From contig OY970208.1 in assembly GCA_963713865.1 (NCBI GenBank), positions 576,001 to 640,000 on the forward strand: 64,000 nt of DNA. Direction: 5' to 3'. Position numbers and translations under genes: made by a program. Below the pieces are notes generated by a model, which saw nothing but the letters and a program-made list of their open reading frames with translations, ran no database searches and had not been told where the DNA came from. How positions within the stretch are numbered: position 1 is the first letter of the stretch; the number at the start of each line of letters is the position of its first letter. Source of the stretch: an uncultured candidate division Zixibacteria bacterium. Lineage in GTDB: Bacteria; Zixibacteria; MSB-5A5; RBG-16-43-9. This document shows, piece after piece, positions 1-64,000 of this stretch.

Positions 1-1
1 T

Positions 2-136
2 TTTGAGGTTGACAAACGAAAAATAGAGCTGGATGAACCGATCAAAGCCCTGGGAGTTTACACCATCCCGGTAAAAATTCATGGAGAGCTCGTAGCTAAT
101 TTAAAATTGTGGGTGGTCAAGAAAAGCGAGGAGTAG
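2..136 (+). CDS. rplI: 50S ribosomal protein L9, C-terminal fragment (5' end outside window)
   Basis: Manual translation FEVDKRKIELDEPIKALGVYTIPVKIHGELVANLKLWVVKKSEE* matches the L9 C-terminal motif. Confidence 0.9.
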   Translation, partial: FEVDKRKIELDEPIKALGVYTIPVKIHGELVANLKLWVVKKSEE

Positions 137-198
137 CCTTTATCCAGCTTTTCCGGAGGAAAAGATAGTTTAAAACAGGATGCAGGGCCAAAGTCGTT

Positions 199-684
199 AT
201 GAAAGAAGTAAAGATAAATGGCATAGCCTTAGATGTTACTACCAATTCGCCGGTGGTGATCCTGGCCCCCTTGGATTCAGACCAGCTTCTCCTTCCCATC
301 TGGATAGGACACTATGAAGCCTGGGCTATCGGTATGGAGCTTTCTGGTCTTTCCTCCAAAAGACCCTTGACCCACGACCTTTTGAAGTCTGCGATTGAAT
401 CCCTAGGTGGTAAAGTCCTGAAGGTGGAGGTAACTGAACTGGTCAATCAAACCTTTTATGCTAAAATCTATGTAGAGCTTAATGGCTCAGTTAAGGAGAT
501 CGATGCCAGGCCTTCAGACTCTATCGCCTTAGCCTTAAAAGCAGGGGCAAAAATCTATGTGGCAGATGAATTGTTTGAGATAAAAAAAGGTGACGGTAAA
601 ACTCCTGGAGCAACTGATGCAGAATCTTTAAGAGAGAGATTGAGAAAGATAAACCCGGAGGATTTCGGGAGATATACCCTTTAA
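199..684 (+). CDS. Bifunctional nuclease family protein (DUF151/BFN)
   Basis: LPIWIG..EA, RPLTHDL and IDARPSDSIALA motifs. Confidence 0.9.
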   Translation: MKEVKINGIALDVTTNSPVVILAPLDSDQLLLPIWIGHYEAWAIGMELSGLSSKRPLTHDLLKSAIESLGGKVLKVEVTELVNQTFYAKIYVELNGSVKEIDARPSDSIALALKAGAKIYVADELFEIKKGDGKTPGATDAESLRERLRKINPEDFGRYTL

Positions 685-725
685 ATCTTCAGCTTTATTT
701 TTATAGACTCATAAAGTCCTTCTTT

Positions 726-1583
726 ATGAAACCAACTCAAGTAAAATTCGCACAGTTGAAAAAAAACCTTAAAAAGATGGGAAAAGTTCTCATTGCCTTT
801 TCCGGAGGGGTGGATTCTTCCTTCCTTTTAAAAGTCGCTCTGGATACCTTAGGAAAAGAAAACATCTTAGCAGTAACTGCTGATTCAGAGACTTACCCAA
901 AAAGCGAGCTTGAAGATGCTTCCAGATTGGCTGAGGATTTAGGTTTGAACGGAAAACATAGAATTATAAAAACCTCAGAGCTTAAGCTTAAAAAATTCTC
1001 GGAAAATCCACCAGACCGGTGTTATTATTGTAAATCCGAGCTTTTCTCAAAATTAAAAAAGATCGCTCAAAAAAATAAAATCTCTTATGTGTTAGACGGC
1101 TCCAACTATTCAGACCAGACCGATTTCAGGCCCGGCAGAAAAGCTATTTTCAAGTTAGGAGTCAAAAGCCCTCTTCTTGAATCCGGGCTTAACAAAAAGG
1201 AAATAAGAGCCCTTTCTAAAAAACTTAAGCTTCCCACCTGGAACAAACCAGCATTAGCCTGTTTATCCTCCAGGATTCCTTATGGGGAGAAAATAACCCT
1301 TAAAAAACTGAACCGGATAGAAAAAGCTGAAAGCTTCTTAAAAAGTATGGGGTTTAGCCAGCTCAGGGTTAGAGATCACAATGATATTGCCCGGATCGAA
1401 TTAAAGCCAGAAGAGCTTAAAAAGTTAGTAGGTAAAAATTTAAGAAAAAAAATATATGATAAATTCAGAGGTTTAGGTTTTACCTATATTACATTAGACC
1501 TTTTAGGATATAGAACCGGAAGTATGAATGAAATTCTGTCCACAGTCCGCCAAAAGGCGGACAAATCCGGAAAGAGGAGATAA
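726..1583 (+). CDS. larE: ATP-dependent sacrificial sulfur transferase LarE family (PP-loop)
   Basis: AFSGGVDS PP-loop, RCYYCK, D.RPG, ACLSSRIPYG, GYRTGSMN. Confidence 0.9.
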   Translation: MKPTQVKFAQLKKNLKKMGKVLIAFSGGVDSSFLLKVALDTLGKENILAVTADSETYPKSELEDASRLAEDLGLNGKHRIIKTSELKLKKFSENPPDRCYYCKSELFSKLKKIAQKNKISYVLDGSNYSDQTDFRPGRKAIFKLGVKSPLLESGLNKKEIRALSKKLKLPTWNKPALACLSSRIPYGEKITLKKLNRIEKAESFLKSMGFSQLRVRDHNDIARIELKPEELKKLVGKNLRKKIYDKFRGLGFTYITLDLLGYRTGSMNEILSTVRQKADKSGKRR

Positions 1584-1587
1584 AAGT

Positions 1588-1833
1588 TTGGAGGAGAAAG
1601 ATAAAAGAATTGCTCTAAAGATATATTATGAGGGTAAATGCAAAGAGGTTACCTTTGAGGAGCTATGTTTATCCAATAACTTAGCCCAGGAAGCATTGGT
1701 AACCCTTCTGATTAAAAAGAAGATTATCGAACCCAAAGAGCTTATGGAGATGATGGAGAAAATTAGAAAAGAAAGATATAAAAATTCAGAGGAGAAGTCC
1801 GAATTGGGATCCTCCTCTGGTGGTAAAGAGTAA
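1588..1833 (+). CDS. Small hypothetical protein
   Basis: TTG start at 1588 after AGGAGA; tightly coupled to neighbours. Confidence 0.6.
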   Translation: MEEKDKRIALKIYYEGKCKEVTFEELCLSNNLAQEALVTLLIKKKIIEPKELMEMMEKIRKERYKNSEEKSELGSSSGGKE

Positions 1834-1835
1834 GT

Positions 1836-2300
1836 ATGGCAGAAGTCGATAATCCGCCAAAGGCGGATACGATACCTACGCCGGACTTGACTCCCCGCAG
1901 GGAAGCCTTGACCTGGATTTCACATCCTTTAAAGAAGAATAAGAGGAATACCCTTTTAGTTACTCTTTTTCTTGTTCTGGCACCGACAATAGTATTTTTC
2001 TCAACTCAAAGCCTGTTTTTTCTTTTACTTTCATTTTTGATCTTACTGGGCTCACTTTCCTCCTTTTTCTTACCTACGAGCTATGAGCTATCACAGGAAA
2101 AGATTAGGGTGAAATTCTTTTTTAATACTAAAGAAATGGAATGGAAAAAATACCGCAGTTTTTATGTGGATAAAAATGGGATTTTACTTTCACCTTTTGA
2201 AAAACCCTCGCGTTTAGAAAATTTTCGCGGCATGTATATTAGGTTTAATCAAAATAAAGAAGAAGTGGTAAATTTTCTTAAAGAAAGGATAAAAAGCTAA
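1836..2300 (+). CDS. Hypothetical membrane protein (2 TM plus small soluble, PH-like domain)
   Basis: Two hydrophobic segments then ...W..YRSFY.DKNGILLSPF..PSRLENFRG. Confidence 0.7.
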   Translation: MAEVDNPPKADTIPTPDLTPRREALTWISHPLKKNKRNTLLVTLFLVLAPTIVFFSTQSLFFLLLSFLILLGSLSSFFLPTSYELSQEKIRVKFFFNTKEMEWKKYRSFYVDKNGILLSPFEKPSRLENFRGMYIRFNQNKEEVVNFLKERIKS

Positions 2301-2301
2301 A

Positions 2302-2715
2302 ATGCCATTCAGACTGCCCTTCTCCTCGGAACCTAAAGGAGCAGGAAAAGAGGAAAAAGAGCTTACTCCTGAACAACAGGAGATCTTAGACAAGATTGCT
2401 AAAAAGGTAGTCTTGTGGAAGATGTCTGTTCCGGCAATACTGTTTCTGGAATCAGTCAAACCTTTGAATTACATCGGCTCCCAGATGATGGTCTTCTTCG
2501 AGCCTTTTGTGCAGACCCTTTTCTCCTGGAAGGACTATGACGAGTTCAGGAAAATGATGGAAGAAAGGGAGAATACAGAAAGACTTTTACAGACAATAGA
2601 GAAATTCGACGCTGAAGCCTTTACCAGAGAGAAAGAGGATAAAAAAAGAAGAAAAGAGGAGAGAAAGAAGAAAGGCAGAAGAACTTTGTGGCAGGTAATT
2701 ACCGGAAGAGACTAA
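2302..2715 (+). CDS. Conserved hypothetical protein
   Basis: Operonic ORF with PAILFLESVKPLNYIGSQ segment. Confidence 0.7.
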   Translation: MPFRLPFSSEPKGAGKEEKELTPEQQEILDKIAKKVVLWKMSVPAILFLESVKPLNYIGSQMMVFFEPFVQTLFSWKDYDEFRKMMEERENTERLLQTIEKFDAEAFTREKEDKKRRKEERKKKGRRTLWQVITGRD

Positions 2716-2788
2716 TTTTGGAGTGCATCCAAATGGATGCCAAAACGTAGCGTCCCGCATTTATGCGGGACGAAAAAAAGAACGTCCT

Positions 2789-3586
2789 ATGAAGCAAACT
2801 CAATATAGAATTGGCAAAAACTGTATTTACTGCTGTACTCCTATTGTAGGTGAGCTAAAAACGAATGACCATATTTTATCTAAGTCCTTGGGCGGAGTAT
2901 TCACAATTTCTGCTTGCAAGGAACATAATCAATTATTGGGTTCCACTGTTGAAAATTGGATAAGTGTAGATTATTGGATTAATTTGGCAAAAAATAATTT
3001 AAAACTTAGGAATTTTAAATTAAATCCAAATTTCAAATTTAGTGCTAAGTCAAGTGAATATAAGACTCTGAAATTGCCCAATGGAAAAGAAAAGCTAATA
3101 GCTCCATACACAGATAAAACTATTTGGAGAATAATTGCCAAGTATTTCTATGGCCATTTAGCATTCCTTATAGGTGATGACATTTTTAAAGAGGAGTTTC
3201 ACACCTTGCGTGATTATATTTTGGGGCGTACCATAACAAATATAAATGAGGAAGAATATCTAGTCCGCTGCGTAAAAAAAGAAAACGAGACACATAAAGA
3301 AGATTGGAATATAATAAGGTGTGATTATAGCCATACACCTTGTGATGCAGTTCATATTATTGAATTCGACCAAGCAATGCTATCTCTTTTAATAACATTT
3401 TATCTTTTTCGTTCTTATGTATTTCTTTGTGGAATAGTATACACCGTTCCGAATAAAGTAAGATGCAAATTGCCTATGAGAATTTTATATGATTTAAGGA
3501 ACAGAGATGTTCTTATTGGAGAATTATCAAAAGATAAAAAGGAGTGGACTTATAAATCTATCAATAAATCAAGGAAATATTGCTGA
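2789..3586 (+). CDS. Putative HNH-type nuclease
   Basis: N-terminal CIYC...DHILSKSLGG...C..HN pattern; visibly AT-rich; the longer start at 2723 runs through REP-like DNA. Confidence 0.6.
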   Translation: MKQTQYRIGKNCIYCCTPIVGELKTNDHILSKSLGGVFTISACKEHNQLLGSTVENWISVDYWINLAKNNLKLRNFKLNPNFKFSAKSSEYKTLKLPNGKEKLIAPYTDKTIWRIIAKYFYGHLAFLIGDDIFKEEFHTLRDYILGRTITNINEEEYLVRCVKKENETHKEDWNIIRCDYSHTPCDAVHIIEFDQAMLSLLITFYLFRSYVFLCGIVYTVPNKVRCKLPMRILYDLRNRDVLIGELSKDKKEWTYKSINKSRKYC

Positions 3587-3622
3587 GTCAATACGAGAGT
3601 TTCTCGAGTGAGGGCCAAAATT

Positions 3623-4021
3623 ATGCGATATATTAAATATTTATATTTAATTTCTTTTTTATTTTTAGCTTGCGCGAGCAATAATCAAGCACTACAAAAA
3701 GAATTAGAAAAACAAGATAAACAAGAATTAGAAAAGCAAATTAAACAAGAAAAATTGCAAAAATTCTTTAATGAATTAGATAGCTATAAAAATGTAATGA
3801 CTTATGATGATGCACTTTTAAAGTGGGGTGAACCGACTTCTAATGTTGAAGGTAAAGAAACTTACATTGTAATTTGGCGTAATGAAAAAAAAGGAGAGAT
3901 AACAATTGCAGGGCCTCAAGGTACAACATTTACAAAACAGGTGATTAAGGGTTCGGAATTGAGACTTATGTTTGATAAGGCAACTAATAAAATGATAAAA
4001 TGGGAATTTAAAGAATTGTAG
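3623..4021 (+). CDS. Hypothetical lipoprotein
   Basis: MRYIKYLYLISFLFLAC lipobox; WGEP motif as in BamE/BLIP-like small lipoproteins; AT-rich. Confidence 0.65.
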   Translation: MRYIKYLYLISFLFLACASNNQALQKELEKQDKQELEKQIKQEKLQKFFNELDSYKNVMTYDDALLKWGEPTSNVEGKETYIVIWRNEKKGEITIAGPQGTTFTKQVIKGSELRLMFDKATNKMIKWEFKEL

Positions 4022-4109
4022 GTTAAGCATCGCCCGTAGGGGGTGCTTGACAAAAAATTAAAAATGTCGATCAATATTTTCGGGTATGCTCGACATACAA
4101 ATATGAAAT

Positions 4110-4209
4110 GTAGGGACAGGGCTTGTCCCTGTCCGAATCGATTGCGGACAGCCACACGGTTCGACAAACTCACCGTCCTGAGCAAAGTCGAAGGAAGGGC
4201 TGTCCCTAC
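4110..4209. repeat. GTAG-type REP-like doublet with nested CCTGAGC..GTCGAAGG insert
   Basis: GTAGGGACAGG..CCTGTCC and GGACAGCC..GGCTGTCCCTAC hairpins; an insert-free version lies at 49844-49908. Confidence 0.75.
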
Positions 4210-4250
4210 GAAAAACAAAAGATAAATTGATACTGCTATAAAGGAGTTCT

Positions 4251-6119
4251 ATGAAAGATCTAAAACCTGAAGATATCAATGTAATCGTCGCTACAGACTG
4301 CGGAAGCACCACTACCAAAGCGATCTTGATTGAGAAAAGAGGAAATGAATACCGCCTGATCGTGAGAGGTGAAGCCCCTACCACAGTTGAATTTCCTTTT
4401 GAGGATGTAACTATGGGAGTATTAAATGCCGTAGCTGAGGTGGAGGAGCTTTCTGGAAGAAAGATTCTGGATGAGAAAGGCAGGATTATTTCACCGGCTA
4501 AGGGAAACGTAGGTACCGACATCTATGTATCAACTTCAAGTGCTGGTGGCGGCTTGCAGATGATGGTCGCCGGAGTGGTAAGAAGTATGACCGCAGAAAG
4601 TGCTGAAAGAGCCGCCTTAGGAGCAGGTGCCATTGTGATGGATGTTATCGCCTCCAATGATAAAAGGCTTCCTCATCAGCAGATTCAGAGGATCAGACAT
4701 TTAAGACCGGATATGATTTTATTATCCGGAGGAATAGATGGGGGAACCACTACCCATGTGGTAGAATTAGCTGAGTTACTCTCTGCTGCAGACCCAAAAC
4801 CGAGATTAGGTATCGGTTACCAGCTACCGGTTATCTATGCCGGAAACATAAATGCGCGTGAGGCAATAAAAAATACCCTTTTAGATAAAGTGGATTTAAC
4901 CATAGTGGACAATATAAGACCAGTTTTAGAGAGGGAAAACCTCTTCCCTGCCCGTGAGAAAATCCACGACCTTTTTATGGAGCATGTGATGGCTCAGGCG
5001 CCCGGTTATAAAAAACTTATGACCTGGACCGATGCTCCGATTATGCCCACTCCAGGCGCAGTTGGTCTGATTATGAAAAAGATCGCAGATGAAGAAGGAA
5101 TTGAGGTGGTGGGTGTAGACATAGGTGGAGCAACTACTGATATCTTTTCCGTATTTCAAACCATCTTCAACCGGACCGTCAGCGCTAATCTGGGGATGAG
5201 CTATTCTGTATCCAATGTTTTTGCTGAAGCGGGATTGAGTAATGTGATGAGATGGGTCCCCTTTCATATGGATGAAAGAGATTTGAGAAACCGGGTCAAA
5301 AATAAGATGATTAGACCAACTACTATACCACAAACCTTAGAGGAGTTAATCTTTGAGCAGGCAATTGCTAAAGAGGCTTTAAGGCTTGCCTTTATCCAGC
5401 ATAAATCTTTTGCCACAGTTTTAAAAGGGATTCAACAGCAGAGAACCATAGCAGATGCCTTTGACCAGACCGCAGGTGGCCTGACACTGGTTAATATGAT
5501 GACCTTGAATATGCTCATTGGTTCAGGCGGGGTTTTATCCCATGCTCCGAGAAGAAATCAAGCCGCATTAATGTTAATCGATGGATTTTTACCAGAGGGT
5601 ACTACCAGATTAGCAGTTGACAGCATCTTTATGATGCCCCAGCTTGGAGTTTTATCCACTGTTCATACCAAAGCCGCAGTTGAAGTCTTCAATAAAGACT
5701 GCTTAATTCACTTAGGGACTTGCATCGCACCAGTTGGGGAACTTAAGGTCACTTACAGCTCTACGACCCGTAGGGAAGAAAAGGATATCTTAAAATATAA
5801 ATTTCAGATGCCGAATGGTGAAACCATTGAGGGTATTTTAAAATATGGTGAAATGAAAAAGTACCCCTTAGGCCTGGATGAAAAAGGAAACCCATTAAAA
5901 GCTAAGGCTACTTTGGAGCCGCTTAGAGGATTTGATGCTGGAGCAGGGAAAGGAACAAAAGTTGAAAAAGATATTTACGGTGGTGTAACTGGAATAATCT
6001 TAGATGGCAGAGGAAGACCTTTTGTTCTACCAACGGATGATAAAATCAGAGTTAAGAAACTAAAAGAGTGGATGATCGCATTAGGTATATATTCAAAGGA
6101 GATATTGGAAAGGCTGTAA
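4251..6119 (+). CDS. GlmL/'glutamate mutase L'-like ASKHA-fold ATPase with C-terminal extension
   Basis: Phosphate-1 motif ATDCGSTTTK, SSAGGGL, A..AALGAGA, LSGGIDGG, IMPTPGAV, phosphate-2 motif VDIGGATTD, IGSGGVLSH. Confidence 0.8.
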   Translation: MKDLKPEDINVIVATDCGSTTTKAILIEKRGNEYRLIVRGEAPTTVEFPFEDVTMGVLNAVAEVEELSGRKILDEKGRIISPAKGNVGTDIYVSTSSAGGGLQMMVAGVVRSMTAESAERAALGAGAIVMDVIASNDKRLPHQQIQRIRHLRPDMILLSGGIDGGTTTHVVELAELLSAADPKPRLGIGYQLPVIYAGNINAREAIKNTLLDKVDLTIVDNIRPVLERENLFPAREKIHDLFMEHVMAQAPGYKKLMTWTDAPIMPTPGAVGLIMKKIADEEGIEVVGVDIGGATTDIFSVFQTIFNRTVSANLGMSYSVSNVFAEAGLSNVMRWVPFHMDERDLRNRVKNKMIRPTTIPQTLEELIFEQAIAKEALRLAFIQHKSFATVLKGIQQQRTIADAFDQTAGGLTLVNMMTLNMLIGSGGVLSHAPRRNQAALMLIDGFLPEGTTRLAVDSIFMMPQLGVLSTVHTKAAVEVFNKDCLIHLGTCIAPVGELKVTYSSTTRREEKDILKYKFQMPNGETIEGILKYGEMKKYPLGLDEKGNPLKAKATLEPLRGFDAGAGKGTKVEKDIYGGVTGIILDGRGRPFVLPTDDKIRVKKLKEWMIALGIYSKEILERL

Positions 6120-6131
6120 ACTGAGGAATAC

Positions 6132-6214
6132 GGAGTATAAACCTTTAGGTTTATCTAAATGAATTTTCCTGTTTTGAATCTGATTGAGATGGTAAAGCTG
6201 AAGCTTTACACTCC
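6132..6214. repeat. GGAGT-type REP-like doublet (also 10298-10348, 22718-22772, partial at 26809)
   Basis: GGAGTRTAAACCTTYAGGTTTA ... TAAAGCTRAAGCTTTACACTCC recurring. Confidence 0.8.
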
Positions 6215-6261
6215 AGTTTTTTCCCAAAAAATAATTTTTCTGAAATCTTAAAGGAGTTTTT

Positions 6262-7389
6262 ATGGGACATGCATATACGCCGGGTTTAAAAGTAACTGAG
6301 AAGGTCTTAGTAACCAAGAAAAGGATTCTACCTTTGAAGGGCGAGGTCGTGGTAAAAGTTGGAGACAAGGTAAGCCCTGATACAGTGGTTGCCAGAACCA
6401 ATCTCCCTGGAAATGTGGAGCCGATAAATATAGCAAATATTTTGGGACTTCCTCCAGAGGATGTGCCTGAGCATATGTTGAGAAAAGAAGGGGAAAAAGT
6501 TAAAGAAAATGAAGTGATTGCCAAAAGCAAATCTTTCTTCGGGTTTTTCTCCTCAGAGTGCCGGTCCAAAGCTGAGGGCACAGTTGAAAGTGTTTCCTCC
6601 ATTACTGGACAGGTTTTGATTCGCGGAAACCCAATTCCAGTGGAGATAAAAGCCTATTTAGAGGGCGAGGTTGTCGAAGTCTTCCCAAAAGAGGGAGTTT
6701 CGGTTAGTACCTGGGGCTCTTTTATCCAGGGTATCTTCGGTATTGGTGGTGAGACCCATGGAGAGATAAAAATTGTAACCAAAGATAATACTGAAATCTT
6801 AACTGATACACTCATAGATAAAGAATGTGCTGGAAAGGTGATTGTGGGCGGAAGCCTGGTCACCAGCCTGGCAATAAAGAAAGCTGTTTCATCTGGAGTA
6901 AAGGGGATCGTGGTAGGGGGGTTTGATGATAAAGATCTAAGGGAATTTTTAGGGTATGATTTAGGAGTAGCCATAACCGGCTCAGAGGAGCTGGGCATAA
7001 CCCTGGTAGTAACCGAAGGTTTTGGGCAGATAAATATGGCAGAGAGAACCTTTAACTTGCTTAAATCCAAACAGGGAAAAAAGGCTTGTATAAACGGAGC
7101 CACCCAGATAAGAGCTGGGGTAATCAGACCTGAGGTGGTAATACCTTATACTGATGATATTCATAGAAAGATCGAAACTGAAGCCTTTGAAAATATCGGC
7201 CTGGACATCGGAAGCCCCATCCGGGTAATTCGACAACCCCATTTTGGCAGACTGGGTAAAGTTGTTAGTCTTCCTTCACCTTTGCAGAAACTTGAGTCCG
7301 AATCCTCTGCCCGGGTCTTGGAGGTTGAATTCGAGGATAAAACCAGAGCCATAATCCCCAGAGCTAATGTGGAGATGATAGAGGACTAG
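6262..7389 (+). CDS. Hypothetical cytoplasmic protein with biotinyl/lipoyl-like barrel-sandwich repeats, central alpha/beta domain and C-terminal KOW-like domain
   Basis: VKVGDKV and RKEGEKVKENEVIA..SKAEGTV motifs; GKVIVGG/KGIVVGG core; GSPIRVIRQPHFGRLGKV; no signal peptide. Confidence 0.7.
   Translation: MGHAYTPGLKVTEKVLVTKKRILPLKGEVVVKVGDKVSPDTVVARTNLPGNVEPINIANILGLPPEDVPEHMLRKEGEKVKENEVIAKSKSFFGFFSSECRSKAEGTVESVSSITGQVLIRGNPIPVEIKAYLEGEVVEVFPKEGVSVSTWGSFIQGIFGIGGETHGEIKIVTKDNTEILTDTLIDKECAGKVIVGGSLVTSLAIKKAVSSGVKGIVVGGFDDKDLREFLGYDLGVAITGSEELGITLVVTEGFGQINMAERTFNLLKSKQGKKACINGATQIRAGVIRPEVVIPYTDDIHRKIETEAFENIGLDIGSPIRVIRQPHFGRLGKVVSLPSPLQKLESESSARVLEVEFEDKTRAIIPRANVEMIED
7334..7389 (+). 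repeat. Direct repeat copy 1 (3' end of the 6262-7389 gene)
   Basis: 56 bp, 51 identical to 10148-10203. Confidence 0.95.
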
Positions 7390-7391
7390 AA

Positions 7392-7420
7392 GTAGGGACA
7401 GAACACTGTTCTGTCCCTAC
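7392..7420. repeat. GTAG-REP-like palindrome (also 49844-49872 and 52625-52649)
   Basis: GTAGGGACAGAACA-C-TGTTCTGTCCCTAC perfect inverted repeat. Confidence 0.85.
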
Positions 7421-7545
7421 AATATGTAATCTCGCCTTGTCCTCAAGTCCGAGAAATGGATCCACAGTAGAGGGATATTTGACCTCCCGTAGGCGGGGCT
7501 TCAAACCCCGCTAAATAAGTTTTCCAGAAAACTCTAAAAAATTCC

Positions 7546-7574
7546 TTGACTAAGTTAATCCTGTCTTATATAGT
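7546..7574 (+). promoter_or_regulatory. Sigma70-type promoter for the M4 peptidase
   Basis: TTGACT-N17-TATAGT, then GGAGG RBS before ATG 7618. Confidence 0.65.
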
Positions 7575-7617
7575 TAAAACTTAGAAAAAAGTAACCTTTT
7601 AACCGGAGGGGTGTCAA

Positions 7618-10134
7618 ATGAAAAAAGCAATTATTTCGGTGCTTGCTCTTTTCTTATTGAGCACACCACAGATTTTTGCCTCTGGCAAAGCCAGACCGAT
7701 TCAAAATGACCAGAAGGCAAAAGAGAAGATGGTCTTGTTAAAAGCCCGGGATGGGGCTTTAACAAAGTTAAAATCTCAAAGCAAATCGAAAATAGATGTT
7801 CGTTTTGACGAAAAGGGGATTCCTACATTTTTGAAGGGTGAGCTTTCTTTACCCGCTTCTGGGGATAAAAAAGATTTCGCTTTACAATTTCTGGATGGAT
7901 ACAAAGAACTGTTTCTCCTTAAAGATCCCAGAGCTGAACTAAAAGTAAAATCAGTACAAGAGGACAAAGCAGGGAACATACATATAAGATTTGATCAGGC
8001 TTATCAGGGTATTCCAGTTTGGGGTGCTCAGCTTTTAGTCCATTTGCATAAAGACGGGTACATAAAGTCTGTGAATGGTCGTTGGGAACCTACCCCGCAA
8101 ATTGATGTTATACCAACTTTATCCAAGGAGAATGCTTTAAAGATTGCCAAGGACGACTTAAAAAATTTAGACAGTCTCTTAGAGAAGCCTGAAGTTGAGC
8201 TTTTGATTTTCCCCTGGCAAAACGAAACCCATTTAGCCTGGCAGGTAACTTTAATTCCTGACTTAGCCCACGACTGGAAATACTTTGTGGATGCGAAAAC
8301 AGGAACTATTTTGTTAAAATATAATGACGTGAAAGACGATGGGTCTGTTACTGCCTTAGGAGTTATGCTAAACGGGAGCACGGTTAGTTTAAATGCTTAT
8401 ATAATAACGAACACAATTTATCTTATAGATGCTACTAAGTCGATGTATGTTCCGCCAATTGATAGCTTAAAAGGGATAATAGTCACACTTGACGACCATA
8501 ATGATACTACTGGGACTATTCCGCCATCATACATTATTGACCCAAATTCAGATACTGTCTTCAATGACAACAATAATCTTAAAGCTGGAGTCAGTGCTCA
8601 TTATTATGTTGGCAAGGTCTATGACTACTTTTATAACACCTTTGGCAGAAATAGTTGGGATGATAATGGAGGTAGATTAATAAATATAGTTCATTTTAGA
8701 GTCAATTACAATAATGCTTTTTGGAATGGCTCATGTATGGTTTTCGGAGACGGAGATAGCTTAGAATTCTTACCTTTCGCAGGAGCCTTAGATATAACTG
8801 CTCATGAATTAGGTCATGCTGTCACACAAGCAACGGCTGGTTTAATTTATTTGGGTGAATCGGGTGCTCTAAATGAGCACCTTTCAGATGTTTGGGGTGC
8901 AATGGTGGATAGAAAGAATTGGCTAATTGGTGAGGACATCACACTAATGAGCCCTGGATTCGGGAGAGACATGGCAGACCCACACCAAGGGCTTCCAACC
9001 GTCCCAAATCTTCCCTACGCTCAACCTGCCAATATGAGCGAATATGTTGATTATCCTTCTTATGAACCTTATGACAACGGTGGAGTTCATGTAAATATGG
9101 GAATTCCAAACAAGGCCTGTTATCTTTTAGCCACAGCTATAACCAGAGATACCACCGAGCAACTATACTACCAAGCATTGAATTATTATTTGTTTCCGAC
9201 CTCAAGATTTGTTGACCTGAGACGGTATTTGCTTCAAGCGGCTGAAGACCTTTACTCCCTTTCCTCAAATTATAACCATATCATAAGTTCAATCGGGATG
9301 GCTTTCGACTCTGTGGGTGTAATTGATTTTTATAATTATGGCTTGGATATCCTTGCTTACGATGATGGAAATGCATACTACTATTTATATTCGGATGTCA
9401 ATATCTCCCATGCGGTTAGATTTACACCACATGCCCCCTGTAGCTTATTGGCTATTATAGCCCAGTTTTACACAACCGGAAACAATTCATATCTTCACAT
9501 CTGGAAAGATTCTCTGAGGTATGGAATTCCTGGAACTGAGTTGCTCAATTTGAATATAAACCGAACTATTACATCTCCAGATTGGGGATTAATAGACTTG
9601 ACTGGCTTCAATTTACATTTTGATGAAGACTTTTATGTGGGATTCACTGCTACATCTCCTGATTCTTTTCTCTTATCTGACTCTTTGATGGATGTTAATC
9701 ACTATACAGTTTATTATGATAGTGGCTCAGGTTGGTTTTGTGTAAATCCGCCGGGCGATTGGACAACGGTTCTTGGAGATCCTTTAATTCAAGCTATTGT
9801 TAAATATGACTCTTTGCCAACAGATGTAGATGAAGATGCTGTTACTCTTTTGCCAAGCACCTTCAATTTATATCAGAACTTTCCAAATCCTTTTAATCCT
9901 GAGACTGAAATCAGATATAATTTGCCAAAAGGCACTAATATCCAATTAACTGTATATAATCTCTTGGGGCAAAGGATTAGAACCTTGGTGAACGAATACC
10001 AAAATGCTGGACACAAATCTATCCACTGGGATGGTAAAGACGAGAAAGGAATAGAAGTTGCCAGCGGGATATATTTCTATCTCCTTAAAGGAGGGGAATA
10101 TAAGCAAAGCAAAAAAATGATTCTGTTAAGATAG
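7618..10134 (+). CDS. Secreted M4 (thermolysin-family) metallopeptidase with FTP/PepSY propeptide and FlgD/T9SS-like C-terminal domain
   Basis: Signal peptide; NNAFWNG, HELGH zinc motif, GALNE..SD, DNGGVH.N; C-terminal QNFPNPFNP..YNLLGQ..WDG..SGIYFY. Confidence 0.93.
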   Translation: MKKAIISVLALFLLSTPQIFASGKARPIQNDQKAKEKMVLLKARDGALTKLKSQSKSKIDVRFDEKGIPTFLKGELSLPASGDKKDFALQFLDGYKELFLLKDPRAELKVKSVQEDKAGNIHIRFDQAYQGIPVWGAQLLVHLHKDGYIKSVNGRWEPTPQIDVIPTLSKENALKIAKDDLKNLDSLLEKPEVELLIFPWQNETHLAWQVTLIPDLAHDWKYFVDAKTGTILLKYNDVKDDGSVTALGVMLNGSTVSLNAYIITNTIYLIDATKSMYVPPIDSLKGIIVTLDDHNDTTGTIPPSYIIDPNSDTVFNDNNNLKAGVSAHYYVGKVYDYFYNTFGRNSWDDNGGRLINIVHFRVNYNNAFWNGSCMVFGDGDSLEFLPFAGALDITAHELGHAVTQATAGLIYLGESGALNEHLSDVWGAMVDRKNWLIGEDITLMSPGFGRDMADPHQGLPTVPNLPYAQPANMSEYVDYPSYEPYDNGGVHVNMGIPNKACYLLATAITRDTTEQLYYQALNYYLFPTSRFVDLRRYLLQAAEDLYSLSSNYNHIISSIGMAFDSVGVIDFYNYGLDILAYDDGNAYYYLYSDVNISHAVRFTPHAPCSLLAIIAQFYTTGNNSYLHIWKDSLRYGIPGTELLNLNINRTITSPDWGLIDLTGFNLHFDEDFYVGFTATSPDSFLLSDSLMDVNHYTVYYDSGSGWFCVNPPGDWTTVLGDPLIQAIVKYDSLPTDVDEDAVTLLPSTFNLYQNFPNPFNPETEIRYNLPKGTNIQLTVYNLLGQRIRTLVNEYQNAGHKSIHWDGKDEKGIEVASGIYFYLLKGGEYKQSKKMILLR

Positions 10135-10147
10135 ATCCCCCTCCAAA

Positions 10148-10203
10148 AGGACAAAACCAGAGCCATAATCCCCAGAGCAAATGTGGAAATGATCGAGGAC
10201 TAA
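10148..10203 (+). repeat. Direct repeat copy 2 (orphan gene 3' end encoding DKTRAIIPRANVEMIED*)
   Basis: Matches 7334-7389; 10423-10467 also matches 7509-7553 (43/45). Confidence 0.95.
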
Positions 10204-10459
10204 CCGGATTTCTGGATTATAAAGTCTTCAAGGTTTGAGATTTCAACTTTATCAAACTGCAAACCCACGTTGAGGGCAACGTGGGTATACTTTTTGGGGA
10301 GTGTTAACCTTCAGGTTTACCATAAATAAAACTAAAGTTTTACACTCCAGTATAGAAATCGGTAATCCCGCCTTGCCCCCAAGGTGGGATATTTGACCTG
10401 CCGCCAGTGGAGTTCCAAGCTACGCTAAATAAGTTTTCCAGAAATATCTAAAAAATTCC

Positions 10460-10487
10460 TTGACTAAAAAAATTAATCCGATAAATT
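10460..10487 (+). promoter_or_regulatory. Candidate promoter for the membrane cassette array
   Basis: TTGACT-N16-TAAATT; the -35 side is duplicated at 7546. Confidence 0.45.
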
Positions 10488-10656
10488 AGAAGGCGAGATG
10501 GAGAACCCTTAAGAGTCTGGAGGTTCTTTCTGACAAAAAGGATTGCTCAAAACAGAAGATCTACTTTGAAGATTTGGGCAATTGATATTTAATTTTAGCC
10601 GCTAATCCATTTTAGAAGATTAGTGGTTTTTGTTTTTAATATCTTAAGGATACTCG

Positions 10657-11862
10657 GTGAGAATAGTTAGAGCAATGAGCAAGAGAAATAAGAGGATAAA
10701 CTGGAATTTAGTTTCACTCCTTTTTATTTTTAGCCTATCTATTTTAAGTCCCGCTTTTGCCCAAGAAGATACCCTTCCCCCCTCTTCACCCACAGATGTT
10801 ATGGCTAAAGATACTCCGAATGATGCGGGAGGGAGTATCACCATAACCTGGAATAAATCTATGGATGATGGTGCTGGAAAAAATAACGTGACCGGATATT
10901 TGATTTATCGTTCTGAAGAGCGGGAGGGAGAATATAAAGAGATTGGACAGGTCGCCAAAGGAAGCAAAGAGTTCACTGACGGCAACACCAAAGATAAAAT
11001 TAACTATTATTACAAGATAAAGGTTATAAATAAATCTGGTCTTTTTTCTTTTTCTGAACCCAGTCTAAGCGCTTTATCTAAAGCTCAATGGTTTTCTTCA
11101 GGGAGAAAAAATACTTTGATTGCTGCACTGATCCTGGGAGGGTTAATACTCTACTTTATAAGTCAGGCCAGAGCAGGAAAAGAGCTGTTCATTAGAAAAA
11201 TTGCCGGCTTGGACGCGGTAGACGATGCGGTTGGTAGGGCCACGGAGATGGGTAAGAAGATCCTGTATATTCCCGGCACCCAGGATATGGATAATGTCCA
11301 GACCATCGCTGGAGTTACTATCCTAAGCCGGGTTGCCAAAATAACTGCAGAATATGAAACACCACTGGAGGTGCCGGTTTCCCGTTCCTTGGTAATGATC
11401 ACCTGTCGGGAAGTGGTCAAAGAAGCATATGCTTCTGCAGGCCGTCCGGATGCCTTTAAAGAGGATATGGTCCATTACCTGACCGATGATCAATTCGGCT
11501 ATGCGGCTGGAATCGATGGCCTGATCTTGAGAGAGAAACCAGCTACCATCTTTTATCAAGGTGCTTTTTATGCAGAATCTTTAATTATGGCTGAAACCGG
11601 AAACTCCATTGGAGCGATTCAAATTGCCGGAACCGCTATGCCAGCTCAAATCCCCTTCTTTTTTGCCTCCTGTGATTACACTTTAATCGGCGAAGAGCTT
11701 TTCGCGGCATCAGCTTATCTTTCCAAAGAGCCAAAACTTCTGGGTAGCCTGAAAGGGCAGGATATTGGCAAAGCCATTATTTTGCTGATGCTGACTGCAG
11801 GGATTCTTTTCATAACCACTGGATTGTGGAGAGGGTTTGATAGTTTGTTTATAGTTCAATAG
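10657..11862 (+). CDS. Cassette 1 subunit A: signal peptide + FN3-like domain + DUF6754-like membrane-anchored domain
   Basis: PTDV..DTPND.G..ITW...Y.IYRS..YYYKI; IAGLDAVDDAVGRATEMG; LIGEELFAASAYL. Confidence 0.8.
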   Translation: MRIVRAMSKRNKRINWNLVSLLFIFSLSILSPAFAQEDTLPPSSPTDVMAKDTPNDAGGSITITWNKSMDDGAGKNNVTGYLIYRSEEREGEYKEIGQVAKGSKEFTDGNTKDKINYYYKIKVINKSGLFSFSEPSLSALSKAQWFSSGRKNTLIAALILGGLILYFISQARAGKELFIRKIAGLDAVDDAVGRATEMGKKILYIPGTQDMDNVQTIAGVTILSRVAKITAEYETPLEVPVSRSLVMITCREVVKEAYASAGRPDAFKEDMVHYLTDDQFGYAAGIDGLILREKPATIFYQGAFYAESLIMAETGNSIGAIQIAGTAMPAQIPFFFASCDYTLIGEELFAASAYLSKEPKLLGSLKGQDIGKAIILLMLTAGILFITTGLWRGFDSLFIVQ

Positions 11863-11870
11863 GAGAAAAG

Positions 11871-12524
11871 ATGCGAAGAGAAATACCCCTGATTTTGACT
11901 GCAACCGTGGGAATAGTTTATATAATCTCATTTTTCATACCCCATAGACCATTTGGCTCGGTGGAAACACTTTTCTCCGACTGGATTTTAATCATAGCCG
12001 CATTTGCCATCTGGTTAGGGGCATTAAATCTCCTGAGAGTATCGGCTGATAAAATTTACAGGAAAAAAAAGGACTGGTTTTATGCTCTGGTCACCATTTT
12101 AAGCTTTTTTTTGATTGCCATAATTGGGTTTTTCTTTTCCCGGGGCTCTCATTTTCAAGATGTCGGAACCTCTTTCGACTATCTTTATAGAAACGTATAT
12201 AACCCCCTTTCCGCCACTATGTTTGCCATCCTGGCATTTTTTGTCGCCTCAGCTTCTTACCGGGCATTTAGAGCCAGAAGCTGGGAGGCAACCCTGCTTT
12301 TGCTCGCCGCATTTTTTGTAATGTTAGGAAGGGTGCCTATCGGTGATATGATTTCCGGGTTTCTACCGGAAAATATTCGGCTCTCCGCGGTTGCTACTTT
12401 CATTATGAACATTCCTCAGTCTGCTGGACAGAGAGCTATTATGATAGGAATTGGTTTAGGTATTATCTCCACGGCTTTACGTTTAATCCTGGGGATTGAG
12501 AGAACTTATTTAGGTGGGGATTAG
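11871..12524 (+). CDS. Cassette 1 subunit B: polytopic membrane protein
   Basis: About 6 TM; MRREIP start, TMFAILAFFVASASYRAFR, LGIERTYLG end; paralogous to 15273 and 18450. Confidence 0.8.
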   Translation: MRREIPLILTATVGIVYIISFFIPHRPFGSVETLFSDWILIIAAFAIWLGALNLLRVSADKIYRKKKDWFYALVTILSFFLIAIIGFFFSRGSHFQDVGTSFDYLYRNVYNPLSATMFAILAFFVASASYRAFRARSWEATLLLLAAFFVMLGRVPIGDMISGFLPENIRLSAVATFIMNIPQSAGQRAIMIGIGLGIISTALRLILGIERTYLGGD

Positions 12525-12540
12525 AAAGAGGAGTAAAAGG

Positions 12541-13383
12541 ATGAATTTTTTTGATAAATTAATGAAGATAGACCGGAGGATAATCTTCCTCTTCGTCGCA
12601 GCTGCTGTGATTTTACCCTTTTTCTTATCTATTCACCAGAAAATTTTAATCTCCCCGGAGGTGCAGGGTTTGTATGATGCTTTTGAAAGTCTGCCCCCCG
12701 GCTCCAAAGTTATGATCTCCTATGACTATGATCCAGCTTCAGCCCCGGAGCTTCAACCTATGGCAGTGACAGCCATGAAATATTGCTTTGCCAAAGGGCT
12801 TAAAGTGATAATCCTGGGCCTTTGGCCCCAGGGCTCTATCCAGGCCAATATGGCTATTGAAAGCGCACTGGAAGATACGATTGTTAAAGAAAAAAATCCT
12901 CAATATGGGAAAGACTGGGTTAATTTAGGATACATGTCAGGAAATGAGCTGGTAATTCAAAGAATGGGAACAGATATACCGGTTACCTTCCCTCGAGATT
13001 ATCAAGGAAATCCAGTGGAAGACCTTCCTCTAATGCAGGGGATTAAAAACTTCTCAAATGTTGATTTCATTTTCAATCTTTCGGCCGGTTATCCCGGAAC
13101 AGTAGAGTGGGTGCAATTTGCCGTAGACAGGTTCCATGCTAAATTGGGGGCGGGGAATACCGCGGTACAAGCCCCGCAGATGTATCCTTATTTGCGGGCA
13201 GGCCAGTTAGTTGGCCTTCTGGGTGGCATGAAGGGAGCATCCGAGTTTGAGAAGTTAACTGACTTTGAAGGCAAGGGAACTAAATTTATGCTCTCTCAGT
13301 CCTTTTCTCATGCCATTATCATAATCTTTATAATCATCGGAAACCTGGCCTATTTTATTTCCCGAGGTATAAAGAAAAAATAG
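12541..13383 (+). CDS. Cassette 1 subunit C: TM + alpha/beta domain + TM
   Basis: DRR.IF, DYDP...PEL.P, YG.D.VNLG, YPYL..GQL.GLLGGMKGA.E.E; paralogous to 15925 and 19073. Confidence 0.8.
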   Translation: MNFFDKLMKIDRRIIFLFVAAAVILPFFLSIHQKILISPEVQGLYDAFESLPPGSKVMISYDYDPASAPELQPMAVTAMKYCFAKGLKVIILGLWPQGSIQANMAIESALEDTIVKEKNPQYGKDWVNLGYMSGNELVIQRMGTDIPVTFPRDYQGNPVEDLPLMQGIKNFSNVDFIFNLSAGYPGTVEWVQFAVDRFHAKLGAGNTAVQAPQMYPYLRAGQLVGLLGGMKGASEFEKLTDFEGKGTKFMLSQSFSHAIIIIFIIIGNLAYFISRGIKKK

Positions 13384-13395
13384 CTGGAGGAAAGT

Positions 13396-14052
13396 ATGGA
13401 AACTTTTGGACTTTGGATAGCTGCTCTTCTAACCTTGGGAATAATGTCTTTCCTATACAAGGATAACCCTATATATAAGCTCTGCGAATCTATCTTCATT
13501 GGAATCTCTGCCGGGTACTGGTTTGTCAGCCTTTTCTGGCAGAGTATGTACCCCCGGCTTTACCTGAATATCCGGGGTGCCGTATCTACCCTCTTACATG
13601 AGGGAAGGATCTCTGATGATCGGTGGCTTTACCTGGTGGCTGGGATCCTGGGAGTGATGATGCTTTTGCGCCTTATCCCGAAAATCGGCTGGATTTCCCG
13701 CTGGCCCCTTTCCTTTATAGTGGGTTCAACCGCAGGCCTTTATTTTATCACTTACCTGCAGAGCAATATAATGAACCAGATTCGTAGTACCATTATCCCG
13801 ATTTATGTGCCTGGAAACCTGGGAATCTCCATCTCAAATCTAATAGTTTTTGTGGGAGTTTTCTGCGGCCTGGTTTATTTTTTCTTTTCTCGGGAACATA
13901 AAGGGGCTTTTGGCGGAGCAGCCAAGGTGGGGATCTGGTTTCTAATGATAACCTTTGGCGCTTCCTTCGGGTTCACAGTTATGTCCCGAATGTCCCTGTT
14001 AATTGGTAGAATCGACTTTCTCTTCGGAACCTGGTTAGGCTTGATAAAATGA
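13396..14052 (+). CDS. Cassette 1 subunit D: polytopic membrane protein
   Basis: SFLYKDNP.YK..E...G.SAGY, YFFFSREHKG, FGASFG.TVMSR; paralogous to 16793 and 19918. Confidence 0.8.
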   Translation: METFGLWIAALLTLGIMSFLYKDNPIYKLCESIFIGISAGYWFVSLFWQSMYPRLYLNIRGAVSTLLHEGRISDDRWLYLVAGILGVMMLLRLIPKIGWISRWPLSFIVGSTAGLYFITYLQSNIMNQIRSTIIPIYVPGNLGISISNLIVFVGVFCGLVYFFFSREHKGAFGGAAKVGIWFLMITFGASFGFTVMSRMSLLIGRIDFLFGTWLGLIK

Positions 14053-14085
14053 CCCCAAAATTTTTAACTTGACTTTTAGGAGTAA

Positions 14086-15267
14086 ATGAAAATAACAAAA
14101 TATATTCCATTTTTAATTTTACTGATACTTCTCTTCTACGACCTGTCTTCCCCTCAAGAGGCTTTACCTCCTCTTCCTCCAACCGATGTAAGGGTTAAGG
14201 ATGCTCCTAACGATAACGGCACGGCATTAATAATCACCTGGAAACATTCACCGGATAGCAACAGGATCTTAGCTTACGAAATTTTAAGGTCTGATTCTCC
14301 AGAAGGTGAGTTCGTGGTTGTAGGAAAGGCTACTCCCAGTGATACTCTGTATAAAGATAAAGGCGATAAGGAAAAGGAAAGCCCTAACTATTTCCCCAGT
14401 CATAAAAATTACTATTATAAAGTAAGAGCAAGAATAGATAATCTTTATTCTGACTCAAAGGTCTCTTTACCAGCTTATGCTTATCAACAGTGGTACCATA
14501 CCGGTAAAACACCGGTCCTGGTAGCAGTTATAATCTTCACCATCTTAACCATTGTTTTTATAAACATAGCTAAGAAAGGGAAGGAACTTTATGTCCGGCC
14601 CCTGGCTGGAATTATGGCGGTAGATGAGGCAATTGGCAGAGCAACAGAGATGGGAAGACCTATACTTTTTATCTTAGGTTCAGGCACTGCGGCTGATATT
14701 GCTACCATTGCCGGTTTTACTATCTTAAGCCGGATAGCCAAGAAGACCGCGGAATATAAGACAAAGATTATAGTTCCCTGCAATGACCCGATTATTATGG
14801 CGGTTGCCCAAGAAACAGTCAAATCGGCTTATATGGATGCAGGCAGACCAGATGCTTATCAGGAAGAGAATATATTCTTTCTCACCTCTATGCAATTTGC
14901 CTATGCAGCAGGGGTAAATGGGATTATGTTAAGGGAGAAAACCGCCACCAATTTCTATATGGGAATGTTTTATGCGGAGGCATTGATTTTTGCTGAGACC
15001 GGTACGATTGCCGGCTCGATTCAGATATCGGGGACGGACCAGATGTCTCAGCTTCCGTTCTTTGTAGCAGCTACGGACTATACCCTAATCGGTGAGGAAC
15101 TTTACGCAGCAAGTGCCTATCTTGGTAGGGAGCCATTACTTTTGGGAGCACTCAAAGCCCAGGACTGGGCCAAAGTGATACTCTTGGTTTGCTTGATATT
15201 GGGAATTGTCTTTACCAGTTTTCATTTAGATTTCTTCGCTAACCTTTTCAAATATACTTTGGAATAA
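14086..15267 (+). CDS. Cassette 2 subunit A: FN3-like + DUF6754-like
   Basis: PTDV..DAPNDNG..ITW; IGRATEMG; LIGEELYAASAYL. Confidence 0.8.
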   Translation: MKITKYIPFLILLILLFYDLSSPQEALPPLPPTDVRVKDAPNDNGTALIITWKHSPDSNRILAYEILRSDSPEGEFVVVGKATPSDTLYKDKGDKEKESPNYFPSHKNYYYKVRARIDNLYSDSKVSLPAYAYQQWYHTGKTPVLVAVIIFTILTIVFINIAKKGKELYVRPLAGIMAVDEAIGRATEMGRPILFILGSGTAADIATIAGFTILSRIAKKTAEYKTKIIVPCNDPIIMAVAQETVKSAYMDAGRPDAYQEENIFFLTSMQFAYAAGVNGIMLREKTATNFYMGMFYAEALIFAETGTIAGSIQISGTDQMSQLPFFVAATDYTLIGEELYAASAYLGREPLLLGALKAQDWAKVILLVCLILGIVFTSFHLDFFANLFKYTLE

Positions 15268-15272
15268 AGAAT

Positions 15273-15923
15273 ATGAGAAGAGAATTGCCTATCTTAGTGG
15301 TTTTGATATCCGGGCTTTTTATGGCGGTGCAGTATTTTGTTCCCAGTGGTCCAGCAGAGTTTGTGCAGGAATATGCTATGGACTGGGTAATAATTATTGG
15401 AGCATTTGCTATGGGTTTGGGATTGTGGAGCTTGACCAAAGTTAATTGGATAAAACTTCAGAGAAGAACGCCCGGCTGGGGATATAATTTAGTAACCATT
15501 TTAGGAATGGTTTTTATGCTGGTGGTGGGACTGATTTGGGATCCAAAATTGGGGCTTTTCCCAGGAGCAAAATCGCAAGTAAGTGGAACCTGGTTTATGA
15601 ACTTTTTTGTTCATGTTTATACTCCTATCCAAGCGGTGATGTTTTCGCTGTTGGCTTTTTATATCGCCTCTGCCGCCTATCGTGCCTTTAGGGCAAGGAC
15701 TATTTTGGCTACTATCCTTTTGGTCACGGCCATAGTTATTATGTTAAGACTGATTCCGTTAGGGTCTATCTCAGGCATAAATCAGTGGTTGGCTAACTGG
15801 ATTCTGATAGTACCGAATATGGCTGCAAAAAGGGCAATCTGGATGGGAGTTGGTTTGGGTATGGTGGCTATGGCCTTGAAAATAGTCTTGGGAATTGAAC
15901 GTTCTTATATGGGCAGAGACTAA
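15273..15923 (+). CDS. Cassette 2 subunit B
   Basis: MRRELP..MFSLLAFYIASAAYRAFR..LGIERSYMG. Confidence 0.8.
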   Translation: MRRELPILVVLISGLFMAVQYFVPSGPAEFVQEYAMDWVIIIGAFAMGLGLWSLTKVNWIKLQRRTPGWGYNLVTILGMVFMLVVGLIWDPKLGLFPGAKSQVSGTWFMNFFVHVYTPIQAVMFSLLAFYIASAAYRAFRARTILATILLVTAIVIMLRLIPLGSISGINQWLANWILIVPNMAAKRAIWMGVGLGMVAMALKIVLGIERSYMGRD

Positions 15924-15924
15924 T

Positions 15925-16782
15925 ATGGATTTTTATGACAGACTAATGAATTTGGATCGCAGGTGGGTTTATCTGTTTGTGGCGATTGCGGTGATTTTGC
16001 CGATCCTTTTGCAGGACTTTGGAGTTCCGATAATCATACCCCCATATATCACCCCAGAGACAAAAAGCGTTTACAGTTTTGTAGAAAAGCTGCAAGCTGG
16101 TGATGTACTTTTTTTGGCAATAGATTATGATCCAATGGCTATGGCGGAGTTGCATCCTGTAGCCAGAGCTATATTGAAGCAATGTTTCAAAAAAGATGTT
16201 AAAGTAATTATTTCCGCTTTAAGCCAGAATGGTCCGGGAATGGCAGAACAGCTCATATCCCAAACTGGCCGAGAATACAATAAAGTTAATGGGGTGGATT
16301 ATGTTTACTTGGGTTATAAGCCCTTTCCCGCCATTGTGATTATGGGTATGAGTCAGAACTTTAAACTCTTTTTCCCCAAAGATTATTACGGCAACCCGCT
16401 TGATTCTTTGCCAATGATGACAAAGATAAGAAGTATCAAAGAAACCAAAGGAGTAATTGATGTTGCAGCAGGGAGCGTGGCTGACTATTGGATAAACGAA
16501 GGAGCTGGAAGATATAATTATCCTTTGGCTTTGTGTGTAACCGGGGTTATGGCAGCGGATTATTATCCTTTTTTGAATTCCGGCCAGATATTTGGTCTTA
16601 TAGGAGGAATGAAAGGCGCGGCCGAATATGAGTATTTGGCAGAAAAAGGTGGGTACATGAAAAAAGAAGAGCTTAAGGCTACGCAAGGAATGCCCATACA
16701 GACTTTTGCCCATATTGTAGTCATACTCTTCATTATCATTGGGAATGTTGGGTATTTTATGTCCAAAAGAAAGAAATCTTAA
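15925..16782 (+). CDS. Cassette 2 subunit C
   Basis: DRRWVY, DYDP..AELHP, YPFLNSGQIFGLIGGMKGAAEYE. Confidence 0.8.
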   Translation: MDFYDRLMNLDRRWVYLFVAIAVILPILLQDFGVPIIIPPYITPETKSVYSFVEKLQAGDVLFLAIDYDPMAMAELHPVARAILKQCFKKDVKVIISALSQNGPGMAEQLISQTGREYNKVNGVDYVYLGYKPFPAIVIMGMSQNFKLFFPKDYYGNPLDSLPMMTKIRSIKETKGVIDVAAGSVADYWINEGAGRYNYPLALCVTGVMAADYYPFLNSGQIFGLIGGMKGAAEYEYLAEKGGYMKKEELKATQGMPIQTFAHIVVILFIIIGNVGYFMSKRKKS

Positions 16783-16792
16783 GGAGACAAAG

Positions 16793-17452
16793 GTGACTTT
16801 GGTTAACTTTATCTGGCTTACCGTTGAAGCTATGCTGGTCCTGTTTACCTTCTCTTTTTTATACAAAGATAATCCGTTTTATAAATTCGCCGAGCATCTG
16901 GTAGTGGGAGTCTCAGCCGGGTATTTTGCAGTCCTCCTTTATTATAGCTCTTTTGTACCAAAGGTCATAGATACCATATTCAAACAGGGCTGGTGGTATT
17001 ACTCTATTCCGGCGATCTTGGGGGTTTTGATGTGGACACGCTTTTCCAAGAAATTCTCATGGATATCACGTTTTTCTATTGCCTTCTACATGGGCATAGG
17101 AACTGGTGCAGCTATACCTTTGACATTGCAAAATTACGTGTTGATACACTTAAGGAAGACCATACAACCGGTCAATTTCACCAGCTTAAATGGCATCTGG
17201 CAGTTTTTGGTGGTGTTATTTGTTTTTTCCACTTTGACCTATTTCTTCTTTTCCCGGGAACACAAAGGTCTATTTGGTGCCTCAGCTAAATTAGGTATCT
17301 GGGTATTGATGATAGCCTTTGGAGCAGGATTTGGCCTTACCGTTATGGGCAGGGTCGCCCTTCTGGCTGAAAGGGTCATATTTTTAAGAGACTACTTCGT
17401 CGGGATGAAATATTATCTCTATCTGTTACTTAAATATGGATTACCATTATGA
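16793..17452 (+). CDS. Cassette 2 subunit D
   Basis: GTG start after AAGGAG; SFLYKDNPFYKFAEH, YFFFSREHKG. Confidence 0.8.
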   Translation: MTLVNFIWLTVEAMLVLFTFSFLYKDNPFYKFAEHLVVGVSAGYFAVLLYYSSFVPKVIDTIFKQGWWYYSIPAILGVLMWTRFSKKFSWISRFSIAFYMGIGTGAAIPLTLQNYVLIHLRKTIQPVNFTSLNGIWQFLVVLFVFSTLTYFFFSREHKGLFGASAKLGIWVLMIAFGAGFGLTVMGRVALLAERVIFLRDYFVGMKYYLYLLLKYGLPL

Positions 17453-18339
17453 AAAAACTCCTCTGGTTGAAAAACTTTTTCTTTTTTCTATTTATTTATT
17501 TTACCCTTTCCCCCTTATCTTCAGCTTCAGAAACTGAGACCTCTGCTGAAATTATCTCCGCTACCCAGTGGTTCAATCCTCAAAGGATAAATGTCTTCAT
17601 CATTTTAATTGTTTTTTTTGCCTTCGTGCTTTATTTCATCCAGAAGGCAAAGAAGGGAGGAAGCCTGTTTGTGCGCAGGATTGCAGGACTGGATGCAATT
17701 GAAGATGCAGTGGGAAGAGCAACTGAAATGGGAAAGCCAATCCTTTATATCTCCGGGATTGAGGATATGGACAATCTCCAGACCGTTGCCAGTATGATTA
17801 TTTTGGGTAATGTGGCTGAGATGGTTGCCGCTTATGATGTTCCTCTCATTGTTCCGGTTTGTCTCCCCTTTGTAGTGACAGTGGCTGAGGAATCTGTTAA
17901 ACAGGGTTATGCGAAAGCGGGACGGCCGGAGGCTTATAATCGCAATAATGTAAGGTTTCTGACCAGTGAGCAGTTTGCCTATGCGGCTGGGGTTAACGGG
18001 ATAATGCTTCGGGAGAAACCTGCAGCCAATTTTATGTTTGGTTCATTCTATGCGGAATCTCTGCTTATGGCTGAAACTGGTCTTTCAACTGGAGCTATTC
18101 AGGTAGCTGGGACTGCTAATATTCACCAGCTCCCCTTCTTTGTGGTAGCGTGTGACTTCACCCTTATCGGAGAAGAGCTTTTCGCTGCCTCTGCCTATCT
18201 TTCACGGGAACCCAAGCTTTTAGGCAGTTTAAAAGCCTCGGATTTAGCCAAGTTCTTGATAATGGTAATGTTAATATCTGGAGTTTTATTGGAAACTTTC
18301 GGAATTACAAAATTTACCTCCTGGTTTTTTGTGCAGTAG
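17449..18339 (+). CDS. Cassette 3 subunit A: DUF6754-like, lacking the FN3 domain
   Basis: Signal peptide, short linker, IAGLDAIEDAVGRATEMG, LIGEELFAASAYL. Confidence 0.8.
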   Translation: MKKLLWLKNFFFFLFIYFTLSPLSSASETETSAEIISATQWFNPQRINVFIILIVFFAFVLYFIQKAKKGGSLFVRRIAGLDAIEDAVGRATEMGKPILYISGIEDMDNLQTVASMIILGNVAEMVAAYDVPLIVPVCLPFVVTVAEESVKQGYAKAGRPEAYNRNNVRFLTSEQFAYAAGVNGIMLREKPAANFMFGSFYAESLLMAETGLSTGAIQVAGTANIHQLPFFVVACDFTLIGEELFAASAYLSREPKLLGSLKASDLAKFLIMVMLISGVLLETFGITKFTSWFFVQ

Positions 18340-18449
18340 AGAAGTGCAATCCGCCAAAAGCGGATTGTTGCTAATTTTAAATATGCAAGAGCAAGCTCTT
18401 GCACTCCGACAAGACGTGAGAAGTAAGAAGTGAAAAGATAAAAAAACCT

Positions 18450-19064
18450 ATGCGTAGAGAAGTTCCCATAATCATCTGTTTCTTAGCTGGAGCTTTCTTC
18501 ATTGGAAACTACTTCAGCCCCAAACTTCAGCCAGTAGCTCAGGTAGTTAATCAATGGGCAATAATTTGCATTGCCTTTGCCTATGTCCTGGGAGTTGCCA
18601 ATATCTTCAGGGTAAACTCTCAGGTAATAGCCAGGAAGGGTAAAGACTGGGTTTATAAAATCGTTTTAGTGGCAGGGTTAATCCTGATGATCTGTTTCGG
18701 AATCCTGGGTGAAGTCAGGGAAGGCACAGCTTTTAACTGGGTCTTTATGAACGCCATCTATCCTATGCAGGCGACAATGTTTGCCCTTTTAGCCTTTTAT
18801 ATCGCCTCAGCCGCCTTCAGGGCTTTCAGGATAAGAAGCTGGGAAGCCGCTCTCTTAGGAATTACCGCAGTCCTGGTGATGATCGGCAGGGTGCCGTTGG
18901 GTGAATTGGTTTGGAAAGGTTTCCCACTCTTTACTGAATGGATTATGAATGTCCCTCAGCTTGCAGCTAAAAGAGCCATAATGATTGGAGCGGCTTTAGG
19001 CGCCATCTCAACCGGAATCAAAGTTCTTATCGGACTGGAGAAAACCTATATGGGCGGAGAATAA
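18450..19064 (+). CDS. Cassette 3 subunit B
   Basis: MRREVP..TMFALLAFYIASAAFRAFR..IGLEKTYMG. Confidence 0.8.
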   Translation: MRREVPIIICFLAGAFFIGNYFSPKLQPVAQVVNQWAIICIAFAYVLGVANIFRVNSQVIARKGKDWVYKIVLVAGLILMICFGILGEVREGTAFNWVFMNAIYPMQATMFALLAFYIASAAFRAFRIRSWEAALLGITAVLVMIGRVPLGELVWKGFPLFTEWIMNVPQLAAKRAIMIGAALGAISTGIKVLIGLEKTYMGGE

Positions 19065-19072
19065 TTGTATCT

Positions 19073-19912
19073 ATGAAAAAATTCTTTGAAAAACTTGAGA
19101 AATTAGACCGAAGGATAATCTTTATCTTCGTGGCTATTGCCCTGATCTTACCCCTTTTTATCCCCTTGAATATCAAGTTCTCTGTTACCCAGCCGGTGCA
19201 AAGCTTTTACGATACTATAGAATCTTTACCTCCTGGCTCAAAAATCCTTTTGAGCGCCGATTATGACCCCGGCTCTATGCCGGAGCTCTGGCCAATGCAT
19301 CTGGCAGCAGTGAGACAACTCTGCAAAAGAGGTATAAAAATAATCTCCATCCAGCTCTGGGCAACTGGCTCCCCCTTAGTTGAAAGAGCTTTTAATGAAA
19401 TAGCCGTAGGTGAGTTTCATAAAAAGTATGGTGAGGATTTTGTGAATTTAGGTTTTAAAGAGGGAAGAGAGGTGGTAATGGTCTCCATGGGGAATTCAAT
19501 CCCCCAGACTTTCCCCACAGATTATCACGGTAATAAAACCGAAGATTTACCCATAATGCAAGGTGTAAAAAATTTCAGTGACTTAGGTATGATCGTTAAT
19601 ATCTCCGGGGGTCTTCCTGGAACCAAGGAATGGATTTTGCAGGTGGTTTCCCGTTTTCATATAAAGCTTGCCTCCGGCTGTACCGCAGTCAGTGCCCCGG
19701 AATTCTACCCCTATTTACAATCCGGGCAGTTAGTCGGACTTTTAGGCGGGATGAAAGGTGCGGCAGAATATGAACAACTAGTAGGGGTTACAGGATTGGG
19801 CAAAAGGGGTATGGACTCACAGTCTGTAGCTCATTTAGTGATCTTTTTATTCATCCTGATCGGGAACATTGCTTATTTTTCAACCAGAGGAATGAAAAAG
19901 GAGAAAAGCTAA
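19073..19912 (+). CDS. Cassette 3 subunit C
   Basis: DRRIIF, DYDP..PELWP, YPYLQSGQLVGLLGGMKGAAEYE. Confidence 0.8.
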   Translation: MKKFFEKLEKLDRRIIFIFVAIALILPLFIPLNIKFSVTQPVQSFYDTIESLPPGSKILLSADYDPGSMPELWPMHLAAVRQLCKRGIKIISIQLWATGSPLVERAFNEIAVGEFHKKYGEDFVNLGFKEGREVVMVSMGNSIPQTFPTDYHGNKTEDLPIMQGVKNFSDLGMIVNISGGLPGTKEWILQVVSRFHIKLASGCTAVSAPEFYPYLQSGQLVGLLGGMKGAAEYEQLVGVTGLGKRGMDSQSVAHLVIFLFILIGNIAYFSTRGMKKEKS

Positions 19913-19917
19913 TAAAT

Positions 19918-20596
19918 ATGCCTTCATCTGAATTCATAGGAACCTGGCTTGCCGCAGGACTAACCATATTTTGTTTCAGTTTCTTATATAAGGATAACCC
20001 TTTTTATAAGTTTGCGGAACATCTCTATGTGGGAATCTCTGCTGGCTATTGGACCTCTATGGAATATCACAACGTATTCTTACCTAACCTTTGGGATCCC
20101 CTGATGAGACTGGACTTGAATCTTCTCTTCTCTTTTCCTGAGCTTGGATTTGCAATGATGTGGCAATCTATGATCCTTATAGTCCCATTCATTTTTGGAA
20201 TCTTACTTTTTACCCGCCTTACTAAGAATTTTGGCTGGCTTTCCCGCTGGTCAATGGCTTTAATCATCGGCATATTTGCCGGAATCGCTATTATAGGATA
20301 CAGCACCGGTGATTTAATAACCCAGATCTATGCCAACCTGCTTCCATTATGGACCGGCAACTGGCTTTCCTCTTTGAATAATATCATTTTAATCATAGGG
20401 GTTATTACTTCTCTAATCTACTTTTTCTTCTCCAAGGAGCACAAGGGGACTTTAGGTGGTGCCGCCAAGATCGGGGTTCTGGTTTCTGATGATCTCCTTT
20501 GGCGCCTCCTTCGGGTATACGGTTATGTCCCGTATGTCCCTTTTAATCGGCAGGATCTATTTTATTTTTGGAGAGTGGCTGAGATTGATAAAATAA
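19918..20596 (+). CDS. Cassette 3 subunit D, with an apparent +1 frameshift at ~20477 (probable sequence error)
   Basis: Removing one T gives KIGVWFLMISFGASFGYTVMSRMSLLIGRIYFIFGEWLRLIK*, nearly identical to the D1 C-terminus. Confidence 0.8.
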
Positions 20597-20785
20597 AAAG
20601 TGGTAGGAGTACGTTGTCCCTCCTTTGGCGGGATGCCCCTTGTATATTATATTTATGGTTATATTTTATGAGAGCATAAGGGAAACAACCCTTCAAATTA
20701 GAATAGGAGGGAACCTTGCCGACAGATCGTTTGCCCCTACAATATTTCCCAAAACACCTCTCTTAATTTATTACCACTCAGAAAT

Positions 20786-20812
20786 AAAAAAGCCCCCTTC
20801 CGGGGGCTTTTT
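20786..20812. terminator. Bidirectional intrinsic terminator
   Basis: AAAAAAGCCCCC-TTCC-GGGGGCTTTTT between convergent genes. Confidence 0.85.
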
Positions 20813-20825
20813 CATAATTATAAAT

Positions 20826-22529
20826 TTATTTCTTCTTTAAAAGAGTCGAGCTTAAAGAAACTTTTTTAGTTACAGTTAATCCTCCTCTGGGATCACTATC
20901 CGTTACACTGATTGTGGCACTTTTTATGGTAGTATCTGTTGGTGCAGTAAAGAATAAGTTAGAGGTTTCTCCATAGCCATTGGTGATTTTAGGCGAGCCA
21001 GAGATCGAACCGGAGGTAACAGTGGCAGAGATAGAATGACCTCCTAAGGGGTTACCTGCCCGATCCTTGATTATAACTGTAAAGGGCTCAGTAGCCCCAT
21101 AAGCCACTGTTCCTGTAATATCTACCAAACAGCTCTTATAATAAGCATAGCCGGTTAAGAAATTCACTTGAACCGTAGCAGAAGCAAAGCCTGATTTTGC
21201 AGTCAGGTTGGAGACTGCACCAATACCATCGTCAGGAGAAACCGGTGAATAATCCCTGGTTAGAACCTGGCTGACAAGCTTGGTTTCAAAACTTGAAGTA
21301 TTTACACCATCTGACGTAGCACCAGAACCACAAGAACCGAAATCTGTTTCCATATTGACTGCAGTCCCGTCCACTACGAAATTCCCATTAAGATCCAGAA
21401 CACTAACTTCAACATCTCCTTTGGATACTCCATCTGCTAACAGAGACTCGGGATAAGTTATGAAGGTAATAGAATACGGTGGACCGGAAACGATCAACAC
21501 TCCAGTATCAGCCACTGTCCCGCCTGAGGTAGAAGCCCAAATATAAGCCAGTCCGTCATTTCTCGGTTCACCTGAATGATAAGCTGATGTTGCCAATCCT
21601 CCCGAAGTTAAAGTATAGGCATCCACCATCCCCTCTTCTGTTCCGAAATAGACTGCGGTGCTGTCCTGAACCGGATTACCATAAACGTCATCTACCATAG
21701 CTAAGACATCTGCAGTAGCATTCACCACGTCCCACCCTCGAATATTTAAAGGTTTAATCCCTAAGGTGAGATAAGCTGGAGGACCCGCATGAATTGCTAC
21801 ACGGGTAACCCTGGAACGGATCGAATCCACCTCTGCCCTTAACTCTACAGTGCCGGAGATGGTTCCGCTGTTCAAGGTTACAAACGCACATCCTGAATCA
21901 TTTGTTTCCTTGGTAACCGGCCCATAATCCTGATCCTCAAGATTTTCACCTCCGTGCGGACCATTTAAAATCCGGACAACAATCTCATTCCCCGACCCGA
22001 CTCTTCCTCCATATTCATTATAACCCACTGCTAATAAAACTGAAGACTCTATCCCTCCGGTTCCTTTAACCTGAATAGAAGGCCGGGTTGAGTAGAACTC
22101 AATGCTGGTAATTGAGCCTGAAGGCGTCGGAGTAGTAGTAATACGTAAAGTCGTGGTTATAGTATCGCCAGTTATTACCGCCTGCAAAGTAACTGTGCCT
22201 GTATCAGTGGAGATAAAATAGGTGGAGGCTATTCCTGAAACATCAGTCGTGTCAAAACTATTTCTGAAGGAGCCTGAAGAGGAAGTCGTGGCTGAGAAAT
22301 TAACCCGGATATTAGCCAAGGGATCGTCGTTTTGGTCTACGACCTGAGCCCGGACCAAACTCGAATCCCCTACCTGAATAGAAGTGGGGGAAGCGCTGAA
22401 TGACTTTAAAAGCTGTTGAGTTTCCGAAGAAGGAGATGAGGTAGATTTCTTCTTACATCCTACAGTGAAGATTACTAATGTCAATGATATGAAAGCTATC
22501 CAGAAAATAAATGATACTTTTCTTTTCAT
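20826..22529 (-). CDS. Surface lipoprotein with tandem bacterial Ig-like (Big_1/invasin-type) domains
   Basis: Lipobox TVGC; repeated D..GNPV.D.T.V.F and T...G.A motifs; LLADGVS. Confidence 0.8.
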   Translation of the reverse strand: MKRKVSFIFWIAFISLTLVIFTVGCKKKSTSSPSSETQQLLKSFSASPTSIQVGDSSLVRAQVVDQNDDPLANIRVNFSATTSSSGSFRNSFDTTDVSGIASTYFISTDTGTVTLQAVITGDTITTTLRITTTPTPSGSITSIEFYSTRPSIQVKGTGGIESSVLLAVGYNEYGGRVGSGNEIVVRILNGPHGGENLEDQDYGPVTKETNDSGCAFVTLNSGTISGTVELRAEVDSIRSRVTRVAIHAGPPAYLTLGIKPLNIRGWDVVNATADVLAMVDDVYGNPVQDSTAVYFGTEEGMVDAYTLTSGGLATSAYHSGEPRNDGLAYIWASTSGGTVADTGVLIVSGPPYSITFITYPESLLADGVSKGDVEVSVLDLNGNFVVDGTAVNMETDFGSCGSGATSDGVNTSSFETKLVSQVLTRDYSPVSPDDGIGAVSNLTAKSGFASATVQVNFLTGYAYYKSCLVDITGTVAYGATEPFTVIIKDRAGNPLGGHSISATVTSGSISGSPKITNGYGETSNLFFTAPTDTTIKSATISVTDSDPRGGLTVTKKVSLSSTLLKKK

Positions 22530-22779
22530 AACCACTCCCTTTTTAAAGATTTTTTGCATATAAGATTATTCTAAATAGATTTATCGGCAGGTTTAACTAA
22601 GAGTTTAGAGGAAAAGATGTTGTAGCGGAAACCTTCAGGTTTCCAGAATTAAATGGAGGGTAACGTTGCCAATCCTGCTCTACGGGGGCTTGCTCTGGCA
22701 ACGATCGTCAGGATTTTGGAGTATAAACCTTCAGGTTTATCAAATTAAGGTAAAGCTAAAGCTTTACACTCCAGTCAAT

Positions 22780-23133
22780 TTATATCACCAGAAGATCTCT
22801 TACCTTTTCTTTTAGCTCAGATAGATTGGAGGATTTGATAAGATAGGCATCTGCGATCCATGAGGAGAAATCGGACTTGAAAGTCTCATAGGCAGAATTT
22901 AAAATTACCGGCAGGTCTTTGTTAAACTCTTTTATCTTTTTCAGTACCTCTAATCCATGTAGCTTTTTTATCTTTATGTCCAGAATCACCAGGTCCGGAA
23001 GCTCTTTTTTGGTTTTCAAAATCGCTTCTTCGCCATCCGCAGTAGTCAGAACCTCGTACCCATCATCTTGAAGCTCTTCTCTATAAAGCTCTAAAAGATA
23101 AGGCTCATCTTCCACCAATAGAATCTTATACAT
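22780..23133 (-). CDS. Single-domain response regulator (receiver)
   Basis: ILLVEDE, PDLVILDI, PVILNSA, YLIK. Confidence 0.9.
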   Translation of the reverse strand: MYKILLVEDEPYLLELYREELQDDGYEVLTTADGEEAILKTKKELPDLVILDIKIKKLHGLEVLKKIKEFNKDLPVILNSAYETFKSDFSSWIADAYLIKSSNLSELKEKVRDLLVI

Positions 23134-23167
23134 TAAAAATCCTCAACTTCTTTAAATCTCTTCTTAT

Positions 23168-24802
23168 TTAGAAGGGTAGATACACTGCAAACTTCGTTCC
23201 CTTGTTCACCTCGCTTTTTACTTCTATATAACCAGAATGGTCTGCGATTATCTTCTTGCTTACTGGAAGTCCCAAGCCTGAGCCTTTTGGTTTGGTGGTG
23301 AAAAAAGGGATGTATAATTTCTGCAGATTCTCCTCATTTATTCCACAGCCGGTATCCTCGATCTCGAATATGGCAAAATCCTCTTTCTTTTTAGTCTTAA
23401 CGGTCAAAAATCCCCCCTGGGGCATAGCATCAATGGCATTCTCGATCAGGTTGAAAAGAACCTGCTCAATCCTTTTAGGATCAACTTCTAAAATCGGAGT
23501 ATCTAATAATAATCTTGTTCTTAATTTAACCCCGTTATATTTTAACTGATCTTTCAAAACCTCTAAGGCATCCCGTATTAATTTATTCAGATCTTTTTTC
23601 TCATAATTTAACTTCGTGGGTTTAGAATAGTCCAGAATTTCTGAGGTGATCTTCTCTAACCTCTCGGTCTCTTTTACGATAACCTCTAACTCATGGGAAC
23701 AAAGCTTCCCCTGCTCTGCCTGCTTTAAAGCTCTGCGGGCATAACCGCCTATGGCTACTAAAGGGGTCTTTATCTCGTGAGCTACGGTAGTGGCTATCTT
23801 TCCGATATCCACCCATCTCTCCGTCTGTAAAAGATAGCTCTGATTTTCTCTTAAAAGCTTTGTGGCGAGCTCTAACTCCTTTTGCCTTTGTTTTAACTCC
23901 TGTAACAAGAGGATGTTTTCAATCTGATAAGCGGCTTGATTGGCAAAAGTCTCCAGGCCGACACGGTCCTCTTCCAGTATCTCATTTTTGGTGATGAGAT
24001 TATCAACTACTAAAAGACCTAAGGGTATGTTTTCTGAAAGGATAGGTATAAGCATAAATCCAGTTAAGCTAAAAAGATTTAAAACCTCTCCGGGGTTTAA
24101 ACCCGAAAGCTCTTTACTTTTTAGATTATAACTTCTTCTCTCCAAAACCGCTTTCACTAAAATATTCTCCTTTTCCTGTAGAGAAAAAGATAATCCTTTT
24201 ACCCTGTCGGTGAGCTCATTCTCTTCTTCTTCTGATAAAAGCACATTCTCTAACATCTGCTCAAAAGTTATCTTATCCTGTTTTATCTTTGACCAGATCC
24301 TTGAAGCCTCCGCTTCATCTTTGGGACCCAATCCCACGCTTCCCTCCAAGCTTTGAGTTTTTGGATTTACCAGGAAGATGAAAGCTCGGTTAAACCCGAA
24401 TACCTCACCGGCTGTCACCCCCGTTAAGATTATCCTTAAGGTTTTATCCAGATCCTTGGACTGCAGTAGGGCATCCGATACCTTTTTCAGAAGAGAAAGC
24501 TCCTCTAATTTCTTTTTAAGGTCTGTGTAGATCTTATCCAGCTGGCTATCGTATTTCGTTACCTGCTCAATCAGAGATTTTAGAGACTCTTCTGCAATCC
24601 GGTCAGCGGTCCTCCTTCCCGCCATTCTTGAGGAAAATTCCAGGAAAACACTGCACTCCAAGCAGTTTCCCAATTTTTTATCTGAAGGGAAAAGGCATTC
24701 CACCTTATCCCCTGAAGCCAAAAACTTGAGCCAGCAGCTTTCCTGCTCCTCTTCACCCGGAGAAAAACAGGAATGCGGATTATCTAAAAAATCAAATTTC
24801 AT
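23168..24802 (-). CDS. Cytoplasmic sensor histidine kinase (Cys-rich N-terminus, GAF, HisKA, HATPase)
   Basis: AHEIKTPL H-box, NLIENAIDA, DTGCGI, PFFTTK, GSGLGL; GAF with GFNRA; no TM. Confidence 0.9.
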   Translation of the reverse strand: MKFDFLDNPHSCFSPGEEEQESCWLKFLASGDKVECLFPSDKKLGNCLECSVFLEFSSRMAGRRTADRIAEESLKSLIEQVTKYDSQLDKIYTDLKKKLEELSLLKKVSDALLQSKDLDKTLRIILTGVTAGEVFGFNRAFIFLVNPKTQSLEGSVGLGPKDEAEASRIWSKIKQDKITFEQMLENVLLSEEEENELTDRVKGLSFSLQEKENILVKAVLERRSYNLKSKELSGLNPGEVLNLFSLTGFMLIPILSENIPLGLLVVDNLITKNEILEEDRVGLETFANQAAYQIENILLLQELKQRQKELELATKLLRENQSYLLQTERWVDIGKIATTVAHEIKTPLVAIGGYARRALKQAEQGKLCSHELEVIVKETERLEKITSEILDYSKPTKLNYEKKDLNKLIRDALEVLKDQLKYNGVKLRTRLLLDTPILEVDPKRIEQVLFNLIENAIDAMPQGGFLTVKTKKKEDFAIFEIEDTGCGINEENLQKLYIPFFTTKPKGSGLGLPVSKKIIADHSGYIEVKSEVNKGTKFAVYLPF

Positions 24803-24827
24803 TTCCCCCTCCAGGGTTTCATAAAAA

Positions 24828-24855
24828 ATTATACTATTATAAACTAGTTTGTCAA
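24828..24855 (-). promoter_or_regulatory. Sigma70-type promoter for the kinase/receiver operon
   Basis: Minus-strand TTGACA-N16-TATAAT. Confidence 0.6.
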
Positions 24856-24901
24856 GAATTTTATGTTGACATCTTATAGATTTATTTTAATTTTTACTCT
24901 T

Positions 24902-25792
24902 ATGAATAACGTTAGCCTTTCCTCAGGACTTAAACTCGGGGAAAAAATTCAGGAATTGATCAAAATCGCCTTAGAGGAAGACCTGGGACCAGGAGATATA
25001 ACCTCGAATCTCATCATCCCGGAGATGAAAAAAGGACAGGGGGTAATTATTGCCAAGGAGAAAGGCGTAATTGCCGGGCTTGAAGTGGCAAAGTCGGTCT
25101 TTAAGCAAGTTGACCCGAAATTGGTCTTTAAGCCTTTTGTCCGGGATGGAGCGGAAGTAAAAAAAGAAGATAAGGTTGCCTTGATTCAGGGTAAAGTGAA
25201 AAGTATTTTAGTAGCTGAGAGAACCGCCTTAAATTTTCTTTCGAGACTTTCCGGAATTGCTACTCTAACCAAAGATTTTGTTAAGAAAACTAAAGGAACA
25301 AAGGTTAAACTCTTGGATACCCGTAAGACCACTCCGGGTTTAAGACTTTTAGAAAAATATGCAGTCAAAATCGGTGGTGGGGAAAATCATCGTATCGGTC
25401 TTTACGATATGATTTTAATTAAGGACAATCATATTACCTCAGCCGGGGGTATCTCCTCTGCCCTGAAAAAGGCACAGGCATGCAAAAAAGGGTTCAGAGT
25501 TGAAATCGAAACCAAAAATCTAAAAGAAGTAGAAGAGACTTTGAACTTTAAGGCTGATAAAAGCCTAAAGGTTCCTGAAGTTGACCGAATTATGCTTGAT
25601 AATTTCAGCCCTAAAGATTTAAAAAAAGCAGTTAAGCTAATCCGTTCTAAAGATAAAAAAGTTGAAATCGAAGCCTCGGGCAGGGTTAATCTTAAAAATG
25701 TGAGAAAGATCGCCTTGAGCGGAGTTGACTATATCTCCGTGGGGGCACTGACCCATTCTGTCAAACCCTTGGATTTAAGCCTGATTTTCTGA
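24902..25792 (+). CDS. nadC: Nicotinate-nucleotide pyrophosphorylase (quinolinate phosphoribosyltransferase)
   Basis: ALEED..GDITS, ERTALN, DTRKTTPG, NHR.GL.D.ILIKDNH, IMLDNF, EASG, ISVGALTHS. Confidence 0.95.
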   Translation: MNNVSLSSGLKLGEKIQELIKIALEEDLGPGDITSNLIIPEMKKGQGVIIAKEKGVIAGLEVAKSVFKQVDPKLVFKPFVRDGAEVKKEDKVALIQGKVKSILVAERTALNFLSRLSGIATLTKDFVKKTKGTKVKLLDTRKTTPGLRLLEKYAVKIGGGENHRIGLYDMILIKDNHITSAGGISSALKKAQACKKGFRVEIETKNLKEVEETLNFKADKSLKVPEVDRIMLDNFSPKDLKKAVKLIRSKDKKVEIEASGRVNLKNVRKIALSGVDYISVGALTHSVKPLDLSLIF

Positions 25793-25823
25793 GGGACTAA
25801 TTTATAGGAAAAGTGAATAAACG

Positions 25824-26799
25824 ATGCTCGAAGCGATTTTAACCCTGCTTAAAAGAGAAAAAAAATCTACATCAGATGGATTAAGTGCCGGTTTCCTTTC
25901 TTCCTCTCTGAACCTGCCTCTACATTCAATTTATGACGGGATGGTTGAACTGAGAAAACTTGGATATAAGATCGAAGCTGAAAAAGGGAAAGGTTACAAA
26001 CTTGTTTCTTTGCCAGAACGCCTTTATCCCCTTAGAGATAAATTATAATCTGAAGACTAAAATCTTGGGGAAAAAGATTTATTCTTACCGGGTATTGAAA
26101 TCGACCAACGATTTAGCCTATAGATTAGCTGAGGAAAAAGCTCCAGAAGGGACTTTGATTGTGGCTGAGAAACAGACCTCTGGCAAAGGAAGATTAGGCC
26201 GGAAATGGTTCTCCCCTCCAGATAAAGGTATCTGGATGAGTTTGATTTTGAGACCAAAAATCCCCCCAGTTAAAGCTCCAGGACTCTCCCTCTGCGCTGG
26301 CTTAGCTCTGATTAAGACAATAAGGGATAAGACCGGCCTTGAGGTAGATTTGAAATGGCCCAACGATTGCCTGATTGGAGGGAAAAAAGTGGCTGGCATC
26401 CTGCTTGAGCTTTCTGCGGAGTTAGATAAAATAGATTTTATCATTATCGGGGTGGGAATAAATGTAAATCAAACCCAGAACGATTTTCCCAAGAATTTGA
26501 AAGGTAAAGCTACCTCAATTTTTCTTGAATCAAAAGATAAATTCTCCAGGGTAGAGCTTCTAAAAAGCTTTCTGGAGAGATTTGAAAAGATTTATTTGAA
26601 TTTCAAAACCTTTGGATTGAAATTTTATCGTGAGGATATAAAAAAATCCTCATCTTTGTTGGGTAAAAAGGTAAAACTGTTATATGGGGAGGAAAAACTA
26701 AAAGGAGTCGTTAAAGACATTGATGAGAACGGCTCATTAGTGCTTGAAACCCGTAAGGGAGAAAAAACTGTAACCGCAGGAGAAGTTACTTTGATTTAG
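25824..26799 (+). CDS. birA: Bifunctional biotin ligase/repressor, apparent +1 frameshift at ~26017 between the HTH and catalytic domains
   Basis: HTH ..LRKLGYKIE..GKGYKL; STND, QTSGKGRLGRKW, KWPND, KVAGIL, GVGINVN. Confidence 0.88.
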
Positions 26800-26912
26800 A
26801 GATATTTTGGAGTGTAAACCTTTCCTACGGATCCGTTTATAGGATAGATTTACTTATGGTAAAGCTATCCATCTCAGGCGGATATGCTGCCGTTAACTTT
26901 TCAGGAGGAAAT

Positions 26913-27689
26913 ATGCTTATCTGTATAGATATAGGGAATACCAATACCGTTATAGGGATTTTTATAAAAAACCTTTTGAGGAATTATTACCGGGTCTCTT
27001 CCAATCATTTTTTGACAGTGGATGAGTGCGGGATTTTAATCCGGGAATTAATTGAAGGGACTAAATCCGAGAAGATCGAAGGGGTGGTTATTGCCTCAGT
27101 TGTTCCAGCCCTGACCTCAGTTTACCAGGAGATGAGCCTTAAATATCTTCATTCTGACCCGATAATAGTCTCCTCCAAGCTCCCCTTAGGTATTAAGATC
27201 CTTTATGATGACCCTGAACAGGTAGGTGCAGATAGAATCGCAAATGCAGTGGCCTCATTTGAGCTCTATGGAGGTCCGGTTATAGTGGTTGACTTAGGCA
27301 CAGCCACTACTTTTGACGTGGTTTCCCGCAGGGGAGACTATCTCGGAGGAGCAATTTCCCCTGGAATAGAAACCTCCTCAGCAAACCTTTTTCAAAAAGC
27401 CGCTTTACTATCCAAGGTGGAACTTAAAAAGCCAACAAAAGTTATTGGCACAAATACACGGGATAGTCTCAAGTCCGGGATAATTTTTGGTGCAATAGGT
27501 CAGATAGATGAGATAGTCAGAAGAATGGAAAAAGAGCTTGGAGAAAAACCTAAGGTCATAACAACTGGAGGCTTAGCGGAGTTAATCTCCAAAGATTCTA
27601 ATACTATTCAAATAATAAATCCTACCTTAACCCTTCAAGGACTTAAAATGATTTATGACAGAGTTAAAAAATCTAAAAAAATTAAATAG
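26913..27689 (+). CDS. coaX: Type III pantothenate kinase
   Basis: IDIGNTN, ASVVP, VGADR, VDLGTATTFD, GGAISPG, TTGG; AGGAGG RBS. Confidence 0.95.
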   Translation: MLICIDIGNTNTVIGIFIKNLLRNYYRVSSNHFLTVDECGILIRELIEGTKSEKIEGVVIASVVPALTSVYQEMSLKYLHSDPIIVSSKLPLGIKILYDDPEQVGADRIANAVASFELYGGPVIVVDLGTATTFDVVSRRGDYLGGAISPGIETSSANLFQKAALLSKVELKKPTKVIGTNTRDSLKSGIIFGAIGQIDEIVRRMEKELGEKPKVITTGGLAELISKDSNTIQIINPTLTLQGLKMIYDRVKKSKKIK

Positions 27690-27803
27690 TATTACTCTGC
27701 TAAGTAATTTTAAAGGCTTGACTTACATTAATACTAAAAAAGATGTTAAGTTTAATGTTATTTTTTTTATTTTAATATAGTTTAGAAATTTTTAAATTTT
27801 TAC

Positions 27804-27832
27804 TTGCTTTTTAAAAGTTTATATTATATAAT
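27804..27832 (+). promoter_or_regulatory. Sigma70-type promoter of groESL
   Basis: TTGCTT-N17-TATAAT directly upstream of the CIRCE. Confidence 0.75.
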
Positions 27833-27842
27833 CTCAGAGCAA

Positions 27843-27869
27843 TTAGCAATCTTATAAGGAGAGTGCTAA
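27843..27869. promoter_or_regulatory. CIRCE element (HrcA operator)
   Basis: TTAGCAATC-N9-GAGTGCTAA, one mismatch to TTAGCACTC-N9-GAGTGCTAA, upstream of groES. Confidence 0.92.
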
Positions 27870-27940
27870 AATCTAAAATTGTCAAACAGTATAATTGATT
27901 GATAATTAAACTCTTAAACTAATAGAAAGGAGGATCTATT

Positions 27941-28237
27941 ATGTCCATAGGAAAGATTAAACCCTTGGGAGACAGGGTGCTGATCAAATCCTCAGAGCCA
28001 AATGAAGTAAAGAAGAGCGGGATAATTATCCCGGACACTGCTAAAGAAAAACCCCAGGAGGGGGAAGTAATTGAAGTTGGACCAGGAAGGGTGACTGAGG
28101 AGGGGGAAAGGATTGAAATGGAGGTTAAAAAAGGGGATAAGGTTTTGTACGGAAAATATTCCGGCACAGAAGTAACCATTGATGATGTAGAATACCTGAT
28201 AATGAGAGAAAGCGATATTTTAGCAATAATTGGATAA
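27941..28237 (+). CDS. groES: Co-chaperonin GroES
   Basis: [32 protein letters not shown]. Confidence 0.98.
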
Positions 28238-28257
28238 TCCGCCCAAAAGCGAGATAA

Positions 28258-29910
<1,653 letters not shown>

Positions 29911-29948
29911 AGAATGAAGGATGACGAATATCGGATGACGGATTAAAT

Positions 29949-30449
29949 GTAGGGGCAGACCTGCGTGTCTGCCCAAATGTAGGGGCGACCTTCTATCCTG
30001 AGCGAAGTCGAAGGACGGGTCGCCCCTAATATTTTCGTAGTGCGACCCTTTTCCTATTGACGGATCCGTAGGACAGGGTCGCTTTTTTATCCCTTCTCTT
30101 TTAGGATAGGGTAGGGTGAGGTTCTAAAGGTAGAGACGCATGGCTATGCGTCTCTACAAATTTAACGTGCCTGCCAGGTCCCCTGACCTAGCAGGTATTT
30201 ATTATCCATAGTGTCCGGGTCATCCCGGACTTTTTATTTTCTCTCCTTTTAGGAGAGGAAAAGGTTGAAAATCCCGCCGCAGGCGTGGGTGAGATCATTT
30301 TGGGAGTGCACTGACCGTCTCAATGAAAGTGCATACAAATGGATGCTACATCCCGCCATCCGGAGGATGTAATCCATAAAAACCCACCTTGTGGGCAAGG
30401 TGGGATAATCGCTATTAGCAATACAGAGACGCATGCAATGCGTCTCTAC
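29949..30449. repeat. Cluster of mixed REP-like palindromes
   Basis: GTAGGGGCAGAC..GTCTGCCC, GTAGGGGCGACC..GGTCGCCCCT, CGTAGTGCGACCC..GGGTCGC, GTAGAGACGCAT..ATGCGTCTCTAC (30130-30157; also 30425, 33394, 54265). Confidence 0.8.
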
Positions 30450-30527
30450 AAAAGATTAAAAATATTTTTGCAACGAGTTATCTTCAGTTTCCGTTATATA
30501 AATATGCACTTGAGAAAAGGAGAAAAG

Positions 30528-33269
30528 ATGCAAAGAGTTTTTAGAAACTGGAAAAGAGGGGTTTTACTTTTTTTGTTACTTTTTTTATTCCCGATTTATC
30601 TATTTGCAGGGGAGGAAGGAAAGGTTACCGACCTGACCCTCAATAACGGTCTGAAAGTCCTTTTAAAAGAGGTTCATGCCTCACCGGTGGTTTCTGTCTG
30701 GTGCTGGTATAAGGTTGGCTCGAAAAATGAAGGTCCCGGTATAACCGGCATCTCCCACTGGGTGGAGCATATGAACTTCAAGGGAACCAAAGAGTTCAGC
30801 AAGGGAGATATATGGAATTTGGTGGAAAGAGCTGGCGGTTTCGAGAATGGATATACCTGGTTAGACCTGACCACTTATTTAGAAACCCTGCCGAAGGATA
30901 AATTGAGCTTGGGGCTGGAAATGGAAAAAGAGAGGATGACCTCCTCCCTTTTTGACTCATCTGAAGTAACCTCTGAAAGGGGAGTGATAATCTCAGAACT
31001 GCAGGGAGGAGAAAACGACCCTGAACAAATCTTAGATGAACAGCTATGGGCACAAGCATTTATTGCTCATCCCTATCATATTCCTACCATTGGCTGGCTC
31101 TCAGATCTGGAGAAGATAACCAGAGATGATTTGTATAATTACTATAAGTCTCATTATATGCCTAACAATGCCACCCTGGTAGTAGTTGGAGATTTTGAAT
31201 CTGAGAAGGTTATACCGCAAATCAAAGAGCTTTTTGAAAATATCCCTCCAGGAAAAAGTCCTGAGCCTTTAAGAACGGTTGAGCCATCCCAGGAAGGGGA
31301 AAAAAGATTTATCCTAAAAGGCGGGGGAGATACCAGATATATGGAGATCGGTTATAAAATTCCTGAGACTTTCAATCACGACTTTTATCCTTTATTGATT
31401 TTAGATGCTATTCTGACCGGAGCAAAAGGTGCAAACACCTGGTCATCTGATTACTGGTCTCAAGCCTCTAAAAGCTCCAGGCTTTACAAGGCTTTAGTGG
31501 ATGAAAATTTAGCCACAAAAGTCAGAGGTGCTCTGATCCCCTTTGCTAATCCAAATCTTTATACTTTTAATCTTACTCTGTCAGAGGATAAGGATTTCAA
31601 AGAGGTTGAGGAAAAAGTATATAAAGAGATCAATAGATTGAAAACTGAGCTTGTCCCTGAACCTGAATTTGATAAAGCCTTTAATCAACTAAAAGCTAAA
31701 CTTTCTTATGAGGATGAGAGTGTTACTGAACAGGCACATCAATTAGGTTATTATGAGACGATTTCTTCATATAAACTCTATTATACTCTTTTGGACAGTC
31801 TAAATCAGGTAAAAAGGGAAGATATAAAAAGAGTGGCTGAAAAATACCTGAATGAAGACCAGAGAACTGTGGGATGGTATATTCCAACAAAAGATGAAAA
31901 GAGTTTTTCTTCCAAAAGCTCTGAGGGCTCTTCTAAATCCTACTATAAGAGCTATTCTTCTGAAAAAATCAATACTCAACCTGAAATAATGGTGGATGTT
32001 CCCGAAACTGCATATCCTTTTCAAGCCAAAAGGGTAGTTTTAAAAAACGGTATGGTGGTCTTGATCAAAGAGAACCATTCAACCTCCTCAGTCAGCCTTA
32101 TATTCAATGTCAAAGCTGGAAGTTTTTTTGATCCGAATAAAAAACATGGTTTAGCCAATTTCACGGCTACGATGTTAGACCGGGGCACGGATAATCTTTC
32201 CAAGGATAAGATTGCCGAAGAGATAGATTTTTCAGGAGCTGAGCTTTATATAAATACTGCTGTCCAGTCAGTAAATATCTCTGCCAGATCCCTTCCCTCT
32301 GACTACAAGAAGATTTTAGCCCTCTTAGGCGATATGCTGATCAATCCCTCGTTTCCTGAAGAGGAGATGGAAAAAGTCAGAAAAGAAATCTTAAGCTCCA
32401 TAGATGAGAATTTGAATAATACCGGTTCTGTTGCAGAAGATAATTTACATAGGCTTCTTTATCCTGAACAAAACCCCTATCACTGGCCCGTTATTGGTGA
32501 AAAAGACCAGGTCCTCTCTTTGACCAGGCAGGATCTGGACAATTTTCATAATCGCTATTATTTTCCAAATAACACTATCCTGGCGATAGTGGGTGATGTC
32601 AATGTTAATGACGTAATGGATTTAATCGATAAGATTTTCGGTGGCTGGACACCCGGTAAAAAGGCTGTATATAAAGCACAAAATCTTTATCCCCCTGAAA
32701 ATCCTGAAGAGAAAAATTTCAATTTAACCAATAAGACCCAGTCAGATATCGTCTTAGGTTATTTAGCCCCGACAAGGGAGGATAAAGATTTTTATTCCTT
32801 CTTAGTAATGAACCATATAATCGGATCGTTTGGCATGGGCGGAAAAATGGGGCAGATAATTCGGGATGAGCAGGGTTTAGCCTATTATGTTTACAGCTAC
32901 TTCCCCGGTTCTTTTACCCAACCACCCTGGCTTTTAAGAGCAGGAGTCAATCCCAAGAATGTTCAAAAGGCAGTAGAAAGCATGAAACAGGAGCTGGATA
33001 AATTAAGGAACGATCTGGTAACCGAGGATGAGCTGCAAAAATCAAAAGATGCAATGATAGGCAGCCTGCCAGTGAGCTTAGAGACTAACTCCGGAATAGC
33101 AAATCAGTTAATCACCCAGGAGTTTTATAACTTAGGTATGGACTATTTAGAAAAATACCCTAAAATCATAAATTCAATCACCCGGGAAGATATAAAAAGA
33201 GTAACCAGAAAATACCTCAAACCCAAATCCTACAAATTAGTCATCTCCGGACCAGAGGAGAAAGAATAA
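30528..33269 (+). CDS. Secreted M16 (pitrilysin/PqqL-like) zinc protease, fused two-half form
   Basis: ATG after AAGGAG; signal peptide; HWVEH inverted zinc motif; second inactive half with IRDEQGLAY. Confidence 0.92.
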   Translation: MQRVFRNWKRGVLLFLLLFLFPIYLFAGEEGKVTDLTLNNGLKVLLKEVHASPVVSVWCWYKVGSKNEGPGITGISHWVEHMNFKGTKEFSKGDIWNLVERAGGFENGYTWLDLTTYLETLPKDKLSLGLEMEKERMTSSLFDSSEVTSERGVIISELQGGENDPEQILDEQLWAQAFIAHPYHIPTIGWLSDLEKITRDDLYNYYKSHYMPNNATLVVVGDFESEKVIPQIKELFENIPPGKSPEPLRTVEPSQEGEKRFILKGGGDTRYMEIGYKIPETFNHDFYPLLILDAILTGAKGANTWSSDYWSQASKSSRLYKALVDENLATKVRGALIPFANPNLYTFNLTLSEDKDFKEVEEKVYKEINRLKTELVPEPEFDKAFNQLKAKLSYEDESVTEQAHQLGYYETISSYKLYYTLLDSLNQVKREDIKRVAEKYLNEDQRTVGWYIPTKDEKSFSSKSSEGSSKSYYKSYSSEKINTQPEIMVDVPETAYPFQAKRVVLKNGMVVLIKENHSTSSVSLIFNVKAGSFFDPNKKHGLANFTATMLDRGTDNLSKDKIAEEIDFSGAELYINTAVQSVNISARSLPSDYKKILALLGDMLINPSFPEEEMEKVRKEILSSIDENLNNTGSVAEDNLHRLLYPEQNPYHWPVIGEKDQVLSLTRQDLDNFHNRYYFPNNTILAIVGDVNVNDVMDLIDKIFGGWTPGKKAVYKAQNLYPPENPEEKNFNLTNKTQSDIVLGYLAPTREDKDFYSFLVMNHIIGSFGMGGKMGQIIRDEQGLAYYVYSYFPGSFTQPPWLLRAGVNPKNVQKAVESMKQELDKLRNDLVTEDELQKSKDAMIGSLPVSLETNSGIANQLITQEFYNLGMDYLEKYPKIINSITREDIKRVTRKYLKPKSYKLVISGPEEKE

Positions 33270-33287
33270 GAATACCCTTATTCTTCT

Positions 33288-33888
33288 GTCATTGCGAGGA
33301 GTCCCCGTAGGGAACGACGAAGCAATCCCTCCAATTATTCGTAGTGCGACCTGCTTGTCCCGCAGTAACCGGGATCAGAGTCGCCTAAAAAACGTAGAGA
33401 CGCATAGCTATGCGTCTCAATTTTTGGAAGTGTATCCTACGGATGATGCACTCCATAAAAATAATAATTGACTAACCCCCAAATTTTATTTTGATTAAAT
33501 CAGAAGAGTTTTAGTTTCGTTTAATTTTTGGCAGGCAAGATGCCTGTCATACCAGAACCGTAGCGTTGCCCCGCCGAAGGCGGGGCAACGAAAGGAAAGA
33601 TTCACAGATGAATAAACAGATTGAGCAGATGTTCTATCTGCTTAATCATAATAATCAGCTGTGAGAAATTAGTTTTCCCTCTCCCCTCGTGGGAGAGGGA
33701 TAGGTTGAAAATCCCGCCAGAGGCGGGGGAGAGTGTAAGATAAAATCACCCTCCCTTTTATTCCCTCCCATTGAGGGAGGGATAATTGAATCTCCTCTCC
33801 CCTTGCGGGAGAGGATTAAGGAGAGGGGAATATGAAAAAATCTTCTGTATTCACCCTCCTTTTTTATTCCCTCCCATCAAGGGAGGGA
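33288..33888. repeat. Cluster of mixed REP-like palindromes
   Basis: GTCATTGCGAGG..GACGAAGCAATC, CCCTCTCCC..GGGAGAGGG, CCCTCCCAT..AGGGAGGG (x2), CCCGCC..GGCGGG. Confidence 0.75.
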
Positions 33889-33937
33889 AAAAGCAATGAT
33901 CACCCTAACATGAGTTAGGACGCTACGTTGAAAAATT

Positions 33938-35317
33938 ATGGACCTTTTTGAGAAGCAAAAAGAAAAAAGAATCGAAGAAACTCCTTTGGCTGACCGGATG
34001 AGGCCCAGGAATTTTGAGGAATTTGTGGGGCAGAGGCACATTCTCTCTGAGGGGAGTGTCTTGAGAAAAGCCATTGAAACAGGTGAGCTTCAATCTTTAA
34101 TTTTCTGGGGACCACCAGGCACCGGTAAAACCACCTTGGCCTTTATCATTGCTAATTATACTGGTGCAGATTTTGTCGCCTTCTCTGCAGTTACTTCAGG
34201 CATTAAAGAGATCAAGGAGATAATCGCGCATGCCACCAGGCAGAAAAAGCTCTACAATAAGAAAACCATACTTTTTATAGACGAAATCCACAGGTTCAAC
34301 AAAGCCCAGCAGGATGCCTTCTTACCCCATGTGGAAAAAGGAAATATAATCTTAATCGGAGCAACCACTGAAAACCCATCCTTTGAAGTAATCTCCGCTT
34401 TACTTTCAAGAACCATAGTATATACTTTAAACCCCTTAACTGAACAGGAACTAAAAGATATTCTAAATCGTGCTTTGCAGGATAAAGAAAATGGTTTGGG
34501 CAACTTAAAAATTAACCTTGATGAAAAAGCTAAGGATTTCATAGTCCAGATGGCAAATGGTGATGCCCGGATAGTTTTATCCACTTTGGAATTTGCAGTT
34601 ATGACCACTTCACCGGATGAAAAAGGAGTAAGAAATATTTCGCTACAGATAGCCCAGGAGGCAATGCAGAAAAAGGCTTTAGTCTATGACAAGGCTGGTG
34701 AAGAACATTATAATATAATCTCAGCCCTGCATAAAAGCCTGAGAGGCTCAGACCCGGATGCAGCTTTATACTGGCTGGGCAGGATGTTGGCTGGCGGAGA
34801 AGACCCCCTTTATATAGCCAGAAGATTGATCAGATTTGCCACTGAGGATATTGGAAATGCAGACCCGCAAGCATTACAGGTAGCTATTGCCTCTAAAGAA
34901 GCATATCATTTCCTGGGAACACCTGAAGGAGAACTTGCCTTAGCTCAGGCAGTGGTCTATTTGGCAACAGCCCCGAAGAGCAATGCCATCTATAAAGCCT
35001 TTGGAAAAGTGCAGAAAGATATTCAGGAAACCCAGGCACTTCCTGTCCCTTTGCATATTCGCAATCCAGTAACCGGGTTGATGAAAGAATTAGGCTATGG
35101 TAAAGATTACAAATATCCACACGATTTCCCCTATCATTTTGTAGATGAGGAGTATCTGCCGGATAACTTAAAGGGAAGAAGGTATTATCTCCCCACAGAT
35201 TTCGGTTTTGAAAAAGAGATAAAAAAGAGAATAGAGTGGTGGAGGAAAAAGAAGGGAGAGCTCAAGAAAGCCAAGAATAAGGATACAAACCAGAAATCAG
35301 GAACACAGAACTCCTGA
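33938..35317 (+). CDS. rarA: Replication-associated recombination protein A (MgsA) AAA+ ATPase
   Basis: PLADRMRP, WGPPGTGKTT, FIDEIHRFNKAQQD, ATTENPSF, SALHKSLRGSD. Confidence 0.96.
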   Translation: MDLFEKQKEKRIEETPLADRMRPRNFEEFVGQRHILSEGSVLRKAIETGELQSLIFWGPPGTGKTTLAFIIANYTGADFVAFSAVTSGIKEIKEIIAHATRQKKLYNKKTILFIDEIHRFNKAQQDAFLPHVEKGNIILIGATTENPSFEVISALLSRTIVYTLNPLTEQELKDILNRALQDKENGLGNLKINLDEKAKDFIVQMANGDARIVLSTLEFAVMTTSPDEKGVRNISLQIAQEAMQKKALVYDKAGEEHYNIISALHKSLRGSDPDAALYWLGRMLAGGEDPLYIARRLIRFATEDIGNADPQALQVAIASKEAYHFLGTPEGELALAQAVVYLATAPKSNAIYKAFGKVQKDIQETQALPVPLHIRNPVTGLMKELGYGKDYKYPHDFPYHFVDEEYLPDNLKGRRYYLPTDFGFEKEIKKRIEWWRKKKGELKKAKNKDTNQKSGTQNS

Positions 35318-35392
35318 CCTACTAAACCTGCCTGCTTTTCTGCAAACTCTTTCTATTCGAAATTTCGGGTTCATCCTTTGAAGGAATTGGAT

Positions 35393-36235
35393 TCATTCCC
35401 CGTTTACCCTGATTCTATTTTTAAACTCAGCCAAGTATTGCTTGAACTCTATACCAAAAATTTTCAGGAAAACTCTTTTATCATCTTTTTCTTTCAAAAG
35501 TGCAGTCAAATATAGTAGAAATCTTTCTTTGCCATATTTCCTGATTATATCATCTACCAAACAAGCAAACTCCGAATAGATAAACATAAACTTGTTTGGC
35601 AGTGGAAAATACTTGACGCTCTTGCTTTGTGGTTTTAACAGCGTTGTGCTCCAGTCATCAGGATTTATGAAATATCCCTCCCTGATTTTGCTGAAAGTCT
35701 GTTCCTTAGAAAGATATTCATCCACCCCCCTCTGATTTGCAACGTATGTCGCGGTTCCCTCTAATAACCAGCCCGGATAGTATTGCGACCGATAAAGAGA
35801 CATGTTCTGAAACAACAATGAATGTGATAACTCATGCTGGAGATAAACAAGCAGGTGAATCTTTCCCCCTTCGTATTCCTTTCTTGCTCTTCCTGATACA
35901 AAGATCCTTCCATATAACGGGAAAGTTACAAAGCGAGCTTTTTGACCTGTATATCTGGTATACTCCTTATCTGAATTCAAGACAAATATCTTCACTTTGG
36001 TTTTAAATTTTAATTGGTGAAAGTCCTCAGCTTCATTCATCAAGCTATCTATCGTGTTAAACCTGGTAATATCTGTCCCTTTATGATAGTAGATTATCGC
36101 TTTACCAAATTCCTTCTTTTCGAAACCTATAATAATTGGTGAAAAAGGAAAGAGTCGCCCATAAAGGAAATTATAAGTCATTGCAGCTAATAATATTAAA
36201 ATAGTAATGAATAGAATCTTCTTTCTAAGCGGCAT
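35393..36235 (-). CDS. Membrane-anchored gluzincin/peptidase MA-like protein
   Basis: N-terminal TM; HELSH followed by PGWLLEGTA. Confidence 0.6.
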   Translation of the reverse strand: MPLRKKILFITILILLAAMTYNFLYGRLFPFSPIIIGFEKKEFGKAIIYYHKGTDITRFNTIDSLMNEAEDFHQLKFKTKVKIFVLNSDKEYTRYTGQKARFVTFPLYGRIFVSGRARKEYEGGKIHLLVYLQHELSHSLLFQNMSLYRSQYYPGWLLEGTATYVANQRGVDEYLSKEQTFSKIREGYFINPDDWSTTLLKPQSKSVKYFPLPNKFMFIYSEFACLVDDIIRKYGKERFLLYLTALLKEKDDKRVFLKIFGIEFKQYLAEFKNRIRVNGE

Positions 36236-36510
36236 TTTTAAAATCGATTCGGGAATTGGAATTCCCGGACCAGAGACATCAACGTGCAGTAAATTCAATT
36301 TCCACGCAAACAAAATAGCTCAATAATACAAGGAAAGCAAAGGAAAATGAAACAACTCGATATTTTTGCGCTGACCGTATCGATTTTTCGACTCTCGGTT
36401 CGTATAATTTTGAAATAGTGCTACGGTGAGGCGAACATATTACCATGTATTCACCCTCCCTTTATCCCTCCCATCGAGGGAGGGAAAAATGGATGGAAAT
36501 AGGTGTAACA

Positions 36511-37788
36511 ATGATCAAAAAAATTTTAATATCTCTCTTTATTTTTTCTTTCATAATAATTCTAATCCCTAAAAATATAGAGGCTCAAAAGCTTTTAATT
36601 CCGATGGACTTATCCCAAACCGACCATCTAAAAGCCTATGGAGTAGCCTACTGGTGCCTGAAGCAGGGGTATAATGTGGAATGGCTCTTAAATTACCGGG
36701 CTGGCTCTTTTATGGCAGACTATAGAGAGGATATTGCTGACCGCTGCAGGCTGCAGGGAGTATCTTTTGAAAAAATAGACCTGTCGGAAGCCGGGGCTAT
36801 TTATAAAGAGATAGAGGAAAATAATATGGATGTGGTCTTATTGGAAAAGGCACCAGCCATAGCAGTATATGTCCCGCCGAATAAAGAGCCCTGGGATGAT
36901 GCAGTCAGGCTGGCTTTGGCTTATGCTGAGATCCCTTATAAAACCTTATGGGATGAGGAGGTCTTGAAAGGGGAGCTGGAAAAATATGACTGGTTGCACT
37001 TACATCATGAGGATTTCACGGGCCAGTATGGGAAATTTTATGGCACTTTCAGAAACGAGCCCTGGTATAAAGAAGAGCAAGCCATCTGCGAGGTTACTGC
37101 AAAGAGATTAGGATTTAAAAAAGTCTCCGAGGAGAAAAAAGCAATTGCCAGAGCCATAAAAGACTATGTTGCGCGCGGAGGGTTCCTCTTTGCAATGTGC
37201 TCTGCTCCGGAGACTATGGATATAGCCTTATGTGCAGAGAATACGGACATCGTACCTCAGCCATTCGATGGTGACCCGCCTGACCCGGATTGCCAGAACA
37301 AGTTAGACTATACCAAGAGCTTCTCCTTTACTAATTTTTCAGTCTCCTTAAACCCTATGGAATACAGACATTCTGACATCGATACCTACCTAGACCGTTT
37401 AATGTGGGGATTAGATGCACAAAATGACTATTTCACTCTATTCGATTTCTCAGCCAAATTAGACCCGGTCCCCTCGATGCTGGTGCAGGACCATGTTAAT
37501 GTTATCCGGGGTTTTATGGGACAGACCACCGCCTTTAGAAAATCCCTTCTGAAAAAATATGTAACTATCTTGGGAGAGGTTGAGGGGGTAGATGAGGTCA
37601 GGTATATCCACGGTAATTTCGGAAGAGGAACCTTTACTTTTCTTGGCGGGCACGACCCGGAGGACTACGAGCACCGGGTAGGTGACCTACCTACAGAATT
37701 AAGCCTGCATAAAAGCTCGCCTGGTTATCGCCTAATCCTGAATAACATCCTCTTCCCCGCTGCCAAAAAGAAAGAAAGGAAAACATGA
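36511..37788 (+). CDS. Secreted conserved protein with glutamine amidotransferase-like domain (family often labelled 'asparagine synthetase B')
   Basis: Signal peptide; HLKAYG, WLLNYR.GSF, PWDDAV, WLHLHHEDFTGQYGKF, FAMCSA, GGHDPEDY, SPGYRLILNN. Confidence 0.7.
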   Translation: MIKKILISLFIFSFIIILIPKNIEAQKLLIPMDLSQTDHLKAYGVAYWCLKQGYNVEWLLNYRAGSFMADYREDIADRCRLQGVSFEKIDLSEAGAIYKEIEENNMDVVLLEKAPAIAVYVPPNKEPWDDAVRLALAYAEIPYKTLWDEEVLKGELEKYDWLHLHHEDFTGQYGKFYGTFRNEPWYKEEQAICEVTAKRLGFKKVSEEKKAIARAIKDYVARGGFLFAMCSAPETMDIALCAENTDIVPQPFDGDPPDPDCQNKLDYTKSFSFTNFSVSLNPMEYRHSDIDTYLDRLMWGLDAQNDYFTLFDFSAKLDPVPSMLVQDHVNVIRGFMGQTTAFRKSLLKKYVTILGEVEGVDEVRYIHGNFGRGTFTFLGGHDPEDYEHRVGDLPTELSLHKSSPGYRLILNNILFPAAKKKERKT

Positions 37789-37950
37789 TCATCCTCCCTT
37801 CATCCCTACCATTAAGGGAAGGAAAGCCAAAAGCGAAGGAGTTACAAGTCTTCTCTCCCATCGTGGGAGAGGGGGAAACATTCAGAAAACACTTGTTAAT
37901 AAGACCGAATTTTAGTAATTTGGTACCCAGTTTTATTTAAGTTGGGACTT

Positions 37951-39571
37951 ATGAATAATGCATTGCTAATTTATCCTGAGTTCTCGCCCTTTGGGTTCTG
38001 GAACTATAAGGAAGTTTGTAAATTAGTCGGTTCCAAATATCCAGCCGCACCGCTCGGAATGATAACTTTGGCAGCCCTTCTACCCAAGGAATGGAACATC
38101 AGGTTAATCGATATGAACATAGCTGAATTGTATGATGCTGATATCGACTGGGCTGATCTGGTATTCATTGGCGGAATGCTGTCCCAGCAAGTTTGTTTTC
38201 TGAAGCTGGTTGACAGGGTTCATGCACGCGGCAAAAAGGTTGTTTCCGGTGGTCCTGATCCAACTTCACAACCGGAGGTTTATAAAGGTTCTGATTATCT
38301 GGTTCTTGGCGAAGCTGAAGATACTATCACACCATTTTTAAATGATCTTCACGCGGGTGCACAAAGTGGGGTCTACTTCCCTTCTGAGAATAAGCCTGAT
38401 CTTATCACCAGTCCTGTTCCGCGTTTCGATTTGCTGTCTTTAGTTGATTATCTGATGATCGGAATCCAGTTTTCCCGTGGCTGTCCATATAACTGTGAGT
38501 TTTGCGATATAATTGAGCTTTACGGCAGGGTGCCACGCACGAAGACACCACAGCAAATCATAAACGAGCTTAATGTACTTTATAACCTCGGGTATAGAGG
38601 TCATATTGATTTTGTGGATGACAATTTCATAGGACATAAAGGAAAGGTAAAGCAGGCTCTCAGGGTACTCAGGGACTGGTCGCAAGCCCATAATTATCCA
38701 TTTTTCTTCTCCACGGAGTCGTCTGTCAACCTTGCAGATGATGAGGACCTTCTTGGATTAATGCGAGACCTCGATTTCAGGTACGTATTCATCGGCATCG
38801 AATCGGTGAACGAGGAGGTACTGCTCTCCAATCAGAAAATGCAGAACCTCAATCGAAAGCTCTATGACGATTTTCATAGAATCTACCATTATGGAATGGT
38901 GGTTAACGGCGGCTATATCGTAGGATTTGATGATGAAACCAGTGAAACGACCAGGCTGATTGCCGACTCTATCGAACAAAATAAGATATGTATGGCTATG
39001 GTAGGTTTACTATACGCACTCCCCGGTACTCAGCTGGCTCGCAGACTGGAACAAGAAAAACGGCTGTTCTGGATATTCAAACCTGCTGGATCCAAACAAC
39101 AAAGATAACGTTGACCAAGCCACCAGTGGACTTAATTTCGCCACACAAAGACCCAGAAAAGAAATAATAAACGATTTTGTTTACATACTAAAAGAAGTAT
39201 ATGATGGAAAGAGATACTTCAATAGATGTCTGAGACTGGGCCTGGTGTTGAAAGTTAGTAGAAAACACCGGTCTTCATTTTCCAGGAAGTTGATCACCAT
39301 ACGTGCTTTATTCCGGCTGATCAAGCAGCTTGGGTTCTCACCGTCGACCGCTTACTATTTTTGGAGAAACATCTTTATCATATTGCTAGTCCGTCCATCC
39401 GCCATAGAAGAAGTAGTCAATCTCATGGCAATGTACATTCATTTTCACAAACAAACGAAATATATCGTTGAGCTGATGACTCGTAGTTCGCAAAATATTA
39501 GCGAATCTGAAATGGCGTCCACTGTCACTGTGACGAGTGATGCTGAAGAGATTCCTGATGGTCATACCTAA
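37951..39571 (+). CDS. B12-binding radical SAM protein with DUF4070-like C-terminus, apparent +1 frameshift at ~39068
   Basis: PLG..TLAA, GGPD, RGCPYNCEFC, VDDNFIG, IGIES; the shifted frame continues DQATSGLNF..RPRKEII into ORF 39245-39571. Confidence 0.85.
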
Positions 39572-39619
39572 CCCTCCCTGCCAAGAGAGGGTAAATCAAG
39601 GATATGGTTCTTCCTTGTC

Positions 39620-39810
39620 AGGTAGTTCTGCAGTTCAGCTTGGTTCACTGCCCTGAGTTCGTCGAAGGGCAGTTCAGCTCAACTCACTGCCCTGTCTTCA
39701 ACCCTGACCTTCAGCTCTAAGCTCAGGTTGAAGAAGGCTCAGACCTGAAGAGAGCTTGTGGCTCGAGCTTACTCATCACCCTGAGCTTGTCGAAGGATCG
39801 AAGGGTGAAC
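39620..39810. repeat. Nested CCTGAGC/GTCGAAGG-type repeats
   Basis: CAGTTCAGCT..TCACTGCCCTG tandem copies; CCTGAGTTCGTCGAAGGG and CCTGAGCTTGTCGAAGG. Confidence 0.6.
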
Positions 39811-39994
39811 ATCCTTATCCTGCAGCTTAAATCCTTGCAAGATCAAAATTAGCAAATAGTTATGCTCTTGCGTATTATAATTAAACTTTTAGATACTGGT
39901 ATGTGTCAAATAAAATAGAACTTTTTGTAGCGATGATGGTATGAAAAAATAAACCTTTTACATTTTTTGAGTTTCTGAACAGAAAGGAAATCTT

Positions 39995-41230
39995 ATGAAA
40001 AAGCTCTTCATTATAATCCCTGTCTTTGTGTTGATAATAACGCTTTTCTTTGTTTTTAAAGCTAAAAACAAAAAGTCTGAGGCAGCATTTCTTACTGCAG
40101 AAGTAACTAGGGGAGATATTACCATTATGGTAACTGCTACTGGAACTCTTGAGGCCATGACCACAGTTCAGGTAGGGAGTCAGGTCTCCGGAACCATATC
40201 CGCCCTTTATGCGGATTTCAATTCCCTGGTAAAAAAAGGACAGCTCATTGCCCAGTTAGACCCAACTTTTCTTAAAGCTCAGGTTGCCCAGGCTCAAGCA
40301 GATTTCGAAAGTGCAAAAGCCTCAACTGATCTTTCCAAAAAAGAATATGAGCGTTCCTTATCTTTGTTCCAGAAGAACATGATCTCCGAGTCTGAAAAGG
40401 ATAACTCTCTTAACAAATATGAGCTGGCTCAAGCTCAGGAAAAATCTGCCCAAGCTAGTATGGACCGGGTTAAGACTAATCTCGATTATGCCACCATAAC
40501 TTCTCCCATAGATGGAGTGGTTATCTCCAGGGATGTAGATGTAGGGCAAACTGTGGCAGCCAGCTTGCAAGCCCCCACTCTTTTCACCATCGCTAAAGAT
40601 TTAACCAGAATGAAGGTGAAAGCCAGCATAGATGAGGCGGATATCGGCAAAATAAAAGAAGGACAGGAGGTTATTTTTACCGTGGATGCTTATCCGGAAC
40701 AAAACTTTAAAGGAAAGGTAAGCCAGATAAGACTCTCCCCGGAAGTCGTGCAGAACGTTGTCTCCTATGACGTGATCATTGAAGTTTCAAATCCCGATCT
40801 TCTTTTGAAGCCGGGCATGACCGCTAATGTAACTGTACTGGTAGACCAGAGAGAAGATATCCTTAAGGTCCCTTCATCCGCATTACGTTTCCATCCATCC
40901 CTGAAGAAGAAAAAATCTTCCGGTGGATCCGGAAAGGCAGGTCCGATGGCTCGAAATATGTCTACCCCTGATTCCGGTACAATTATATCAAATTCTGCTG
41001 GTTTACGGATGGCAGGTCAAAATATGCTCTGGATTCTTAGCCAGCAGGAAAAACCTGAACCGGTTCCGGTTAAAATCGGGATATCAGACGGGTCTTACAC
41101 CCAGGTTATCTCAGATGATCTTAAAGAGGGTGATAAAGTCATTGTAGGAGAGAATAATTCAACATCTCCCTCGAATAACAACCAGGAGGTTAATCCCTTT
41201 GCTCCCAGGTTTGGCGGGGGCAGGAGGTAA
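39995..41230 (+). CDS. Efflux periplasmic adaptor (MacA-like membrane fusion protein)
   Basis: [55 protein letters not shown]. Confidence 0.92.
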
Positions 41231-41232
41231 AA

Positions 41233-41970
41233 TTGGATCAGCTGATCTCAACTCATAATCTGATCAAAATCTATCAGCTCGGCGATTTTGAAATTCAGGC
41301 ATTAAGAGGTGTAGACCTCTCTATTGATAGAGGTGATTTTGTAGCTATAATGGGCCCTTCCGGTTCAGGGAAATCTACTTTAATGCATATCATCGGGTGT
41401 CTGGATCGACCGACCAAAGGGAGTTATTTTCTCGAGGGGAAAGACATCTCCTCTCTGGACCGAAACAGTTTAGCTCAAATTAGAAACCAGAAAATAGGTT
41501 TTGTCTTTCAATCTTTCAACCTTCTGCACCGGACTACCGCCCTGGAGAATGTGGAACTGCCCTTGCTTTATAATAACAGCTCTCCTAAAGTAATAGCTGA
41601 AAAGGCTAAAAAGGCTTTATCCCTGGTGGGTTTAGAGGGGAGAGAAAATTCTTATCCTAATCAGCTTTCCGGCGGACAACAGCAGAGAGTGGCTATTGCC
41701 AGAGCTCTGATCAATAACCCTGCAATAATCTTGGCAGATGAGCCAACTGGAAATTTAGATACCAGAACCTCTATCGAGGTAATGGAGATGTTTCAATCCT
41801 TGAATGAAAGCGGCATCACCATCGTGCTCATTACCCACGAAAACGATATAGCCACCTATGCTAAAAGAAACATAACCTTCCGGGATGGAAAGATCGTAAA
41901 AGATGAAGCTGTCTCCAATCCCAGACAAGCTAAAACTGAACTTTTATCTTTACCCCAGGTTGATACCTGA
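41233..41970 (+). CDS. ABC transporter ATP-binding subunit (MacB/LolD-like)
   Basis: [32 protein letters not shown]. Confidence 0.95.
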
Positions 41971-42065
41971 GAAAGGAACAGAGAGGTAGCAAAAAGATGC
42001 TCTTTCTTTATTGGAATACTTTGAATATGTATAAACCGAAAGAGAAACATCAGAGGAGGTAGAAT

Positions 42066-42884
42066 ATGAGAAAAACTTATTTCCTGTATTTGTTAACCGC
42101 CATGTTGTTATTCCTGACTACTGTAACCAGTGGCAAGGAGACGCAATTAAATAGCATCTGGAAACAGGCAGAGATTAAAGTTGACGGTGATGAATCCGAA
42201 TGGTCAGGTTCGATGTATTATTTAGATGAAGAGAAAGTCGGCCTTGGTTTGCAAAATGATACGAACAATTTGTATATCATAATCAAGGCAACCGATCGAA
42301 ATACACAATTGCAGATAATGCGAGCGGGATTAACCATCTGGTTGGATGCAAAGGGAAAAAAGGAAAAGACCCTGGGAATACACTATCCCATTGGAATGCA
42401 GGATTATGGAATTCCAATGGTTATGGGACAAAAACCCGAGGAGAACAAAGAAGAAAGGCAAAAACAGTTTACGGAGATGACAGAGAAAATAGAGATCTTG
42501 GGTCCCGGAAAAAACGAGCGAAACAGAATTGCCAGGGTAAATAATTCCGGAATCGAAGCCTCGATCAACGATTCCCTGGGAATTATGGTCTGCGAACTCA
42601 AAATTCCCTTGAAACAGTCAAATGAGTTCCCTTATGCCATAGCTGCTAATGCTGGTGATATTATAAGCCTGGGACTGGAGACTGGTGAATTCAAACGAGA
42701 GAAAATGAAAGGAAATATGCCTAGGGGAGAGGGTATGCCTGGCGGTGGTGGAGGTGGGATGCATCCAGGTGGTAGAGGTGGTAGAGGTGGTATGCCAGGT
42801 GGCAGAGAAGGTATTAAAATGTCAGAGCCGATCAAATTTTGGACTAAGGTATCACTGGCGAGTGCCACAGTTAATAAAAATTAA
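42066..42884 (+). CDS. Secreted hypothetical protein with Gly/Met/Arg-rich low-complexity insert
   Basis: Signal peptide; VDG..SEW, ND..NLY, ELKIPL (DOMON/CBM9-like pattern). Confidence 0.65.
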   Translation: MRKTYFLYLLTAMLLFLTTVTSGKETQLNSIWKQAEIKVDGDESEWSGSMYYLDEEKVGLGLQNDTNNLYIIIKATDRNTQLQIMRAGLTIWLDAKGKKEKTLGIHYPIGMQDYGIPMVMGQKPEENKEERQKQFTEMTEKIEILGPGKNERNRIARVNNSGIEASINDSLGIMVCELKIPLKQSNEFPYAIAANAGDIISLGLETGEFKREKMKGNMPRGEGMPGGGGGGMHPGGRGGRGGMPGGREGIKMSEPIKFWTKVSLASATVNKN

Positions 42885-42963
42885 GAAATGTGTTAGGCTT
42901 TTAACTACCTGAAATTGAACTAATTACCAAGGTTTTTCTTTGGAACAATTTAAGGAATTAGAG

Positions 42964-44244
42964 ATGAAAAAAGGAGTATTTTTTGCATTCTGGGTAATAT
43001 TTTTCTTCTGGGCCGGTTTTTTAGCGCAAGCACAGGAGGTTCCCCCAAAAGTTCTCACCATCGATGATTGCGTGCAGATAGCCCTGAAGAACAACTTTGA
43101 AGCTCGTTCTGCCCAGGAGAATTATAAATCCGCCAGATGGGAGCTATTGGGTGGCTGGTCAGGTTTATTGCCCAGCCTTGGTCTTTCCTCGGGCTGGACG
43201 ATTCAAAATGCATTTCCGGAGAGATTAGATTATGATGAGTATCGTTTTAGTCTTGGAGTAAGCCAAACTATTTTTGACGGTGGTTCAAACTGGGCGAGTT
43301 TCAATTTGAGAAGAGCGGGAAAGAGGTCAGCCTGGGATGATTTAAAATTAGCAGAGAAATCTGTGGCATTGAGTGTAAAAGAGGGCTGTTATAATCTTTT
43401 GAAAGCTCAGATGCTGTATGACGTTCAGCAGGATGCAGTGAAGAAGAGTATCGAACAGCTCAACATGGCAAAAGCGAGGTATGATTTAGGCTCTGCCTCC
43501 CTTTCCGATTATCTTAAGGCAAAAGTGCAGTTGGGGAACGATAGTCTGAATTTGATTACTTATGCCAACAACGTGAAATTAACTGAAGCCAGCTTGAACA
43601 GCTTGTTAGGTATAGATATAAATACCCCCTTAGAGATAGATGCCAAGTTAGGATATAAGAAGCTGGAAGTTAACTTAGAAGACGAGACCAGGAAAGCATT
43701 AGGAAATCATCCGCAGATCGATAAAGCCGAGATGGGAGTAAATCAGGCTCATTCAAGCCTGACCATTGCCAGAGGAGGCAATTTCCCCAACATATCTTTC
43801 TCGGGCAGTTATTCCTGGGGTGGCTATAGATTTCCTTCAAGCCGGGATATAGAGAGAAGCGATACCTGGGGTATAGGGATAGGCATCAGTCTGAATTTAT
43901 TTGATGGCTTTACAACCACCTCCAGAGTTAGAAGTGCTAAGGCTCAGCTTAATTTAGCCAAAGAGAGCCTGAAGCAGAGCAGGAGGGATTTGGAATTAGA
44001 GATAAAACAGGCATTTTTATCAGTGAAAGAAGCAGAGCAAAAAATTCAATTGACAGATGATGCTTTGAAATCAGCCGAAGAGGATTTAAAGCTTACCCAG
44101 GAAAAATACAACTTAGGTGCGGCATCCATCTTAGAGCTTTTGGATGCTAATGTTTCCTACAAAACTGCCAAAAGTAACCAGGTTCAGGCCCTGTATGACT
44201 ATAATTTAGCTTTAGCTCAATTTGAAAAAGCTATAGATGAATGA
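42964..44244 (+). CDS. TolC-family outer membrane efflux protein
   Basis: LTIDDCVQIALKNN, LLPSL, RYDLG.AS, FP.ISFSGSY, KYNLG.ASILELLDA. Confidence 0.92.
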   Translation: MKKGVFFAFWVIFFFWAGFLAQAQEVPPKVLTIDDCVQIALKNNFEARSAQENYKSARWELLGGWSGLLPSLGLSSGWTIQNAFPERLDYDEYRFSLGVSQTIFDGGSNWASFNLRRAGKRSAWDDLKLAEKSVALSVKEGCYNLLKAQMLYDVQQDAVKKSIEQLNMAKARYDLGSASLSDYLKAKVQLGNDSLNLITYANNVKLTEASLNSLLGIDINTPLEIDAKLGYKKLEVNLEDETRKALGNHPQIDKAEMGVNQAHSSLTIARGGNFPNISFSGSYSWGGYRFPSSRDIERSDTWGIGIGISLNLFDGFTTTSRVRSAKAQLNLAKESLKQSRRDLELEIKQAFLSVKEAEQKIQLTDDALKSAEEDLKLTQEKYNLGAASILELLDANVSYKTAKSNQVQALYDYNLALAQFEKAIDE

Positions 44245-44266
44245 ATAGTTTAGAAGAGGTAGAGAT

Positions 44267-45484
44267 ATGAGATATTTACAGATTTTGAAAGTTGCCTATA
44301 AGGCTCTGGGCAGAAACAAGATGCGTTCCAGCTTGACTATGCTGGGTATAATAATCGGGGTAGGGGCAGTTATAGCGATGATGGGAATAGGACAAGGGGC
44401 AAAAAAATTGATCAATGACCAGATAGCTTCCTTGGGTGATAATCTTTTAACTATATTCCCGGGAAGTTTTATGAGTGGAGGTATTAGAGCTGGAGCCGGG
44501 ACAAGAACCTCTCTGACAGAAGAAGATGCTAAGGCTATTAAGGAGAACTGCCCTGCTGTTCTCAGGGTTTCACCAGAGGTTCGAACCGGAGCACAGGTCG
44601 TAGCAGGAAATCTTAACTGGGCAACTACCATTGAAGGATATTCCACAGATTTTCCTCTTATCCGTTCCTGGTCCCTCGCTTCAGGCACTTTTTTCACAGA
44701 GCAGGACGTAAAAGGAGCTACCAAAGTCTGTGTTTTAGGGAAAACTGTAGTTGACAACCTTTTCAGCGGGCAGGACCCGGTTGGCGAGATCATAAGAATA
44801 AAAAAACTTCCTTTCCGGGTTTTAGGGGTTTTATCCCCAAAAGGACAGACGGGCTTTGGACATGACCAGGATGATATAATTATTGTCCCTTACACTACTG
44901 CCCAGAAAAAAATTGCAGGTATAAACCATATTAATTCTATTATCGCTTCAGCTATAGACCGAACCAAGATCGATGTGGCTGAAGAACAAATAACCCTGCT
45001 CCTTCGCCAGAGACATAAAATCCTTAAAGCGGAGGACGATGATTTTACGGTCAGAAGTCAATTAGATATTGCCTCTGCAGCTGGCTCAACTTCTACCATA
45101 ATGACCATTCTATTGGGAGCTATCGCCTCTATATCTCTGATAGTTGGTGGGATCGGGATTATGAACATTATGTTAGTCTCGGTAACTGAAAGAACAAGAG
45201 AAATTGGTATCAGGATGGCAGTAGGAGCTAAATCTAAGGATATATTGACTCAGTTTTTAATTGAATCTATGGTTTTAAGTCTGATCGGAGGTTTGATTGG
45301 AATTATCTTAGGGATTTTGTGTTCAAAATTGATCTCACTGATCTTGCACTGGTCAATTTACACCTCAGTTCCTGCAGTAGTTTTATCCTTCCTTTTTGCC
45401 GGATTTGTCGGAGTTTTCTTCGGCTTCTATCCAGCCAGAAAAGCCTCCCTTTTAGACCCGATAGAGGCTTTAAGATACGAGTAA
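44267..45484 (+). CDS. MacB-like ABC permease
   Basis: RSSLTMLGIIIG, GGIGIMNIMLVSVTERTREIGIRMAVGA, YPARKAS.LDPIEALRYE. Confidence 0.95.
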   Translation: MRYLQILKVAYKALGRNKMRSSLTMLGIIIGVGAVIAMMGIGQGAKKLINDQIASLGDNLLTIFPGSFMSGGIRAGAGTRTSLTEEDAKAIKENCPAVLRVSPEVRTGAQVVAGNLNWATTIEGYSTDFPLIRSWSLASGTFFTEQDVKGATKVCVLGKTVVDNLFSGQDPVGEIIRIKKLPFRVLGVLSPKGQTGFGHDQDDIIIVPYTTAQKKIAGINHINSIIASAIDRTKIDVAEEQITLLLRQRHKILKAEDDDFTVRSQLDIASAAGSTSTIMTILLGAIASISLIVGGIGIMNIMLVSVTERTREIGIRMAVGAKSKDILTQFLIESMVLSLIGGLIGIILGILCSKLISLILHWSIYTSVPAVVLSFLFAGFVGVFFGFYPARKASLLDPIEALRYE

Positions 45485-45685
45485 AAGCGTTGCGTCAGGT
45501 TTTCTTTTATGTAGGGGCAGACCTCTGTGTCTGCCTCTTTTGTATTTGTAGGGATAGAATCTCGCCTCAGGCGGATTCTATCCTCTTTTTTTATTGGAAA
45601 ACCTCAGACGTCCAATAGTAGGGACGGGGTCACCCCGCCCAATAAATTACAGGGCGAGCCCGCCCTTTGGCGGGTCGCCCCTACT

Positions 45686-45724
45686 AACAAACGCCAAACT
45701 TACAAACTCCAAACTGTATTTCAG
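45686..45724 (+). repeat. Direct repeat copy 1 (CAAAC-periodic); copy 2 at 46428-46466
   Basis: AACAAACGCCAAACTTACAAACTCCAAACTGTATTTCAG vs AACAAACGCTAAACTTACAAACTCCAAACTGCTTTTCAG. Confidence 0.85.
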
Positions 45725-45790
45725 AGGCGGAACTGGTTGAAAACTATTTTTGATTTGTCAAACAGTCCGCCCAAGGCGGACATGCTTAAC

Positions 45791-46290
45791 CTACGAGCTG
45801 CGGTCGTCATAAATTTTTTGTAATAGATGAACATCCAAAAGTTTCCCAAATTTTCGACCAACTTCCCTCATAATTCCTATGTGCTCAAAATCCACCGATT
45901 CGTGAAGATGAATACTTGCTTTTCCATCCTCAGCCACTCTAGCTATTACTGTATGGAGGCCTACTTTTTGACCTTCCTGCATAATTGCTTCCAAAAGCTT
46001 CTTCCCAATTCCCTTGCCTTGAAATTCTTCCTTAACATAGAGTGAAATTTCAGCAGTATCAGAATATGCACATCTATCAGACCATTTGCTTAAAGACACC
46101 CAACCACAAGACCGTTCTCCTCTGCAACTAATATGGGATACTTAGTGCCATGATTTGAAAACCATGCACTCTGTTCCTTAAGAGTTTTAGGCTGGGTGTC
46201 GAAGGTGGCTACTGTTCTAACAATAGCTTCATTGTATATCTCTGTAATTCGATCCAGATCCTTTAGTTCCGCCTTCCTAATTCTCAGCAT
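45791..46290 (-). pseudogene. Phosphinothricin/methionine sulfoximine-type GNAT acetyltransferase, frameshifted
   Basis: ORFs 46090-46290 (IYN.AI..TVATFDT) and 45791-46099 (AY..TAEISLYV, QGKGIG, SIHLH, VGRKFG..LDV) join at VVG[WA]SLSKW with about 4 nt missing. Confidence 0.75.
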
Positions 46291-46503
46291 ATATACTCTT
46301 TAGATGATTTTAGTCCGCCAGAGTCGGAGCTGGTTGCCAACCCTTTTTGTTTTGTCAAGCAGGCTACGCCATGCTTGAACTACAAGATTAGAAGGGCAGA
46401 CAAAGGGGTCTGCCCCTACGAATTACGAACAAACGCTAAACTTACAAACTCCAAACTGCTTTTCAGTCCCGCCTGCGGTGGGATTTCCCCGATTTATCGG
46501 GGC

Positions 46504-47757
46504 TCAACACGGCGCTGGCCCGCTTTTGAAAAGATAGTTGATTAAATAGACTACATCGGTAACATTCACCTTCCCATCACAATTAACATCTCCATTTTCT
46601 AAAGGATTAGGAGTGGGCCCACCTTTGAAAAGATAATTGATTATATAGATCACATCTGAAACAGTTATCTGACCATCGCAATTAACATTCCCACGCTGGG
46701 GTGGCACTTCGGTGATTTCAAAACTCCCCACCTCTCCTTCAGCAGGCCAGTTGATGGAAACCGGATCGACTATAGAATACATAGTAGTTGGTCCCGCAGA
46801 TGAATGAACAGCAGTTCTGAAAGTCAAAGTGCCTGGACCAGATACATTGTAGAACATTCTGCAGTAGAGCCCACTATCACCTGGTAAAAGTCTGCTAGCT
46901 CCAAATCCAACCGCAACAAAAAGCAAGGGGTCCTCAGGTGGTCCAGTCTCGTTGACAATCTTCTGAGTAAAATGCCAAACTAGACTGGGTGGTTCAAATG
47001 CACCAGGATGCGCGTCCTGCCATCCTCCGGTTAAAATAGTATTCAAAACTGGGTTTGAGCTCCCTTCTGCATACAGGGCTACATTTAAATAAGTAACTAT
47101 ACCAGCTATACCAGCATCCTCGATTTCGACGTTGATATTCACCTGAACAACACTATCACAGGGGGAATACTCAAGATCTACCGGAACCAGAGAATATTCA
47201 TTCATTTTAAGGTTAAAACTATCAAGTGTCCCCTCAGAGGGCCAGTTAACAGGAGCAGGGGTAGAATCAGGCTTTAGCATACTCACCGAACCTGCAGTGG
47301 AATGAACTGCAGTCCTGAAAGTCAAAGTTCCCGGACCTGAGACCTTGTAGAACATTGTGCAAAAACGCCCAGTATCAGGAGGAAGTGGAGTAGCATCGTC
47401 ATCCGCCCTAAAAAGCAAAGGATCAGATGGGGGTCCATAGGGATTTATATATCTGGTTATGAAGTCTGAAACGACGCTGGGCACTGCAAAGGCTGGAGGA
47501 TTTGGGTCTCCCAAACCCCCAGTCAAGATTGTATCTAAAACCGGATTGGATGTTCCCTCTGCATACAAAGGAACTTGAAATAATCCGATAGTGTCACGGG
47601 TGTTGATATTTATGTTGAACTGAACAATGCTGTCATCCGGTGCAATTCGAAGGTCCACCGGTACCAGGGAATATTCATTAACCTGTGGAGAACCAAGCTC
47701 AGAGAAGAAAAGCACCAGAGAAGACACTAAAACAATTAATAGCAAATCTCTTCTCAT
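46504..47757 (-). CDS. Secreted protein: two cohesin-like beta-sandwich repeats + type I dockerin
   Basis: Signal peptide; NEYSLVPV..LYAEG.SNPVL.TILTGG..TLTFRTAVHS..NWP repeated twice; GNVNCDGQITVSDVIY.INYLF duplicated EF-hand-like motif. Confidence 0.75.
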   Translation of the reverse strand: MRRDLLLIVLVSSLVLFFSELGSPQVNEYSLVPVDLRIAPDDSIVQFNININTRDTIGLFQVPLYAEGTSNPVLDTILTGGLGDPNPPAFAVPSVVSDFITRYINPYGPPSDPLLFRADDDATPLPPDTGRFCTMFYKVSGPGTLTFRTAVHSTAGSVSMLKPDSTPAPVNWPSEGTLDSFNLKMNEYSLVPVDLEYSPCDSVVQVNINVEIEDAGIAGIVTYLNVALYAEGSSNPVLNTILTGGWQDAHPGAFEPPSLVWHFTQKIVNETGPPEDPLLFVAVGFGASRLLPGDSGLYCRMFYNVSGPGTLTFRTAVHSSAGPTTMYSIVDPVSINWPAEGEVGSFEITEVPPQRGNVNCDGQITVSDVIYIINYLFKGGPTPNPLENGDVNCDGKVNVTDVVYLINYLFKSGPAPC

Positions 47758-47824
47758 TTTCTTTCACCTCCATTTAAAATTAAAATCCTTTCAAACTCTA
47801 ATCTTATAAACTTTTAAACTGTAT

Positions 47825-48604
47825 TTAGCAGGGCGGTGGTGGTCCGCTTTTGAAAAGGTAATTGATTAGATAGATCACATCAGAAACGGTTACCTCACCA
47901 TCACAATTAGCATCCCCAGCTATTAAGGGAATTGGAGAAAAACCGCTCTTGAAAAAATAGTTAATTAGAAAAATCACATCTGAAACAGTTATCTGTCCGT
48001 CACGATTAGCATCCCCCGGCTGGATTGCTATAACCTCAAAACTGCCAACCTCTCCTGCAGGGGGCCAGTTAATGGGAACTGATGAACCATAATAATCGTT
48101 CATTATCACTGAACCACCAGTTGAGTGGACCGCAGTTCTAAAGGTTAAGGTTCCGGGTTCAGAAACTTTATAGAACATCCTGCAAAAAAGACCGCTGGCT
48201 GGAGGAGTAATACCTGCCTGTCCAAAATTCATAGCCAGAAAGTATAATGGGTCAGTGGGTGGCCCGTAAGGGTTAACAGTCGTTACGGAAAAATAATCAA
48301 CCAGGCTGGGTGGATAAAAGGCTGGTGGATATTCATCCATAAGACCACCGGTCAAAATTGTATCCAGAACCGGATTAGAGGTACCTTCCGCATACAGGGG
48401 AACAAAAAATGCCTTGATCATACCATACTCTTCAAAAAGCTCGATATGGATGTCAATCTCCACAGTCCCACCACTGGGGTAGATAAAAAGATTTACCGGA
48501 ACCAAAGAGTATTCATTAACCTGGGCAGTCCCAAGCTGGGAGAAAAGAAAAAACAGAGAAAAAATCAGTACCAGCAAAAGCATATTCTTTTTCATCCTCT
48601 TCAC
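47825..48604 (-). CDS. Secreted protein: one copy of the same repeat + type I dockerin
   Basis: Paralogue of 46504-47757; GDAN.DG..TVSDVI.LINY.FK twice. Confidence 0.75.
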   Translation of the reverse strand: MKRMKKNMLLLVLIFSLFFLFSQLGTAQVNEYSLVPVNLFIYPSGGTVEIDIHIELFEEYGMIKAFFVPLYAEGTSNPVLDTILTGGLMDEYPPAFYPPSLVDYFSVTTVNPYGPPTDPLYFLAMNFGQAGITPPASGLFCRMFYKVSEPGTLTFRTAVHSTGGSVIMNDYYGSSVPINWPPAGEVGSFEVIAIQPGDANRDGQITVSDVIFLINYFFKSGFSPIPLIAGDANCDGEVTVSDVIYLINYLFKSGPPPPC

Positions 48605-48875
48605 CTCCTGTAAAATTGATGAAAGAAGATTTTAAATAAGGCTATTGAAATGTCTCTTCAAATATTAAACTAATCTAAAAATACCATCTGTCAAGCAAAA
48701 AATCTGCAGGAATTATCCCCTCTCCTTTCAGGAGAGGGCCAAGGTGAGGTCTCACAAGTTGTAGCGGAGGTCTTCAGACCCCCATCGTTTCTAATTAAAA
48801 ACTATTGTTAAATTAATCCCAATTTAATTATATTCATTCTGTTTAATCTGCTGTGAAATTTTTGAGGAGAAACCC

Positions 48876-49847
48876 TTGTTTAAAATCTATAAAGATAAAG
48901 ACGCTACCCTAAAATATCTAAAAGGAAAAACTATCTCCATTCTTGGATATGGGAACCAGGGAAGGGCACAAGCTCTGAATTTAAGAGATTCAGGTTTGAA
49001 AGTGGTAATCGGACTTCCAAAAGGAAACCGGGATATAAAATCTGCCATGAAAGATGGTTTTAAGGTTTACACTCCGGAAAAAGTAGTAACAGAAGGAGAG
49101 ATAATTTCAGTCTTAGCTCCTGACCATATACATAAAGAGCTTTATGAAAAAAGCATCCAGAAAAATCTCTCTCCTGGAAAAACTTTAGTCTTTGCACATG
49201 CTTACAGCATTTATTTCAACCTGATAAAACCTCCTGAATTTATTGATGTTATCCTGGTAGCACCTCACGGTCCGGGTGAACTGGTGCGAAAACTTTTCTT
49301 GGAAGGAAAAGGTGTAACCTCATTTATCGCAGTAGAAAAAAATTATTCTGGAAAAGCATTAAAAAAATCCCTTGCCTATGCTAAAGGAATCGGCTCAACT
49401 AAAGCCGGGGCAATATTGACTACTTTCAAAGACGAAGCCATTGGAGACTTGTTTGGTGAACAAGCAGTTTTATGCGGAGGGCTCTCTGAGCTTTTGAAAT
49501 CCGGATTTGAAACTTTAGTAGAATCCGGTCTATCACCGGAAAATGCCTATTTAGAATGTGTCCATCAATTAGACCTGATCGTGGAGCTTATCAAAAAATA
49601 TGGCATAGCCGGGATGTTTAAAAAAATAAGCCGGACCGCAGAGTTCGGCTCCTATGTCTCCGGGAAAAGCGTCATTAACAAAAATGAAATGAAAAGAATT
49701 TTATCCAGAATAAAGAATGGAGATTTTGCTAAAAGATGGATAAAAGAATATGAAAGCGGAATGAAGAATTATAAGAAGATGAAAAAATCCTGGGAAACCC
49801 ACCTAATTCAGAAAACCTGGGAAAAATTGGATAGATTTTTTGTGTAG
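48876..49847 (+). CDS. ilvC: Ketol-acid reductoisomerase
   Basis: GYGNQGRAQALNLRDSG, FAH, DLFGEQAVLCGG, AYLECVH, SRTAEFG; TTG after GAGGAG. Confidence 0.93.
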   Translation: MFKIYKDKDATLKYLKGKTISILGYGNQGRAQALNLRDSGLKVVIGLPKGNRDIKSAMKDGFKVYTPEKVVTEGEIISVLAPDHIHKELYEKSIQKNLSPGKTLVFAHAYSIYFNLIKPPEFIDVILVAPHGPGELVRKLFLEGKGVTSFIAVEKNYSGKALKKSLAYAKGIGSTKAGAILTTFKDEAIGDLFGEQAVLCGGLSELLKSGFETLVESGLSPENAYLECVHQLDLIVELIKKYGIAGMFKKISRTAEFGSYVSGKSVINKNEMKRILSRIKNGDFAKRWIKEYESGMKNYKKMKKSWETHLIQKTWEKLDRFFV

Positions 49848-49950
49848 GGACAGAACAGTGTTCTGTCCCCACAGAATAAAACGGACAGCCATAAAGGCTG
49901 TCCCTACGAAATACCTTGCTTTTTAACAAAAAAGGTTTAAGTTTTGCGGG

Positions 49951-50427
49951 ATGGAATTACCTGAGGATAAAATCGTTTATCGCTATTTTGGAATCGAGCT
50001 GCGGATAGTTTTTTATCTTACTTCTTTTGTTTTCCTTTTGCTTTCCATGTTCAGTTTTAAATCCTTTTTCCTTTTCAGCCTTTTTTCTTTTTTGATCTTT
50101 ATCCTCTCAGCCCTGTTAACCTATCTGGACTATACCCGTCATCTGTTAATTTTAGACCGGGAGGGAATAAGCTTCAGCCGGTTTTTAACCAGGAAATCTG
50201 AAGGTGATCATTTATACTGGACAAACGTCCAGCAGATTACGACTCAGGAATATGGAATATTTAAGATTTTAAAAACAACCCGGGTGATCTCGGAAGGAAA
50301 AGAGATCAAAGTATTTTCTTTTATGGAGGACTATCCACATTTTTTAAAAGAGATCTTTGAGAAATCTAAAAATGCCGAAATCGATAAACTCACCCAAGAT
50401 TTACTTGGCGGGCAGGCAGATTTTTAA
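49951..50427 (+). CDS. Hypothetical membrane protein (2 TM + PH-like domain)
   Basis: Two hydrophobic helices then ..EGI....W..V. Confidence 0.55.
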   Translation: MELPEDKIVYRYFGIELRIVFYLTSFVFLLLSMFSFKSFFLFSLFSFLIFILSALLTYLDYTRHLLILDREGISFSRFLTRKSEGDHLYWTNVQQITTQEYGIFKILKTTRVISEGKEIKVFSFMEDYPHFLKEIFEKSKNAEIDKLTQDLLGGQADF

Positions 50428-50449
50428 AATTATTTTAAAAGGTCTATCT

Positions 50450-51487
50450 ATGAAGGCCATAAATTTATTAACCTGTTTTGCTCTTACCTTTTCCACAAGT
50501 TCAGGGATAACCTTTGCTTCCCAGGCTAATTCTGATATGGATTCTATCATCTTCAAAGGGATAGATTTTATTCATCAGGATAAATTCGATTCCGGGATTG
50601 CAGAGTTCAAAAAGGTGGTTCAGCTTTATCCGGATGAGCCAGCAGGGTATTTTTTCATAGCCGCATCTTTACAGACCTTGATCGACGATTACCGAAATGA
50701 TAAATATAAAGCTGATTTTGAAAAATATATTAACCTATCCGTTGAAAAAGGGGATAAAAAGGTGGAACAGGACCCGAATTCAGCTCTTGACCATTTCTAT
50801 TTAGGTGGCTCCCTGGGCTATCGAGGGATTTACCGCTCATTTAGAGGGAACTGGTGGGGTGCGTTCCGGGACGGAGGAAAAGCTCATTCCCATCTGAAAA
50901 AAGCTGTGGAACTGAACCCGAATCTATATGATGCCTATTTCGGACTGGGATCTTATCATTACTGGAGAAGCGTCAAATCCAAGCTTTTCTGGTGGCTTCC
51001 ATTTTTCGGGGATGAGAGGAAGAAAGGGATTCAGGAGACTATGCTTGCCATCCAGAAGGGGAAATATGCCAAAGATGAAGCTGCTTATTCCCTGTTAAGG
51101 ATTTATCTGGAGGAAAAAGACTATACCTCTGTTTTAAAATGGAGTCAGGAGGTAAAAAGGATAAAAGAGGATGACCCATTCCGCTTGTGGATGACCGGCT
51201 TTGCTTATATCGGTTTGAAAAACTGGATTGATGCACAAAAAATATTTCTGGATTTATTAAATGTTCTGAAGTCTTCTCCCTATTATGACCCTGCGGGTGA
51301 ATACGAATGCAGATACTGGTTGGCATATATCTATTTCAACCAGGGGGATATACAGACTGCTCAGGATGAGCTGAATAAAGCTTTATCTTTTGAGCCCCAG
51401 GTAAAGGGAAACGATTATGCAGAACCATTTGCTGATAAAATAAAAGACCTGCAAAAGGATATCTCACAAAAATTAAAATCTAAATGA
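50450..51487 (+). CDS. Exported tetratricopeptide-repeat protein
   Basis: Signal peptide; helical TPR repeats; GNWW.AFR..KKAVEL...YDAY.GLGSYHYW. Confidence 0.8.
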   Translation: MKAINLLTCFALTFSTSSGITFASQANSDMDSIIFKGIDFIHQDKFDSGIAEFKKVVQLYPDEPAGYFFIAASLQTLIDDYRNDKYKADFEKYINLSVEKGDKKVEQDPNSALDHFYLGGSLGYRGIYRSFRGNWWGAFRDGGKAHSHLKKAVELNPNLYDAYFGLGSYHYWRSVKSKLFWWLPFFGDERKKGIQETMLAIQKGKYAKDEAAYSLLRIYLEEKDYTSVLKWSQEVKRIKEDDPFRLWMTGFAYIGLKNWIDAQKIFLDLLNVLKSSPYYDPAGEYECRYWLAYIYFNQGDIQTAQDELNKALSFEPQVKGNDYAEPFADKIKDLQKDISQKLKSK

Positions 51488-52539
51488 AATTTCTCTTTTC
51501 CATTTTATTATTCATCAGTTTTTTAATCTACCCTTTGTCTGCTTTTCCTTCCAGTGAGTCCGCCGGACAATCTCAGGATTCTCTCTCTTATATTAACCTT
51601 ATATTAGAGGGGATAGATGCTACCCTAAACGAGAACTATCTTTATGCTGAGAACATGTTCAAGCAGATGGTAAACTCAGATTCCCAGAATCCGGCTGGTC
51701 ATTTCTTCTTGGGTGCGTTATACCAGGCAGAGATGATGGATTATGAAGGTGATTTCAAGGAGGAGGAGTTTTACACTACTCTGGAAACTACCATTAGATT
51801 AGCCAAGAAAAGGATTAAGGCAGGAAATGAAACCCCCTGGGATTATCTTTATTTGGGAAACTCTTATGGTTATTTAGGGGTCTATAAAGCCCGTAAAGGG
51901 AACTGGTGGTCAGCTTTTAGAAGCGCCTTAAAGGCTAAATCGGCTTTTAAAAAAGCAGTGGAGCTTGATTCCACCCTTTACGATGCCTATGTCGGGCTGG
52001 GCTCATATCATTACTGGACCAGTCATTTCACCAAGACTTTTGCCTGGCTGCCGTTTTTTGCAGATGAAAGGAAAAGAGGTATCCGGGAAATAAAATTGGC
52101 TTCAGAGAAAAGTCTTTTTTCCAGAGCTGCCGCTTTAAATGCTCTTATCTGGATCTATATCAAAGAGAAAGATTATCCCAAAGCCATTGAGTTAGCAATG
52201 AATTTACAAAAAGAATATCCTGACGGGAAAATCTTCTTATGGGCTTTAGCCACGGCTTATTATGAGAAATATGACTGGGATAAAGCCATAGAATATTATA
52301 ATCTGATACAAAATAAACTCAAAAACAATCCTGCGGAAAACTATTATAACCTGATAGAATGCTATTACCGCATTGCCGATTCGTATTTCAACTCCGGAGA
52401 TTTCGCTGAGTGTATCCACGTCTGCAAAGAGGGATTAAGCTATAATCTAAATTCAAAGACAAAAGAAAGACAGAAAGACAAACTTAACAAGCTCAAAGAG
52501 CTTCTTGAGAAATCCTTAAAAATAACCGGAAAAAAATAA
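51484..52539 (+). CDS. Exported tetratricopeptide-repeat protein (paralogue of upstream gene)
   Basis: Same GNWW/GLGSYHYW/WLPFF.DERK.GI motifs. Confidence 0.8.
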   Translation: MKFLFSILLFISFLIYPLSAFPSSESAGQSQDSLSYINLILEGIDATLNENYLYAENMFKQMVNSDSQNPAGHFFLGALYQAEMMDYEGDFKEEEFYTTLETTIRLAKKRIKAGNETPWDYLYLGNSYGYLGVYKARKGNWWSAFRSALKAKSAFKKAVELDSTLYDAYVGLGSYHYWTSHFTKTFAWLPFFADERKRGIREIKLASEKSLFSRAAALNALIWIYIKEKDYPKAIELAMNLQKEYPDGKIFLWALATAYYEKYDWDKAIEYYNLIQNKLKNNPAENYYNLIECYYRIADSYFNSGDFAECIHVCKEGLSYNLNSKTKERQKDKLNKLKELLEKSLKITGKK

Positions 52540-52710
52540 TAGTAGAACAGACATTCTGTCTGTTCTATCATTTCGTAGTACGATCCTGCTTGTCCCGTCG
52601 TAGGCGGGATCAGGGTCGCAATGTGTAGGGACAGAATATTGTTCTGTCCTTTTTTCTCTCAGTAGTGGAGTTTCTGACACTACGATTAAATAGTAATTTT
52701 TAATCCATTA

Positions 52711-53160
52711 TCATATGTTATTATCGTTTTTAAATCCTTTCAGTAAAGTCAAATAAACACCAAAAATCGTAGATAGAAGCTGCAAGAATGGCGATATGAA
52801 TATCATCAGAACCAGCCAGCCGGTAAAGCTTATTTTCGGGTCATAAAGGATTAGGGGAATCCCGAAATTCTTGAAATCGTATCCAGGGTTGAAAAGCAAT
52901 TTAATCGTAGGTCCCCAGAGGATAGCCATCACCACAAAAGTAAAAAGAGAAGTATTGATCGCATATTTAAAGGTTTTTTTAAAATAATTTTTAGAGTTTT
53001 TTTCTTGCAGAGTCACTCTTCTTACAATATACCATCCGACCACGAATCCAAATAGGATACAGAAGATCGGAACGCCCATCCCCATCCCAACACAAATCAA
53101 ATCGAGAAAAGCAAAAATTAAAAAGGTTATTTTGATGTTTAATTTAAAAATTCTATCCGT
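52711..53160 (-). CDS. Hypothetical membrane protein (start uncertain)
   Basis: GMGMGVPIF, FGIPLILY.P..SF.GWLVLMI.ISP; frame open to ACG at 53160. Confidence 0.55.
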   Translation of the reverse strand, partial: TDRIFKLNIKITFLIFAFLDLICVGMGMGVPIFCILFGFVVGWYIVRRVTLQEKNSKNYFKKTFKYAINTSLFTFVVMAILWGPTIKLLFNPGYDFKNFGIPLILYDPKISFTGWLVLMIFISPFLQLLSTIFGVYLTLLKGFKNDNNI

Positions 53161-53163
53161 AGC

Positions 53164-54141
53164 TCACTTTCGATAAGATGCAATCGCTTCCTCCAGCGCT
53201 ATGCGAATTGGAGTATAGGTTATACCCAGCTCCTTTTCCGCCTTAGTTCCATCAAACCTGAAACTTTCTTTCATAACCTTCATCTGATCCACGGACATTC
53301 CCCAGATAGGAGGTTTCTTTATGAGGTTGGCTAAAAATGTCAGAAGTTTAGCATTAACCATAACCATAAAAGAAGGAAGACTTATTTTGGGCAGGGGAAC
53401 ACCGGAGATTTCACTTACCATCTGGTTTATCTCTCCAAATGTCAGTTGATATTTACCTGCTAAGTATTTTTCACCGAGATTATTTTCCTTTTCTGTCGCT
53501 CGGACGATCGTCTCAGCTACATCACTAACATGCACAAAAGTCATGATTGAATCGTTGAACACAGTAGCTGGTAATTTTCGATCCATCAAATCCTTAATAT
53601 ATTTACCAGTAGCCTTGGGATCACCTGGTCCTAAAACTGCACCCGGGTATACCATCACCAGAGGAAGTTTCATTTTTTCATAGAGTTCCCAGGCAATCAG
53701 ATCCCCTTCGTATTTAGTCCGGAAATATTCGCTGAACTGAACTGGACCAACCGGGCTATCTTCAGTAAAAGGACAGTCTGCTGGTTTTCCAAAGATACCT
53801 GCGGTACTGATATGCACTACTTTGGAGATACCTTTTTCCAGGGCAGATTCCATAACATTTCTGGTACCTTCGATATTGACTTTGTTGTAAATCTTACGGT
53901 CAGGTTCCCAGAAAGAATAAAGGTTTGCCAGGTTAATCACCCAATCACAACCTATCATCCCTTTAAGCAGTGATTCTTTGTCAGTTACATCGCCGGTTAT
54001 GATGTTAACACCTAATTCCTTTAGGTGAGTAACATCGCTGGTTTTCCTTGCCAGACAAAACATTTTGTGTTGGGTCTGTGCCAATCTTCTAACCACATGA
54101 GTGCCAATGAATCCTGTAGCTCCAGTTATAAATATTTTCAT
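53164..54141 (-). CDS. NAD-dependent epimerase/dehydratase (dihydroflavonol reductase-like)
   Basis: ITGATGFIG, NIEGTRN, YFRTK catalytic motif, VLGPGD. Confidence 0.88.
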   Translation of the reverse strand: MKIFITGATGFIGTHVVRRLAQTQHKMFCLARKTSDVTHLKELGVNIITGDVTDKESLLKGMIGCDWVINLANLYSFWEPDRKIYNKVNIEGTRNVMESALEKGISKVVHISTAGIFGKPADCPFTEDSPVGPVQFSEYFRTKYEGDLIAWELYEKMKLPLVMVYPGAVLGPGDPKATGKYIKDLMDRKLPATVFNDSIMTFVHVSDVAETIVRATEKENNLGEKYLAGKYQLTFGEINQMVSEISGVPLPKISLPSFMVMVNAKLLTFLANLIKKPPIWGMSVDQMKVMKESFRFDGTKAEKELGITYTPIRIALEEAIASYRK

Positions 54142-54298
54142 TTTTCTCTCCTCTCATGATTTCCCCTCCCTTGATGAGAGGGGTAAGGGGGTGTAGCCTC
54201 CCTAACCCTCTCCCGCGAGGGGAGAGGGGATTTTCGTAGTGCGCCCCTTTAGGTCGCCAAAGCTGTAGAGACGCATGCTATGCGTCTCTACCTCTTAA

Positions 54299-55066
54299 TT
54301 ACCTGGCTGTATATCCTCCATCTATGACTAATTCACTTCCGGTAACGAATTTCGATTCGTCTGATGCCAGGTAAATAATCCCGAAAGCGATATCCACAGG
54401 CTCACCTATATGTCCAATTGGCTGCAAGCTGTCCAGCATTTTTCGTCCGGCTTTAATCTCACCCTGGGATTTTAGAAAGTTTTCTAACATAGGTGTCCAG
54501 ATAAACCCGGGATGAACTGAATTTACTCTAATATTATCTTTGGCATAAAGGAAAGCATCTGTTTTGGTCATAATCCTCACCGCACCCTTAGAGGCATGAT
54601 AGGGCGGCACATCCGGCGCACTCACGATTCCATAAATGGAGGAAAGATTAATGATGCTTCCATCTCCGGCTTTTCTCATATAAGGGATCGAATGTTTGGT
54701 GCAGAAGAAAACCCCCTTAACATTAACCGCCATAACCCTATCCCATTCCTCTTCAGTTATCTCGTCTGTCGGCTTGCTCACCCCGGAAATCCCGGCATTG
54801 TTCACCAGCACGTTGATTTTTCCAAAGGTTTTATAAATGTCCGCAAACACCTTCCGCACCTCTTCTTCTTTTGAAACATCCAGGTGCCAGAACTTTGCTA
54901 ACCCACCAGAATTTTTGATCTCATCTACTGTCTTTTGCCCCTCTTTATCTAAGATATCTGTCACCGCTACCTTTGCCCCTTCCTTTGCTAAGTAAAGACA
55001 GGTGGACTTACCAATTCCCAATGCCCCACCAGTAATGATGGCTACTTTGTTTTCCAATCTGCCCAT
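54299..55066 (-). CDS. Classical short-chain dehydrogenase/reductase
   Basis: TGGALGIG, NNAG, NLSS, YHASK, VNSVHPG, VTGSELVIDGG. Confidence 0.93.
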   Translation of the reverse strand: MGRLENKVAIITGGALGIGKSTCLYLAKEGAKVAVTDILDKEGQKTVDEIKNSGGLAKFWHLDVSKEEEVRKVFADIYKTFGKINVLVNNAGISGVSKPTDEITEEEWDRVMAVNVKGVFFCTKHSIPYMRKAGDGSIINLSSIYGIVSAPDVPPYHASKGAVRIMTKTDAFLYAKDNIRVNSVHPGFIWTPMLENFLKSQGEIKAGRKMLDSLQPIGHIGEPVDIAFGIIYLASDESKFVTGSELVIDGGYTAR

Positions 55067-55243
55067 TTTTGACCTCCTGAATAGTTTGAGCTTAAGTTCT
55101 ATTGTGATAAAATCTCATCTATGCAATTTAATATTTTACATTTTTAAAAACTTCTCCAATATCTGGATTCAGATAATCCACCTTTCAACCGGAGAGCTTC
55201 AAAAAAAACATTATAAAAAAGTAAATCCAATCCTTATAAAAAT

Positions 55244-56569
55244 TTATTCATGAAACACAACTTTTCCATCCATTAATACTATATGGGTGGTTTTTATATT
55301 TTTAATATCCTCAAGAGGATTTTTATTTAAGATCAAGATACTTCCCTTTTTGCCTGGTGAAATGGAGCCTGACTGGTTGGTAATGCCCAGCCATTCAGCC
55401 GGATATATGGTTGCTCCTCTGATAATCTCCGATTCTGAAAGTCCAACCTCCTTCAGCAATTGCATCTCTTTAAAAGTAAATCCTGGATTCCAGCCATCTT
55501 GTCCCACCAGGATCTTTGTGCCTTGTTTCATTATCTCTTTTGTAATAAAACAACTTATTTCATACAAAATTTCAAAACGTTTCTTAAACTTATCGAGCTC
55601 GTCTTCGCGGTATGCTTCAGGGTGCTCCGCATAATTTTTAAAAACATGCAAGGTTGGACAGAAATATACCCCGTTCTCCAGCATCTTATCTGTCAACTGT
55701 CTAAGTTTTGTTACTGAAATGGAATCAACCCCTGACAAAAACATTTCATTAATGAAAGCCTCCTTTTCTTCGGGATTAGCATCTATCAGTTTATCATGCT
55801 CTGATTTCAGATCATCCTTTAATACAGCATACCAGGCAGATTTTCCATGCTCAAAACATCTGATACCCAAATCTATGCCTCTATCCACTGGAACTGAATG
55901 AAAAAATGTTGGACCCGGGTCATTAGTAACAGGGAGGTTATGTTCTTTTGCTTCATCCAGCAAATGCCTTAAAACATCTAGATCAAACTTCCCGAATGTT
56001 TTAACCAGACTTGCGCCTTGGTTTGAAATTTGCTCGATGATGTTTTTTGCGTCTTGCCTTGAATTGACCGCCACCGTAAATTCAGGCCAGCGCTTGTTAT
56101 TCTCTTCACCCCTTAAGGGACTCTTTTCAAGCATTGGACCCGCATAGAATATATCAGGGCCTAAATACTCTCCCCGGGTAATCTTATCCTTCAAATCCTT
56201 GAGGGTCTTAACTGGACCACCCACATCCCGTATTTGAGTGATCCCCTTTATTACGAACTCTTTCAGGACTTGTTTTTCTAACTCATCTTCTTGAGCGATT
56301 CCTTCAATGCCACATTCTTTCAATATCTCTTTTTTAGTCTCGTCCTCCTGGTTTGTCAACATAGTTAAATGGGCATGAGATTCAAAAAGTCCGGGGATTG
56401 CATATTTCCCTGAGCAATCATAATATTTCAGGTTTTCCTTATCTGTGCAGTCAATTTTGCCTATTTCTTTGACAATACTATCTTCAATCAGGATATCCAG
56501 ATTTCTCCTCAAAATGTCATTTTCGACATCAAGGAGATTGATATCATTTAATAAGATCCGTCCCGTCAT
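55244..56569 (-). CDS. Amidohydrolase-family protein
   Basis: PGLFESHAH, GIT..RDVG, EHG, GQD, ATIYPA..LG..GSI.PGK. Confidence 0.8.
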   Translation of the reverse strand: MTGRILLNDINLLDVENDILRRNLDILIEDSIVKEIGKIDCTDKENLKYYDCSGKYAIPGLFESHAHLTMLTNQEDETKKEILKECGIEGIAQEDELEKQVLKEFVIKGITQIRDVGGPVKTLKDLKDKITRGEYLGPDIFYAGPMLEKSPLRGEENNKRWPEFTVAVNSRQDAKNIIEQISNQGASLVKTFGKFDLDVLRHLLDEAKEHNLPVTNDPGPTFFHSVPVDRGIDLGIRCFEHGKSAWYAVLKDDLKSEHDKLIDANPEEKEAFINEMFLSGVDSISVTKLRQLTDKMLENGVYFCPTLHVFKNYAEHPEAYREDELDKFKKRFEILYEISCFITKEIMKQGTKILVGQDGWNPGFTFKEMQLLKEVGLSESEIIRGATIYPAEWLGITNQSGSISPGKKGSILILNKNPLEDIKNIKTTHIVLMDGKVVFHE

Positions 56570-56730
56570 TTTTTTTCTTCTTCTCCTTAATCCTTTAAAT
56601 TCGAACCATATTCTCTTTGTCTTCCACCCTGCCCATTTTTGACCTCTTAGTATGTCAACCATCCCAAGGTGTGGTTGACAATTTGTATCTTTTTTGTCAG
56701 GCAGTACACCAAAAAGCGGACATACCTGAC

Positions 56731-57510
56731 CTACAAATTTGAGACCTTTAAATAAGTCTCCTTCAGCCAGGGATCATCCTGAATGAGACGAACGAAGTTG
56801 GTTTGAACTGTCTGTATGATAACCTGGACAGTTACCTTTCTTAGCTCTGCTATAGCTTGAACAACATCTTTTATCAATAAAGGCATTCCAGGTTCACCTG
56901 TCAACCACTTTTGCCCACCGGGATTGTCTGTTTCGGTAAGCAATTGTTCATCTAGCAATTTCCGGACAATGGTCTGTATATGTTCTGAATATAGCACTTC
57001 TACCCCTATGGTGAAATATAATCCTCTGGCTAATAGTCCTTGGAAAATATCGAGAGGTCCTGAATACCAGTGGACAATAGCCCTGTGAATATCATAGTCT
57101 TTGAGCAGTTGCAGGACTTCTTTTTCCGCCCCTCTGGAGTGCAGGTTCACCATCTTCTTTTGTTCTTTGGCTGCGGAAAGAAAGAACTCAAAAATTTTAA
57201 GCTGGGCTGGAAACTGGTCAGCATCTTCTGCAGAGTGGAAGTCTAATCCGATTTCACCCAGAAGGGGGCATTGTTCGACGGCATCCCTTAAAGCATCCAG
57301 ATGGTCAACATATTCAGGAGCATTCAAGGGGTGCACGCCAAAACATGGCAATATGAACTTGCATCTTTCAGCTATCTTCAGGTTTCGCCTGTATGAGGGA
57401 AGATCCATCGAGTTGCTCAGGGTAAAGATTTTGTTCTGGTTTATCTCTTCTAAAACTGAATCCAGCTTATCCTCGTACCTGTCCAGATGTGCGTGGGCAT
57501 CGATGAACAT
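56731..57510 (-). CDS. TatD-family hydrolase
   Basis: IDAHAH, GVHP, GEIGLD, HSRGAE, VHWYSG, LTETDNP. Confidence 0.88.
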   Translation of the reverse strand: MFIDAHAHLDRYEDKLDSVLEEINQNKIFTLSNSMDLPSYRRNLKIAERCKFILPCFGVHPLNAPEYVDHLDALRDAVEQCPLLGEIGLDFHSAEDADQFPAQLKIFEFFLSAAKEQKKMVNLHSRGAEKEVLQLLKDYDIHRAIVHWYSGPLDIFQGLLARGLYFTIGVEVLYSEHIQTIVRKLLDEQLLTETDNPGGQKWLTGEPGMPLLIKDVVQAIAELRKVTVQVIIQTVQTNFVRLIQDDPWLKETYLKVSNL

Positions 57511-57557
57511 ATTTCCTCTCATCTATATAGAAAATCAGAGAATTGTTTTTATCTTAT

Positions 57558-58535
57558 TCATTTTGAACTAATTCTTTTTATAATGCGATAAACCAATAAA
57601 GTTATCCATCTGCTCGGCAACTCTTTTTGACCAAAGTCGAAATCAGAAAAAACATTGTGTACAGATTCTGCGTAGAAACGACCATTTTTATCCTTTTTTG
57701 AAATAAGCAGGTCTATCATCTCCTTAATCCTGTGATCATTTTTTATAAATTCAAACTGCGAAAGGATATCTAAATATTTTAAGATTCGATAATCGGTAAA
57801 AGGATATTTTAGTTTTTCCCAGCCTTTACCAATCTGTGAATCATGACCGGCATATTTTATCTTACCTCTGTTATCCCAGCATTTCAGGAGAAACTCTACG
57901 CCTCGTTGGGCAACTTTACCCTTCTTCAGTTCAGGATTTTGAGCTAATGCGCCAAGAACACACAAAGTTGCATAAGCACAGCTTGGCTCTTTTTCTCTGG
58001 GCTTACCCGGAAGTCCGCTATTTTTACACCAGAAACCGCCATCCAGTCGCTGTCGTTTTACGAACCACCCATAAGCTTCTCTTAATCGTGGCTCACTCAT
58101 ATAACCTGACTTTGCTAAAGATTCGGTTAAAATGCCAGTAAAACAATCACCTGAAGTAGGTGGAGGTGCCCAGCCAAAACCTCCATCCGGAAACTGGGTG
58201 CTAAAAACATACTAACCAGCACGGGCAATCTTTTTGTTCTTCGCTGTGAAGCCAAAATCAGCCAAGACTCCTAACAACCAGAAAGTGGTATCTTTCCTGG
58301 GCCACCAGGTATAAATATCTTTTGGAGTTCCCCAGTATCCATCCTTATTCTGCTTATCAAAGATTTTTTTAACTAGCTTGTTTTCATACACCAATTTTTC
58401 AGTTGCAAGAACCTCTTTATCTTCTCTTTTTTTATCTAAAAGGTCTATCAGGGTTCGATATCTAACAAAACTCTCACCCTCAAGAAGCCAATCTACTGGC
58501 ATTAATTCTTTGAATTTTTTCAAGTTATCCTGCAT
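57558..58535 (-). pseudogene. Prenyltransferase/squalene-oxidase-repeat (alpha/alpha barrel) protein interrupted by an in-frame TAG at 58212-58214
   Basis: Two ORFs in one frame: ..IARAG*YVFSTQFPDGGFG..; Q..DGYW, Q..DGGF repeats, PSRWITL. Confidence 0.7.
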
Positions 58536-58565
58536 TTATCTGAGTCCCGGTGATATATTTTCCAT

Positions 58566-59327
58566 CTATGAACTCACCTCCATAAAATGGAAAGGGTCGT
58601 CATATTTGGCAATTATCCCCAATTCTTTCTGTTTTTCCAGAACTCTTGTCATCGCTTTAGCATGAACCCTATTGTGCCAGATAAACCTCCTTAAAATTTT
58701 TTTGAGAGTCCAGGGCTCATCCTCCACATTAAATATTAAAGAGTTATTGTTCACCCGATATAATTTTTCGATCTTCGCAATGCAGAACTCTCTGATTTTT
58801 ATGAAATCCTCCTCTTTCTTATCAAATGTGATCTTGGTCCTTGATAGGTAGTAGTATTGGCACCTTTTCACGTGGTCGAATATCTCCTGTATGGTCTTTG
58901 GATTTTCCCCATAAAAAGTTTTCCTGATCCTCGACTCATCCATCCACTCTTTAAATCTGGTTTTATTATAAAGCTGTAAGAAGGTCTCTTCAGAATACCG
59001 GACCAGATCAACCAAATTTCTGAATTCTTCTTCCCCCATTACTTCTTTGTCTGCTTCTAACAAAATCTCATTATCCGCATCCTCAACCGCCAATGAGCTC
59101 TGATGATTTTGAACAATTTGAATCTTATAGTCGGGCTTTTGTTTGATACCCAACCACTTCAGATATAAATTCACTTCTCGATTCAGTTTGGAAATAGCTT
59201 CTTCTTCAGTTCTACCACGTATATAAGCACCTGGCAATTCCACTAAATACCCAATGTACCCCTTTCCATTAGTTTCGAATCCTATGGAAATTAAATTGGT
59301 AAATTTTAGGTATGGTTTTTTTAACAT
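58566..59327 (-). CDS. HicB-like N-terminal domain + DinB-like helical domain protein
   Basis: ELPGAYIRGRTEEEA; TIQEIFDHV; WTLKKILRRFIWHNRVH. Confidence 0.6.
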   Translation of the reverse strand: MLKKPYLKFTNLISIGFETNGKGYIGYLVELPGAYIRGRTEEEAISKLNREVNLYLKWLGIKQKPDYKIQIVQNHQSSLAVEDADNEILLEADKEVMGEEEFRNLVDLVRYSEETFLQLYNKTRFKEWMDESRIRKTFYGENPKTIQEIFDHVKRCQYYYLSRTKITFDKKEEDFIKIREFCIAKIEKLYRVNNNSLIFNVEDEPWTLKKILRRFIWHNRVHAKAMTRVLEKQKELGIIAKYDDPFHFMEVSS

Positions 59328-59328
59328 A

Positions 59329-59767
59329 TCATTTCTGCTCTGGCTCATAGATCTTGGGACTGCTCCAGTCATTTCTCCATTCGATTTGCTTAGGGATAAT
59401 TTTCAGCACACAAAAATCTTTGGATTCAGGACCTTCCGGGAAATGCTCAAATAGATTGAAAGTTGCCAAACCCCAGAACCCTCTTTTTCTTCTCCATATC
59501 TGTAACTATCTCCGCTTCACCTAAAACGATTGCGGCTTTTTCTCCATTGGGCTGTTCCACAAAAGCAAGACAGACCTTGGGATTTTGCTTTATCTGACTT
59601 ACTTTCCGGGAACAGCAAAAAGTGGTTACCCAGATAGACATATCATCTTCCACAATCGGAGAAACCGGACGCACTCTCGGCTGGTCACCATCACAGGTTG
59701 CCAGGTAAGTATGAAGACAGGTTTTTTTCATTATAGCTACTATCTTCTCTTTATCAGTAGAGCTCAT
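59329..59767 (-). CDS. Pyridoxamine 5'-phosphate oxidase-like FMN-binding protein, apparent +1 frameshift at ~59477
   Basis: LAT.DGDQPRVRP, SRKV.QIKQNP.V; the shifted frame gives VW...HFPEGPESKDFCVLKIIP..IEW..EQK*. Confidence 0.8.
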
Positions 59768-59909
59768 TTTAATCCTTCCCTTAAGTTTTTTGTTGGTTCG
59801 TAAATTGGATTTTCCCCCGCCTGAGGCGGGGAATCCTGGTGACCCGGCATATCTTTAACGCCCGATTAGACGATAAATCGATACACTTAAGAACAACGTT
59901 AAGCCACCT

Positions 59910-60569
59910 CTAATCTCCCTCATAGTCTGGAATGATCTTCTTTATGATTCGCTTTTCCTCCTTGAACTCCTGACCTAACTCATGCCAGAATTTCCTTGCT
60001 TTTCTGAGTCCTTTCTCGCCTGATTTTCTTCCTGCTCGGGTATAAAAATCTTCTCTGGCTCCTTTTCTTCCACTCGGAATTTCCATCATCTGTCTTACAT
60101 TCATCCTCTCTTCCCTCATAAAATAATCAAAAACCCTGGCAGCTCCGATATATCCTATTGAGCAGGAAAGAACATCTACATCAAAGCAAACCCTGGCTTC
60201 TAAGCTTTTCGGCTTCTCCGGTCCCCTTGGTCCATGCGATCTGATGCAATGCACCACCCTTTCAATCTCCTTCTTTGTAAAACCAGCTCTCTTTAAATAT
60301 TTAGGTGCTAATTTCACCCCTGCGGAATAATGGTCTTTGCCCAGTTCGGGGTAAAGTCTGCCTACGTCGTGTAATAAAATGCCTGCCAGGACAATTTTTA
60401 TATTTGCCTTCTCCTTTTCACCGATGATAATGCCTTTGGCTAAATCCCTTGAGGTATGTTTCCAGTTGTGATGCACAAGTCCCTTGGAGAGAAAATCAAG
60501 TTTTATTACCTCATACAAAGTTTTTAATTCTGCAAATTTTGAAAGATAGATATTAAGTTTCATAAGCAA
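59910..60569 (-). CDS. HD-domain protein
   Basis: HNWKH..R, LLHDVG, DH, IRSH, D.D. Confidence 0.8.
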   Translation of the reverse strand: MLMKLNIYLSKFAELKTLYEVIKLDFLSKGLVHHNWKHTSRDLAKGIIIGEKEKANIKIVLAGILLHDVGRLYPELGKDHYSAGVKLAPKYLKRAGFTKKEIERVVHCIRSHGPRGPEKPKSLEARVCFDVDVLSCSIGYIGAARVFDYFMREERMNVRQMMEIPSGRKGAREDFYTRAGRKSGEKGLRKARKFWHELGQEFKEEKRIIKKIIPDYEGD

Positions 60570-60692
60570 CTCTCCTTTTTACACAATATCATCAATTGAT
60601 TCTGGATCTGTATTTTTATGTTTGGGGAATTCTCCCCGTAGGGGATCTTGAGACTATCCCCGAATTATCCAGATAAATTTTTACATATCTAC

Positions 60693-61184
60693 TTATTTTT
60701 CAGTCCCTACCCCCTGGTTTCCTGTATCCAGAACCACCTTCCAGGTACCATCTACCTGTTTTTCCCAAACTGTAATATAAGTCCCTTTTGCTATAAGGGG
60801 AATACTATTCTGGCCAGTTGTCTTGAATTCATAAATCCCGTAAGTATATCCTAAATCTCCTGACTTTGAAACCTCCGCAAATGAAGGTTTCCAGGTCAAA
60901 GTGAAATTATCATCTGATGATTTGGACAAAAGTTCTCTAATCGCCTCTATTCCCTCGATCGGTAGACTATTCGGTCGGAGCAAAACCCCATCCTTGGCTA
61001 AATAAGTGAAAAACGCTTCATTCATCCCCTTCTGTTCAGAGAGTTTTGAAAATTCAATATCCGCATTCATCAATGCCTGCTTTTCTTTTTCTATGTCCAC
61101 ATAATTTGAACAGGAGAGAAAGATGATACCTATTAAGAGAAATAAAATTAGAGATTGACCCTTTCTCTCAGTTATAATAACCAT
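60693..61184 (-). CDS. NTF2-like/DUF4440 lipoprotein
   Basis: ATG after AAGGAGGT; lipobox FLSC; SGDLGYTYG, G.YITVW.KQ.DG.WKVVLD. Confidence 0.8.
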   Translation of the reverse strand: MVIITERKGQSLILFLLIGIIFLSCSNYVDIEKEKQALMNADIEFSKLSEQKGMNEAFFTYLAKDGVLLRPNSLPIEGIEAIRELLSKSSDDNFTLTWKPSFAEVSKSGDLGYTYGIYEFKTTGQNSIPLIAKGTYITVWEKQVDGTWKVVLDTGNQGVGTEK

Positions 61185-61269
61185 CTGCTCAACCTCCTTT
61201 ATAGATTTATGTGATACGTCGACATTAGGAAATGCCAATGCTTTTAAAACTCACAACAGCCTTCTTGAC

Positions 61270-62088
61270 TTATTTCTTACAAACTATTAAGAAATGTTCA
61301 CTAATGCCCACTGCGCTTGGATGAGTACAGGTTTTCAAATGAATCTCCTGCCAGATCTTCCAGGCTCTTGGATATTTTTTAAAGAGCTTATTCGTCTCTT
61401 GCGGATGATAAGTAGCCAGTCCTTCAAGACCTGCCATCTCGAGAATTTTCATCTTTCTCTTTTTGAATGAATACTCTATTTCTTCGGGCAAGTAAAAGTG
61501 GCAGGATGTAAAACCATAGCCCCCATAATAATCGCCATCATCTCTAAGCTTTTGATAGAGTCCCTTTATTTCCAACTCCTCTGGAAATCTGACCAATCCG
61601 CCTACTAAAACTGCTAATCTTCCAATCACCGATACAAAAATCGGAGAACATCTCTTCGTCACCCTGATTAATTCATCAATCGCTTTTTCTCTTTTCTTTC
61701 TATTTAAAATATGAGATAATGCCCCACCTAAACAAATCACTGCCTCAAATGTGTCGTTCTCAAATATAGAAAAATTATCGATAGAACCTTGCAATATCAG
61801 TTTTACTTTATTTTGCACTTTAGCTTTTTTAATTTGTATTTTAGCAATATTTATCAATTCAGGAGTTAAATCAAGCAAAACAATATCGTATCCCAGTTTT
61901 GCTAATTCAATTGTATATCTGCCTGGTCCACCTCCAGCATCCAATACTAAACCTTTTTTGGGAAGATATTTTTTAAGGAAGTATATGGTTGTATTAAACT
62001 CCAATCGATGGTAAGGGTCTTGGGTAAGTCTTCTCCACTCCTTTATGCCAAACTCAGAATAATAATCTTTAACTGATGTTTCAACCAT
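61270..62088 (-). CDS. Class I SAM-dependent methyltransferase
   Basis: VLDAGGGPGRY, LLDL, FEAVICLGG.LSH. Confidence 0.88.
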   Translation of the reverse strand: MVETSVKDYYSEFGIKEWRRLTQDPYHRLEFNTTIYFLKKYLPKKGLVLDAGGGPGRYTIELAKLGYDIVLLDLTPELINIAKIQIKKAKVQNKVKLILQGSIDNFSIFENDTFEAVICLGGALSHILNRKKREKAIDELIRVTKRCSPIFVSVIGRLAVLVGGLVRFPEELEIKGLYQKLRDDGDYYGGYGFTSCHFYLPEEIEYSFKKRKMKILEMAGLEGLATYHPQETNKLFKKYPRAWKIWQEIHLKTCTHPSAVGISEHFLIVCKK

Positions 62089-62227
62089 AATTTTGTAGCG
62101 TCGGGCTTTACGCCCGACGATTTCTCCTTAGTTTTGGGAAATCACATTACTGAAGATTCAATAAGATTAAGATGGGGCGGAGTTAAACTCCGCCCCTACG
62201 TGAACTAATTACCTCATAAAGTACTTA

Positions 62228-63673
62228 TTAATAATTCGGTCCAAAATCCTTATTGAAAGCCTCAGCCAGCTTGGCACCCCAGTTATCCAGCGGAACAAGC
62301 TTCCCGAAGAAGAACCTGAGCACTGGCGGCTCTTCCACGAATTTTAAACCTTTGACCATATCCCTGTGCTTATATAACCAGTTTAATCTGTCAACCACAT
62401 ACTCGATATGCGACAGGGTATAAGTCCTTCGGGGAACTGCAAGCCTTGCCAATTCTAAGTCTGAGTAGACCTCGTTCCCATCCTTATCCCGGTCCATTGA
62501 AATAGTGCCTCTTTCCATACATCTAACACCAGAAACAATGTAAATAGCCGCAGATAAGGCTCCTGCAGTATATTGAGATGGAGGGATATCTGGCAGGAAT
62601 AGTTTTGCATCAACGTGACATGCCAACCCACCAGCTGGTGTAACCACGGGGATATTTTCCTTCTCACATCTTTCCACAAAATATTTTACCTGTTCGGGCA
62701 CGCTTCCAGCTACGTTGGGATCCATCATCTCCCGGATTCCCACCGCCATCGCCTCTATCTCCTTAAACGAAATACCTCCATAAGTCAGAAAACCCTCGTA
62801 GACCGGAAGCCATGGTTTTATAAGCTCATAATACTCCTGATTATTTGTAGCGATAAATCCTCCTCGGGCACTGCTGTTTTTCCTGGTACTCATATATATT
62901 ATATCCACCTGGCCCATTGCTTCCTTGGTAATCTCTTGAATTGTATTGTTCTCAAATCCCTTTTCCCTGAGCTTAACGAAATAGGAGTTCTCGGAGATAA
63001 GGGTTGCATCCATAAGCAGAGGTATTCCCTGCTGATTACAGATGGTTTTTACCTCTTTTAGATTTTGCATGGAGAAAGGCTGACCCCCTAAGAGATTAGT
63101 GGTTGCCTCTATCCTCACAAAGGGGATCTTATCCTTTCCATATTTCTTTATAACATCCTTTAATTTCTGGATATCTATATTTCCTTTAAAGAGATTCTGG
63201 CTTTGGGTATTAAGGGCTTCATCCGCATATATCTCTAAAACCTTACCTCCTGCTAACTCGAAATGTGCTTTGGTGGTGGTGAAATGGTAATTCATTGGAA
63301 TTATATCCCCTGGCTTGATAAGTACCTTAGCTATGAGATGTTCAGCCGCCCTGCCCTGATGAACCGGCAGCACATAGTCGAACCCTAATACATCTTTTAT
63401 CGCCGCAGTCAACTTATAGAAACTCTCACACCCGGCATAAGCATCGTCCGAGACCATCATCGCCGCAAGCTGGTTATCGCTCATGGCATTGGTCCCGCTA
63501 TCAGTAAGCATATCAATAAATATATCTCTGCTTCTTAACGAAAAGGTATTATAGCCACCCTCTTCTATAGCCTTTAATCTCTGATTAACGGGTATCAAAT
63601 TTGACCTCTGAACAATTCTTATCTTATGCATCTCAACTGGAATTTCTCTCCCATCCGAAAGCTTCACTATCAT
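62228..63673 (-). CDS. Tryptophanase/tyrosine phenol-lyase family beta-eliminating lyase
   Basis: IDMLTDSGT, DDAYAG, HQGRAAE, HFTTT, GGQPFS, EGF.TYGG, MERG, RLAVPRR, LRFF. Confidence 0.88.
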   Translation of the reverse strand: MIVKLSDGREIPVEMHKIRIVQRSNLIPVNQRLKAIEEGGYNTFSLRSRDIFIDMLTDSGTNAMSDNQLAAMMVSDDAYAGCESFYKLTAAIKDVLGFDYVLPVHQGRAAEHLIAKVLIKPGDIIPMNYHFTTTKAHFELAGGKVLEIYADEALNTQSQNLFKGNIDIQKLKDVIKKYGKDKIPFVRIEATTNLLGGQPFSMQNLKEVKTICNQQGIPLLMDATLISENSYFVKLREKGFENNTIQEITKEAMGQVDIIYMSTRKNSSARGGFIATNNQEYYELIKPWLPVYEGFLTYGGISFKEIEAMAVGIREMMDPNVAGSVPEQVKYFVERCEKENIPVVTPAGGLACHVDAKLFLPDIPPSQYTAGALSAAIYIVSGVRCMERGTISMDRDKDGNEVYSDLELARLAVPRRTYTLSHIEYVVDRLNWLYKHRDMVKGLKFVEEPPVLRFFFGKLVPLDNWGAKLAEAFNKDFGPNY

Positions 63674-64000
63674 TTAAACCTCCTTAATTGGTTTTAGTTT
63701 CAATTTATTCTTACAAATTTTTCTTAATATCAAATTTATATCTCTTAAAAGATAATTTATTGCTCTAATTTATCTTTTCCTATTAAAAAATCAACTATAT
63801 TCTTTGTTTGTAAGGGGACTAAAAGACTCTGGTTATCGAGGTTAAGGTTAAAAGACCTCTATCCTTTTTGAAATAAAACACTGCTTGAAGAAAAAATGTG
63901 GTGGAGGTCTTCAGGCTTCTTTTTTCTCTGAAAAGAGAATGATCGAAACTTACCACTGCTTCTTTAATTTCAATTTTTGGTGTTGCTATTTTTAAGAACC

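Follow-up and report, generated by a model that had tools for sequence, protein, structure and literature searches.

Why should a GlmL-like ATPase be encoded upstream of three tandem copies of a four-gene membrane cassette? This question is raised by a region within the window, by which we mean the whole stretch of 64,000 nucleotides of Zixibacteria DNA analysed here. The original prediction was that one shared energising module serves several interchangeable membrane modules, in a new type of importer or translocase, possibly for peptides. Our analysis makes it plausible, if somewhat short of probable, that the region encodes a two-module cell-envelope system, an ASKHA-ATPase-coupled inner-membrane machine working by the mechanism proposed below. 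The features concerned are the following:

1836..2300, + strand: u154, small membrane protein, first gene of the conserved set
2302..2715, + strand: u137, small protein, second gene of the conserved set
2723..4021, + strand: HNH-like ORF (2723-3586) and lipoprotein-like ORF (3608-4021), probable insertion
4251..6119, + strand: GlmL/MutL-fold (ASKHA) ATPase, 622 aa, MutL PF13941
6262..7389, + strand: X375, 375-aa soluble protein with three domains in its AlphaFold2 model
7618..10134, + strand: M4 (thermolysin-type) peptidase with T9SS sorting domain (Pfam and NCBIfam matches)
10657..14052, + strand: cassette 1, A1 10657-11862, B1 11871-12524, C1 12514-13383, D1 13396-14052 (from ORFs and translations)
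14086..17452, + strand: cassette 2, A2 14086-15267, B2 15273-15923, C2 15895-16782, D2 16739-17452
17449..20596, + strand: cassette 3, A3 17449-18339, B3 18450-19064, C3 19073-19912, D3 19918-20596
20794..20806, + strand: terminator-like hairpin with a T run after it, 3' of the array and ahead of a convergent gene

The twelve + strand cassette genes (10657-20596) do form three paralogous A-B-C-D copies, as judged from their ORFs, translations and paralogue alignments. Compared to cassette 1, copies 2 and 3 are 48 and 55% identical for A, 42 and 45% for B, 39 and 54% for C, and 45 and 39% for D, values (39-55%) that are far above chance. Every subunit motif listed in the original prediction was found in A-D, and most positions of GRATEMG, IGEEL.AASAYL, MRRE.P, RAFR and GIER.Y.G, as well as of DYDP, GGMKGA.E.E, SFLYKDNP and FFFS.EHKG, are invariant or nearly so in alignments of 44-47 sequences. 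D3 is split over two frames by a +1 frameshift: the frame that starts at 19918 stays open as far as 20679, and the C-terminal part homologous to other D proteins lies in the +1 frame and ends at 20596, with one base extra near 20478-20482 compared to the orthologues in two related loci (L065 and L008). The ATPase and KOW protein genes lie upstream on the same strand, as described earlier, but not directly so, the previously unmentioned M4 peptidase gene being located between X375 and A1. The terminator described at the end of the array is there as a terminator-like hairpin, but it is not the sole such site: others occur at 10263-10286 and at 18346-18368, the latter inside the 110 nt between A3 and B3. 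The 16 terminator-like sites found in the region represent no excess over the 20.9 expected from shuffles.

HMM searches with each subunit assigned a family to A, and none to B, C or D. A1, A2 and A3 are full-length members of DUF6754 (PF20539), matching the whole model at 407 bits (3.2e-122), 377 bits (4.1e-113) and 392 bits (1.2e-117), respectively, well above the Pfam gathering cut-off of 27; the Pfam entry describes it only as a domain of unknown function. A1 begins with a signal peptide and an FN3-like domain; A3 of the window, the one A3 protein in which this was checked, has no FN3 domain, and its predicted model (pLDDT 83.5) consists of a membrane helix, a six-stranded alpha/beta domain and a second membrane helix. 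Judging from the hydrophobic segments and the distribution of K/R, the DUF6754 domain is cytoplasmic and that of C periplasmic. A fold search with the DUF6754 domain returned no match at E <= 1e-3, only generic Rossmann-like proteins with a best TM-score of 0.47. For B, C and D, Pfam and NCBIfam gave no match at E <= 0.01 and profile search gave no PDB relative, the only hit being TMD0_ABC at 17 bits (cut-off 27 bits). None of the cassette subunits matched a known transporter family (Pfam, NCBIfam), be it through permease, ATPase or binding-protein models of the ABC, ECF, TRAP, PTS, RND or Sec/Tat systems, in keeping with the earlier remark that no ABC, RND, TRAP, ECF or Sec/Tat signatures could be recognised in A-D, and family and structure-database searches revealed no likeness of their domains to a known transporter, channel or ATPase-docking domain. 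PADLOC anti-phage models matched none of the ten proteins of the region that were scanned. Across homologues, FN3, PQQ propeller and RHS modules are inserted on the periplasmic part of A, an FG-GAP module in the TM3-TM4 loop of B and a CARDB module in C; the modules inserted in these periplasmic parts are of extracytoplasmic type.

The ATPase matches the Pfam MutL profile (PF13941) at 433 bits (1.4e-129), its residues 12-484 aligning with positions 1-450 of 450, and ends in a beta-rich, subfamily-specific extension of about 140 residues (~485-622). D16-C-G-S-T-T-T-K23, D290-I-G-G-A-T-T-D297 and S425-G-G, which we assign to the two phosphate motifs and the adenosine motif of the ASKHA fold, do not vary among the 23 GlmL-like family members, and the 21 full-length homologues in the related loci measure 597-678 aa. 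The ATPase was rightly set apart from true GlmL: it has the additional C-terminal domain, no mutase genes lie nearby and it scores below the cut-offs of all three NCBIfam GlmL-type models used (NF040745, NF040744 and TIGR01319; GlmL 230.5 vs 475, Or-4 224.8 vs 600 and glmL family 172.2 vs 204.05 bits). The predicted lack of glutamate mutase S/E genes was upheld, with no GlmS/GlmE, OraS/OraE or KamD/E among the 56 window ORFs scanned; mutase families were also absent from the scanned neighbour genes in related loci, where the GlmL-like gene is flanked by u137 and X375.

X375 has no Pfam or NCBIfam family and no PDB relative by sequence. Its AlphaFold2 model (pLDDT 84.5, pTM 0.74) agrees with the earlier description of a barrel-sandwich/KOW protein, with a beta-rich, barrel-sandwich-hybrid-like N-terminal domain (~9-171), an alpha/beta domain (~192-295) and a KOW-like C-terminal domain (~319-374), and its fold matches, to RraA, LdcA/MccF and the KOW of Spt5/NusG, are at the domain level only. 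Some X375 homologues are annotated as NusG/Spt5 in source records. Two candidate identities were rejected, that of a biotinyl/lipoyl carrier (Biotin_lipoyl 14.8 vs 22.1 bits; no invariant Lys in 26 sequences) and that of a NusG/Spt5 factor (KOW fold in the C-terminal ~60 residues only; no NusG family match). The idea that ATPase and X375 belong together is supported, the two being fused in a single polypeptide in 119 of the 120 long X375 homologues listed; they would work as one unit. We read the identities seen across phyla, 62-93% for the ATPase and 48-91% for X375 (26 sequences), as a sign that both are probably under strong functional constraint. A second, distant family of GlmL-X375-like fusions occurs in WOR-3 and Cloacimonetes, beside A-D in none of the 80 loci compared. 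One X375-A read-through protein (P0279) is the single member of its kind and has the signal peptide of A at an internal position; it may stem from loss of a stop codon or from faulty sequencing.

In addition to the genes originally considered, u154 and u137 (1836-2715) are part of the gene set. The hydrophobic stretch of u154 (37-82) is long enough for two helices, and its C-terminal domain appears to resemble a bacterial PH domain: 2 of 12 homologues match bPH_6 (25.4 bits in L076 and 21.7 bits in L073, for a cut-off of 22), with no Pfam match for the window copy. In 13 loci u154 lies upstream of the GlmL-like gene, and in 18, including Planctomycetota and Acidobacteriota, u137 lies immediately upstream of it. 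u137 has a charged tail besides a single segment of moderate hydrophobicity, with no Pfam family in the window copy or any of the 17 homologues scanned, and neither an NCBIfam family nor a PDB relative by sequence. The distance from u137 to the GlmL-like gene is 1535 nt in the window vs 201 nt in L008, and the intervening HNH-like (HNH_5 22.1 bits, under the cut-off) and lipoprotein-like ORFs were found in none of the related loci; with GC at 0.337 over 2001-4000, 2723-4021 is a probable insertion outside the system. The M4 peptidase gene is a lineage-specific insertion as well and no core part: direct duplications surround it (7334-7388 = 10148-10202, 93%; 7472-7553 = 10386-10467, 84%), and in the relatives L008 and L065 X375 is followed directly by A.

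The comparison took in 80 related loci, spread over at least 12 named phyla. Where at least 2600 bp lies downstream of A, it is followed by B, C and D in 104 of 107 cases, and C is fused to D in 3 of 150 C representatives; both results bear out A-D as one unit. The link of ATPase and X375 to A-D is upheld by a gene order, always (u154)-(u137)-GlmL-X375-A when co-directional, that is kept in Planctomycetota (3/3 loci with a GlmL-like and/or X375 gene), Acidobacteriota (2/2), Fermentibacterota (2/2), Zixibacteria (10/15), Ignavibacteriota (3/4) and others. The expected co-occurrence of DUF6754 homologues with the ATPase and KOW genes nevertheless holds only in part: among loci with at least 4 kb upstream (n = 56), a GlmL-like and/or X375 gene lies beside the cassettes in 25, and neither is present within 10 kb in the other 31 (either gene was found in 0/5 WOR-3 and 0/2 Poribacteria). 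The ATPase is therefore no obligate neighbour, and A-D may work without ATPase and X375 or with an unlinked copy of them. Ten loci have X375 and A spaced at -10 to 24 nt; in the window and the relatives closest to it the distance is 177-471 nt and includes a promoter-like sequence, so that the two modules may be transcribed separately there. Flanking genes are mostly unrelated housekeeping genes across loci, and no cell-wall or lipid enzymes are consistently near. The commonest extra neighbour is an ExbB-type gene (11/80 loci), a TonB-dependent-receptor-type gene is present in seven loci, and peptidase genes adjoin in several (C25 in L055 and L080, M28 in five loci, M4 in the window, L007, L019 and L027). 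L007 also encodes a DUF6754-S49 peptidase fusion, and L023 has an NfeD-SPFH pair inside its array.

The cassette duplications are old and the copies anciently diverged: the A genes group by array position across Zixibacteria and Ignavibacteria. In the A-gene tree, A2 shares a clade with A genes that stand second or third in the arrays of other Zixibacteria and Ignavibacteria, and A3 falls in a 9-row clade (support 99) whose inner 7-row clade (support 100) consists of last-position A genes. The gene set is common to many bacterial phyla and its function has no published description, literature searches having returned none of the system, of the B, C and D partners or of a DUF6754-ATPase link. 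There are at least 583 matches in species-representative genomes; the C family, for which Pfam and NCBIfam lack a model, comprises 5,444 clusters at 50% identity, and clustering at 90% identity gives at least 8,000 for X375. Among the lineages that carry the system are FCB-group candidate phyla, Planctomycetota, Acidobacteriota, Poribacteria and Gemmatimonadota; they are mostly uncultured lineages whose envelope and uptake biology is inferred from homology alone.

In the mechanism that we propose, module 1 (u154, u137, the GlmL-like ATPase and its putative adaptor X375) would sit at the cytoplasmic face of the inner membrane, and module 2 would be a four-subunit inner-membrane complex, A-B-C-D, of which three versions are encoded here. 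A would consist of a variable periplasmic head (FN3 here), one helix, the conserved cytoplasmic Rossmann-like DUF6754 domain and a second helix, C of a periplasmic alpha/beta domain between two membrane helices, and B and D would be polytopic membrane proteins. ATP hydrolysis by the GlmL-like/X375 unit may be relayed to the cytoplasmic domain of A and drive B-C-D through a conformational cycle that would move or process a periplasmic substrate, probably macromolecular or polymer-derived and caught by the binding modules that A, B and C carry on their periplasmic side. What bears on such coupling is the order of the genes, their fusions and the short gaps between them. Peptide import is weakly suggested by the neighbouring genes, our leading guess as to substrate and direction, itself weak, being the uptake of protein or peptide breakdown products from TonB-dependent receptors. 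The narrower reading of a translocase or trans-envelope motor, in which ASKHA ATPase and KOW adaptor, permanently paired, would drive one to three interchangeable four-subunit modules with periplasmic heads that select macromolecular cargo, is possible rather than likely, and we would be similarly hesitant to call it a new class powered by neither a P-loop ATPase nor an ion gradient. With one pair to one to three cassettes, the copy numbers fit the predicted shared module serving interchangeable membrane modules, but a single hetero-oligomer of the three paralogue sets fits them equally.

The energy coupling at the heart of this mechanism would be lost if the region held two separate, often neighbouring systems, a self-sufficient A-B-C-D complex (e.g. 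ion-driven or passive) and a u154-u137-GlmL-X375 set that is a membrane-associated ATPase system of its own or else, instead of the motor of A-D, its regulator or a chaperone for its assembly or repair. The 31 of 56 loci whose flank lacks the pair, the candidate membrane anchors that module 1 has in u154 and u137, the separate promoter-like site ahead of A1 in the window and the distant GlmL-X375-like family that never adjoins A-D in the 80 loci all favour such a division, as does the role ascribed to the GlmL relatives characterised so far, that of chaperone-like reactivases and not of motors. It is hard to reconcile with an order and orientation fixed across at least six phyla, with X375 and A frames that overlap or nearly touch in 10 loci and with the strong conservation of both modules, and we consider it a minority possibility. 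Much further down the scale, to the point of being highly improbable, is the idea of the ATPase as an ordinary GlmL, serving to reactivate a B12-dependent mutase and encoded beside membrane genes by coincidence. The strong PF13941 match and a B12-binding radical SAM gene elsewhere in the window (37942-39108) would suit it, against which stand the scores under all curated cut-offs, the lack of a mutase gene among the window ORFs and scanned locus neighbours, the extra C-terminal domain and the fusion to X375.

An envelope-spanning scaffold or biogenesis machine, whose heads touch the cell wall, outer-membrane proteins or surface polymers and whose three cassettes form one hetero-oligomer, strikes us as unlikely. 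Single-cassette genomes are common (39/80 loci have one A gene, some of these loci being incomplete) and cell-wall or lipid enzymes are not consistently nearby, even though the inserts are of a protein- or glycan-binding rather than a small-molecule type (FN3, BamB-like PQQ propeller, FG-GAP, CARDB, RHS), the position-specific paralogue clades are kept across phyla, ExbB/ExbD/TonB genes adjoin in several loci, and the S49 fusion and NfeD-SPFH pair mentioned above would also fit. If, as in the two-module reading that we prefer, the ATPase does drive the membrane complex, this would represent a new energy-coupling principle; we know of no described membrane transport system driven by an ASKHA ATPase. 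If the ATPase is not the driver, there are still two widespread systems without a known role, and either way the eight genes are a concrete target for structural and genetic study.

How does the region compare to known systems? GlmL, Or-4, EutA and DdrA are ASKHA-fold reactivases of B12 enzymes. The ATPase shares PF13941 and the invariant putative ATP-binding motifs with the GlmL/MutL reactivases, but differs from them in its ~140 extra C-terminal residues, in scoring under the NCBIfam cut-offs and in never lying by mutase genes in the window or the related loci, being instead fused or adjacent to X375 and close to membrane cassettes. The fold matches of the X375 alpha/beta domain (RraA, LdcA/MccF, rifampin phosphotransferase) presumably belong to the 'swivelling beta/beta/alpha' class, a domain of which is built into DdrA; DdrA itself is absent from the 47 X375 fold matches listed (ranks 1-50). 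As in group II ECF transporters and ABC importers, one ATPase unit may be combined with several membrane sets (here one to three) and with variable periplasm-facing binding modules, but the 12 cassette and two upstream genes match no P-loop ATPase, EcfT/S, ABC permease or solute-binding-protein family, and the ATPase fold is ASKHA. PilM with PilNOP, GspL and FtsA offer another analogy: although the searches linked A-D neither in sequence nor in fold to PilN/O/P, GspM/F or divisome proteins and X375 has no counterpart in these systems, they too would pair a cytoplasmic ASKHA protein with co-encoded bitopic or polytopic inner-membrane partners that carry periplasmic domains.

A-B-C-D is a fixed four-gene membrane unit. 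The original prediction had described the twelve genes at 10657-20596 (forward strand) as three copies of this unit, and our analysis bears this out: they are three four-gene sets in the same order, lying at the end of a long stretch of genes all in one direction (1836-20596, forward strand).

Conserved and inserted genes of the one-directional stretch
1836-2300, +, u154, small conserved gene
2302-2715, +, u137, small conserved gene
4251-6119, +, GlmL-like, ATPase of the GlmL/MutL (ASKHA) fold, 622 aa
6262-7389, +, X375, 375-aa protein
7618-10134, +, M4 peptidase with a type IX secretion sorting domain
10657-11862, +, cassette 1, A
11871-12524, +, cassette 1, B
12514-13383, +, cassette 1, C
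13396-14052, +, cassette 1, D
14086-15267, +, cassette 2, A
15273-15923, +, cassette 2, B
15895-16782, +, cassette 2, C
16739-17452, +, cassette 2, D
17449-18339, +, cassette 3, A
18450-19064, +, cassette 3, B
19073-19912, +, cassette 3, C
19918-20596, +, cassette 3, D

Relative to the first copy, the second and third are respectively 48% and 55% identical in A, 42% and 45% in B, 39% and 54% in C, and 45% and 39% in D. The subunit motifs quoted in the original prediction were all found in the window's proteins, and aligning 44-47 homologues from other genomes showed little or no variation at most of these positions. Searching one genome per species with the A alignment gave at least 599 matching stretches, at least 583 of them encoding a relative, and we analysed the best 80 as loci, calling their ORFs and searching these with profiles of the window's paralogues and upstream proteins. 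The loci come from Zixibacteria, Ignavibacteriota, WOR-3, Stahlbacteria, Coatesbacteria, Eisenbacteria, Fermentibacterota, Aegiribacteria, Cloacimonadota, Edwardsbacteria, Gemmatimonadota, Poribacteria, Planctomycetota (among them L070, a Gimesia MAG that has the gene set), Acidobacteriota and Myxococcota. B, C and D follow 104 of the 107 forward-strand A genes that have 2600 bp or more of sequence after them, a count that excludes 25 further A genes cut by contig ends; the exceptions are an ORF-calling overlap (L053), a split A gene (L067) and a stand-alone A gene (L007). The last (9863-12250 of its locus) encodes a DUF6754 protein with a C-terminal Peptidase_S49 fusion (SppA/NfeD-type) and has no B, C or D after it. 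Each locus holds one to three cassettes, the one locus with four A genes owing its count to a split A. C belongs to a family of 5,444 clusters (50% identity, E <= 1e-3), and 3 of its 150 best representatives are C-D fusion proteins.

The cassette duplications are old and the paralogues have been retained, since the A genes group by array position across Zixibacteria and Ignavibacteria. This is seen in a FastTree phylogeny of the three window A proteins and 127 from the loci (130 in all), which left out ORFs shorter than 250 aa or running off the locus: a first-position clade of 32 rows has a support of 93, and a 26-row clade of mostly last-position genes a support of 100. Window A3 falls in a 9-row clade (support 99), within which last-position A genes make up an inner 7-row clade (support 100).

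Within the third cassette, 110 nt containing a hairpin (18346-18368) separate A3 from B3. The original prediction closed the array with one terminator; a terminator-like hairpin is present at 20794-20806, but the region has no excess of these sites (16 observed vs 20.9 expected). The D3 frame from 19918 stays open to 20679, with similarity ending after '...GGAAKIGV', while the conserved C-terminus lies in the +1 frame and ends at 20596, the last ~38 residues being frame-shifted. Alignment with the L065 and L008 orthologues, from the window's closest relatives among the loci, places one surplus base near 20478-20482, in a G/T run. Beyond this point the shifted frame remains conserved, so either the lesion is recent or the sequence is in error. 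A gene (20826-22559, reverse strand) whose 577-aa product carries invasin D3 and Big_1 Ig-like domains converges on the array end, and a similar gene lies downstream of the array in L065 (18154-19206, reverse strand).

A1-A3 are full-length members of Pfam DUF6754 (E 1.2e-117 to 3.2e-122). B, C and D belong to no recognised family, with no Pfam or NCBIfam model and no PDB chain found by profile. At their N-termini A1 and A2 have a signal-peptide-like segment and then an FN3-like domain, recognised solely through weak PDB profile matches (best E = 0.0029), which were the one real signal in PDB sequence and profile searches with GlmL-like, X375 and A-D that otherwise gave nothing significant. 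A3 is without this domain, an absence examined within the 7-row clade for window A3 only. The AlphaFold2 model of A3 (pLDDT 83.5, pTM 0.76) runs from a membrane helix (44-68) through an alpha/beta domain of six strands (79-252) to a second, long helix (255-283); searched against the PDB it gave 0 matches at E <= 1e-3 and resembled generic Rossmann-like proteins only (best TM-score 0.47). B, with about six hydrophobic segments, and D, with five to six, are polytopic, and C has a hydrophobic segment at either end with ~210 residues in between. The Lys/Arg distribution, together with the signal peptide, suggests that the DUF6754 domain is cytoplasmic and the C domain periplasmic. All 30 of the 30 C look-alikes in the ESM Atlas are unnamed clusters. 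Profile-profile comparison found no hidden internal symmetry of A with C (probability 5.1%) or of B with D (0.3%), and a reading as a defence system was dropped as PADLOC gave no match.

Upstream, the ATPase and X375 form a fixed ATPase-adaptor unit. We examined 120 of the 148 long X375 relatives (> 657 aa), and in 119 of the 120 listed, profile mapping placed a GlmL-like part before X375; the remaining one has X375 followed by A. About 50 of the 119 are close, sharing 46-55% identity with X375 along 99-100% of its length and being roughly 990-1005 aa long, and they come from Planctomycetota or Neomarinimicrobiota where the source gives an organism; P0241, for example, has the full ATPase with its extension, a linker and the entire X375. 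The others form a distant group (26-35% identical; P0292-P0360, e.g. P0302) whose X375-like part has no KOW domain and to which some members add HTH/HTH_3 or zinc-ribbon/Zn_ribbon_2 domains; those with a named source come from WOR-3, Cloacimonetes, Delongbacteria or Aegiribacteria, and none of the group was found beside A-D in the 80 loci. The GlmL-X375 fusions argue that the two proteins act as one unit. The X375-A protein (P0279) is a single member that keeps the A signal peptide mid-protein and may reflect a lost stop codon.

In the ATPase, the Pfam MutL match (PF13941) spans residues 12-484, and the protein falls short of the curated NCBIfam thresholds set for GlmL, Or-4 and the GlmL family; that it is the ordinary GlmL of a B12-dependent mutase is practically excluded. 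Its 21 full-length locus homologues are 597-678 aa long, which indicates that a ~140-residue C-terminal extension is common to the subfamily. Identity across several phyla is 62-93% (23 sequences), and the candidate ATP-binding residues, which we take to be two ASKHA phosphate motifs and an adenosine motif, are invariant in 23 sequences.

X375 has no family, its weak Biotin_lipoyl and RnfC_N matches falling under the cut-offs. In its model (pLDDT 84.5, pTM 0.74) an alpha/beta domain lies between a beta-rich domain at the N-terminus and a small beta domain at the C-terminus. A fold search against the PDB gave 0 matches at E <= 1e-3, and the resemblances are at the level of domains: the middle one matches RraA, LdcA/MccF and the swivel domain of rifampin phosphotransferase, and the C-terminal one the KOW domains of Spt5/NusG (all E > 1e-3), with a weaker full-length match to the membrane-fusion protein BesA (prob 0.13-0.23). 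Given these domain-level matches, the original label of a barrel-sandwich/KOW protein is reasonable. In the ESM Atlas X375 finds only its own hypothetical-protein family, in which 10-20% of the members have a barrel-sandwich label from Pfam. Across 26 sequences of 48-91% identity, Lys, His and Cys are never invariant, which argues against a biotin/lipoyl carrier or a phosphohistidine relay, and we disfavour both. Homologues 95-99% identical to X375 exist, two of them labelled Zixibacteria at source, and the window's nearest relatives are Zixibacteria MAGs.

The two units adjoin frequently, in order and often tightly spaced, across distant phyla, and it is this gene order that ties the pair to A-D. 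Among the 56 loci with at least 4 kb ahead of the first A, a GlmL-like gene is present in 24, X375 in 24 and both in 23.

Loci with GlmL-like and/or X375 ahead of the first A
Planctomycetota: 3 of 3
Acidobacteriota: 2 of 2
Fermentibacterota: 2 of 2
Aegiribacteria: 1 of 1
Coatesbacteria: 1 of 1
Zixibacteria: 10 of 15
Ignavibacteriota: 3 of 4
Loci without a phylum name: 3 of 16
WOR-3: 0 of 5
Poribacteria: 0 of 2
Eisenbacteria, Myxococcota, Gemmatimonadota, Cloacimonadota and Edwardsbacteria: 0 of 1 each

Where the genes are co-directional, the order GlmL-like, X375, A is without exception. The gap between X375 and A is -10 to 24 nt in ten loci (L029, L037, L046, L051, L058, L064, L070, L073, L076 and, counted by position, L053) and 71-471 nt in the remainder, the window's closest relatives included; in five Zixibacteria/Ignavibacteria loci the pair is divergent from the cassettes, and in seven loci a gene of ~250 aa stands between ATPase and X375. 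Further upstream, u137 is found in 18 loci and, by single-sequence search, u154 in 13; u154 has a single long hydrophobic stretch, enough for two helices, and 2 of 12 homologues match the bacterial PH domain model bPH_6.

The window itself departs from this layout: the ATPase and X375 genes do precede the array, as the original prediction stated, but the M4 peptidase gene separates X375 from A1. Its flanks are duplicated, 7334-7388 matching 10148-10202 (93%, 55 nt) and 7472-7553 matching 10386-10467 (84%, 82 nt), and they comprise the terminal (3') portion of X375 plus some of the intergenic DNA after it, a promoter-like TTGACT site included. These duplications look like the footprint of an insertion and, since L008 and L065 have no M4 gene at this position, the peptidase gene is a lineage-specific insertion rather than part of the core. 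The ~1.5 kb between u137 and the ATPase gene (2716-4250), low in GC (0.337 in 2001-4000), holds an HNH_5-like ORF (under the family cut-off) and a lipoprotein-like ORF; the corresponding gap in L008 is 201 nt only, the extra segment is not in relatives, and it is probably a mobile insertion.

Long A homologues (120 listed of 1,087) carry N-terminal FN3 domains, PQQ-type beta-propellers, RHS repeats and others, some C proteins have a CARDB or HEAT-repeat insert, and B has FG-GAP repeats between its third and fourth hydrophobic segments in L025 and L031 and a 380-residue insert at the same site in L064, in a loop that is presumably periplasmic. These variable inserts suggest that the conserved core has a periplasmic face accepting protein- or glycan-binding modules, which points to macromolecular partners rather than small solutes.

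Neighbouring genes were surveyed by clustering the 641 remaining locus ORFs and by scanning 131 of the 257 ORFs adjoining or inside the systems, short ORFs omitted, plus 26 chosen from the clustering that partly overlap the 131; family names come from individual cluster members. The commonest is an ExbB-type gene (11 of 80 loci); ExbD, TonB and TonB-dependent-receptor-type genes come next (7 loci each). In WOR-3/Stahlbacteria loci L012 (9364-15707), L014, L018 and L020, A-D is followed by tightly packed genes for a DUF4388 protein, four family-less small proteins, ExbB, two ExbD and TonB, to which L014 and L020 add a TonB-dependent-receptor-type gene. We rejected an MglA/MglB-like identity for the small genes ahead of ExbB in WOR-3, no family being found among 15 ORFs scanned. 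The peptide substrate tentatively proposed at the outset finds an echo in some loci, with a C25 peptidase directly upstream of A (L055, L080), M28 (a cluster of 5 loci) and M4 peptidases (window, L007, L019, L027), PmbA/TldD, aspartyl protease and rhomboid once or twice each, an oligopeptide ABC ATPase (L078) and a family-5 solute-binding protein (L043), but these make no pattern; as the majority of neighbours are unrelated housekeeping genes, the nutrient-uptake/peptide theme is a weak lead. L023 has an NfeD and SPFH gene pair between cassettes 1 and 2 (9869-11223), and elsewhere the window holds a B12-binding radical SAM protein (37942-39108, forward strand), a MacAB/TolC-type efflux set with an HlyD-family adaptor (39995-45484, forward strand) and two dockerin-domain proteins (46504-48604, reverse strand).

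The most likely reading, which we hold at slightly less than an even chance, is that the pair and A-D are functionally coupled: the subunits of each unit would bind each other, the two units would work together, and the energy of ATP hydrolysis would be passed to the membrane complex. The co-occurrence that the original prediction put forward as a check holds in that the pair is ordered and often adjacent across phyla, but 31 of the 56 loci have no pair in the flank. This favours the main rival, which we regard as rather unlikely: a pair that forms a system of its own, or that serves A-D as chaperone or regulator. A complex prediction of X375 with the A1 cytoplasmic domain (residues 172-368) scored 0.00, a 'no answer' that weighs neither way on binding. 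It is rather improbable that A-D, with its periplasmic inserts, is an envelope scaffold or has a role in biogenesis.

Homologues are annotated at source as 'hypothetical protein', 'DUF6754 domain-containing protein', 'glutamate mutase L' and, wrongly, 'NusG'. A literature search gave no paper on DUF6754, PF20539, PF13941 or TIGR01319 and, among the matches listed, unrelated ones only for GlmL and GlmL-type proteins; an excerpt of one article lists glutamate mutase among the non-polymerising actin-fold enzymes (PMC5597319). Since no known kind of machine appears to fit A-D and its ATPase pair, we file this putative machine as categorically new.
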